Shown here: positions 1 through 64,000 of the stretch, one piece after another
How positions within the stretch are numbered: position 1 is the stretch's first letter
Layout of the letters: every line of letters starts with the position of its first letter
From: Paragordius varius
Lineage: Eukaryota > Animalia > Nematomorpha
Length of the DNA: 64,000 bases
Direction of reading: 5' to 3'
Assembly: GCA_964247055.1 (NCBI GenBank)
Contig: OZ176050.1
Location: 9,486,001 to 9,550,000, forward strand
The notes under the pieces: model-generated
Databases searched by the model: none
What the model saw: only the letters and a program-made list of their open reading frames with translations
Told to the model about the DNA's origin: nothing
Position numbers and translations under genes: made by a program

Positions 1-600
1 TTTGTACAAATCGTCGATCCAGCACGTTTTCTTTTACCGCGTTTTACCTAGCACTTTTCCTGTCATCGGCTGGTATTCTAAGTTTTTGGATCTAGTACTA
101 TGGCCAAAGTAAACAAGTTTCATCAAGGCATGAGCTGTCATTCTTTGATGTCCAACTCTTTGAGGAATGAAGCATGCTTAGAAGATTAGATATATATCTA
201 ATTTTGGTTTTAAATTTAATGTCATCCAATGACCATAACATATTATATTTTATCATATTGGCTTTGTCGATTGCTATTCTTCTCCTGAGGGATGCTATTG
301 TATTAGTCGTATTGATAAGAGGTCCAAGATAAATCTATAGTGGAAGTACAGCAATTCATATCTAGGAATGTTAGGGTATTATATTGATTTTGTGAGTTTA
401 TGCGCATAATTTTTGTTTTAATTTAATTAATGGTTGGACCAAATTTTTGACATTCGTTGATAAATTGTAATGTCTTCAGTTCAACTGAGTTCGACACAAT
501 ATGGTGATGTCGGCCTAGTGGACTGACTTGTATTACCGGCGATTTAAATGCCAAATGATTTGTTTGTTTCGGATGCTTTCAATGCAGATACGCTTGAAAT
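1..600 (-). mobile_element. Decayed RTE-clade LINE, 3' (RT C-terminal) fragment
   Basis: Minus-strand translation gives IYLGPLINTTNTIASLRRRIAIDKANM (~350-250) and KLVYFGHSTRSKNLEYQPMTGKVLGKTR*KETCWIDDL (~120-5). These match the RTE C-terminal motifs YLGS..IN...RRRIA and YFGH..R....GK..GKR....W.DD, with stops and frameshifts. Confidence 0.65.
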
Positions 601-2002
601 TTTCACACACATATAGTTAATAAATAGGTACGTAAAATTATTAGAACAATCGAGCTTGAATAATTTCAAAATATTTTACAGAGTTTAGTTTGCTTATTTT
701 AATATATTAAAATTTTTGCGGTCAGTTTTAAAATTATTTTAAACTTATTAATTTTATTAAATGTATATTTTTTTTAAAAATCTCATTTAAGATTTTAAGT
801 TCTATCGTACCTTCTGGTAAATGGGGTGGGGTGTTAAAGCAAGTCAAGCGTGGCAATAAGCCAGCAAGTGTACACTTGAAGATCGGTGATAAAAAACACT
901 TAACTCAAGTGTTTTGCTTATGAATATGAAATTTTTTTTCTCCCAATCCGAATTTAGAAATTATTTTGCTCATTTTCAACCATAATTAATAAGGCATAAG
1001 ATAAATAATATCAATATGCATTTTTTGAAGTTTTTCAAACTCGATGGCACGTATCTTATTATAATGTCATAGATTTTTTTAAATATTGAGCTCGGTACTT
1101 ATAATTTTTAAATTGATGAAACCGTTCGCCTGTAAAACACTTTTAGCATAATATTTTCTGGTATTATACATAATAATCATAGAGTATTTTTTAATTATTA
1201 ATCCTAAGCTATGGATTATCACAAAATAATTGTTTTTATATTATGCGATATTTTTTTCAAACAATAAATTTGTTGTCCCAATGTTCATCACTAATTCCAG
1301 GTGAATATATCTCCAAGCTGCATCTATTTTGCTACTCATTTTGTTAGGAGCCCATTTGCATATAATGGGATGTACAATATAACAGTACATTATTATTTTC
1401 AATTGATTATTATTAACATTACATTTGAAATAAACTTATGATGAAAAAACTCTTTACATGTTTTAATGGTATGAAGTAATCTTTGGCGTTTAATTTAGGT
1501 AAAACGAAGATTGACTTAATAAGATTTATTATTTAATTGGATAGAAATCGTCTCAATGAAATTTAAAGCGATAATCAATCGTACACCGAATTTGGAAAAA
1601 AAATAAATTTAACATATATTTTAGGATTTCATTTATCCTATCGCGATCAGTTAATTGATTAATCAAAGATTAGGGCATTATTTAAAATAATATACATATC
1701 TTCAAGTTTTACTTGGCCATATGATTTATCACCTCCGAATCAAGATTTCCTGATTGACTTAATAACCCCCCCTCCCCAATGTTAATTAATTTACCACATG
1801 AAAGCAAGCCATGACTTGAAAATCTTGCAAGTCAAACCATAAAATCACCCAACCCAATGGTGTCTATTATGAAAACTGATAATTGATTGATTATATTGCC
1901 TTTAGAAAACATGTGTTTTTATTTTATTATTAGCCAATAATATTAAATGATTCCTTCGAGTTTTTTGAAAACAGAGTTAACAAAATTCAGTTTTATAATG
2001 CA

Positions 2003-3797
2003 CTAGCGTAAATTTCGTGCTGCTACCCAGCTCGAGGAAGTTCTTCGGCATTCGGGGAGGGGGGGCTATTTGAAAAAAGGGACAATAAAAGGATCCACAA
2101 ATGTGGATTATTTCGAAGCATTAATTAAAAGCTATGATTTCATAGGCTTTTCAAAACAGTGCATTCATACTAATATATTGTGTACTGGTGTAAAGGCCCC
2201 AAATTGACGGCTAACGTAAAAACCGCTACTATAATTTGTACCTTTTTATGGGTAATATTTAAAGCCTTTATTGAACTCGTATGGCTTCTTAAGTTTTTTG
2301 AAAATTAGCTCCAAAGCCACGCCATTTTTGTATGGCGTCTGAGTTTTAAACCGGTAGATCCCTATCCATAGGCCTATATGGAAAAAGCGCTCATCTTTGA
2401 GACCATCGTCTCATGGGTTATTCGAAAAAATACCTCAATACTAAATAATCGTTATATGATGGCGTATTTTTAGGGCATAAAGGCCCCAAATTAACGGCTA
2501 ATAAAAAAGGACTGACCTTAATTTTTACCTAGTTACGGGTGATATTTCAAACTTTAAATGAGCCCATATGGCATAAGTTTAAAATTAGTTCCAAAATAAC
2601 GCAATTTCTATATAGTAGCACAGTTTTTGGCGGGTAGCTTCTTACCCAGAGGCAGGTATAAAAAAGCGTCGGGCCAAATTTTTGTCTTTATATGGGGAAT
2701 ATTTGGAATTATAATGTCCATATGTTCCTATAAGTTCTTGGAAATATTGCTTCAAAACCAAAAAATTGTTTTATGGCGGCGATTTTTGAGGGCGTAAAAC
2801 TTTTCTTAGAGACTCATTGAAATAACCCCCTATACTAAAATATTTGTTTTTTAAGTGGTAATAAATATTTTAGGCCCCTATTGAACTTATATAGTCTTAT
2901 ATGTTTTCTGAAATTTGGCTCCAAAGGCATGCTGTACCGATAGTAACGTATTTTTACGCGGGTAACCCCCTTCCTAGAGCCTATATAACTGCTAACTTAA
3001 AACCGCTCGACTTAAATTTTTGCCTTTTTACCGGTAATATTTCAGGGCCTTTTAAAACTTATATGGCCTGATTTATGAAAATTAACTCCTAAACAACGCC
3101 ATATTGATATGGTGGCGCAGTTGTAGGCAGGTAGCTCCCTACCCAGACGCTGATACAAAAAAAGCGCTTGATTAAAATTTTGCCTTTACTGAGAATACTT
3201 GGAATCATGATTGACTCCATATGCTCTCATTAGTTTTCGGAAAAATTGCCTCAAAATTGAAAAATTATTCTATGGTGGCACATTTTTCAGGGCGTGAAGG
3301 GCCTAATTAACGGCTAATTTTAATAAACCGCACGATTTAAATTTTTGACTTTTAACAGGGAATACCTGGAATCCTTAATGAATTTTTACGGTCTCATACC
3401 TTGGGCGAAAAATAGATTCAAAAAATTATTTTTGTGGTCATAATTTTTTTAAAAAAATAGCATTTTACGGGGAGAGCGGGTAGAGGGCCTATATAAAGTG
3501 AGCCGACTATATTTGGCGAAATCGAAAAATAAAAAAAAACTCATATTGGAAATCGAAAGGTCCAACACGTTTTCCTGAAAATTGTCTCAAAGACACGATT
3601 TTTGTGGACTTCTTTTTTCAAAAAAACCGTTTTTTTACACGGGGTGGGCCCCAACTGGGGCTAATGCAAGAAAAGGGCAAAGCTATTGTCGGGGCATTCA
3701 TTAATGATTATATTTTTCGACATTTGGATTATGGGTCTATCGGTTTTCTGAAAACAGATCACAAAGCCAGAATTTTCCATTTTTATAAATATATAGA
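2003..3797 (-). mobile_element. Non-autonomous Helitron, copy A (complete termini)
   Basis: On the minus strand it starts A|TCTATATATTTATAAAAATGG (3797) and ends with a GC hairpin plus CTAG|T (2006-2003), inserted between A and T with no TSD. It has internal ~150-bp diverged tandem units and is collinear with copies at 18.4-20.9, 33.5-35.4, 46.7-47.7 and 52.7-53.3 kb. Confidence 0.85.
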
Positions 3798-4433
3798 TTT
3801 CAGGGAGAAAAAAACATCTCACCATATAATTTAATATGGATAAAAATTCAAAACTTTTAGGTCAATAATTTAAAAAAAAATTTTTCGACCTTCCCATTTA
3901 ATATTTACAGTTATTAAACTCTTATATTGAAATTATTTTTAATTTCTTAGCGCTCACAGTGTTCTGTAAGACAAGATTGATATTAAATTCGTAATATGTG
4001 AACTTTCTAATTTTTCCATCGTAAGACGAATGTTGGAAATTTAATTCTGCGTATTGAGTTAACAGCTGTTTTTACACATAATTTACAATTAAAAGATGTT
4101 AATGCAATTAAATTTAAAATTTAATAAACCGTCTAAAATATATAGAAATGAAAAAAATAGTGTATCTTTTTAAGGGCCCAAATCGTTAATTTGAGTAAAA
4201 AAATGTTCAGTATATATTTATTTCTCGTCAAATTTCTATAGCTCAAAAAATATTCGTCAATTGTCAATAATCGATTTTTTGAAAACTTAATATTCTTATT
4301 TTTTTATAAAAAAAAATGAGTAATATAATAATAAATCATATATATCCTTGAAGTAAACAATACTGTGCTTATCAATTTTTATATTTCACATTTTTAAAAC
4401 CATATTTTTTCACTTATTCCTTTTCAAAGCGTA

Positions 4434-5745
4434 ATGAAGTTCTTGCTAATAGTTATAATTAGTTGTTTTATAACTGCCTTAATATATTCGAAGTTCACAA
4501 TCCCACCGGTATTTTACCTTTTTTTACCTTTTCGGAATGTAGTTTTCTGAATTAACTTAATAGTGATTTTAATTATGAGAACCTTTGACATTTACTTAAT
4601 TTAAGGTGAATATTATTATATTCCTTAATAATCAAATAATTTATCGGGTTTTTAAATTAAATTTAATAAACCAACCAAAAATATGTAAAAAAAACCATTG
4701 ATAAAATCAAAATCGGAAAAAACTTGACTCATTACTCGCATTCGAAATCATATTATATTACAAACATTTTTATGACTTTGTAATAAATTTTTCAAATCAG
4801 AAAATTTATGTATCTTTTTGCTCTAAATATTAGATCGCAAAAAATAAATTAGATAAATTATTTGGTTTAGTTTACATTATATATATTTACATATTATTAA
4901 ATTAAAGCTTAAACCATGCGATAGCAGCTGTGATTTGAAGACACATTGTTGCGCGAAACCACCAATAGCTAATTATTCTAGAAATGCTCAAGGTATGTTT
5001 TACTTAAAATAGGTAAAATTAAGTATACCGAAGTAAATGATATATAGGTTGATTAAATAATATCATTTCAAAGAACACAAATAATATTAACATTCTGAAC
5101 AAAATAGCAAATTTTTGTTAGAATTTTAACAACCACTTCTCTAGATTTAAGTTCGATTACGAGCTTATAGAGGTATATTTGGTTAACAATATCGCATTTA
5201 ACAAACCTTGGAATACAAATAATAACGAATTTGGTTTATGAAAAATTCTATGAAGCCTATATTTTATATCGAAAGGTACCTATTTTGAAACCGTTAAATT
5301 ATAAAGACTTTCTTGAGGGGTTCAGGCATATTTATTTTTATTACTGTTTTACCATTACTAACTACTTATATATCCAACGGTTTGCCAATAATTCGAAACA
5401 TCATAAATTGTTATTTAACTGTGATACTTTTTAAATATAAAATTGTTGATTTATTTTAACCCTACTTTTTTATATATGGGATTAATTTCAAATTTGCCAA
5501 TTTCAATAAAATCTAAAAATATTTAACCAAGTATATTTAAATCATACAGCTCAAGTCGTTTTGCTATGAATGTCTCTTTTTATTTAGAATCATGTTATCC
5601 AAGACCTGGTAAGGACAAATTTTGTGCCTTGGACAAAAGTAGAGAGGAAAAGAATGCCTTTATGTCATTGAGTTGTCCCTGCTTAGACGGTCTGGAATGT
5701 GTGAGAAAATTTGATTATTGGGGTCACTGTGTAAAGAAACCCTAA
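4434..5745 (+). CDS. Secreted 105-aa cysteine-rich colipase-fold (prokineticin/astakine/Dickkopf-CRD2-like) protein
   Basis: Exons 4434-4508, 4908-4992, 5588-5745 with GT-AG junctions and matching phases (0, 1). Signal peptide MKFLLIVIISCFITALIYS, then C-x3-C-x5-CC-x15-C-x9-C-x16-CPC-x5-C-x9-C. Missed by the ORF track because the exons are short. Confidence 0.8.
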
Positions 5746-7819
5746 TCTAGTTTATTTTGTACATATTTTTTAATACCATACATAACTTTGTAAACATAAA
5801 ATGTGTTACAATGATTAATTATTTTTACCAAATAGTTTTCATTTAACAGTTTCGTAGAGCACACATTTATAATTTAAGCCTGAAATAAATTTATAATTAT
5901 TTATTAAAAAAACGTTTCTTAGCCGAAAACATTAAATAACTCAATCTTAAGATTAAACCCAGCCATTGTAACGGGAACTTTGTTGATTATATATATTAAA
6001 TTACTATCCTGATTTTATGCAATACTAATCATATAGCTTTTGAAATTGGGCTTTACATGTCATTTGAGGAAGTGATTACTTTTGTGTTGTTTCATAGCGA
6101 ATAAAATCAGCGCACATTATGTTAATTAAAATTTCTTGGTGAAATGACACTTCATGCAAATTAATTAAAATATCTTATATTCAAAAGCAAAGCTGTATAT
6201 TTTGATTTTTAGATGTGCTTTCCGAACGTCAAGTTTTGCATCCTTTGAAAATGGGCTAGTTTTAAAAACAAACGCAAAAATGCTGAGACTGCACGATAAA
6301 AATACATAGATTTGTTACCAAAAAAGTTTGTGATACATTGCTTAAAAATTTATTTTTTCGCAAAATATGTAGCGTATTTTAAAGAGTTTTAAAGAAACAT
6401 TCTTTCATATCGATGATGCTGAACAATTCTATTACCTAGATTTTCAACATCTCTATCACCTAGATTTTCAATTAAAAGATGTGTAGGTTTGATTTTAATA
6501 AAATTTTTGCAATGCACAATTTATTTTTATTTTAAAGAAGGAATCATTTATAATTAAAAATCTAATGCGTTAGGTTCGGCATCATTTAACTAATCATAAA
6601 ATTCATAATTCTTAAAAACATTTATACCGTTTCCAACACACTTAAGTCTACCATCAATACGCTTCATTAAAATTCTTCTAAATATCAAATTTTAGGAAGA
6701 ATGTGCATTTTCCAAAAATAACTATTTAGTATTCTTAAATTTTTTATAGATTTTCGCGTATATTTTAACAATCCTATATCAGAAGGGTCCCAAACATTAG
6801 ATTATTAAGGTGGGAAAGTCTAAAAATTAAAATTTATTTTAAATGTAATATATGCTGATTATTTTTTGAAATGAAGCATCTAATTTTGGCCATAATAATT
6901 TTATTTAATATAATGTGCGTTGAGATTTTTCAATGGAAGAAAAGTATATAATTTTCATTCTTACACTCGATCATTTAACGGGTTACTCACCTGCTTTTGA
7001 TGAAAAACATAAGAAGTTAAGTTATAACTTTTAAAAAAACTGATGATCTATTTATGTTTCTATTAAATACTCCTTATTTTATTTATAAATTTAATATTTG
7101 TTTTTAGGTATTTTAGTTAAATTTCACTATTATGTATTGATTTGCTTTTTAACGAATGATCAAAACAGCTGACAATCAGTTTTGGATTTAAAATGAGGTT
7201 CCCTTTAGTAAAATATTTCTGTTCTGACCCTAAATTTGGCACGCTAATATATGTTATAACAGGTGAATTGGTTAAGTGTTTTGATGTTTAAGGAATACTT
7301 TAAATTAATGAGAAATATCTTAAAGTATCCCAGAAAATATGTTAAATATTTAAATTTTAACAAATCAGATGTATTTACTGTTATTTTTTTAAATTTTATT
7401 TCGAAATCGGTTCAGATATGAGTATTATGATTGAACAAGAAAAGTTTAATATATTTATTTGAAATAAATGGATGCGAATATAAAAATAGGGAATAATTTA
7501 CTAAACTTATTATTTTGCAAAAAAAATAAATATATGATTATAGAGAGATCGTGTGAAAATAATAACTTATTGGGCGTATCATTGGTAAAAAATACAATTG
7601 CATACAGTTTGTTTATAATTTATATAAGAGAGATGGTTGCATAGTAAATTTTTATTTTGATAGCCAAATTTATATTGGTTAATATTTTTGGATTTCAATA
7701 AATCATATCTTTCAGAAATCATTTCAGAAAATGAAATATGGAATGGTTTTGAATGGCGTTTTTATTTTTTAGAAGAGGGATTTATAGAAATTAAAAGCCA
7801 TGAATTACGTACTACATTG

Positions 7820-8469
7820 TTAGAGGCAATAGTTTTCATACATTGTTTCATTACATTGGGAACATGTTACATAACAACACCATTGAAATTTGCATTGACA
7901 CATTTTGTTAATCGTGCGTGTTATAGTAGTCCTATAGCCACGTCCACAACATAATAAATCGCAACTATTGAGTTTCGATGGGTCGGTTTCACATTTCCTC
8001 CCTTGCGTTCCATGCGTGAATCCGAGTTTGGGTTTAGGATCACAGAAATCTGGACTTGGTTTAATGTAGATGAGATCTTTCTTAGTGTGCGGTTTGATGT
8101 CATGTCCGACCGGTTCCAACATTTTTCTTCCCCGTTCAAGCGTTTGAACAGTATCATAAATAATGTCTGTTAACATGTTGGCTTTATTCATTCCATTTTG
8201 TTGGTTATTATTATTATTATTAACAATTTCGATATTCTTAGATAATGTGTTAAGGTTACTGTTTATAGATGATCCAATCTGTTTAAGTTTTACTTCAGTG
8301 GCGCCATCGAATTTGGATTTTAGCATCATGCCTATGGTTGAGAATGAGGGTGGAAGTGAACGCCAACACGTTTTAAGTTCGCACGAGCCCGAAGCCCCAT
8401 GACATTTACAATAGGTTTTGACGGACCTTTCAACAGCCTAATTTTCACAGCATAAATTATAATTAAAAT

Positions 8470-8509
<40 letters not shown>

Positions 8510-11500
8510 AGTCTTAAACTCAATATTGTTTTTACCTTTCTTCCAGCTCCGCTGTTATGAAGATTTGACAAAATTTTTGAAAGTAGATCCTCTATTCGTT
8601 TTTCTAATAGTTTTTTTCGGTAAATCACAGTGTTCATGTATTCAATCGCCTTTATACGCTCATAGAAGGAATTGGGTTGATAGCTTGGCTCGACGGGGAC
8701 CATGTTATTAGTCATCATATTAGATGTATCTTCCATTTTACCATCTTTCTGTAATTTATCTATAATTTTTCGTTTTTTCCGCTCATAATTTAGTTCCTCT
8801 CGCGTATCAACAAAATTTTGAGCAAATGCTATCCCAAAAGCCGTATTATCTGAACAACCTCCCCACACAAATTCATGTTTATTTGATGGATGTGGTTGAG
8901 GTGGCATAAGTTTTGATTTTGGAACTTTTTGATTTCCCTCCATTTTGGAAAACGACATTGCTGAATATATGTTAGAAGTTTTGTCATTTGGTATATTACC
9001 ATAATTGTTACTATAGTATGTCGATTTAGTTTTGGGGTGTTGGCGTAACAGGGATGGGCCATAGGGATTGTGTGTCAATCTGTCGCCTTCTATTTCTGAC
9101 GGATGTTCAGGATTTCTCTTAACATATCTCGTATTCTCTTGTATTGCATTATAATGTATACGGTTAAACATATCAAACTCTTGTTGGAATGGCACCCATT
9201 TTTGATTGCCTGACTGGGAATGGTGATGTTTTTCTCTACGCGTCCTTACTAGAGTTTTTGAATAAGGTGCTGACAATACATTTCTTGGCACATGATTGAA
9301 TTTGCCTTCTCCGGGTCCTTTATGTGGGGAATGGTTTAATACATTCATATCACATCCACATCTCCGTAATTTACCTTGACTACAAGCCCGAGTTATTGTG
9401 TAAGCCAAACCTGCCGATGATATGGCATGTACAAAAGCTGCCTCTCTTGTCCCTAAAACATAATTAAATTGGATAACATTAATAGAATCCTCTAGAATTG
9501 GTTTAATTTAAAAGGATAATATTTACTAAAATAAAAAAATTCAACAGATTAAAATAGTAAAGTTTTAAAAGAGGATAGTTGCTCATACAATTATTTGGTT
9601 ATAATATTATGACAAAAAGCAAAACCATCAAAAAACTATGGCTTAGTCCATTATAATTTTTCACTGAACACCGTATTTTTAGCCAAAAAATATAAAATTA
9701 TGTACCCGAGTTCAGTAGTTTTCCTAAATTTTTTAATTGTGATTTAAGAATATTGTCCAGTACGACATCATCATCGTTTAAAACTGATTTTCTTTCAACG
9801 TTTTCAGGCTTTGTAACAGATATGGAATCCAAACCTCGTTCAACTATCCGACCTTTGTAGGGAGAGTCTGTTTGTGATATGTCAAACCGACCATTGTTAG
9901 CTTGAAATCTATTTTAAACATTAATTGATTAGAAGTATCTGCTTTAATACAGTTAAAAAATAAAATTTTAGTTTAAAGAAGCGCACGCACCTCATTTGTT
10001 TAATAGTGTTGAGATTCATCATATTATTTTTCAAATTTTCATGTTTTGTCATGCCATTATCCTTCGTGGATTTGAGCGGAACGGGGAAGAGAGTACAATT
10101 CCATCTTCTATCGTGGAATTGATTTTGACATTCTTGGATAGCCATAGAGGCACCTTTGCGAATGCTGTCAAATAATTCGATATCCTCAGTTTTTTCGTGA
10201 CACACCTGAATATCCTTGTGAAGGTCCATTTTTATAAGCATGCGCTTTTTTGTACATAGCTCATGGTCATACAGAAAGTATTTCATGTGATAATTGTGAT
10301 ACGGGTCGGATGAAGGGGGAAACCGTTTTAGTTTACTTTGGGAGGAAGTAGTAGAACCAGAAATTTTGAAAATACTTAATGTCGAAAATGATGGAGATGT
10401 TGTAATTCTTAGCCTCTGTTCTGAGTGTTTAAATAGATTTGGGTCATTATATGAGTTGCTGGACCTACCGTCAGACAATAAAGATTCGTCCCGATTTCCT
10501 GTTGGTAAGGAATGTAAACTATTGAAGAGATCGTCATTTGCATTAAAATCATAAAGGACGGGCCCAATGTTTGCCAATGACCTAAAAAATAGATGAGCAT
10601 TTTATTTAAGAACTTTACGTTATGCTTTATAACAGTATCTACTCCAAAGATCCGGTGAAATTTGAGCAAATATATACAGGGGCTTTTTTTTCAAAACACA
10701 AAATTAAATTTAAAATTGTTATTTAATAATGATTAAAATCCTAGTTTAGGGTATTGAAATAATGCAAACGAAGACACTCTATTGGTTTTATCCCACAATG
10801 TCATGGCTACAGAGGTGTAGCTAGAGGAGGGAAAGAGGGCTTATGCACCTGATGCCTTAGTTGAAGGGGCACCGGATTTTATTTTAAAAAATAGGGATTT
10901 GAAAGCTGTTATTTTAGCTAATACATAAAAAAATCACCCATTTATGAGTGATCATGACCACGTTTTTGAATTTGATTATTTTTTTGAAATGCAAGGAGTC
11001 GCATGGACGGAAAGAGGGCGCCAGAAATACAAGCTACGTCTCTGCATGGCTATTAAAAACTAATGGGTTACTTTTCATTATAGGATAATTATTGATCCAC
11101 CAAATTATTAAAATATACACCGGTTCTTTACCACATAAATGGAATAACTTGATAAGGGAACAACTCTTGCATTCCTAAATTCAGTGATATGTTTGTTATG
11201 TAGTCTAAAAAATATTTTCTCTAATTCTCTTCAGGGTTAGTTAGTAATAAATGGAAGTAATTAGTTTTTTTATTACAAATAAGGCAATATAAAATTGAAA
11301 AATCCCGTAAATTACTAAAACGAAAAAAATTCCCCTTAACAAAGGATAAAAATATACCTATGTTGTAATCAAAACGATACGTTTGAAATATATATATAAT
11401 CCCGTGAAATGTTTATATTATAAAAACCAATTATTTTTTTAAAACATCACAAAACGTACGACACATAATCAAATTATCAGTGTCACCAAAAGTGTAGCTC

Positions 11501-13912
11501 TATATACCACATTTTTTTCCTACACCATAAAATTGTCTCAAGTATTTATTTAATTATACTTCAGTTCAGGAAACTGTGGAAAACAAAACCTTAACTTTTG
11601 TAATAATAATTGAATTTATTTTATCTAATATCATTAATTTTTGTATGTTGCTTGCTTGCTTACTCTTTGTCTCAAATTTTGAGCTTTTTTTCTAAATTAT
11701 ATTTTATATATTTTTTCATTTTGTTTAAAAACAAATTAAAACATTTTTTTCGGTTCAAGTACTTGAAAGTATGTGTCACATCTCAATTTTTTCCAGATAT
11801 AATTAAAAATGATATATATATATCCTTTAAAAATTTCAAACAATGAATTTTACTGGCCTTAAAATATAATTTAATATATCTATAAAATTTTAAATTGGCC
11901 ATTTTTTATTTGTTTGAAAATAATTAAGTAAAAATAAGTATATAAACGAGGAAGATTGAGAGATATACAAAAAATATATATGTCAATTTTGTATGCCTGT
12001 CAATTATTCTTCATATATTTAAATTTATGCATATTTTACTACATTTTTTACCTGTAGTAAGAGTTATTTCACAAAGGAGATAAGATAAAAAGCATTACAA
12101 AAAAATAAGTTTGTATTAAATATGCAATATACCTATATATATATATATATATATTGGTTTAAATTGTTTTTTGTTTATATTTGTCTATTAACTATCCGAC
12201 TTAGTTTTTAAAAATTAAAAAAAATGAGTTTAAACCAGGGGTGGCCGACACTCGGCCCGTGGACCAAATGCGGCCCTTCGAGAATTTAGGTACGGCCTGC
12301 GAAAAATCTGGATTCCTCATAAAATCTTAGTAAAATCTAGTTTTCTTAAAGATTTTTCCTAATTTCGTATTCAATTGGCAAAAACTAGAAAAAAGTTTTA
12401 TAATTAAATGCATTTTACAATATATATATTTAAATTCCAACAAATTATGGATGAATGCCCATATTTTATTTCTTCCGCAGTTTTATGAGTTTAAAATGCG
12501 GCCCGCAAAGCCATTTGTGTTGAACACGCCTGTTTTAAACTGATCAAAAAGTGATGTTCATAAACACTGAGAGATATCAAATTAAAAACGTATCTTTCTA
12601 ATAATCAAAAAATATAATCAAATATTTGCTGCTATATTGACATTTATTTATTAAATACCATTTTAGTCTAATTACATTATTTAGAAGTATAAATCATGGG
12701 TTTATATATTTCCGTTTTTGATGAAAATGTAATTTCAAAAAATATCCATAAGACAAAATCAAACATGTTAAATATTTCAAATAATTTAAAACCCTTGAAA
12801 CCATTTCCAATTTTTATTGTTGTCATTTTTGAAACATGTATTTTTAAGCTGTGTAATTATGTCAAAGTATTAATTTTAAGCGTAACTACTAGAAACACTT
12901 TTAAAAAATTAAATAGTAAACATTTTTTCTCTTTTCTTACAGAGTTTTTTATTTTTTTACTTGTCGGGAAAACGGAGTTAGTAGACTTGTATGACACATA
13001 AAAGTACAAATTATGGCGAAAAAATTAGATCCCGTATTAATGATAATAGTGCACTACAGACTTAATATTGTCTTCAAATTTACCGAAAAAATGAAACATT
13101 GTAATAACATCATATTTTCTCAACATAACCCTAGACTTATATGCGACGACCTTAAACAAATATATATTTATTCAAAAAAAATAATGATGTTTAATTTTAG
13201 TTTTGATTAGAAAAAATTTTTTTGTTAAATAATAACTTTACCATATTATATTTAAATTAGAGTTTTGGGTCATATATATTGGTATTATTTTATAAATATT
13301 TTAAAACCAGTATTTAGGGATCTAATTTTTTTGGTTATAGATATATAATATTTAATGCAAAACCTTAGAAATACCTTTACATATTCCCTTATTTCTAACA
13401 GCCGAAAAAAGCGCAATAAAAAATTTTTTACACAAGAGAGTATTTGAATTAATTAGATATACAAAAAAATTTAATACAATATTTCAGTAAAACTACTCAC
13501 TTTTTAACATTGTGAAGTTAATTAATATGTAAATTTTTTGAGATACATATAAAACCTTACCTTGCACACTAAAATTGTAAAACCACAAATATTTCAAATT
13601 TGAGGGATTTCACGAGTTTTTACCTAAACATGATGCTTCTATTAAAAGTATTTCTTAAAATTTTTTTATGTATTCCTTCTTAGGTTCGCAAAAGTCAAAA
13701 TAAAATATATATGAATAAAAAAAGGAAGGACCTTGAGTTTTCATAAATTTAGAAATTTATAAGAATGATAATACTTACAGCCATTTCCAAGAATCGACGG
13801 CTTTAAACGATAGGCATCCAATGATTATTATTAAAAGATATGTTAATTTACGTATATTTTGCCCTTTGCCTTTTTGAGCCCAAAGAAAAGAATAGATATT
13901 AGCGAAGTCCAT
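7820..13912 (-). CDS. WNT4: Wnt4-like ligand, ~820 aa with five large insertions
   Basis: Exons (minus) 13912-13779, 10581-9991, 9908-9706, 9452-8536, 8437-7820; all phases match, 2463 nt. Motifs: signal peptide then [121 protein letters not shown] and GCSDN.A.G.AF.Q.FVD.RE resemble the Wnt4 subfamily most closely. Confidence 0.9.
8475..8506. repeat. (AT)16 microsatellite in Wnt intron 4
   Basis: Direct reading of the sequence. Confidence 0.95.
10810..11044. mobile_element. hAT-type MITE (235 bp) in Wnt intron 1
   Basis: Imperfect TIRs CAGAGGTGTAGCTAG and (revcomp) CAGAGACGTAGCTTG; perfect 8-bp TSD CATGGCTA at 10802-10809 and 11045-11052. Confidence 0.85.
12236..12532. mobile_element. hAT (Buster-type) MITE (297 bp) in Wnt intron 1
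   Basis: TIRs CAGGGGTGGCCGAC and (revcomp) CAGGCGTGTTCAAC; 8-bp TSD GTTTAAAC/TTTTAAAC (7/8) with central TA; subterminal GCGGCCC motifs shared with the 53.8-55.5 kb element. Confidence 0.8.
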
Positions 13913-16900
13913 TATTTTTTGCCAAAATAATTTTGAATATTCCGTAGTAAATATCTAAAATCATGAATTGTCATCTATCATGGAATAATTTAGTTGTCAT
14001 TAATAATCCGATAATGATTGAGTATTTAACAATTTTTTGTGCCCGTTATTATCTTCGTTAATTAAATCCCAATAAATTTAAATATTTTGAAATATGGATT
14101 TTTTCTTTTTTTGGTAAAACAAAACTATACGATAGTTAAAATTACAAAAAGTCGGAACAAACTGATATTAATAATAATTGTAATTGTAAAATATTTCTAT
14201 ATATGTATAATCCTATTAAATTTTTTTATATATAGTAAATAATATGTTATTACAAGACATATATATATTCTCACATACAGGTAAATGAAGGTAAATGAGA
14301 TTTTTAACATATAAATAAAATACAAGAAAGAGACATTAAATCTCTATCTCTATCTCGCTCTCTCAATGAATTACAACATAAAAACTAATAAAAAAAGTTA
14401 CTTATACTTTCTTATCCAATAAATAAATAATAAAATGACAAATAAAAATATATATATTAATAAAAAAATAAACTAAAATCTCATTAAAATGCAATTAATT
14501 AATCATGTAAATTTCTCCTTTTTTCCCTATACATAATGAAAATTATTTATATTAGATTCGTAGGAAGCGCTTTGATGTGACAATTAACTAAGCAATAACA
14601 AGAGAGAGATAACCTAATTATACGTATAAAAACGTGTGTTAGTTATATCTAATAATAATTTTTATAACCAATTAGAGCCATTATAAAAGTTAAACTTAAA
14701 ATATAAAGTTAAATTACCATTAAAAGACACTATAAATCTTCAAATTTTCTTACCTATATATTCTTTATATAAAAGATACATTTATAAAACAATTTAGCAT
14801 TGGGAATAGTATCATTTAAAATTATCAGTAACTTTTTTACTTTTGAACTTTATCATTTGAATAACAAAACTTTATTTACTAAAATATACATGTTTTTCAT
14901 TGTCAATTGTCGCCAAATGAATCGTGACTTATTATCGCAGTACATCTCTAAATATAAGTTAAAGTTATGTAATGTTAATATGACAAAAATTGATATGTCT
15001 ATAACTTCTTAACAGACAGACTCCTTTACCGTTCGTTGGTTGTTGTAAAAAATCGCGAAAATTTTAAATTGCTTGATATTCAATAAATATAGGAGTCTGA
15101 TTTCACAAATTAGTCAATAGTTGGAAAAAAAAGATGCGCCATTCTTATTGTTATATTAGGCGAAAAATAATTTTCAAGTATGATTCAACATCAATATAGT
15201 TTTCACAACTACTTGTCAAAGAAATTTCTTCAATTTTTATTACATATCTTTTTAGAATCTTACTTTATTTTTGTTTTATAATACTAATTAATTTTGATAA
15301 TTTATAAATATATTATTTTTTATATCAATTTTATTTCGTTATTCATAAAAAAATTTACGAAAAAAAATTGATCAATGACCCGATCTCCCGTTAATCTATA
15401 TAACTTTTATTACATGTATAATTTACATAATCCGAACTCAAAGCTCTTTTTTTAATCAAATGAACAAAAATATAAATATTAAAAATATAAGACTTTTCTT
15501 GAAATAAATCATTAAATTTAATATTTTTTGATATTAATATCGACTTTTATTACCCTTTTCCGATCATGTAAAATTGTAAAACAAGTGGAAAAATTAAAAA
15601 ATCTAACGGTATGTATTTGTTTCAAAGATAAAAGAAAAAATAAACCAGATAATTTAAGAGTATTGAAGTACGAAAAAACATATTTTTAATTGTATACCTA
15701 CCTATGTTATATATATTACATTTATTAATTAATCGGATATTGCAATTAATTTAACAGATAAATATATCTCTTTTTGACTTTATCATCTTTAAAACATCTT
15801 AAACATATATAATATACGTAAATGCGGTATCAATATTACCTTTGATAGTTTGTGAAAAAGCTTGTTGTCTGTCAAACATTTGCATATTTATTTTTGTTAA
15901 ATTATAAAGACAGGTAAAATTTATTACAACAACAATTTATGTATGCATATTTCATACATATAAATAAATATAAATAGAGTAAGTCTCGTAAGGTTATATT
16001 TTTGACATATTTATTAAAATTTTAAAAATTAACATGTGCTTACCATTGAAAGTGACGTTAATTTGTTTTAACGACAGATCTAAATAATATCCTGCGTTTG
16101 AAACATAAGTTTAAATTTAAAAAATATTGAAACAAAAAAACTTTCCATAAAACATTATTAAATTTATAATGGAAAATCTTTTTAGTTTTTTAGAGTTTAT
16201 TTTTGGTCATTTACTATATCCTGTTGTCATGTTGTCCAAAAACATATGTATTAAGACGAGCCTAATACCTGCGTAATAAACAAAACTTTTACGATTAGAT
16301 TTTGCTTTTTATAACTATTAAATATTTAAATATTATTTCTTCCAAAAAATATATAAATTTTCAATATTCTGGCTTAGTTATATATATTTTATATCATTTA
16401 GAAAGTTTTATCAATTTTTCTTGAAATATGTAAAAATATCTTTTTATAAACCATCATTATATATATTATCTTCTCTTGAAATTAAAGGATTTTCGATAAG
16501 ACAAGGTAAGGAAAAAATATTTAACTAAAATGATAATACTTAAGGTCAACATGATAACAGAACATGATAGCTCTTCTTTAAAAATATTTTTATTAGAAAA
16601 AATAAAATTAATAAATATTGTGCAATTATAAAAAATATTCTCTGATAACAAAATCATCAACGTAACACCACTTGAACCAAGCAGAGGATATAATATCATT
16701 ATCAAAAAAAATGTTTTAAAATATATTTTTAATTCCAAGTACAGGACATCAAATCCTTCATTCTCATATAAAATGTTAATTTAAGAGTTTGAACAATTCA
16801 TATTTTTTATGTTTGGTTTCTTATATATTTAAAAAATAGATTTTGCATCGATTTAAAATGGCAAAAGTTAACTTTCACCTATAAAGCTATTTAGGCTCAG

Positions 16901-16969
16901 GCTCAGGCTCGAAAGTGAACATTGTTGACAATGCTTAATTTTAAATTAATAATTTTATTAGAAACACAT

Positions 16970-17090
16970 AGAGAAACACCCTTGATCAGACACCATTTTT
17001 GGGGACTTTAACACACGGTGGGAGCCAAACTGGAGGTTAATCCTTAAAAAAAGGGTTGATAGTGTTCGGGCATCCTTTCTTATATTGGGA
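16970..17090. repeat. Old diverged fragment related to the Helitron subterminal region
   Basis: ACACACGGTGGGAGCCAAACTGGAGGTTAATCCTTAAAAAAAGGG..TAGTGTTCGGGCATCC resembles TTTTACACGGGGTGGGCCCCAACTGGGGCTAAT..AAAAGGG..TTGTCGGGGCATTC of copies A/C/E. Confidence 0.45.
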
Positions 17091-18374
17091 TAGTTTACAA
17101 CAGTTATCTGACTTCTGCAGTGTAAAACTTGACCCTTACCCAATCGAACATACAATTGTTTTAACTCAGGATCATCCAGCACAAATGGCTTCGCGGGCCG
17201 CATTTCGGGATGGAAAGTTCCGACGGGTCAAAATATATGGGAATCAACACAAATTTTATTAGTATGCTAAATAAAATTCACTATTTATTTTAACAATTTT
17301 TGTCAAAATTCGGAAAGACTTATACAGAAAATTTGATAAATGAAATTTGCTAGATTTTGCAAAATTTTCTATTTAAAATTTCTCAATGGCAGAAAAATTA
17401 TTAAGAGGCGCATGTTAATATCCCCTGTTTTAAACAATATTAAGAAAATTCGCAGCCAATTTACAAATAAGTGAATTTTTAGTGAATTTATTATCAAACC
17501 CAGTATTTTTTTATATACCAGTTTATTTATCCTTGCAAAGTATTCTGTAGATTATTAAAACACAATAAAGTAATAATGAAAATGTAATCAAGGAATTAGA
17601 AAACTAAGATGGCTTAATTGTATAATTTATAAGGTAAATAGCTATTACATTTTGAATCATATGGAAATACTAATTTCCGATAAATTTCTACAAAGGGCCG
17701 TTTTTTATATTATGGTGTATATTACATATCTCGATTATAATTTTACTTTCATATGAGTGCCTTAAACCATATTAAACTAATGTGGTCTCATTATGTCGAA
17801 AATTTAATGGTCCGGTGTTTAGCATAAGGAAAGACTTTACCGAAACTTAATTAAAAATGAGCATGACCAAGATTTTAGCCTTTTTCACAGGAAATATCCA
17901 AAACTGTGATTGATATTACAAGATCTATATTTTTCGAAACGTTGTTTTTTTGGTTGACGCCTACCCAGAGGCTTGACTTTGCCTATTAACAGGAAATACT
18001 AAATGTATTGCAGAATCTGGTCTAATAGGTTTTCCAAAAAGTTACAGAGCCAGTTTTATTTTACAAAATAGTGCAGTTTACAGAAGGTGGAGCCTTTACC
18101 CGGATTATTTGAAAAAACCACTGGGTTAATAAATTTGCTGAATATTGTGAATGCCAAAAACCCCTATTGATTTTATGGGTCCTATAATTTATGAAAAATA
18201 TTTCTTTAATTTGGGGAATTATCTTTTATTTAGAGAATTGACTTTAAATTTATAATTAACAATTGTTTATAATTGGTTTATTTATTATTATTTAATTTAA
18301 ATTTAAAAGTTAATTGGGAAGTAATCATTGTTAGATTAAATTCAGACCTATTGTATTTATTATTTTTTACTGAT

Positions 18375-20878
18375 TCTTACTAAATTTATAAAATTGGAAA
18401 ATCCTGGCTTTGTGAACTATTTCCGGAAAACCTGCAGATTCATTCAATTCCTAATGTCGAAATATAATTATTGATGAATGCCCCGACAATAGCTTCGCCC
18501 TTTTTTTAAATTAGCCCAGTTCGGGCCCGCCCCATGTAAAAAAACGGTTTTTTTTCAAACAAAACACAAAATCTTGTGCTTGAGACAATTTTCCGGAAAA
18601 CGTGTTGGACCATTCGATTTTAAATATGGTTTTTATTTTACCTTTTTTCGATTTCGGCAGACATAGTAGGCTCGCTTTTTTAGGCCTTCTTTTTACCTGC
18701 TCCCCTTGTAAAATGCCATTTTTTTCTAAAAAATAATTTTTTAAATCTATTTTTCGATCAAGGTAGGAAACAGTAAAAACTCAATGAGGATTCCATATTC
18801 CCTGTTAAAAGGCAAAAATTTGTCGTGCGTTTTTTTAATAGGCTGCTGGATAAGGCGGCACCCGGTAATACTGTCCCGTCATATCGAAATAGCGTGCCTT
18901 TGGGGCTAAATTTCAGAAAATTTATCAGGCCTTATGAGTTCAATAGGTTAAAATATTACCCGTAACAAAGCAAAAATTTAGATCGTAGATTTTTTAAAAA
19001 TTAGCCGTTAATTAGGCCCTTCACGCCCTGAAAAATGGGCCACCATAGAATGATTTTTTAGTTTTGAGGTATTTTTCCAAAAACTAATGAGAACATATGG
19101 CAACAATCATTTCCAGGTATTCTCCTTAAAAAAGCAAAAAAATTAATCAAGCGCCTTTTTTGTATCAGCCTCTGGGTAAGGAGCTATCCGCCTACAACTG
19201 CCCCACCATAGCGATACAGCGTGACTTTCGAGGCAAATTTAGAAAACTTATTAGGTCATATGAGTTCAATAAGGGCTTGAAATATTACCCGTAAAAAGGC
19301 AAAAATTTAAGTAAAGTAGTTTTATTAAATTACCCTTCAATTAGGCCATTGCCATGAAAAAGGCGCCACCATAGAAGGACTTTTTGGTTTTGAGGCAATT
19401 TTTCGATAACCCCACTAGAGCATATAAAATCAATCATGATTCCAGGTATAATCCGAATTAAGGCAAAAATTTTAATTGAGAGTTTTTTTTATTTCGCCCC
19501 TGGTTAAGGGGCTACCCGGGTAAAACTGAGTCACCATATCGATACATGCCTTTGGAGTCAAATTTCAGATAACCTATAAAACTATGTGAGTTCAATAAGG
19601 GCTTAAAATATTTACCCCTGAAAAAACAAATTTTTAGCATAGGGGGTTATTTCAATAAGTCGCTAAGTAAAATTTTGCGCCATGAAAAATGCGGCGCCAT
19701 TGAACTATTATTTAGTTTGGACGCCATTATTCCTAAAACTATTAAGAACAGATGGAATGAATGATGATTCCAGGTATTCTCCATATAAAGGCAAAAATTT
19801 TGGCCAATGCTTTACCTGCAACTGGGTAAGGAGCTACCCGCTTAAAACTCCACTATATAGAAATTGCGTTGTTTTGGACCTAAATTTACAGAAAATTTAT
19901 GAAGCTATATGAGCTCATTAAAAGCTTGAAATATAACCCGTAATCTGGTAAAAATTAAGGTCAGGCGTTTTTTTTATTAACCGTTAATTTGGGGCCTTTA
20001 TGCTCTAAAATATGCCTTCATATAACGATTATTAACTGTTAAGGTATTTCTTTGAATACCCCATGAGACGATGGTATCAAAGATCCAAATATTTGCCCTA
20101 TAAAGACAAAGAATTTAACTCAGCGCTTTTTCCCTATAGGTCTACCGGTAGGGGTCTACTGGTTTAAAACTGAGACGCCATACAAAAATGGCGTGGTTTT
20201 GCAGTTAATTTTAAACAAAAACTTAAAAAGCCATCAATAAAGGCTTACCTATAAAAAGATAAAAATTATAGTATGGCGGTTTTTTTCTGTTAGCCGTCAA
20301 TTTGGGGCCTTCACACCATAAACAATATATTAGCATGAATGCACAGTTAAAATTCTATGAAACGTTTTGGAAATCCTATGAGATCATAACTATTAAAATA
20401 TATTTCGAAATAATCCACATATATGAATCACAATCTTGTTGAGCCCCTTTTTCAAATAGCAGCTTCGGCTCCAATCCAATTGTGTGTAAGCTATATATAT
20501 ACCTACTCCGTAAACAAATTACTCTCATGCATCACAGGGTATGCATTAATATTCTAGGTATTTTACATATGTGTGTGTCAAACCTCTTTACTCCTTATGG
20601 ACAAAATTATATATGTCTTTTTTATTATTTATGTACCCGATGTCAAAAATAAAGTTTTTTTGCACGTTTCACCCAATAATTGCTTATGTTTTTTTATACT
20701 AAGATCATTGCTGAAATTTTTTTGTTAAGATTGTTTGAATTTGGTGTGCTTGGAGCCCTACCCTTAAACCCGCTCAACAAAATGTTGAGGCTATTTTTCG
20801 CCAAAATTATGAGATCATACGCGTATAAAGGCATTCCCCTAAGAAGTCCGAAGGACCTCCTCGGGCTGCTAACAGCGA
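18375..20878 (+). mobile_element. Non-autonomous Helitron, copy B, interrupted by ~375 bp at the G/C tract
   Basis: Reverse complement of copy A from 18375 (degenerate TC..TTTATAAAATTGGAAAAT) to 20460. Unrelated sequence follows at 20461-20835, then the terminal hairpin region AGAAGTCCGAAGGACCTCCTCGGGCTGCTAACAGC resumes at ~20836-20878; no intact CTAG. Confidence 0.8.
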
Positions 20879-20999
20879 CGATCCCAGAAAGATATTGATG
20901 CTCTTAGATGTATATCAAAGTTTCCATGTGAAAAAATATATTCACAGTTTGTAAAATATATGACAGAAACTGTAACATTTAAAAAGTTAGAATATGGCC

Positions 21000-21170
21000 A
21001 TTTGGAGGTTGAAGAATTCTGGAAGTTCATCGGATTTATCGGCTATTAAGACTTATTTTCACTAGTCAGGAGAATTATTTTTGGACCCGCTTCAAGTTAT
21101 GCATCGGAAGGAAGTTTTTCTATGCATAGAAGTACATAATTCGCAAACAGTTTAGATGAACATTGTTAAA
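21000..21170 (+). mobile_element. Possible piggyBac-type transposase relic
   Basis: Translation EVEEFWKFIGFI...FSMHRST resembles the PGBD N-terminal E..AFIG.L..MG....MSR.RF region; short and interrupted by stops. Confidence 0.3.
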
Positions 21171-22546
21171 ACAAATTAATGGCTGTTAAATATAACTTAG
21201 GGCATTATGTTGACACAACTAGCAGTGATGAAGATGAGAAGAAAAATTAATTATTAATTGATTTCTTGAATTTGTTACGTTAATAAATTTTATCAAATTT
21301 ATGGGTCAATCACTTTAAGTAATTAATTTCAATAAATAACATATTCGGTCATGTTTCTTCAGGCTATTGAAAATTTAAATGATGTGTTGTATTAAATTTA
21401 ATTCTTAACGCAAATCTTATCTTTGGCTGTGATTTAAAACCTTCTGTAAGGCCTTATGTAGGATTCCAGGAAAAATCGTTTATTGTAGAAATTTAACAAT
21501 TAAATTATCAGTATATTGGTTAAAATACTGTTTAAAATATATTTTGCATTTAACCTTTTTCAATTTTTTTAATAAATATTTATGGATGTGTTAAGGGGGT
21601 CAAAATAACAACCATAGCTTTTACCATTTTTATTATACAAAATATGCGCAAATTTTGCCATTTTTAAATATGGAGCACTTACAATAAAACTATAAATAAT
21701 TTTCTTAAATCACTCGTAATCGCCATAAGTAAAAGCAGATAATCTTTCATTTTTCCCTATATATATTTTATCAGGATATCTTTTTAGTGTGTTATAAGAC
21801 CCCCGATTTTGTGTGTATGTTTTTGAATAAAAATTTGTATGTACTGTTTAATATTGTTGACTATTTACCTAAAGTAGCAAAATATTTAAAATTTAAGAGA
21901 TTTTTACCCAAAATTTGTAAAATATTTGCACAATATAGATAAACCTAAGTATTTTTTTTAGAATATATATATATATTAAATCCAAGGGGGAAAATATAAT
22001 AATAGATTGAACAACCATTTAAATGGAAAATAATGCCAAATATATCACTGCACCCTAAATCGGGATATATAAGCTGAAGAAATCAATATATTTTGATAAT
22101 GTATCGATATCATGGTGCTATTGGTTTTAACCCGTACGAGTGAATGAAAGTTATTTTATGAAAAATTGACAAAATTTGCCTACATTTTTTATATAATTTT
22201 TTTGGTGAAGGCTAGAGGCTTCCAAAAATATAATAAACTATATAAAAAGCAAAACAATAGTTTCAAAAAAAAAATTTTTAAATTCATATCAAAACTTAGC
22301 ATATATTTAAAATTTTTATCGCGTGACCCTTTTATTTTTGCGTTTAAGGCTAGCCCATTTTAGAAAAGTAAAAATTTTGGACTTTCGGAGCCCACATCTG
22401 AAAATATTTAATGAAAATATTTTTTTGTTTATAAGTAGTTTACATTTTATATGTAGTTTATAATATTTTTTAATCATATTTTTGGAAGGAAACATCTAGC
22501 TTTCACCAAAAAAATTTTATTTAACACTACCACACATTCATTTCAG

Positions 22547-23061
22547 TCCTTTAATTCAAATTGGGATCGTTGGATATACAAGGCTTGTTTAAAATTTCAT
22601 TTTTCAAAAAAATAGAAATGAATTGGGCAAATGTTCGCAATTATATGACATTAATGAACCTAAATAAAATTCATTCAAAAATACTTGATATAACTTATTC
22701 AGAGGTAAAACCAAAGGTAAAATTTATCCAACATAACATGTGCGCATAAGTTGAATATAAAAATAATGCAAATATATCAATTTTACTGTTTATATTAATG
22801 TTAATAATTTTAATAAAAGAAGTTTTAATTTTAGCGTTAGAGTCAAATGAAGACGATATTTTGCAAATATGTTTTAAAATGAAAATGGCGTCGAAGTAGT
22901 TTGATACGGATTTTTTTTCAAAACTAAATTTTATTTACATTTTTTGCTTATTTATGCAATTTTAATAGTAGAGTAGCATAAATTTAAACTGGAGCTGTTT
23001 CTTTCATTAGCTCAAATACAACTTAAATATTTTCTGGGTTTCCCCAATATGAATCGAAGTG
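22547..23061 (-). mobile_element. piggyBac-like MITE copy
   Basis: Degenerate end TCCTTTAATTCAAATTGGGATCGTTGG and end CCCCAATATGAATCGAAGTG|TTAA; internal GGCGTCGAAGTAGTTTGA segment is the reverse complement of 32.7 kb. Confidence 0.6.
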
Positions 23062-23569
23062 TTAAACAAATGTGCGCATCCTTTACCGATATGGAGCACT
23101 AACAAAAGTGTAAATAACTTTCTTAAATCACTCGTAAGGGCCAAAACCATATGTACCAGGATAATCTTGAACCATTTTCTTATCAGAATATATATATTTC
23201 ATCAGACTTGACTATACTTCCCATGAAGATAGTCCACATACCAATGAACATCTTTCGTTGAATGGTTTCATGTTCATTTTGAAGACAATTATACAAGAGT
23301 GTAGACTTATCATCGCAACCAGAATTTCTATTCCTATAGATTCTGCAAAATATTTTAAGATGAAAGGTAAACCTAGCGAGTGAAATGACTTTGTTGGCGT
23401 TGGTATTTATTTTTAATTTTAATTGTGCAATCTTTAGATTTAAGTATGTTAATTTACCTTCATATCAATTTTTGATGGTCGATTAATATAATTTACATCC
23501 ATTTTATTTAAACTTATCAACGGCCACATATACCATGGTTTATATTTGTATTGCCCCATGTATGCCACG

Positions 23570-24740
23570 GACAATATTTAATGCGCTAATGCAAACTTAT
23601 GCCATGGTTGACTCCACCTCACGAGACTACTTGCCAATCGTGAGACAATGACATCGGAGCCGCTGATAATTAAGCCGGGCTGATTACCAATCATCGACAT
23701 TTTATTTGAGCCGGATATATCTCTGACAACTAAAATGGTTTGAGTGTCGGTAGTAACAACGAGGGTTGCTAACAACGGTTTCTTTGTGTTTTTCTTTCTT
23801 TCTTTTAATTACGGGTTTTTGCTATTTCTGCTATATAGGTAATATCATTCATGATTACTCGTTTTCAATTATTACTGTGTAGTATATATTTAGTTCTTAA
23901 CTGTATCTCTTGATTACTATGAAAAATTTCCAATAAATTATATTTTATTTTTACTTCATCTTACGACGTCGACATTATTTTACATTTAAATTAGTTAATG
24001 GTAACCCCATAAATTACTATAGTTTAAATTATGATTTTTCTATATTTATGTCACAAGCTTTAAATGTATCTTTGCAAACTCAAGCCACGCAAGACCCGAC
24101 TCTGACGAAACGATTTTTCTAATCATTGTGGGTCAATGGCATCCTGGGAGGCAATGTTGGAGCCGCTGATATATAAGCAGGGCTGGTTACCGATCTCGGA
24201 CATCTCTTTTCGGAGTTAAGACTTAGCTCAGAGCAATTCAACGGCCACTTATCCCGAGTTAATGTCCCAGTTGAAGGTACAACTGAAAATGGTGGCACGA
24301 AGGGGTAACGTGACGATCGTAATGTCTTATATCTCCGAATGTGTCTACCTTACAGACCACACTCATTTAGAAGCAAATAAAGATCCACTCTACTCCAAAA
24401 ATAAAAGCTTAAAATTAACTCTGCATTTGACTCAACATATACCTTTGACATTACTTTGTGGAGTAAGGGTCATAACCCTGTTTGTACAGTTATTTTAAGT
24501 CAAATATTGCTTTTTACCTAAAACGGCGAAATTATTTCCAATAATATAGATTATTAACTATATTAACTTAACACACATAACATGAAGACATATATTTATA
24601 TATGTAGAATGTAAACCCCAGCCTCCGATGTGTCCCCGCTCTGAAGCTCAATGCGTTACGGGTGTAGGGAATGCCTTGACGGCAAGTAGCCAACGATTCT
24701 CTGATGTTACACCCTTTACTTGCTTACTTGTTTATATTTC
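23570..24740. repeat. Unclassified dispersed repeat (~1.1 kb), copy 1, with internal duplication
   Basis: Shares collinear blocks with 45550-46650: GGGCTGATTACCAATC, ACAACGGTTTCTTTG, CGCAAGACCCGACTCTGAC, CAACGGCCACTTATC, CCGCTCTGAAG, ACACCCTTTACTTG. Segment 23620-23705 is repeated at ~24105-24205. Confidence 0.7.
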
Positions 24741-25271
24741 ATCAACTTATTTTTTTGTAGACATTGCGTAGAAATTGCCAAAAATGTTTGGGTAAATCAA
24801 GTAAAATCAATTTTAATTATAGTTACTTTTTTACTTCAGACGAATACAAATTAAGATTTTTTCACTCAAAACTCGGAGAACCAAAAAATGTTCAAGCTAA
24901 AGTTTTTATCTTTATTATGATGTGTAACATTGGGCTTTATTCTTTAGTATAGGTCTGAAGTTTATACAGAATTCAATCTAACTAACAAAAAGTAAATACA
25001 TGAATCAAAAGCTGTCAATTTTAACAATTTAAATATATATTTAACCATATATTTCAATGCAAACTTAATTTAAATAAATATGATATTAACGATAAAAAAT
25101 TATGAAAAATATTTTTCAATAATGCGCCCAAAAGTTTATTATATTAAAATTCGATATAAAAGTTTGCAATTTAATTGTGTAATATATTTATAGTATGCAC
25201 CATAAAAAGTAATAAAATTCTAAGTTCCAAAAACAAAATAAAATGTAATATGATTTAGTGCAGTTGTAAAA

Positions 25272-28200
25272 ATGAACCTCCATATCGCAGCTAATATTGA
25301 TACTGATGAAAAATCCAAACTTTCAGTCAAATTGCTCAATCTATCGGAAAAACCGAAACAAAAATTGGCTAAAAATATATTAGAAGAAGATAATTATGTG
25401 GATAAGTTATCTAAAATAATTGAACGCGATTATTTTCCGGAAATTAAGAAATATAAAAAATATATTTTGAAAGACAGACTATATGATGCTAAACTTGAAT
25501 TGGAACAAAACGGTGATGAAACTCTTCGATCATTATCACACAATATTCAAACCAACACACCATTTTCTGCTCTTACGCCCATGCCTAATGGTAAAAATAT
25601 TTATTATTTAATTTTAGATGCAAATCCGGATATTATAAAACAAAATAATAGTGATTCAATAATAGATAATCTCACACTAACAAAGTTTTTAGAAAAATAT
25701 ACTAGTGAAGATAATGCATCTTTTAGCGATATATTAGAGAGGACACAGCGTTTACGGCGTATAAAATATCCCTGGTTATATAATAATCCAAATAACGCCC
25801 TTCCTAATTCAGAAGTTACATCCCATCTGGCCATTGATTACCATGAATTAAAGGCTATAATAAATGACGCAGTTGAACTCACGGAAGAAGAACGTCTTAA
25901 AGCATTAACAACTGTTTCTCACCTTGATCTCTTGGCACCAGATGCCAATAAAAACAAAATCGATCCTAATACTCAATCATATAATCAATGCACTGTCGTT
26001 TTAGCGAATACACGCATGGAGCGAAGGCCATGTGATACCAGCCAACTTTTGAGTAAAAAAGCTTTGGCCCGTATAGTTACAGGCCAATTCAATGGAATAC
26101 ACGTGGGAAAGATTGGTAATTACAACCTTAGTATATTTATATTACTCATTCAATATATCTTCTATTTTAATCAAAGATCTGAGTTTAATCATTATCTTTT
26201 AGTGCTAGTAATATAATTAATAGTGTGGTTTTAATCGTGTTTTTAAAGTTATACAACTAATATTCTTCTTAGGCCCCGATGGTAAAGAAATTTTATCTAC
26301 GTCAGCTCTGGCAGCTAAACCCATCCTTGAAGGCAAAAGTATGGGTTCGGGTAATGAAACATCATCTATGACCATTTCCGGATATGATTCTCAACTACAA
26401 CAACAACAACAAGCCCAAAATAATGGGCGCTATAATTTAATTCCACAAACACTTGATGTTAGTTTTGGTGGGGATGGTGGCGAAACGCCCCTTATGACGT
26501 GGGGAGCCATTCAAGCACTCCTCAGATTCACGATGCCGCAGGCGGAAAGGATAGAGACGAATTTTTGCGTGAACGCTCTCCCTTTCCTAGCCACCGTTGA
26601 GTGGGGGGTTCCACTATCAAGGGTTCTCTCATGCAGGTATGTATGTTANNNNNNNNNNNNNNNNNNNNNNNNNNNNNNNNNNNNNNNNNNNNNNNNNNNN
26701 NNNNNNNNNNNNNNNNNNNNNNNNNNNNNNNNNNNNNNNNNNNNNNNNNNNNNNNNNNNNNNNNNNNNNNNNNNNNNNNNNNNNNNNNNNNNNNNNNNNN
26801 NNNNNNNNNNNNNNNNNNNNNNNNNNNNNNNNNNNNNNNNNNNNNNNNCAACTAATATTCTTCTTAGGCCCCGATGGTAAGAAATTTTATCTACGTCAGC
26901 ATGCAGCTAAACCCATCTTGAAGGCAAAAAGTATGGTTCGGGTAATGAAACATCATCTATGACCATTTCCGGATATGATTCTCAACAACCAACAACAACA
27001 ACAAGCCCAAAATAATGGGCGCTATAATTTAATTCCACAAACACCTGATGTTAGTTTTGGTGGGGATGGTGGCGAAACGCCCCTTATGACGTGGGGAGCC
27101 ATTCAAGCCACTCCTCAGATTCACGATGCCGCAGGCGGAAAGGATAGAGACGAATTTTTGCGTGACGCTCTCCCTTTCCTAGCCACCGTGAGTGGGGGTT
27201 CCACTATCAAGGGTTTCTCTATGCCAGGTATGTATGTTATAATATAGGTATCATTCTTTTTTGGCGATTCGTAATAATTTATTTTGAGGTGCATTTAATG
27301 TTGGTTTTCCTAATACTATCAGGAGATTTTTATGCCAAATATATATGCATGTTTGGATATGTTTGAGGGTATAGATAGTTATCGAAGCCATTATTGGTGA
27401 TATTGGTGTTTTAATTGGCCAAAATGGCAATCAAATTACCCGATTAACATAAATAGATATTTCAATTTTTACTTTCGGATTTCAAAATTGCAGATAAAAA
27501 ATGCAGTGTTCAATATATAAATAACAACAATGAAAAATCTCATACATGCCAACAAACATGCATATTAAATACCCTATAAGCCAAATGTAACATTTAAATG
27601 ACTACCAATTATAGTGTATATACATCAAAAAAATTAAAATTATAAACAAAACTTAAAAACTAAGGACATACTTTTTTTTATAAAAAAGACAATAATTTTA
27701 ATCCTTGATTTTTTTCCCATTTAACCCAAATTACATAGTTAAATATATAATTCAGTGTACTACCAATTTATATCTTCTTTCTTTATTTTAAATAGGCTGT
27801 AATTTAAAATGAGTTTTGATAACATGGTTGTCTTTTAAAAAATAAATTTTACTTAAGTCGTATTAATTTGGGTTTGAAGAGAGATTATAAATAGTATAAA
27901 TAAGGTTGGATCCCAAACGCTTACGAAAGCCTTCAATGACTCTGACCGCTTATATATATGTAGACTTATGGTAATATTAAACTTTCAAATCGGTTGTTTT
28001 TGTTTAATGTTGGATTTTTTATTAATTGTCATCCATATAATATTTAAATTAAAAATCAATTTAAATGGTTAACATAGTTTAGTTTGTGATAGGTAATGTT
28101 GCATAATTATATATCGAATATTGGATATATAGGAATGTTTTTAAAATTTTTATACTTTGTAACTTGTAATATACATTTGAAAGATATGTATGTTTAGGCT

Positions 28201-29855
28201 ATGCAAGCCTAACTAATATAGTAATCGGTTTTTGGTGTGTTTATATTTTAAAGTCTGTTTTGAAATATATGGGTGTTTATTTTAAATCCTTATAAACAAT
28301 TTTATTTATAGCTTATTTTTTGGTCACGCTTTTTTAAATTTTTCATATCATATTTTATAGTATCCTTATTTGAATACCTTGATTATGCATTAAATATTAA
28401 AATTTATCTTGTATTTTAAAAATCAACATAAAACCCATTTTTTTATCTATATTATTAGTTATAATTTAAGAACTTTATCTATTTGAGAACAGATAGACCT
28501 TTTTTCTCTGTTTTTTAGGATAACTAATAGAATTTTTTATCAATATTTCAATGAATTTCATGTATATAAATATGTTTTATATTAATAACCAAATTACTTT
28601 GATGAATTTTAATGATAAATTTACCTTTTTTGTGCTAAAATGATTTACAGTTTTTGGTAAATAGTATTTTTGTACGGTTTACACTCCAAATCAATTAGGC
28701 CTTTTACAAAATGGAATTATCGGATTTTCGTTTGGGAATATAGCATTTTTTATAATATTAAATGGTTTTTATATAAAATAGCCTGTGTTCTCTGTCGTCC
28801 AAATATTTTTGAATACGTTCAATACACCCCAAAAAATGCCTTATTTATTATGATACTCTAAACCACGAATGTTTAACACAATCTGCAGTCAGCATTTTTT
28901 CTCAAAAATCCCGGTGGGCTATATTCCAAATATACATGGGCATTAATAAATATCTTATTAAATTTCAAACATAAGGCTGTTTAATGCAAACATAATATTA
29001 TTTTTGGTTTATTGCCATGTTAAAAATTGTTTAAGAAATATTTAGTTAGATTTCGTGAGCATATAATTGCAAAATATGAATATCCAAATTCGTGGGCCGC
29101 ACACAATGTCTCGGGCTGCAGGCCGTGTATTGAACACCCCTACTCTAAACTTCTGACATTTACGCCTAACCTATTGTTTTGTTAAATCAATCATATATTT
29201 AACCCTCTTGAAAATGAACATATCAAAACTGATAAATACTTAAATATTTTGGCATTTACCTGGATTTGTTTTTTAAAAATATATTTTCCAAATAAAAATG
29301 GTTGATTTACAATTTAGTACCAGTTTTATAGAATATAAGCTGTTAGCATTTAACTTTAAATATTATTTTTTAACCATACATATATTATCTCCAGAAATAT
29401 CGTCAAAAGAAAAAACTGCCCAAAAATTGAAAGAAAAATTATCTAAACGCACCAAGGATGAAAAAACTAAAGCTCTTCGACACCAAGCACGGTTGCTCAC
29501 ACCGGCCGGTCAGTTAAGCCTAAATTCACCATTTTACAATCCATACAATCGTACACCGGGTAGTATTCAGGCTAGGTATAACAATCTTTCACCCGCAGGC
29601 CATAGACTCCTTACCAATAATAATTTACGGCTACCCTCTATCATGATGAAAACTTCTTCTATCCTTCTATCTTCACGTAAGAAAAAATCAAAAGATTACA
29701 TAGCATCAGGCACTGGGGCTGCTAAAAAGGCAAAAAGAAATTACGGTGTCGATAAAAGCACAGCTCCTAATGATAACCCTCTGGCTATGGATGAAAATGT
29801 CTTGGCTGTTCATCAAGCCATAACAGATAATTTATTGCGATTACCTGAAGTTTAA
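25272..29855 (+). CDS. ESS2: Splicing factor ESS-2 homolog (DGCR14)
   Basis: Exons 25272-26115 (possibly containing a 27-nt intron at 25591-25617); middle exon present twice (starting 26273 before the gap, ending 27227 after it); last exon 29395-29855. Motifs ILEEDNYVDKLSKIIERDYFP, FLEKYTSEDNASF, GKIG|PDGKE, ETPLMTWG, ITDNLLRLP match the ESS2 family. Confidence 0.9.
26649..26848. other. 200-N scaffold gap flanked by an overlapping (falsely duplicated) ~400-bp segment
   Basis: 26255-26648 and 26849-27240 are the same sequence. Indels lie in the part of each copy nearest the gap. Confidence 0.85.
28864..29142. mobile_element. Degenerate hAT (Buster-type) MITE in the last ESS2 intron
   Basis: 8-bp TSD CTCTAAAC at 28856-28863 and 29143-29150; ends CACGAATGTTTAACAC and (revcomp) TAGGGGTGTTCAATAC; related to the 12236-12532 MITE. 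Confidence 0.7.
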
Positions 29856-30765
29856 TTTATATAAATAAAAGTATGTATTATTAAAAATTTAAATAAATGT
29901 ACTCATATAAAATTACATTTTCTTTGAATTTATTCCAATGGTATTTAAAGCGCAATCTTAGGGGCGCATGCGGCCTTATATTTGATGTCCCTGAATTTTC
30001 CATTTCATTATGGTGCTTATTTAAAATATAGATATCTGCATATATCTTTTCAGCTATGGGATATTTGTCTCTGTAATATATGTTACAAGGCCCTTCAAAC
30101 AACAAAATTATTTTATTAGGTCCTTTAAAATTTTTTGGTGAGCATCACTGAACTATTGTTTATATTATATCCTTCTGTTACTTTTATGAATAGGCAAACT
30201 TATGATTTAACTGCCAATGATAAATCCCTCGGAATCGTTGATAACGCTTATTTCTAATTAATTTTTAAAATTTCATGATTGAAAAGTAATTATTTTTTAA
30301 ACTTAAATTTGGTTAATTTAAGGCCTTGGAAGCAAATCATCACATATATATCAAATATAATATTGCATATTTTTTATATCTTTATTGTTGTATTAAGATG
30401 TTGACTAGATACTGAAAAAGATTTAAACATTTCACACAATAATAAATTATAAAGTATAATAAACTGTTAATTATAGATTGCATTCTTGTAATAATTGTTT
30501 AACATTAATATAATAAATGAGTTATAGCATTGTGTTTAAACAGTATAATGGCCTTAATTGTTTTGAAATGCATTTTTAATTTTATACATCAAATATTAGT
30601 GGTCAAATTGAATTAAAAAATTTAATAAATAACATGAATGTACATCAATATAATGATTATAAATACTTTACTCATTAAAACTTTTTCGGAATGTCAACTT
30701 ACATAGTATGTAAAGTGGAAAATACAGTTAGTTTCAAAGAATATTTTTTAGCTCAAAACAAAATG

Positions 30766-31599
30766 TCAAATATGCCTTGTATTACCAAATATCATGCCCC
30801 GTTGACTAGCACCTTTGTTTGTCCCATATTGGAGAGATAGGACAGTATCTCCTGCTTTCATTTGTTCACGCGTCCATTCTCGTTTTTCTCCGCGTGATTC
30901 TTTCACCCCAAACCCTTTTAGACCTGAAATGTCATGAGCCTAACAACACCACAACAAAATTCAATATCAAGAATAGTTTAAAAAAATTCTAGCGAAAAAA
31001 TGAATATTTACAATACATTTTCTCATATGGTTTAACTATAAATTTCCTATAAAAAATATATTTATCTTACCTTGCGACCCAAAGAAAGCAGGCAACATAG
31101 AACCCCATATAAATTGGTACCTTCGACCAATTCTGTCGTTTGAAACGTTTCTTGATCTGGAACACCCAAATTTTTTGCAACTTTAAGGAAGGAATCAATA
31201 TTGGCCATATAATGAAACGGGGAGCCTTCTTCGACTATTTTGGGAATAGCGTTTGGGCTTAATATATTAGCTAGCCTAAGTTAAAAAATACATAGACTAA
31301 TTATTAAAATTTATTATATAAATCAAAAAATACTATGATTTAATTATATTATTTAAGATTTAAAAAGCTAAATGACTCAAATATTTACTTGCATAAAATA
31401 ACTCCGTCTTTTAAAGTATTATGAAATGCCTCTTTTTCACCAGACGTATTAAAATCTTCGTCAATCATTTCGGAAACCCATAACAATACATCACTAGCCA
31501 ACGTATCGTCATATTTACTTTGTAACTAACGTTATTTTGTATAATTACTTTTTTGTCCTCTTCAGCGGCCAAGCCAGATTTAGAAGGCCGATTCGCCAT
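30766..31599 (-). CDS. Transgelin/myophilin/MP20-like calponin-homology protein (188 aa)
   Basis: Exons (minus) 31599-31549, 31525-31389, 31275-31071, 30939-30766; introns 23, 113, 131 nt. MANRPSKSGLAAE..., CH domain (TLKDGVILCKLAN, FQTTELVEG), C-terminal calponin repeat LQYGTNKGASQRGMIFGNTRHI. Confidence 0.92.
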
Positions 31600-32542
31600 A
31601 GAATTTGAATTTAAATTTTGAATTAAGTATGCCTTGACGAGTGTGCAAAAAGCATGTGTTAAGTCAATTTTATCGGAATGTATTTTGTGAAAGGCATAAT
31701 TGGATTTTAGGGAAAAGATATATAAGCAATGATTATTAACGTTTGTAAAATTTATAGATAGGATTTTAACGATTATAATTTGCGCAAAATCGGGCTATAT
31801 AAAAAAATTTCTGATAAATTATATATATTCTGATAAATATAAATATTATAATTATTGTGCTTTTGGTAAGTGATATATATATTGGTAGAAAAATATATCA
31901 AGATTATCATGTTGCTTGTGGTTTTGGAATGATTTAAGAAAGCTATTTACTTTGTGCTAAGTTCTTCATATCAAAAAAATCAAATAAAAATATTATACTG
32001 CTTTTATTTCAAGTTTATAATATTTTTGATATTTTTGGAATGAAGCATGGCTTACACCAAAAATATTTTATCAAAAAAATGTGCGCAAATTTAGCCATTT
32101 TTTATATGGAGCACTTACCATAAAAGTGTAAAAAATTTTTTTAAATCACTTCTAGGGTCAAAACCAAAAGCACAGTGATAATCCTGATTTACCCTATATA
32201 TATATATATATATATATCTTCAGAATATGTTTTGACTGTGTATACGAGAAAATGTCAAAATCCGCTCACAGTTTATTTAAATTTTTAGGTCAAAGCAAAA
32301 TTTTTCAATCCGAAAAATTAATATATACATATACATATTTTTTAAATTTAATTAGTAGGCTTCAAAATCTCAAATTTTTGGATCCCTCCAAAATGGGCTA
32401 GTTATCTTAAAATAAACGCTACAATTCCGTAATTTGATAGAAAAAATTTTATATATGATAGATAAAGTTATAAAAATTTAATTATTATAAAGTTTTGTTA
32501 ACGTCTTTTTGAAAATATTTTGCATGATGCAAAAGTTATTAA

Positions 32543-33095
32543 CACTTCGATTCAAATTGGGGTATCTAAATACCCCAGACTAAATTTAAATTAAAATTTT
32601 TAAAAAACTACTGAAGGAAACGGTCCCAATTTAAATTTATGCTTCTATCCTGATAAATGTTATATAAATATGCCAAAATATCTTGATAAAATTTTGTTTT
32701 GAAAAACGTTCCATCTCAAACTACTTCGACGCCATTTTTATTTTAAAAATTTTTTTCAAAATATCGTCTTCATGTAATTTTAAGGGTAAAACTAAAGCTT
32801 ATTTTTTATATAAATTACATCTAACATTGATAGAAATAGAAAAAGCGGTTTGTTTTGTATTATTTTTTAATTTTGCAATTTGACACATGTCAGGTTGACT
32901 AAATTTTTACCATTAAATTTTAGCTCAAAATAAGTAATATCAAGTATTTTTGAATAATTTTTTTTATATATTTCGGTTTATTAATGTTATATAAGTGCAA
33001 AATTTTGCCATGGTTTCGATTGCTTTCCTACTTTTTAAAGTATTTGATTTTAAACAGGCCTGGGGTATCCAACTACCCCAATCTGAATCGAAGGA
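32543..33095 (+). mobile_element. piggyBac-like MITE (553 bp)
   Basis: TTAA|CACTTCGATTCAAATTGGGGTATCTAAATACCCCAG at the left; inverted CCTGGGGTATCCAACTACCCCAATCTGAATCGAAGGA|CTAA at the right. The same ends occur at 22.5-23.1 kb and 40.5-42.2 kb. Confidence 0.7.
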
Positions 33096-33526
33096 CTAAA
33101 ATGAGTGTGTTGTATCCAAGTGTTAAAACGCTTTTAAATACACTTTTCCATATAATTTGACACATTTCTATTATCTCAGAATAGTTAATAATTTGTTCAT
33201 TGTCAAATTACTTTTTTTGTGAAATACCTATTTTTGATTAAACTAAAATCTAATAACGAATTTTTTTAAGCGGAATTTTGAGGTATTACCATTAAAATTT
33301 ATATAAACATTTTTTATATATTTTAACTGTTTAAAGACAGTTAACACTATGCGAAATACAATAAAATACGGCATTGAGAGTTTATTAAAAATTAATAAAT
33401 TTTAATAGCAAAATATCGCGATCTATGTGTTTATTTTTGATTTCCATTAAAGAGGTAAATTTCACAATTCGGAAACCACGTTTAAATATAATAAGTTGTT
33501 TTGCTTTATATATATATAAAGTAAAT

Positions 33527-35415
33527 GGGGGGCTATTTGAAAAAAGGGACAATAAAATGATCCATATATGTGGATTATTTCGAAACATTATTTTATAGCT
33601 ATGATCTCATAAGATTTTCAAAAGGGTGCATTCATACAAATATATTGTTTACTAATGTAAAGGCCCCAAATTGACGGCTAACGGAAAAAACCGCTATTAT
33701 TTTCACCTTTTATGGGTAATATTAAAGGCCTTATGCAATTTGTATGGCTTCTTAAGTTTTTTGTAAATTAGCTCCAAAGACACGCCATTTTTATATGTCG
33801 TCTCAGTTTTAAACCGGTAGACCCCTACCCAAAGGTCTATATGGAAAAAGCGCTAAGTTAAAATTTTACCTTTTTAGGGAAAATATTTTCAATCATCTTT
33901 GAGACCATCGTCTCATAGGTTATTCGAAAAAATACCTCAACACTAAATAATCGTTATGGCGTATGTCTAGGGCATAAAAGCCCCAAATTAACGGCTTAAG
34001 GCCTGACCTTAATTTTTATCTAGTTACGGGTAATATTTCGACCTCTAAATGAGCTCATATGGCATATGTTTTATATTAGTTCCAAAATAAAATATAGTGG
34101 CAGTTTTTGGCGGGTAGCTTCTTACCCAAAGGCAGGTAAAAAAGCGCCGAGCAAAATTTTTGTCTTTATATGGGGAATATCCGAAATTATAATGACCATA
34201 TGTTCCTATAGGTTCTTGGAAATATTGCTTTGTTCTATGGCGGCGAATTTTTCAGGGCTAAAACATTTCTTAGCGACTTATTGAAATAACCCCCTATACT
34301 AAAATATTTGTTTTTTAAGGGGTAATAAATATTTTAGACCCTTATTGAATTCACATAGTCTCATAAGTTATCTGAAACTTGCCTCCAAAGGCATGCTGTA
34401 CCGATATAGTCAACATTTAGGCCGCCAGCTCCCTTACCCAAAGCCTATTTAACCGCTAATCTAAAAAATCCGCTCGCCTTAAGTTTTTGCCTTTTAACGG
34501 GTAACATTTTAGGCTATATAAAACTTATATGGCCTGATTTCTGAAAATTAACTTCTAAACAACGCAATTTTGATATGGTGACGCAGTTTTAGTCGGGTAG
34601 CTCCCTACCCAGAAGCCAATAAAAAAAGACGTTCGATAATATTTTTTGCCTTTATATGGGAATACCTGGAATCATGATTGATTCTATACGCCTCATTAGT
34701 TTTTGGAAAAATTTCTTCATAATTAAAAATTATTCTATGCTGGTGCATTTTTCAGGGCAAGGGACTAAATAACGGAAACAGCACGATCTAATTTTTGCCT
34801 TGTTGTGGGTAATACTTTAAGCAACTATTGAACTCATATAGCCTGATAGGTTTTTTGATATTTAGGCCCAACACTCTATTTCGATAGGACGTGTCAGTTT
34901 TCAGTGGTTATTCCCCTACCCAGCAGCTATCCTCAAAGAAACGCTTGACTAAAATTTTTGCCTTTTAACAGTGAATACCTGGCTGAATTTTTACGGTTTA
35001 ATACTTTGGGCAAAAAATAGATATAAAAAATTATTTTTGTGGACATATTTTTTTTGAAAAAAAGTGGCATTTTACGGGGGGAGCGGGTAAAAAAGGGCCT
35101 AAATTAAAAAAGCGAGCCGACTATGTTCGGCGCAATTGAAAAAAAGTAAATAAAATCATATTTGAAATCGAATGGTCCAACTCGTTTTCCGGTAAAGTCT
35201 CAAAGACACGATTTTTGTGGCCTTCTGTTTTCGAAAAAAACCGTCTTTTACACGGGGTGGGTCCCAACTAGGGGCCTAATTTTAAAAAGGGGCCAAGCTA
35301 TTGTCGGGGCATTCATTAATGATTATGTATTTTCGACATTTGGATTCGAATGGGTCTACCGGTTTTCCGGAAATAGATCACAAAGCCAGCATTTTCCATT
35401 TTTATAATATATAGA
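33527..35415 (-). mobile_element. Non-autonomous Helitron, copy C, 3'-truncated at the G tract
   Basis: 5' end A|TCTATATATTATAAAAATGG at 35415; collinear with copy A; similarity stops at GGGGGGCTATTTG (33527), hairpins and CTAG absent. Confidence 0.85.
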
Positions 35416-36369
35416 TTATGATATATTTTAGCAAACCTTTTTTGAAATGATGCATTTAGCCTATACCAAAATAATTTTATCGCCAAAATGTGCCCAAGTT
35501 ATTTTTGATATGGAGCAGTTAACACAAAAGCGGTATTTCTTATGACTTCTAAGGCTCGAAAACCAAGAGCCCCACGAGAACCCTGATATAATTATCTATC
35601 ATAACATATATAATTCAATTTTTGTGCACATCTACACATCTTTTTATTACTGTAGAATGAGAGCTTAAAGACTCTTTATGAGGCCCATTTGAAATTGGAA
35701 TTTTTTGATCATTTAAAATCCGCCAAGGGTGATCAAGCCTTTTTTAATTCATATCAGCTTTGCCTCAACCCATGTAAATAGGATCCCACATTTTGAGCCA
35801 AAAATTGTTAGGGCCATACAGTTTTAATAATGAATTTTTTTCATTTTAAGGATTGCTTCAAATTTAAATGAGCCTTTTAATTAAATACTGGTTAGCCCCA
35901 CCCTCTTATGGAAATGGGTTTTTTGAATAATTATTGGCTTTAGCGAATTCCGGAAAATGTGAAGCCTTTTAAAATTTAATAAGATATTTTTTAATTGTTT
36001 CAGAAATTCGCAGAGTTATTAATAAGCATTTTAGTTCAGCGCCCCATCACCCGTGTGAACATCGGAGTTTTTTTCTAAAAAAGTCAGTTTTTGGAAAACG
36101 AGTAAGCCGAATCGATTTCAAAAGTGGAATTTCGGCCTTTATTAATGCGCCGTTATGTATTTGTCCTCGATTTAACCATACACAACTCGTGTAAATACGA
36201 GTTTTCGAATAGTGTCCAATTCGAGATCAATATCTTTTTATTTTTATAAATGCACCGAGGGACTGAGTCACTGCTGTAGAGAAATGTTGGTGAGCATGAT
36301 GAGTATCAAGTCATGTTTTCTCCAATTTCTAAAAAATTCATGATAATCAATACGCAGTCAATTTAATTA

Positions 36370-36630
36370 TTTTAACCAGTTTACTAAACATACGGCTTTC
36401 ACATTAAATTCATCCTTAATCCGCCATTCGACGTTGCTCTTTGTATTTGTCGGCGGGCAAGAGCATCAGTTTTAATTGAGTTTTCACCAATAGCTGAAAA
36501 CTTAACGATAATCACACAGTGAATACCCTATTGATTTTAACCAGCTTATTAAACATAGAGCTACATAAAATTCATCCTTAATTACTCATTGAATGCTGCT
36601 CCTTATACTGAGGCGGATACGAGTATTAAG
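36370..36630. repeat. Diverged direct repeat, ~165-bp period, 2 units
   Basis: TTTTAACCAG..TAAACAT....AAATTCATCCTTAAT at 36370 and 36535. Confidence 0.65.
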
Positions 36631-36789
36631 TCCCAAATACAGAATTTGCTCTTAAACATTAGTAATAAACAAAACTAATTTTTGTTTAAATAATAATTTG
36701 AATTCTCGTAAAATTTATTGAACTATATTCGAGATATTCGATACATGGTAGTATCTTCAAAGAAATTAAGTTTGCTAAAATCACGTCGA

Positions 36790-36900
36790 GAACTTAAAAA
36801 CGAATGCACCGTATATCACAAGGAATGTAATGATTGTCCATCGCACTACATCGGACAATCCAAATAACTATTACCAAAATACGGGATACACCTTCGCCCC
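36790..36900 (+). mobile_element. Penelope-like GIY-YIG endonuclease relic
   Basis: Translation ELKNECTVYHKECNDCPSHYIGQSK* matches the Penelope motif VY.I.C..C...YIGQT. Confidence 0.65.
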
Positions 36901-38280
36901 AGCATCCATTATAAAACAAGCCAAGTTATCTTGAAGGCTTGTTACACCCATTCAAATAAGGAAACTTATTGACAGAAGAGAAGAAAGATTAGATTTAAAT
37001 AACGTAACCAAAGCGTTTCAAAAAGTAACAAATTATTTCAAAATATTTACAAATCTATGTAAAAAAAAGAGAAAGAAAGCCACCTGGACATTGACACATT
37101 TTATATTTTTCGTCATATTCTATAATTATTTATATTTTGTATTAATTATATTTTATCAATATTATTTCTTGTTATTTCATTTTTCCATTTAAAAAGAAAC
37201 TATTATGTATCAAAAATTTTGCATATAGTTAATTTTGATAAATTTTACGAGAATTGAATATATTATTAACATAAAATATTGGTTCTCGTTGACAATTTAA
37301 CTAATTTTTTTGTTTTATCAAATTTAACCGAATAAACTTATTTTATATTATTAATTTCACCATTGACTTTCAAGCTTTCTTATAATTAAATGCACTCTAT
37401 GTATCATAATCTTATCACCATTTCCGCGAGATGCAAAGATTTTATTTTATAATTTAATGTTTACAAAGATTATCTTTACAAAATAAATATATATTGCGAA
37501 AGTAGTTTTGGATATTAATAAAATAATCTTTACGGTGAGTGTAAAATTAAGGAACGAGTTTTGAAAGATTTTTAACAACTATGCCAATGGGTCATAAATC
37601 ATAATTTCTTTTTTTCTAAGCAAACAAATGGCAAATTGCCCAGTGTTAATAAAATTTCAATACAAACTTAAATCCTTTTCAAAATTAAAAATACAATTGA
37701 AAAAAATAATAGAGCACGAACAAATATTTTATCGTAATTTTATGTGACCCAAAAACATATTATTTTTAGGGGTATATATAAAATGTTAAAGCGTAATTTT
37801 GGGTAACATAATTGTAGGATTGATTTGTAATATATTTTAACTAAATCAAATGCATTCAAAACAATTAATGAGTTGAAATATGTCAAATTTTACCAATTTT
37901 CCATTGCCGTAAAGCATATAAAACTAATGTTATACAAATTTATATCATATGTTTACGCATAAATATGATACAAAAAAATAAAAATATCAAATCATTAAAA
38001 AATTTATTATCACAAAAAGATAATCATATAAATATATGGATTATAATTACTTTAAATGACTATAATTTGGTTAATAATTGCATACCTTTTAGTGTGTGAG
38101 CATATATTATATAAATAAACAGTTTTCATTGGAGTAAATATAAATAATTATTCAAGGTTTTTTTAATAAGGAGATACTATGAAAAATATTGTTTCTACCC
38201 AAAAGTATTATAAGGTAATACCAATGTTTACTTAACCCATTTGAAATAATTTTTGTCGTTAGTAATATTTTTAAAGCACA

Positions 38281-40211
<1,931 letters not shown>

Positions 40212-40465
40212 CTAATGAATGTATATACTAAATAATTATAGATTGCTAAGGTTTTATTAATTTTTGCATAACTTTCCAATCACTAAATTTTGGACATTTT
40301 CTCTGGATAACACTTTTTCCTATGATATGTTTATCTTTTATAAAAACAACAATTAAATATCATTTAAAAAACTATATATTTAACATTTTTGATTATATTT
40401 TCGGATGTTTTGTACCTCTCAGAGCATAAACTTAATAACACTTGGATTCAACATATTCATTTTAG

Positions 40466-42222
40466 TTCTTCGATTCATATTGGGGTAATTGGATACCCCA
40501 GGCCTTTGTAAAACAAATAATCTAAATAGACCTTTTGTTTTAAAGTTCTATCGCTTATTTTATATTTATTTATGCCTAATTAACTAAATACAACAGGAAA
40601 ATTACATTTTAATTCAAGTCTCTACATGCTTCAGACAATCGGTTTACAAATATCTATTATTTATATTTAGCATCGCCATAACAGAACGAAAAAATCTTTA
40701 AATATAAGTTTTTCTAATTTATAGCCTTATAAAGACATATACTTGAATATCCTTATATAAGATATTGGACAGTTATTGAATCTTGAAAAGCAACTATAAA
40801 ATTAGTCTTATAATTTTTGTAGACTTGCTTAAATTGAAAACATTCCACGTACTTTCTGAATATTTAGGCTTACTATAAAATAGTATAAATATCATGAAAG
40901 AAACAGAATCATATACACCAAGATGGTTTTGTCAACAGGTCATCAAAATTTATATAAATCTTGATCTCCCAGAATAATTCTGAATAATTTTATATTTGAT
41001 GCTTTATATCTAATCATGTATTTTTATTTATTCTACGTCAAAATAAATCAAAACTTGCTTTTTGCCTTCTAGAAGTAAATCGTTTATTATTAGGTAAGTG
41101 AAACTTACCGCGGCCCGGGCTCTATTTTAATGCCAATTATTAGAATTTTTTTTGTGATTGTTTCAAAAATAATGCCAATTTCTCATTTTTAAACCCTTCA
41201 AAATTTATCTGGTTTAATAGGTGTTAAATTCGATCCAAATATTTAAATTTATAAAGTGATCTTGTTTTGTCTCAGCTTGCATCAAGGCACATTAAAATAA
41301 CAATTATTTTTAATGAGATTTGTCAAGAAGGATAATCACAACGGATTCCGATTTAGCATTGATCGATAAATATAGTGTAAAAATATCTTAATTCCAAATA
41401 ATTTATTTAGATTATTTTCATAGTTTGTGCAAACAATTTAAGAGGATCGCAATATACAGATTTTTTGTGAACAGATTTTCTATGAAAATTGCACCTTGTA
41501 GAATATATAAGTATATATATCTTTTTGGCATATTAATATTATTGCAAACCGTTATAAAGCCGAAAAAGATTATTTATAAGAACATGTATGATTTGCGCAA
41601 GCCCATAGCAATCAAGATACCTAAATTTGCATATAGATAATAATATACCTATCAAAGTCTTCTATGTTCAAATCTATTTTTCCGATTTTCATAATCAAAT
41701 TTTTTACGTCATAGGTTATGATAGAATTAAATGTTGTAATTGGGTGGTGGATAATTGATTTGAGCCCGGGGATAAAACGACTTATATTGGATTGCTAATT
41801 TTTCCATTATATTATAACTAAATAAAATAATTTTATACCTGACTTTGAAGATGAGGAGTCATCCACATTATAATCTCTGCTACTATCAAAATTATCTGAA
41901 TAATCTTCCATAACAACAAAATAAATGCTTCGTAACGGAAAACACTTTAAATGATATGTTTACAGAAGGTGGGATTGTGTATACTTTAAAAATAATATGT
42001 ATTCTGGTAAAAAAATTCAAAAATAATTCTGGCCCCAACCGATTCGAGATGAGATTTTTTTTCAAAACTAAATTTCATTAAGTAATTTTGATTTAATTAT
42101 ATATTTTTTATAAAGATGGAAACATAAATTTAAATTAGGACCATTCTATTGGGTAGTTTTTTTAAAAACACTAATTTGAAAAAGGTCTGGGGTATTTAGA
42201 TACCCCAATTTAAATCGAAGTG
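40466..42222 (-). mobile_element. piggyBac-like element (~1.76 kb) with decayed transposase-like remnants
   Basis: Same asymmetric TIR pair as 32543-33095, in reverse, with the right end abutting TTAA (42223-42226). Minus-strand fragments GILIAMGLRK, PIKPDKF and KPSWCI*FCFFHDIYTIL weakly resemble PGBD motifs; acidic N-terminus MEDYSDNFDSS. Confidence 0.55.
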
Positions 42223-43077
42223 TTAATCAACTGTTTTAAAAAGATATTTGGACAATTTATTTGAACCTTGATCTTTTATAGTAAAAATCTTATATTTACC
42301 CTCTTTTACTTATTGAACCAATGATATAGATTTAAAACCCGACTAAGATAAACACTGATTCTGATATCAATAAACATTAAAAATAGATAAAATTCAAAAA
42401 CTTTATACGACACAATTATTTTTATGCTGTTTTAGTGAAAAAAAGTTTCAATAAAGCGGCAAAAAGTCAGCATTAAGACAATATTTAATTTTTTTATAAA
42501 AAATATCCACCCAAAAAACTAAATGGATATTAAATTTGGTTAAATATCTTTAAAAATAAAATGGCCCCATAAAGTAATGAAGTGTTGCATTTGGGTTTTA
42601 TCCAAACTTTAGAGTTTATATGTCACAAAATAATGAGAATAATAAAATATTATAGGGAATGAGCATTAAAATCAATACCTTTATTAATATATTTTAGGAA
42701 ATTCAAACCATAAAAATATTCTAAAAAAATTCATACATATAGTTTATGTAATGAAACCTTTTATCCTTTTATAAAAATAATCATGTCTACTATTGATATA
42801 TGGTTTTTTAGAAATAGATTGCTTAAAAAGTGCTATTCATATATTTTTGCTTTAATTTGGTCCATAAGAATATACTGTATCAAGGTGTATCAAGAAAAGG
42901 GTGTAGCAGACCCACGTCGCCACTGTCCACAAAAGACGTCCCTTGCTGTCCTTCCATACACCAGTCAATGGTAGTTTAGTGACAGCCGTCTAGTTGCGTC
43001 AGGGGTGGGTAACTGTAATAATTTAACAATATATATTTTGTCGGATTTAACCATATGCTTCGTGTCACTGCAAAATT

Positions 43078-43796
43078 ATGGTAAACGTGCATTTCTTGCT
43101 CTCCGTGGTCTTTGCCACCTTACCATTTGCACATTCCTTTTTCAAACATATTGATGCCAATGAAGAATATACTATGTTTTTGGATCTACATCAAAACCAA
43201 AAATTTGACCTAATATATGAAGTTGTAGATGGTGGCTTTTTAGATATTGATGTCAAGGTTTTAAATTTTTAAATATTTAATGTATCCATTATACAATATT
43301 TATCCTTATTTATTATATACTGTAGGTTACAGATCCTGCTAATAGGACTCTATATCAAGCATCAAGAGAGTCAAATAACAAGTTAAAGTTTTCAGCCAAT
43401 ATGGATGGAATGTATTACCTAACTTTCAGTAATAAAATGTCAACCATGACCCCTAAAATTGTTTTATTTAACTTTGAATCGGAAGAAACTCGAAATTTAA
43501 CACGAGAGTCAGATGGTTTAATTATAATTAATTTTAGATGAAAAACATCGCAAACTTGCTGATATGTTGCAAGAACTTGGATTAAATCTTGAAAATGTCA
43601 AACGGGATCAAGACTTTATGGAGGCCAGGGATAAAATTCACAGATCAAGTTTAAAAATATTAATAATGTAGTTAATGAAAATACTAATTCAAGGGTAGTT
43701 ATGTGGTCCCTTTTTGAATCATTGGTACTTATCGCTATGACAGTTGGTCAAGTGTATTACCTTAAAAGATTTTTTGAAGTGCGCCGAGTTATATAA
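43078..43796 (+). CDS. TMED2: p24/TMED2 cargo receptor (201 aa)
   Basis: Exons 43078-43257, 43326-43515, 43538-43648, 43672-43796; introns 68, 22, 23 nt. [44 protein letters not shown]; intron positions equal those of human TMED2. Confidence 0.95.
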
Positions 43797-44059
43797 ATAA
43801 ATAAATTTTTGTACAGAACTTTCATGATTTATTTTATACAGTGGAACCTCTTATACCAACACTGCACATAATTTTTCCAAAAAATGTCATATTTATTTTG
43901 TCATTTATTATGAAATAACGGGGAAAACGGCGGTTTTATGCGAAGATTAATGCCCTTTCAAAATTTTCTTTTTATTTAGCGTTGTTTTTTGAGCATAGCA
44001 AAACTATACTTTAATTAAATAATTAAATTTTCAATGATGTGGTGTATCAAGACTGAATA

Positions 44060-44470
44060 TAGATAGATATATGGCGATTGTCAGGAGACCCCTTGGCACG
44101 TTGTGACCATGTTTATGTGTTTGATCATTGCATTGAAGAATTTTTTGTTTAACCAATACACGGCTTTTATGTTTTTGTTCTGCAGGTCTTGGGAAATGTT
44201 ATTGCTGGACGGTGTTGTTGTTTGGCTTAAAATTTATTATTTTTATCCAATTATCATTAACTAATCTTTGTATGTGACCGTAGTAGCCGAGTCTACGGAT
44301 CTTGGATGTATTTTGAGATTGGTAGGGTATTTCTTTTTTTATCATTTTAAGAAACTGTTCTCTTAATGTATTGTTTTTTGTTTCATATTGTCAAGCATAT
44401 TCCTTAGTGTTTTGTTCATTTATGTCTCACAGTCATATGTTATTGTAGTCCCAAGGCCAACGCTGATAAC
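44060..44470 (-). mobile_element. RTE-clade LINE 3' fragment
   Basis: Minus-strand TITYDCET and SKIRRLGYYGHIQRL match the RTE C-terminal LTY..ETW and RRL..YGH..R motifs. Confidence 0.6.
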
Positions 44471-44499
44471 ACTGCTCAACAAGGTTTTGCACCACCCCA

Positions 44500-45170
44500 T
44501 TATTTTTGCATTTTCTGATACCTAATGGCATGGAAAGGCCAAAACAAAAAAGAAAATCGAGGCCACCAATAGGATTTTTCTGAAATTTAATTTTTAAATT
44601 TGTATTTAATTTAAAAATAACAATCATTCCTCGTGTATATATGTTTAAATATTCAAACGAACAAGTCGATACAAATATTCCATGCATGAATAACAAAATT
44701 CTAGGCATTAAATAAGATACTAAACAATCTAAGAGCCAAAGTATTAAAAATCTAAAAGGGGCTTATGTATAGTGTGATAGATCCGGGCGGCTGCACAAGC
44801 TCTGCATATCCCCCAAGCGATCCAATTATGCCAGATATGGCAAAGATAACAATAAGTAATCGTAAAGCCCGATAAAAGAGACTTGCAAGCAAAATCCAGG
44901 CAAATTGACATGTCAAATTAACCAATTCACAGAATAAAGTTAGATAAATTCTACAATTAAATTGAATAAAAAGATTAGGTAAATACAAATGGTCCAATCC
45001 CATAATAGTAAATTCTACTAAAAGTGGCTAAACAACATCCATCTGTAATTAAAAATACAAAACAATCAATAATTTTAAAAAATAAATTATATCCACTAGG
45101 TATAAATAAAGTATTTTTTGTAAGAACCAACTCAAGAAAAAAAGCCTAATAAGTACTCGAAAGGACGAAA
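44500..45170 (-). CDS. Possible multi-pass membrane protein of unknown family (exon structure unresolved)
   Basis: GC-enriched hydrophobic open frames (IYLTLFCELVNLTCQFAWILLASLFYRALRLLIVIFAISGIIGSLGGYAEL; RFLILWLLDCLVSYLMPRILLFMHGIF) with intron-like AT tracts between them. No phase-consistent full model and no recognisable homology. Confidence 0.3.
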
Positions 45171-45549
45171 ACTAACAAAAAAATATAGCCTATCTAAAAG
45201 CCGAAGGTTTAAACCATAGAATGCCTTTTTTAGTATTTTTTTAAAAATTTTTTATATGTATTAAAAATTCACTTGAAAGAAAAAGACTAAATTTTGACGT
45301 TTAAGTCCGTACTATTTTTTTCTCTCTGATATTTAAATGATATATTTATATTCAAAAGATAGAGTTTAAAACGCTTTATTTGATGATATTAAGTTTATAA
45401 TATAATAACATTTTTTTATAAAGTTATATTTAATTTTCTCTCGATTTTCTCTTGTTTTTGAAAAATTGAAAAACCTATAATATTTCAAAATTCTGATTGG
45501 CGGGATCAAAAATTTTTTCACATTCGGTTTTAAAACACTGAAATTAGTC

Positions 45550-46650
45550 ATAATTTAAAGGTTTGAGTGGTGGTGCTAAAAAATGTCTAAATTTGTCGAC
45601 TAGTGTAATTGATAGGGGCTGATTACCAATCTTTATTTTCTAGTTTAAGATATATAAACTTTTATTTTTGAATCATTCTTTGGAAATTTTTTAAACTTTG
45701 ATGATAAATATTTAGCAATTGGGTAACGACGAGAGTATATAACACAACGGTTTCTTTGATTTTTTTTCTTTGTTTTGCTCATTAAGGGTTTCTTAGGAAT
45801 TCTTATATTAGTGGTTTCATGATGATTATTTTTAATTTAATTTTTACTGTTTGTTTATATTTTTAATTGTATCTCCTGATGATGCCTATGGCGAAAATTT
45901 GAAAACCAATAAAACGGTATCTTATGACGATATTCACATTACAATTAATTCACTATGGTTAATATTGTGGATTGCTTTCTATATGTATGTCACGAGCTTA
46001 AAATGTATTGTTGCAAATTCCAGCTACGCAAGACCCGACTCTGACAAGACTACTTGCCAATTATTGTGGGACAATGACATCCTGGGAAGCAATGTTGGAG
46101 TGGCTGATATTTGAGTAGGGCTCGTTCCCAATCTTCGACATCTCTTTTGATAGGAGAAACTTAGCTCAAGCGAGGTCAACGGCCACTTATCTTGGGTTAG
46201 TGTCCAGTTGAGGGTACAGCTGAATCATGGTCGAATGAAGGGGTAACGTTGACACTTGTGATGTCGAATATCACCAAAATTGGGCTCCTTAAAGACCCCC
46301 TTTTTACCAATGATAAGATCTTGACTCTACATTTTACTTGACATAGACCTTTGACATTACTTTAAGGAGTAAGGACCATTACTGTTTGTACAGTTATTTA
46401 AAATCAAATATTGCTTTTACATACCTAACACGGTAATTCGTTTAATATATATATGGCTTTTTAACCATGCTAAGTTGCATTAACACACCTAACATAAAGC
46501 ATTCATTTATGTGTGTGGATAGTAACATCAAACTTAAACTATGAGTTTTCCCGCTCTGAAGTCTGATGCATAACGGATGAGTATGGAATGTCTTGACGGC
46601 ACCGACGACCGTCCGGTTCTACACCCTTTACTTGTTTATATTTTGTTTTT
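45550..46650. repeat. Unclassified dispersed repeat, copy 2 (cf. 23570-24740)
   Basis: Collinear shared blocks, same orientation as copy 1. Confidence 0.7.
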
Positions 46651-46729
46651 GAAATATGTTTACATTGGTTATACCTAATAATGTTTTAATATTCATATAT
46701 CTTTTAATATGCTATACATATGATAGATA

Positions 46730-47725
46730 CTCCTTACTCAGCATCTATCATCAAAGAAACGCTTGACTAAAATTTTTGCCTTTTAACAGGCAATACGAAA
46801 AATCTTTCTCGAATTTTTACAGTCTCATACCGTGGGCAAAAAAATACAATCAAAAAAATATTTTTGTGGACTTTGTTTTTTTTGAAAAAAATGGCATTTT
46901 ACGGGGGGAGCGGGTAAAAAGAGGGCCTAAATCAAAAAAGTGACTCGACTATGTTCGGCGCAATCGAAAATAAGTAAACAAAAATCATATTTGAAATTGA
47001 ATGATCGAACACGTTCTCCAAAAAATTGACTTAACCCATTTTTCACACGGGGTGGGCCCAAACTGGGGACCTAATTCCAAAAAAGGGCGAAGCTATTGTC
47101 GGGGCATTCATTAATGATTAAATTTTTTCGATGTTTGGATTTGAATGGCTTCACCGGTTTTCCGGAAACAGATCACAAAGTTATATGAAAAATCAGTTTT
47201 TAGCGGGTAGCTCCTTACCCTGCAGCTATCATCAAATAAACGGTGGACTAAAATTTTTGCCTTTTAATAGTAAATACGTGGAATCTTTATTGAATTTTTA
47301 CGGTTTCATACCTAGGGCGAAAAATCGATTTAAAAAATTATTTTTGTGGACTTTGTTTTTTGAAAAAAAATGGCATTTTACGGGGGGAGCGGGTAAAAAG
47401 AGGGCCTAAATCAAAAAAGTGACTCGACTATGTTCGGCGCAATCGAAAATAAGTAAACAAAAATCATATTTGAAATTGAATGGTCCAACACGTTCTCCGG
47501 AAAATTGTCTCAAAAACACGATTTTGTGGACTTCTGTTTTTAAAAAAAACTCGTTTTTCATAGGGGTGGGCCCGAACTGGGGGCCTATTTCAAAAAAAGG
47601 GCGAAGCTATTGTCGGGACATTTATTAATGATTATATTTTTTCGATATTTGGATTTGATTGGGTCTACCGGTTTTCCTGTACCAGATCACAAAGCCAGCA
47701 TTTTCTATATTTATAAATATATAGA
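46730..47725 (-). mobile_element. Helitron copy D: two head-to-tail copies of the 5'-subterminal ~450-550 bp
   Basis: 5' end A|TCTATATATTTATAAATATAG at 47725. Units ~46730-47180 and ~47181-47725 both carry GCATTTTACGGGGGGAGCGGGTAAAAAGAGGGCCTAAATCAAAAAAGTGACTCGACTATG. Confidence 0.8.
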
Positions 47726-47799
47726 TTTCAAAAACAATAATTAATAAATTAGGTACAATAACAACCAAAAATAAAAATGAGATACAAGAATGAATAAAG

Positions 47800-50560
47800 A
47801 CTTTAAATCTATATCGGAACATTCGAAATTGGCTCTTAGAATGTAACAATGGCAATTAAGCAATGGCTGGTTATAGATACGGTGAGATTAGATTTAAACA
47901 TATGCTGTCTACAAGAAACTCGATATAAAAATGCAGGTATAAAACACTGATGGATATTCATTACTATACCAAGGTGGGAACAAAGGACAATCTGGCGTCG
48001 CCATAATGATGAAAGATACCCATAGCCAAAACGTAATCACCGTGACCCGTCACAGCGATAGGATTATTCAAGCTAGAATGATATAAACAAGTGATCCTCG
48101 GTGTTATTTCCGTATATGCACCCCAAGATAAATGCAAACTGGATTCGTGGGATCAACTCCACCAAATATGTTCCAATATACTCAAAACAGACTGTTTAAT
48201 GATTGGAGAAGATCTAAACGCACATGTTGGAAGCAGCGAAGGCTTCTCTGTTATACATGGAGGATACAACTTTGATAACCGGGACAAAGAAGGAGAAAAT
48301 GTTTTAGAATTTTGTGCAGCTCAGCGACTACAATTAGCAAAACTCAATATCTGGTAAATACAACCACTTATAATGCGGAAACACAGCATAAAGTAACATC
48401 ATTTTTTAATAATAGGCCTTCTAATCATAATACCAAACCTAGACTTAATATACATAAGCTTAAAAAACCTGAGATAATGAAAAAATTCAAAAATTCGCTT
48501 GACTTAAACATTGTTAATCTAAACGTTGAAGACTCCTGGCACAGTCTAACAAGCAATGCGATTTAAAGTGTAGAAAAATTGTGTGGTAAAAGAAAGAGCA
48601 AAGCCCAAAAGAAATGGTGGAGGGACGATTCAATTAAGCCACTACTTAAAGAAAAGGCGCGTTTGTATAAAAAATGAAAGAAATCGAAAAGAGAATACGA
48701 CAAAACTGAGTATTACAAATACAACAAAAAGGTACAAAAGGAAATAAATTAATTGATGATAAAGAGGCTAAAGATACTGCCGATAAATTGGACAAAGAAA
48801 TCCAAATTATGAAAATTTTCAATCATATGAAACTTTACAAAACAAAAAAGCTATACCAACGATTAATTGTATAAAGATAATAATAATAGTTTACAAATAC
48901 AACCAGAATTAATTAAATCCATATGGCAAAAATATATGGAACAAAATCTAAACAACCATTTAACACCCATCCTAAATTCTGTCAGAGATCCCTGTTGGGT
49001 CCATTAAGGATATTTACAATACAAAAAATCGAAATTGCCTTAATCAAATGAAATCAAACAAGGCTTCGGGCCCTAGTGAACTGTTTTGATATCATAAAAT
49101 TAATATCCAATATTTCCATGCTTTTAACAAATTTTAACAAAATAATGGTTGAAATGAAAATACCCACAGACTGGGAAAAAAGCATTAAATTTCCCTTCAA
49201 AAATAAAGAGGATATTCTTAATTGCTCCTCATACAGGCCCTTAAAACTTCTTGAACATGGGTTAAAATTTTTGAAATGTGCCTCAAACGTATCGCCGAGC
49301 TCATATCAATTGATCCAATGCAATTAAAAGAACAATCGATCCAATTTTCCTACTCAGACAATTACAAGATAAATACCGAACAAAAGGTCTTAAAATATTC
49401 CTCCTTTTTGTCGATTTAAAAAAGGCTTACGACTCAGTACCTAGAGCACTAATAATAAAATCACTGAGCTACAACAACTTAGATGAATATACCATTAAAT
49501 TAATTATGTTGATCTACTCTACACCTACTCAATCAGTTGTGTTCTTACACCTGCTGGGAATTCAAAGTATTTTAGTATTAATACCGGGATGCATCAGGGG
49601 TCGGTCTTAAGCCCGTTTCTTTTCATATCTGTATTAGACTACATTACAAAAGACATTAGAGAAGGCTTACCGTATGAAATTCTCTAGGCAGTCTATCTTA
49701 TAATTAGTGCAGAAACTATTTCAATACTCGAAAATAAATATCTAATGTGGTTAAAACAATTACAAAAAACAGTCTTAGGATCAATACCAATATTCTAATC
49801 ACACTGAGCAAATATCCATGCCCAAAGTGGATCACTGAGGTAAAACTAAACTCACTTTGTTGTACAAAATGCAGGAATTAAGTCCATAAAAAATGATCTT
49901 ATATAAAAGTAAAATTAATTAATAATTTTATCTGCACACCATGTGCTTTATCGATACCACTGCCAATATCTAATCCGCGTACTTTAAACCTCAATGGAAT
50001 TATAAATTGTAACATCTTTTCCATATCTTGGCGATTGTATACCATCTGGTGGTTCTTTAAAAAATGCCATTTCTCATAGAATCAGACAGGGATGGGCCAA
50101 ATTTAATAAAAATATATTTTAACTAATAAAAATATTAAATTAAATCATAAGATAAAGATTTACAAAATGGGACTAAGACCAGCTATGACATACGCTACAG
50201 AAACCTGGGCCATTAGAGCAAACAGACATAAATAGACATACTAGAGCTGAAAACATGCTAAATCTGCAACAATAATCTTGATAATAACATAAAAGAAGTA
50301 GAACTAATATCTCTGTTAATTCAGCGCAACCGATTGCGTTATTACGTGCATTTTCAACATATGAATTCCCATAACTGGGTACAAATACAACTAAACATAC
50401 CCGGCCCATAGAGAAAAGGTTGCCCTAAACCCACATGGTACAAACAGCTGACCCAAGATCTCTTACAATTCAATATTGAACACGAACAAGTCTTTGATAG
50501 AACATTGTTACAAAGGTTAGTGCATGGTAACCCCAGATACCCTGGGAACGGAGAGATAAA
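47800..50560 (+). pseudogene. Near full-length decayed RTE-clade LINE (APE endonuclease + RT)
   Basis: APE: CLQETRYK, YQGGNKGQSGVAIMMK, VISVYAPQ, GEDLNAHVG, EGENVLEFC. RT: SSYRPLKLLEH, FVDLKKAYDSVPR, GMHQGSVLSPFLF. C-terminal RPAMTYATETWA, RLRYYVH. Many stops and frameshifts. Confidence 0.85.
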
Positions 50561-50979
50561 ATTGGAATTAAATTTTAACCATGATAATTATATACGTATA
50601 AACTAGAAATTTTTGAAAAATGTATGCCAAAAATATACAATTATTTATTTAGTGTTTATACATGCATAAAAATTCCGGTATCATCTAAAGATTCCAATCA
50701 TATTCTTAATCTATAAATGGAAATATTATTGATAACACTTAATACAAATAAATTAGAATCAAAAAGCACAATTATTATCAGATAAAGATATGTAAATTAG
50801 TGTATTTTCTAATATCTATCCATTGATCTTACGTCTATATTTTTAAAAAATCCAAAAAATAAACTATTATAGTTTATAGACTTTTTATTAATTATAAATC
50901 AAAATTTAAACGGCTTTTTATCATAATGCAAAATCGAACAAAAAATAATAATTCTTATTTAAACCTTATAATATAGGCC

Positions 50980-50982
<3 letters not shown>

Positions 50983-51012
<30 letters not shown>
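50983..51012. repeat. (AT)15 microsatellite
   Basis: Direct reading. Confidence 0.95.
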
Positions 51013-51015
<3 letters not shown>

Positions 51016-52090
51016 GGTCAATAAAACTTAATTTAATTATGTAATTGAGTAACTTGAAAGTTTACTAAGCATTATAAATATTAAAAGAACAAATTTTAAC
51101 AAGTTTAATCTGCACCAAGCCTGAAAAAATTATAATAATTATTTTCTTGTATTCACAGAATATTTTAAGTTTAAAAAATCATTTTTTAAATATATAAAAA
51201 ATATGAATAATTTTAAACCTTAAAAAACAAATAATTTATTTTAAGTTGAATTTGAATTGTTGGGTGAATTTGAAATGTAAATTATAAATAAACTACAATA
51301 ATGGCAAAAAAGTTGAACTAGCTATATTTTATCTATTCTTTACCCATTGTATTAATATTAAAAATCATTGAAAAATCATTTTATAATTTTAAGCCGTATA
51401 CATAATAATTGCCTTGCATTTCATATTTTAATTTTTCATTATAAGCATGGTTGTCAACTATTCAAATCCATATCGAAAAACATGAGTGTATTTAGATTAT
51501 GTTAATGAAAATGAAATTTACCTCATTGTTAGTAGTAAATATAATTAAAAATTTATAAAAATCTTAACCTTAGATAATGATTTAAAATATGATACAGTAG
51601 TAAATACAGTATGCACATTTGTGTTAGGCAATTCACATTATTTTAGGTCAATTGGCAACACAGTAATATATGGGTAAAATAACAAAATATTGAAATTAAA
51701 CAATTCCCTATCTTACCCCATTAATTTGTTTATAAGTAAGGATAAATGTTTTATAACACACGCCACTGTTTTATCAATTAACCAACAATAATGTGAATAT
51801 GCCAGCATAAATCTGCACACTGTATATGCTAGTTTTTTTACATTTAGAGTATATTGCAATATGATTGGCTTAAATTTAGTGCATATAAAAATATATATTT
51901 TTCGCTTTTTTCCCCTTTTCAACCAAATTAAGCTATCTAATATCAAATGAAAAACTAGCGATGTATAATTACTCAACTGTATATACTTTAAACATGGTAT
52001 ATATTTAATTCAAATAAGTTAAAGCAATACTGTTTCTATGGTTGCGGATGGCTTTTGTATGAAAGTACGGAATCCATAGGGAGCCTATCA

Positions 52091-52096
<6 letters not shown>

Positions 52097-52152
<56 letters not shown>
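52097..52152. repeat. (AT)28 microsatellite
   Basis: Direct reading. Confidence 0.95.
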
Positions 52153-52155
<3 letters not shown>

Positions 52156-52695
52156 TTACTATACATAAATCTAAATAAGTAATTTTGTGGGTTTAGAATT
52201 ATAAAAATAATTAATGGTTTACGAGGTGAAGTACAGACCCATATTTGGATGATTTTAAAACATAAACCACCAACCCAACCTAAAATGATTAACTTTACTT
52301 ATAAAAGATCAAAAATGTTTTATGGCGTTTAATGTTGCTTCTTGATTAACAAAACTACTTATAAATTTCATAAGCAATTAGAAATATTTGCAATGAAGTT
52401 AGGGAGGTTTAAATGATGACTATCCACCTATTTATTTAATATCATTTTAAAACGACCCTCTTCGATTTATTTATATTAATACATTGTTTGAGGTTATTTT
52501 TTAAAATGGATGCGTTTAACGGGTTCAAACTTAATAAACCGCGGGGAATTAAATTTTAAACATTTATATAGTAATTAATTAATCCGAAAAAATGCATAAT
52601 GAATGCCGTTGATAAATAACATTAGCTGTAAGGTATTGTGAATTGCTCTATAATCAGAGGTAAAATTGTTGATTTTATTAATTTTTATATTAATA

Positions 52696-53280
52696 CTAGC
52701 GTAAATCTCGTGCTGCTACGCAGCCCGAGGAAGTCCTTCGGACTTCTGGGGGGGGGGGGGGGGGGGGGGGGGCTATTTGAAAGGGACAATAAAATGATCC
52801 ACATATGTGAATTATTTCGAAACATTATTTAATGATCTCATAGGAATTTCAAAACGGTGCATTCATACAAATATATTGTTTACTTGGGCGAAAAATAGAT
52901 TCAAAAAATTATTTTTGTGGGCTTTTTTTGAAAAAAATTACGTGGGGAGCGGGTAGGGCCTAAATTAAAAAAGCGAGACGACTATGTTCGGAGCAATCTA
53001 AAATAACTAAACAAAAATCATATTTAAAATTGAATGGTTTAACACGTTCTCCCGAAAATTGTCTCAAAGACACGATTTTTGTGGACTTGTGTTTTCAAAA
53101 AGAAACCGTTTTTTACACGGGGTGGGCCCGAACTGGGGGCCTAATTCAAAAAAGGGCAAAGCTATTTTCCGGGCATTCATTAATGATTATATTTTTTCGA
53201 TTTTTGGATTTGAATGCGTCTACCTGTTTTCCGGTACCAGATCCCAAAGCCAGCATTTTCCATTTTTATAAATGTATAGA
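52696..53280 (-). mobile_element. Non-autonomous Helitron, copy E (585 bp, internally deleted, both termini intact)
   Basis: A|TCTATACATTTATAAAAATGG at 53280 to CTAG|T at 52699-52696; two perfect hairpins (52712-52724, 52730-52746) and a G25 tract (52748-52772); lacks most internal tandem units. Confidence 0.88.
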
Positions 53281-53761
53281 TGTAATTTTTAGCATTTTAT
53301 AACTATTTGAAAAAGTAAAAATATAGGAGCGTATAATGTATGTATTGGGTAATAATTTTATGGATGATTATAATTTATGCAAACATTCGATTTTTGCAGA
53401 TTAATCTGTAAAGTGAAAAATATAAAGCAATTGCCCCCTTTTCGGGGGGTGGAACCATTTACATCATTACTCAAAACGACTATCTTTATAATTAAATATA
53501 TCTAAAACAGGGATTGAAACTGAAACCATTTCGTAAAAACTAGTACTATGGTTTTTTGTATATTATGTTTTTTGTCATTTATGCCAATAAAAAATATGGA
53601 ACTTGATTTAAAAAAAATTGGTCTTAAACTTGTTAACAAAAGTGAACCATAAATTTTCATAATATTAGTTTGCCATCGTGCCTCTCTTAATTTTAGATGG
53701 CATATAAAACGATAGATATCTTGAGAGGCATTAAATTATGAAAATGCTAAATATTTTAAAG

Positions 53762-55532
53762 CAGTGGTACTAAAACCGCGGCCCGCGGGCCGCATGCGGC
53801 CCTAAAGGTGCTTTAAAATTGCCCTATGACCATATTGATACTTAAATTATTTTTTTTATTGATGTGTTTTTATAATACACATAAACGAATTTTCGCTTAT
53901 TTTAATAATAATTTTTTTCTTTAATTTAATTTTAGTATTTTGATTTTTACCCAATTCAAAATCTAGAAAAATTTTCCTACATTAAAATGATTTCAAAATT
54001 TTGGTACCTTTGTTTCTGTGTTTTATTTTTTTTCCATTTTGAATTTTTATTGCATTCCTTTTATTTAAGCAAGCCTGCATATACATATTCTTTTCATTGC
54101 TACCCTACATCATTTTTTACAAATCCTTCCCATAAAATATTTTTCAAATTAATATCATTAAATTTCGACCTGTTTTTTTATAGCATAACTCAAATTATAT
54201 TCCTATTTTTTTGAAAAAAATTACATATTTAAACATAATAAAATCAAAGGATGACATCTAATGCTAAAAAACGTAATTTATCCGATGAATATCGCTCCTT
54301 TCAAAAAGAATAGGAAGAAAAATTTATTGTTGTTTTAAATAAAAATGTTATTATCTGCCTTATATGTAAGGATAACATAATTATAAAAAAATACAATATT
54401 AAAAGACATTTTACAATCCCTCATTCTCATATATTCTTCGTTTATTATGTTTTCGTTGCAAAATTTCACAGAGATACATTGAAATGTTAAACTAATAGTG
54501 CTAATAGCAGTTTTTCAGAGCCAAAAATATATTTAGACATCAATGGGTCGAGCACATGTTGAATCAGAAAGTTTAAATTTTTTAATTTGCCTCATGATTT
54601 ACTTTTATGGAATTTATCGAATAAAAAGGGCAACCTTTTTTAGATATTCTTTTATTAGTTGGGAATCAGTAAACGGTTTCATATTTTTTCCTAAGTATCA
54701 AATTTTATATAAAACTTAACAGAAAGTTTGACGAGGAAATTAATAGTGACAAATGGTAAGTTTTATTAGCCTACCTTTGCGATACTTATAAACTTAATAT
54801 TTTTAATACAAGTCTTTAAGGGAGCAAAATAATGACCAAGAAAAATTAATAAAATATAAACAAGATTTTATCAATAAAACACTCCTATATTTTCCAACAC
54901 TTAAAACGATTCATGAAGAAAATATGGATTTTACCGCGGAGAAAAATTTAATAATAGACAATCTAACATTTTTCTATGAGATGGAATTTAGAGTTTAAGA
55001 ATTAAATTAAAAATTGCTTAAACTTATTGAAAATCCATGACATATGGATATATTCAATATAAGCAACTTGAGCATTTCGGTTTTGATCAGGCGCATATCA
55101 TTGAAGAATTCGTAGAATCGTAGAGAAGAGTATGTAGAGTTTTGGCAAGATGTGCCAAATAATAATAAGAATAAAAAAACGAGCTCAAGTTATCCTAACT
55201 GTTTTTCCCTCAACTTAGGCGTGTGAGACGGCATATTCAAAATAAAGTACGTCAAGAATACAAGCAGAAATCGTTTAACCGATGAAAATTATCGGTTAAT
55301 ATCAAAATAAATGTTATCAAAATATTTTAATTTTTTAAACTAAATGGTGCGATACGAGTTTTTAGCTGGATTTACATGCGATCCGCAAAAAATTCATTGT
55401 GCTGATTTAAAGTATTAATGTGTGCATATGTGTCAAATCGCTATGTAATATATGCCATTATAAGGTTCATGGCCCTCGAAAATTAAATATATTTTATTTG
55501 GCCCTTCAAATTTTTTTTGGTGAATACCACTG
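53762..55532 (+). mobile_element. Internally deleted hAT Buster/SPIN-type transposon (1771 bp) with transposase remnants
   Basis: TIRs CAGTGGTACT and (revcomp) CAGTGGTATT; perfect 8-bp TSD TTTTAAAG. N-terminal relic from 54251 MTSNAKKRNLSDEYRSFQKE*..ICLICK..KKYNIKRHF..H; hAT dimerisation relic ~55200-55290 FPST*ACETAYSK..YVKNTSRNRLTDEN. Confidence 0.88.
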
Positions 55533-55883
55533 TTTTAAAGTGTGAATAACAAAAAAAGAGACATTAATAAATTAAAAAATATTAACATAAGTATATTTAT
55601 ATTATTAATATAAAGGTGAAACCATATCTTAATGTTAGATAAATCTGAAACATATATAATTTTATGAAATGGGCACACAATGCTTACACCTTTAATTAGA
55701 AAAATATCAAAAAATACTTTTATTTAATGATATTTTCCTAAACAATAAATTATAACCATAAATAAAAAAATATGCAAATAATCAATTAAATGCATGCGTA
55801 TTGTAATTTTCATCTCCAACGACCATATAAAATTGGTAAAGGCATTATCGGATTTTATTCCGTGATCATTGAGTTAAAAAAAT

Positions 55884-56777
55884 TTATATATGTACTTTAT
55901 TTGAAATCTCATTAATTTGTTTTTGTTGTTGCCAATCATTGTCGAATTTGCCGACAGCTTCTTTATCAATGATTGGATCCAAGACACATATTAATTGGCT
56001 AATTTTTTGCAAATATCGTTTCAATTCATCCCGATACAAAGATGTGAAGATCATTTTAGATTGATCTGTTTTTTGAGAATCTTCCGATAAATCATTTGAT
56101 AACATTTCAGAATATCTATTATATATATATAATAAATACTTGACCTATTATTTCGATAATCATTGATAATTTTAATCAAAGCAGCCTCGAACAATATAAA
56201 AATTTTAGAACGATTCCAATACCACGGTATTGTTTTTAACTTAGATGGGTTTTTAGAGTTGTACCCATAGTATGCAATAATATTTACGTAGTTAAAAACA
56301 AAACTAAAAGTATCGAATATGTTTTTGGGATTAAATGCTAGAGATAAAGCCTAAAAACACTTAAAAATTGAGAAAACTTGGGGAAATTTGGATATAAACG
56401 GTAAAACATATTCGATCCGATTTAAAATAATATCATTTAAATCAGTGAGTTCTGATGAATTTTCGAGTGAGTTAATCAATTCTTTATCAGACAACTCTTC
56501 ATAAAATTTTAGAAGTTCAAAACCATGTTTATAAAAAATTCCTTGTAAAGACGGTGGCAAATGTAAATCTTTAACACCTAACATATCAAATAATATTACC
56601 CTTAACCAAAGATAGCCGAGTCCATCCATATTTTTTTACATAAGGTAGTGAAACTTCTAAAATTTCGTTTCTAAGATCTAATTCTATTTGGTTCCTTTGC
56701 CCTGATTTAGAACTGTATTTACAAATTTTAATAGCTATAGAATTTAATTTTAGGGCACGCTTTATAAACACATGCAT
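55884..56777 (-). CDS. COQ9: Ubiquinone biosynthesis protein COQ9-like, mitochondrial
   Basis: Exons (minus) 56777-56600, 56577-56378, 56350-56145, 56115-55884; introns 22, 27, 29 nt. Basic transit peptide; EILEVSLPYVKKYGWT..L..G, NRIEYVLPFISKFPQ|ALSL..P.N, WYWNR align to COQ9. The 3' end is less certain. Confidence 0.75.
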
Positions 56778-56809
56778 AATTGAGTGAACACCTACATATT
56801 ACAATCCAT

Positions 56810-58438
56810 ATGGCAGAAGCACCTACTTCACGACCACTCACCGCTTATTTTTTATTTTTACACAAAAATAGGGATAAAACAGCACAAGAAATGCCAAATA
56901 TTGGAAGTCGTCAAAGAATAAAATATTTAGCCGAAAAATGGACTTCATTGAGTAATGCTGAAAAGCAAGTAACTGTGTTTTAATATTTATAATAGGCTTA
57001 TCGCTTAGAGGCACAAGAAATGCATAAAAAATATTTGGCAAATAAGGATTATTCTAGTGATAACAAAAAATATTATATGAGCATAGGTCCTAGGAAAAAG
57101 GTAAAAGCTCCTATTCAGTCCAATAAAGTAAAAACGGAGGAAACACCCAAGTGTGATACTAAAAATTATTTTCCCGTTTATTCAGCAGATTTTCTCAAAT
57201 TTAATAAAGGTATTTATTTTTAGACTTATATTTTTAGGCAGAGATCAATTATTGATTAAACTGCAAAAAGAATATACGGAATTAGCCCACGAGCGCAATC
57301 TATTATCAAAATCTTATGAAGATAAACAAAAAATCTATAAAGAATTATCTATGAATTTTTTAAAAATTCAAGAGCAACGAAAACAGCTTATTCCTAACAT
57401 AAACCATTTAAAACAACAAATTATTAAGGCATTCAAAGAAAATCAAATATCTTTTGGAGGTAATTATTATTCAAATCACCCGCAACTTGTTTTTTTGACT
57501 GATTTTTTGATATTTCATAAGCGATTTTAACCAATAAGATTTGCGTTTAGCTTTTCTAATTGAATGTTTGCGTTAAAAACATATGAAAGTTTAGCCTTAA
57601 TTACTATTCCGGTGTAATAAATTACCATTATTTTAATCATTTTTATTTTTTTTATAGGGGTGCTTAAAAACATGCTAAAAACAAATTTTATGAATTAGTG
57701 AGGCACATTATTACGGTTTTTGCAAAACAGATTAAAATCACGTAAAAACCATTACATTTGCTTTGGCTTCTAAGTTATAAGAAAATATCGCTTGAATATA
57801 GAATCTTATATAAAAAATTGGATATTTAACCATGGTAAACCATGAAAATTTATAAAAAATATTAACCTTTTATTTTAAAAGACAATGTCAAAAAAGCCAC
57901 AATAAACATTGCAAAAATATGTATTGTATGTTATTTTTCTGGAAAAATATTTTTTGGATTAAGATTATTATAACTTTGAAGGGTGGAGAATCAACTCAAA
58001 AATGAAAAAATATATTTATTGGAATATTTACAAACATAGCTACTATTTAGTTAAAGTTCATGTTATTATGTATCTTTGAAATATTTCGATGCCGCTGTAA
58101 CTTGTTTATATTCCATTTCATATGTACTTTTATTATTATATTTTCATTTAACACAATATCATATGTAAATAAACTTTTTGATGGTTTAATTACCAATTAT
58201 TTAAAAGGCCTTTTTATTTATAACCCAAATTTCAAGTACTTTAATAACTCCTAATATTATAGATTTGGAAATTAGGGATATAACTCCAGAAAATTTGGAA
58301 AAATACCTTAAAACCCTAATTACCAAAATGAATGGCAATGAAGATATTGGTGACGGTGAGTTAATCAACCTTAATTCTGATGCATGTGATCCCAATCTTG
58401 AAAAGACATTATTTAATTTTTTTGATAAAAATAAATGA
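56810..58438 (+). CDS. HMG20A/B (BRAF35)-like HMG-box protein (256 aa)
   Basis: Exons 56810-56968, 56996-57209, 57238-57459, 58263-58438; introns 27, 28, 803 nt. HMG box APTSRPLTAYFLF..KWTSLSNAEKQ|AY; FPVYSADFLKFNK|GRD.. followed by a coiled coil and ITPENLEKYL match HMG20 PIFTEEFL..K|ARE..; intron positions match HMG20. Confidence 0.75.
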
Positions 58439-59800
58439 TATATAAATTTTATTTATTATAAAAAAATTCGGAATAATATTAAATTTATATTTCGATATTT
58501 AGGTTTCAAATTATGATAAATCCTAAGTTATAAATGTTATATGCAGAAATTAAACACAAATCTTAATTGTTGAAATTATTTACATTAAATTTATCTTTTA
58601 AATAAACACGCATTAATAGGTTATGTTTAATTATTAACTGCACATTTATTGATGAATATTTTTTGTTTAATTTTTAAATAATAAGTATATGAAGCCTTAA
58701 GGTACATGGAATAATCCTGTGAGGCAGAATAACATTAAAAAATGCTCTTTTAAATTAGCTCGTTTACATGGCGGTATTGACAAAGGCTTTTAAATTTATT
58801 TGATTGTTAAAAATATATGGTTGGTTTTAGTTAAAATAAATTATTATAAGTGGCAAATTTTGATTACTGCAAAAATTATTTGATTGTCAAAAATGTATGG
58901 TTAATTGTAAAATGACTATTATTGAGTGATAAATTTTGATTGTTCTCCAATTTGAACCTAGGAATAGCCAAGTTTGATCCCCTGATAATCGTCCTTTTTT
59001 CCGTCTATAATTACTATGCAAAGAGCTCAAAATTATAGTTATTTAATTAAAATCAATAATGCTATATTTAATTTTTTCATGATCAAATTCTAAGGATGTC
59101 CAAATATATAAAAATAATTTTATCATTTTAGTCAACTAAAATCTATATTATTTATTTGTTGCTATTAGTACTACTTAAAACGCATTTTGCAGCGTAATAT
59201 ATTGTCATTTATAAAAAAAATATTATTTATCAAGCCTTAAAAAATCTTTGGAGTTTAACCCTTGTTTTCAATCATTTTGCAACCTCTAGGTGTTGAACTA
59301 AACTTGTAAAAGCAGTGCCAAAAGTAACATTTATTTTTGTATTGTGAATATATTAATACTTAAGTGAGGGATGATAAAACATAATATATAAATAAGGGGG
59401 CATAAAATTATTGATCTTGCTCATATTTTGTTAGAAGTGTGGAAAATGTTATGATTTTAGTGCAAAGTTTAGCGTTTTTTTAAAGATGGGAACCATAAAA
59501 ATAAATCAAATAGTTAATTTGACTTTAAAAAAATCTAAAAACATTAAAATATCTAACATTATTAAAAAATCAAAATTAAGCACCATCATATGTTTTGACG
59601 CTTTGGATGATACTGTCTTTTAATTATTAACACATCAGAAAAATAGAAAAAAACCACATTAAAAAAATAGAAAAAAAATCAGACAACCCATTAACTGCAC
59701 ATATTCTATATCTAAAAATAATAAAATTCATAACTTAGATAGTTAAATTATCTATGGAATCTAAATTAGATGCTAAGGTTTAATTAGCTTCCAGTTTAGC

Positions 59801-59989
59801 GCCACCCAAAGAGATTTAGGATGTTAGCCAAATTTTATTAACTCCGAATGCGATCGTAAAAATAATTATTAAGCGACACTGATATAATCTGTCGCGTAGA
59901 TCTTACAATATTAATTGTAAGAGAAGAAATTTACGATCAGATGGCCAGTAAAATTAACTTTCAGATTACATAGTGCTTTTTGGGGTGGC
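59801..59989. repeat. Degenerate ~190-bp foldback (inverted repeat)
   Basis: GCCACCCAAAGAG pairs with CTTTTTGGGGTGGC; GATCGTAAA (59852) pairs with TTTACGATC (59930); internal CTTACAAT..ATTGTAAG palindrome. Confidence 0.55.
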
Positions 59990-62559
59990 TTTAGTAGAAT
60001 GAAATTAAAAGAAACAAACTTAAAGCAATATCCCGTAAACGTATAAGGCCAATTTAATTTTAAAAAGGTTTCAAAATCTAATTGATTATTATAAATAAGT
60101 TGGATATTATTTTTTTAAAAAATATAAAAAATAACCATTATAATATTTCAAATAAATCATTTCATTTATAAAATAAACATATGACAACACTTATAATATT
60201 ATTTGATTTTTAATCTTCATGTGCCTCAAATATGGGAAAAATACATTTTACGAAAAAATTTGGGCTAATTGTAATTTACACTATTGTTTATGCTTGCTTA
60301 GTGATATTTAAAAATTAAATTTGCAAGTTTAACCATATATTTACTGTTTAAATTGACTAACGTTATCTATTACCGGTAAATTTTTTAAATTCATATTAAA
60401 TAAAAAAAATTATTTTTTGACAACGACTCAACATAAATAACAGTTAATAAAATTAAAAACAAAACCTCACTCTTGTGTAAAAGTATAATGGTATTAATAG
60501 ACAAATCACAAAGGATTAAGTTTGTAAGACTTAATTTTGTAAATTAATATTAATTTTTCTAGAAAATTTAAATAGTTATTTTATAATAATATAAATATTA
60601 TAACATAATAAAAATATGTATTTTAATTACATAAACAGTGTATGCTCTGCTTTCTAAGACAAGTAATGTGACTTAGTTTTTTTTAGTCATTAAGATATAG
60701 CAGCAAAAAGTATTTTAAATGCTTTGAAGCACTTTTTATTGAATGTTTTATATAAATTAAAAAAAGTAAGCAATTTACTACAGTAACGAAAGATATTATT
60801 GGCCATTTCGGTTTTTAATTGGCTAAAATAATATGTCTGAGGCCATGTAGGAGATTTTTCCTTTGTTAATTAAATAAAATTGATTGAACACTGTATTTTT
60901 CCTTACAATTTTCAATAATGAAAACATTAATATCGAAAAATCTTATAACTGACAACAGACATGTAAATTAATATTTAGTTAATTTAAATATCGAAATGGC
61001 TAATGATAGCTCTAGTCACTGTATTTTATATGGTAGGATTAAACGCTGAGTTGTTAAACAATATGTATGCAAAATAACCCAACACTCCTATTTTAAAATT
61101 AAGTGAAATATATATAGCCTCAGAATTAAACAAACACAAGGTACAAGACGCAAGCAAGAATACGCATAAAATTATAAAAATACCTGAGATTTTTTCAGGT
61201 GCCTTTTTATAATTCATTATATATTTTAATATAAATATTATATTTTTAATTCTGCTGAGATATGTATAAGAGAGGTGTACCGTAATTTTTATTTTTCTTT
61301 TCTATATTATACCTTGTAGCGTTCTCGTGTTCATAATAACAAGAGTTAAGAAATTGTATGAAAAATGAATTGTGTTATAAATACATTTTTTTTTCAATTT
61401 TGTCTTTTTTTATTATTATAATTTTTTTTTAAAATTTTACATTTAAATAAACATTTTTTTTTAAACCGTGTTTATAATTAAATAATTTGTAGATTTATTC
61501 GTACACAAAACGAATTTTCATTTTAAATCATTATCAAGTGTATTGGTTGCACTTTAATGTAAACAGTGTCTAATAATACACTGTTTCAGAGATCATTGGT
61601 GAAAAGAAGAGACTGTTATGGGAATTAGGTAAAAATGGAAACAAACATCTTACCTTAAAAAAATATTGTAATATAAACAAATATTCTGTAATTTTTAAAA
61701 AAACCAATACATATATTAAAAGTACAAACAGAAAAAATTACTACATGTTAGAAATGTATAAACGCTTCAGAAACACTCTTTTATATTTCACATCTCTTTA
61801 TTTATTTTTTCATTGGAAAGATGAGTAAGTACATTGGTATTTAACACTTTATTATGATTAATTTATATTAATGTTAAGGTTTTGCTAATCATATGTTAAT
61901 TTTTACCTGTTCATCTATACTTAATTATTATCCTTAAGTTATTTAAATTCAATAATATATGCTTATATTTTTCAATCTAGTTTATTATTTTTTCAATTTT
62001 AAATACACATTAATATACAATTGAAATAGTTAGTTAAATATTTAATATAAAGCTCTGCAAAAATAAAGATGAGCTACAATAGTCCCTTACTTTTATCATT
62101 ATTATCTAATAAATATACCTTTGCTACATAAATTTTTAATTACTTTTATATTATATTATTATAATTATTCTTTCTAAATCAACATAGTAATCTCTCAGCA
62201 TATAAGTTCTTGTTTTCTTATAAACATATAAAACCTTATACCTGTATATATTTTATTGTTATATTTTTATTCCTAAATTTCATTATAAGAAAATATCATT
62301 TAAGTAATAGATTTTCCAACCTAAGATATTGAATTATTTTCGGCGTATTCATTCTGGATCTATATTCCTTAACAAAATGTGATTTAAACCTTATGAATTA
62401 AATTTAATAATTTTCATTATTCGATTCACTTGGCATTTAAAACATGCATTTGTTAACACCTCGTGCAATTCTTTTATTAGTATTCTTACCCATAGTTGAG
62501 GTAAAAGAATTTATATATGATTTATATGATACATATATCAAAACATAAATACTACCAAA

Positions 62560-63780
62560 AAATGATATTATATTCTAAACTGTCCTCCTTTTCATCTGAG
62601 CATCCGCCAAAACAAAATAAGATTCTTTTGTGTTAAAGTTTTTTCTAAACTTTTAATAATTGGGTGTAGCTGCCTCTCTGTCCCATGTCTATACACAATT
62701 TTCGTTTATATTGCTCCATTAACTTGCCCACTCAATAAAATTGTTTAAGCGTGCCCATATTTAAGATTTTAACCCTTGATCAGAGTCCATAAATATCTCC
62801 ATTTTTCAATGTCCTATATTTCGTTTATTCATTTGTAACTACTTCTAAACCCATCCCCTTTAGTCATAATGTTAAAATCTAAAACTCTCAAAAAATCCAA
62901 AATGGTAGCGACCTAAATACCTATCTGAAATATATTACATATTCATATAATTCTCATAGTCGAAAGTGATTGCCTCAACATTTCTACCTATACAGTCGTT
63001 CTTAATAGTTTATTCTACATTTTAACCTTATCTAACACATTACTAACTTTAATTTTGCTTTTTATTATTTAAATTAGTATATGTCCCAAAAGACTCAATA
63101 TACATAAAGTTCCCTTAATATATCTAATAATCAATGATAAATTATTACGCGTTTATTTTTGTTTTAATCACAAATCCCTCTTTAAAAATAATTTTATTAG
63201 GTTTATAGGACATACATTTTACTTTTAAAAATCGAATTTTTTTACCAAATATTTTTTCCTATTCCTTAAAAAATTTAAGCTAAAATAGCCCGAGCTCAGT
63301 GTCTAAATTTTATCCCACAACGTTTATATAAGTTTTAAAGTTTCACCACTGTTGAACATTCGTTTTAGTATTCTAACCGTTTTTCTGAACTATTCAAGGA
63401 TAATTAAGTTTTTTTATCAAAACATTCCCCATTTCACATTTAACATATTACCCCTTTTCATTATTTTCTTGATGCATTAAGCCTTTGTATTTGGTATCCG
63501 TCTATTTATTGGAGACTAAAATCAAAATGCTTCCAATAGTTTGTTATACATTTAGGGTCATTTGTATGAGTCCTTGAGCATCCTCAAATTTGTTAATTTT
63601 ATATAATCATATCTTCCGGCTAAATTTTAAGTGCGATAAAAATGGTGATCTAAATTAAAGTATTTGTAATATTTCAAATTACTTGGTTTAATTTTATGCC
63701 GGCTCATTGTCCAAAAGGTCTTGGTATATCATTCATACGGACCATATTTTTTACACCAATTCAAATCAGAATCTTCCTCT
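62560..63780 (-). mobile_element. Decayed CR1/L2-like LINE RT fragment
   Basis: Minus-strand LYKINKFEDAQGLIQMTLN (cf. FADD.K....I....D...LQ.DL) and TKIVYRH...IIKSLEK (cf. IRP.LEY...LE.VQ); heavily degenerate. Confidence 0.45.
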
Positions 63781-64000
63781 CATATATATGTAAAAAATCA
63801 TACTTTGTAGATTTACAACATTTCTCTTTCGTTAATTTAATTGTTCTGCCTCTTATATCCCAAAAAATAATCGAATTTAATTCTTAAAGGCCCTTTATAT
63901 AATATACAATTGACGAAAATAGGAATCAACTTTTTTAAATAAATTTAGCCAAAACTTCCAATTTATAAAAACTAAATCCGAAAATGTATTTTTTAAACTG

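Follow-up and report, generated by a model that had tools for sequence, protein, structure and literature searches.

Probable spliceosomal introns of 22–29 nt alongside ordinary introns in genes of the hairworm Paragordius varius

Eleven micro-introns in five genes

The window analysed here, a 64-kb stretch of DNA from the nematomorph Paragordius varius, contains five ordinary genes (GALE, TMED2, COQ9-like, HMG-box and transgelin-like) that together hold eleven very short putative introns, hereafter micro-introns. An earlier note on this DNA had described eleven GT..TAG introns that restore reading frames, and its coordinates, strands, lengths and ends all agree with ours: every segment has GT at its start and TAG at its end, and the lengths are 23, 28, 22, 24, 22, 23, 22, 27, 29, 27 and 28 nt, a class below 30 nt that recurs from gene to gene. 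Cutting the segments out fuses the open frames into continuous proteins in all five genes; retaining any of them brings in a premature stop, no more than 10 codons away in 9 of the 11, and the stop also comes early in the three whose length is divisible by three. Homology runs ungapped across nine of the junctions, and the remaining two (COQ9 intron 3 and HMG intron 2) were placed solely from open reading frame and codon usage. The codon-usage score was best for the predicted frame in all 14 exons tested, and open-frame lengths were judged against a stop frequency of 7.2% per codon.

The ends of the micro-introns are informative to differing degrees. At the 3' end, T precedes 29.5% of AG dinucleotides in the 64-kb window, and against this background TAG in 11 of 11 micro-introns has p ~1.5e-6. 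At the 5' end, position +3 is A in five, T in five and C in one, no consensus past that position is seen among the eleven, and the splice site appears in this small sample (n = 11) to be cut down to ~GTa, as in the Myxobolidae/Dicyema class. By eye, motifs of TAA, TGA or TNA type stand ~4–12 nt before the 3' end of every micro-intron, which at an AT content of 83% would be hard to distinguish from chance.

GALE (38284..40172, minus strand) has eight exons, introns of 28, 22, 24, 230, 201, 81 and 145 nt, and an intact 385-aa product. Intron 1 (40033..40060, minus strand; 28 nt, phase 1) is delimited by profile, comparator contigs and variants: exon 1 ends near position 34 of the GDP_Man_Dehyd profile and exon 3 begins near 74, while exon 2 and the split codon supply 40 aa that fill those 39 positions, and in three contigs from other animals a phase-1 intron is shifted by one codon within an indel-variable loop. 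This offset of one codon from the comparators counts against the main reading given below. Intron 2 (39892..39913, minus strand; 22 nt, phase 0) lies between K77 and H78, in the same position and phase as ordinary introns of 130–522 nt in three animal contigs (L001, L006 and L007). Intron 3 (39754..39777, minus strand; 24 nt, phase 0), which would add an in-frame TAA if retained, separates exon 3, ending at ~position 100 of the epimerase profile, from exon 4, beginning at 101, and shares position and phase with introns of ~325–1,070 nt in L001, L006 and L007. The three GALE micro-introns thereby pair one-to-one with the only three introns of that part of GALE in three animal contigs.

TMED2 (43078..43796, plus strand) has four exons, introns of 68, 22 and 23 nt and a 201-aa product. 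Its 68-nt intron 1 occupies the exact position of a ~590-nt intron in L005, a contig from another animal. For intron 2 (43516..43537, plus strand; 22 nt, phase 1), the upstream exon reaches ~position 108 of the EMP24_GP25L profile and the next exon starts at 111; in L005 the corresponding site, within a loop of variable length, carries a donor that is also in phase 1. At intron 3 (43649..43671, plus strand; 23 nt, phase 1) the same profile is followed to 146 by the exon, to 147 by the split codon and from 148 to 182 by the last exon. The transgelin-like gene (30766..31599, minus strand) has introns of 23, 113 and ~131 nt, the first of which (31526..31548, minus strand; phase 0, GT..TAG) shifts the frame to a stop if retained. 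Exon 1 encodes 17 aa beginning MANR, and from the EKQYD motif onward exon 2 can be aligned with human transgelin-2, and it also matches positions 4–39 of the CH domain; on what we take to be the numbering of human transgelin-2, the spacing from the start codon fits only with the 23 nt removed.

The COQ9-like gene (55884..56777, minus strand; four exons) has micro-introns only, three of three, and stands head to head with the HMG-box (HMG20-like) gene (56810..57530, plus strand). Exon 1 of the former matches COQ9_N weakly. A 48-aa peptide spanning the junction at its intron 1 (56578..56599, minus strand; 22 nt, phase 1) has human COQ9 as its sole PDB match, ungapped over residues 103–147 (E 0.017–0.035), and a 44-aa peptide across intron 2 (56351..56377, minus strand; 27 nt, phase 0, with its terminal TAG in frame if retained) likewise matches human COQ9 alone, ungapped over residues 182–220 (E 0.03–0.07). 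These junction matches are marginal (E 0.02–0.07); the exons flanking either intron, searched singly against PDB, did not find COQ9. Intron 3 (56116..56144, minus strand; 29 nt, phase 2) links exons that run for 68 and 76 codons without a stop, with the predicted frame the best of six by codon usage; a search with its junction peptide gave no homologue, and exon 3, searched against 1.84 billion representative proteins, found no relative. In the HMG-box gene, exon 1 stops at position 48 of the 69 of HMG_box, and a 37-aa peptide across intron 1 (56969..56995, plus strand; 27 nt, phase 0, in-frame TAA if retained) covers positions 33–65 gap-free. Intron 2 (57210..57237, plus strand; 28 nt, phase 1) joins open frames of 71 and 96 codons, each with a higher codon-usage score than the five alternative frames.

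Selection on the spliced frame and persistence of the segments in DNA

Sequence variants in GALE bear on whether these frames are in use. Outside a low-complexity insert we found 8 synonymous variants and 1 non-synonymous, the synonymous ones including a change at the third position of codon 38 (GCT>GCC), which the 28-nt intron splits; 20 listed variants fall within GALE introns, two of them SNPs in intron 1. Purifying selection acts on the spliced GALE frame.

This ratio is hard to reconcile with frameshifting insertions in decaying pseudogenes, or with assembly or sequencing errors. Two of the genes, COQ9-like and HMG-box, have diverged strongly, as such a reading would allow. Against it, the segments are present gap-free in contigs from four DNA runs of two studies, the GT..TAG ends are invariant, all five genes are otherwise intact, and three segments occupy intron positions that are ancestral. 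For GALE a frameshifted pseudogene was rejected, the frame being intact over its 385 aa and every disruption being a GT..TAG unit of 22–29 nt. We regard decay or error as very improbable, and this reading as close to refuted.

The same contigs speak to a removal at the level of DNA, whether as internal eliminated sequences of the ciliate type or by programmed DNA elimination. The segments resemble the shortest eliminated sequences of ciliates in size, and programmed DNA elimination occurs in some nematodes; their ends, however, are GT..AG and not TA..TA, and their positions match spliceosomal introns of other animals. The contigs bridging the segments come from four DNA-like runs of two studies and show 0 gaps, and among those runs, with five segments covered, we found no joint, no deletion and no contig that lacks a segment. 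Because independent DNA contigs keep the segments, they are neither assembly errors nor DNA excisions, and the latter would be an exceedingly improbable account. It is highly probable, from frames, homology and position, that all eleven represent true spliceosomal introns, of GT-AG type, in a nematomorph, most of them shrunk to a near-minimum of ~22–29 nt and probably removed by one U2-type spliceosome.

Long introns, genome setting and the splicing machinery

Micro-introns share their genes with longer ones. Those we modelled measure 68 nt in TMED2, 81, 145, 201 and 230 nt in GALE, and 113 and ~131 nt in the transgelin-like gene, with introns of 157 nt and ~2.1 kb in ESS2; no intron of 30–67 nt appears in the gene models built (GALE, TMED2, COQ9-like, HMG-box, transgelin-like and ESS2). 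The earlier note had counted 16 introns of 68–3197 nt and none of 30–67 nt, a pattern that holds within our models, whose long introns run from 68 nt to ~2.1 kb. Its further point, that ultrashort and ordinary to kilobase introns coexist, often within one gene, in a repeat-rich and non-compact animal genome, is borne out. Short introns do not simply lie beside short ones, as they would in a compact genome, since introns of 68–230 nt occur in the same genes, and repeats between GALE and TMED2 reach 200–1,000 times single-copy depth. Among protein matches Gordionus leads by a wide margin (39% identity, E 5e-27), and the gene order wnt/Es2/CH-calponin is common to the window and a Gordionus chromosome. 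Together the match and the gene order rule out Myxozoa or Dicyemida as the host.

The earlier note proposed two splicing modes and a modified spliceosome; in its strong form this reading would set a modified machine dedicated to introns of ~22 nt beside a conventional spliceosome that handles the long introns. Within the window the gap is indeed clear (eleven introns at 22–29 nt, none at 30–67 nt and all others no shorter than 68 nt), and the last exon base before the micro-introns is G in six, A in four and C in one, which could suit a distinct mode. But long introns have an AT content of 75–87%, against 83% in micro-introns, the 5' site is equally weak in both classes, and TAG ends 5 of 7 long introns. 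With AT content, weak 5' site and mostly TAG ends shared in this way, a second mode is not needed, and a single spliceosome reading a single set of signals would suffice. Myxozoans with introns of 22–27 nt, moreover, have conventional U2 snRNA and U2AF (PMC13644364), and a size gap can be made by deletion to a minimum together with repeat insertions. The 64-kb window holds no spliceosome component, and an Rfam scan of it came back empty. The proposal of two modes finds no support in the signals that the two classes share, and we consider it quite unlikely.

In the single-spliceosome account that we favour, most micro-introns would have shrunk to near a physical minimum of ~22–29 nt at sites where other animals keep ordinary introns, and the same U2-type spliceosome would most likely remove both these and the introns of 68 nt to kilobases in the same genes. 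Its cues may be no more than GT at the 5' end, a 3' TAG and, as a putative branch site, a run rich in A that lies a few bases further upstream. The two size classes would then be an evolutionary outcome, deletion driving some introns to the minimum and repeat insertion inflating others.

Splicing of real introns this short could also be inefficient, as in microsporidia, with retained transcripts lost to nonsense-mediated decay as a regulatory cost or tool. Every retained form meets an early stop, multiples of three included, and very short microsporidian introns have a median efficiency of ~25% according to work cited in PMC13644364; low efficiency would, however, multiply across housekeeping genes that carry several micro-introns each. 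We think this unlikely, and it is a refinement of the main explanation, not a replacement.

Significance and comparison with known systems

A usual assumed lower limit for animal introns is ~30 nt, and when 51 animal genomes were surveyed in 2026, shorter ones turned up only in myxobolid myxozoans and Dicyema, both tiny parasites with reduced genomes, a trait that the survey tied to genome compaction (PMC13644364). The shortest introns published for any animals are those of the myxobolids Henneguya, Thelohanellus and Myxobolus, with medians of 22–27 bp (Hadjez et al. 2026, PMC13644364). The earlier note's list of ultrashort-intron taxa named dicyemids and left out myxobolid myxozoans (PMC13644364).

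Tentatively, and with the odds rather against it, the eleven introns might be a sample of a discrete genome-wide class of 20–30 nt, which would make it the third independent animal origin and, for a large genome rich in transposons, the first; the genome of the related Gordionus is 288 Mb with 64% repeats (10.1101/2023.06.26.546503). If so, extreme intron shrinkage would be uncoupled from genome compaction, and the spliceosome's lower size limit would be reachable by a macroscopic animal, the hairworm, without genome streamlining. Lineage-specific changes in how the spliceosome first assembles, such as altered reading of the 5' splice site or strict recognition of TAG, may underlie such shrinkage, and in a hairworm both size classes could be compared within one transcript. 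As the earlier note rightly anticipated, standard gene finders, with their usual minimum intron length, would break these genes, truncating or splitting them. Truncated or split genes could in turn pull down completeness scores, the 71.6% BUSCO reported for Gordionus being an example, and inflate gene-loss estimates for the phylum; with a genome-wide class, some of the conserved genes described as 'missing' from hairworm genomes would be an annotation artefact.

Ordinary minimal introns of animals, for example nematodes and flies, measure ~45–90 nt. They are elements of the same kind at the same gene positions, and the 68-nt intron of TMED2 and the 81-nt intron of GALE belong with them, whereas the micro-introns are half to a third as long. 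Ciliate introns are closer in size, at ~25 nt in Paramecium and 15–16 nt in Stentor. As background, drawn in part from citations in PMC13644364, ciliates share narrow near-minimum lengths, high AT content and premature stops on retention, multiple-of-three introns included; they differ in being unicellular, with nearly all introns tiny and another genome architecture. Dicyema japonicum is, like the hairworm, a parasitic animal, with most introns below 30 bp and reduced splice-site motifs (Lu et al. 2019, PMC6736024; Hadjez et al. 2026), but its genome is small and reduced, its introns are nearly all short without a separate long class, and it is a spiralian and no relative of hairworms. Myxobolids resemble P. 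varius in being parasitic animals with AT-rich genomes, in length range, GT-AG ends and a 5' site of little beyond GT plus A/T, and in conserved intron positions between conserved exons. They differ in that their genomes are compact (20–200 Mb) with relatively few transposons while that of P. varius is repeat-rich, in that their short introns have short neighbours while here introns of up to 230 nt lie in the same genes, in a 3' signal reported as AG only, as against TAG in all eleven micro-introns, and in belonging to Cnidaria, where the host here is an ecdysozoan.

Ultrashort GT..TAG segments and the gene models around them

The earlier note had proposed that 11 segments of 22-29 nt must be spliced out to restore conserved reading frames, and direct extraction confirmed the segments as such: all 11 lie where it placed them, are 22-29 nt long, start with GT and end in TAG. 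Three fall in GALE (minus strand, 40033-40060, 39892-39913 and 39754-39777), two in TMED2 (plus strand, 43516-43537 and 43649-43671), three in a COQ9-like gene (minus strand, 56578-56599, 56351-56377 and 56116-56144), two in an HMG-box gene (plus strand, 56969-56995 and 57210-57237) and one in a transgelin-like gene (minus strand, 31526-31548). Ten of them have A or T at position +3 and the other has C, and the preceding exon ends in G in six cases, in A in four and in C in one. GC content across the window is 23-32%, and searching it against Rfam gave no match. Because T precedes just 29.5% of the AG dinucleotides in the window, finding TAG at all 11 ends by chance has a probability of ~1.5e-6.

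Removing the segments yields a continuous reading frame in all five genes. Retaining any one of them brings a premature stop (11/11, within ten codons in nine), and the three whose length is divisible by three all carry in-frame stops. Since stops make up 7.2% of codons in the window, the stop-free exons of 36-96 codons beside these micro-introns are unlikely to have arisen by chance. A window-wide scan returned 524 GT..TAG segments of 22-29 nt, 31 of which have at least 35 stop-free codons on both sides, including all 11 claimed here. The remaining 20 are mostly multiples of three inside long open frames, or lie in junk or repeat frames; translation of ten revealed no gene-like sequence, and the 20 were rejected as introns.

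Gene models were completed by trying every GT-AG pair. In GALE the introns measure 28, 22, 24, 230, 201, 81 and 145 nt, and the frame of 385 codons is intact; a 52-nt version of intron 6 was rejected because it breaks the frame, 81 nt being correct. The introns of TMED2, whose product is 201 amino acids long, measure 68, 22 and 23 nt, those of the transgelin-like gene 23, 113 and about 131 nt, and those of ESS2 157 nt and about 2.1 kb. The COQ9-like gene contains its three micro-introns and no other introns, and both introns of the HMG-box gene are micro-introns. The gap in sizes that had been claimed thus holds in these six rebuilt models, from which introns of 30-67 nt are absent. Micro-introns come first in GALE and in the transgelin-like gene; in TMED2 the 68-nt intron precedes them, and any 5' bias is therefore not strict.

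Two features of these genes were observed alongside. The COQ9-like and HMG-box genes stand head to head (56777-56810) with ~30 nt between their start codons, which leaves an extremely short promoter region common to both. Exon 6 of GALE (38740-38890, minus strand) carries a lineage-specific low-complexity insert of ~40 residues rich in N, H, S and G.

Homology across the junctions and evidence from genomic reads

Searching the exon pieces against Pfam revealed that they abut in profile coordinates. GALE exon 3 ends at about position 100 of Epimerase and exon 4 starts at 101; on the GDP_Man_Dehyd profile, 39 positions separate the end of exon 1 (near position 34) from the start of exon 3 (near 74), and the 40 amino acids of exon 2 with its split codon fill them. 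The TMED2 pieces reach about position 108 of EMP24_GP25L and continue at 111-146 and at 148-182, the one-position gaps being filled by split codons. HMG-box exon 1 ends at position 48 of the 69 in HMG_box, and a 37-residue peptide spanning junction 1 matches positions 33-65 without a gap. Exon 2 of the transgelin-like gene aligns with human transgelin-2 starting at the EKQYD motif; by what we take to be the native numbering of the human protein, this start leaves exactly 17 residues, the contribution of exon 1.

The COQ9-like gene is recognizable mainly across its junctions. Exons 2 and 3 alone gave no COQ9 match in Pfam, PDB, the ESM Atlas or a 1.84-billion-protein library, and exon 1 alone gave none in PDB and a sub-threshold COQ9_N match in Pfam. 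Peptides spanning junctions 1 and 2 found human COQ9 as their sole match among 177,635 PDB sequences, in ungapped alignments to residues 103-147 and 182-220 (E 0.017-0.07), COQ9 being recovered only with junction-spanning peptides of 48 amino acids or less; the junction 3 peptide found no match. For COQ9-like intron 3 and HMG-box intron 2 the support consists of open frames and a codon-usage score. This score, trained on other exons in the window, ranked the predicted frame best of six in 14 of 14 exons tested, a result that is partly circular because stops penalize the competing frames. Exon-sized protein searches with GALE and TMED2, from which full-length annotated proteins were filtered out, gave no match exceeding 78% identity, nor any protein labelled as coming from a hairworm.

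None of the public sequencing runs listed as holding this stretch is recorded as RNA; the four analysed behave as DNA, with even intergenic depth and enormous depth over repeats, and no splice-like joints were found in them over the stretch. Sampled words of the stretch were absent from small same-species runs guessed to be RNA. In contigs from the four DNA-like runs, the micro-introns of GALE and TMED2 are spanned without a single gap, which argues both against the micro-introns being assembly errors and against removal of the segments at the DNA level, although the assembled sample itself may be the source of some of the runs.

Two diverged haplotypes are present in the four DNA-like runs. 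Among the variants listed for GALE, 20 are intronic, including two within the 28-nt intron, and those in conserved exons comprise eight synonymous changes and one non-synonymous change; the low-complexity insert holds all three non-synonymous variants outside the conserved parts. One of the synonymous changes falls on the third position of the codon split by the 28-nt intron. Across 38941-39200, in GALE intron 5, 20 of 260 positions (~8%) distinguish the two haplotypes, and heterozygosity is therefore very high.

Between GALE and TMED2 lie high-copy repeats (40396-42255 and 42814-42999). In each of the four runs, contig depth summed over them is 20- to 1,000-fold that of the adjoining single-copy DNA, and there are many loose ends at 42185-42227. 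At 42865-43010, immediately before the TMED2 start codon, contigs of three runs carry a structural variant in which 144 nt are replaced by 14 other letters.

Shared intron positions and a probable single splicing mode

A search at exon level, with GALE exon 4 as the query, led to three long contigs of other animals (L001, L006 and L007), in each of which the corresponding part of the gene holds exactly three introns, between about 130 and 1,070 nt in length. Two of these coincide in codon boundary and phase with GALE micro-introns 2 and 3. The remaining one has phase 1 and lies a codon away from micro-intron 1, in a length-variable loop. The next GALE intron, past the ADK motif, is also common to the window and these contigs. 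In the TMED2 gene of a further animal contig (L005), an intron of ~590 nt occupies the exact position of the 68-nt intron, and a phase-1 donor lies at the place equivalent to micro-intron 2. These matching positions and phases indicate that the GALE and TMED2 micro-introns with positional counterparts are shrunken forms of old introns.

The first part of the 81-nt GALE intron 6 (38656-38736, minus strand), read in frame, gives GFSLLNIL, resembling both GISVLEL, with which the following exon opens, and GYSVL, a motif conserved in other GALEs. L001 has no intron at this site but one 16 codons further on. The intron may have been gained, or may have slid, through exon-edge duplication; nucleotide identity is weak (18/47).

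Micro-introns are 83% AT, long introns of the same genes 75-87% and GALE exons 1-5 63%. Moreover, five of seven long introns likewise end in TAG, and 5' sites are weak in both size classes. Nothing seen in either class calls for a second splicing machinery, and the modified spliceosome that the earlier note had inferred appears unnecessary. The size gap fits deletion down to a minimum length plus inflation through repeats; depth between GALE and TMED2 reaches 200 to 1,000 times single-copy.

Together, frames, homology, shared positions and DNA contigs provide good DNA-level support for the view that an animal genome that is not compact contains genuine ultrashort introns alongside introns of normal size, as had been proposed.

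Comparison with Gordionus and with known short-intron animals

The best match by far to the long ESS2 exon is in Gordionus sp. m RMFG-2023 (39% identity, E 5e-27; next best, E 1e-12). The order and orientation of wnt (minus), ESS2 (plus) and the transgelin-like gene (minus) at 7820-31599 are kept on Gordionus chromosome OX940784.2, where the ESS2 homologue has a wnt gene on one side and a CH/calponin gene on the other. The protein match and the gene order mark the sequence as nematomorph, though not from Gordionus montsenyensis itself. ESS2 introns at positions common to both measure 907 and 1,613 nt in Gordionus, as against 157 nt and about 2.1 kb in the window, and Gordionus has an additional 4.8-kb intron that the window gene lacks. 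The transgelin-like gene occupies more than 9 kb in Gordionus, whereas it takes up 0.8 kb here. A 200-N assembly gap (26649-26848) within ESS2 sits between two near-copies of one exon (26269-26592 and 26864-27232), which probably reflects either a misjoin or a haplotype left uncollapsed.

Introns are mentioned nowhere in the paper on the Gordionus genome or in a comparative preprint on hairworms, and our literature search found no link between Nematomorpha and short introns; an earlier mention in Cunha et al. 2023 is possible. In a survey of 51 animal genomes, introns <30 bp were restricted to myxobolids and Dicyema japonicum, U2 and U2AF were conventional, and additional cases were predicted (Hadjez et al., Mol Biol Evol 2026, PMC13644364). 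The introns described here would thus be of a kind already known from animals, the ultrashort intron, in an unexpected genomic setting.
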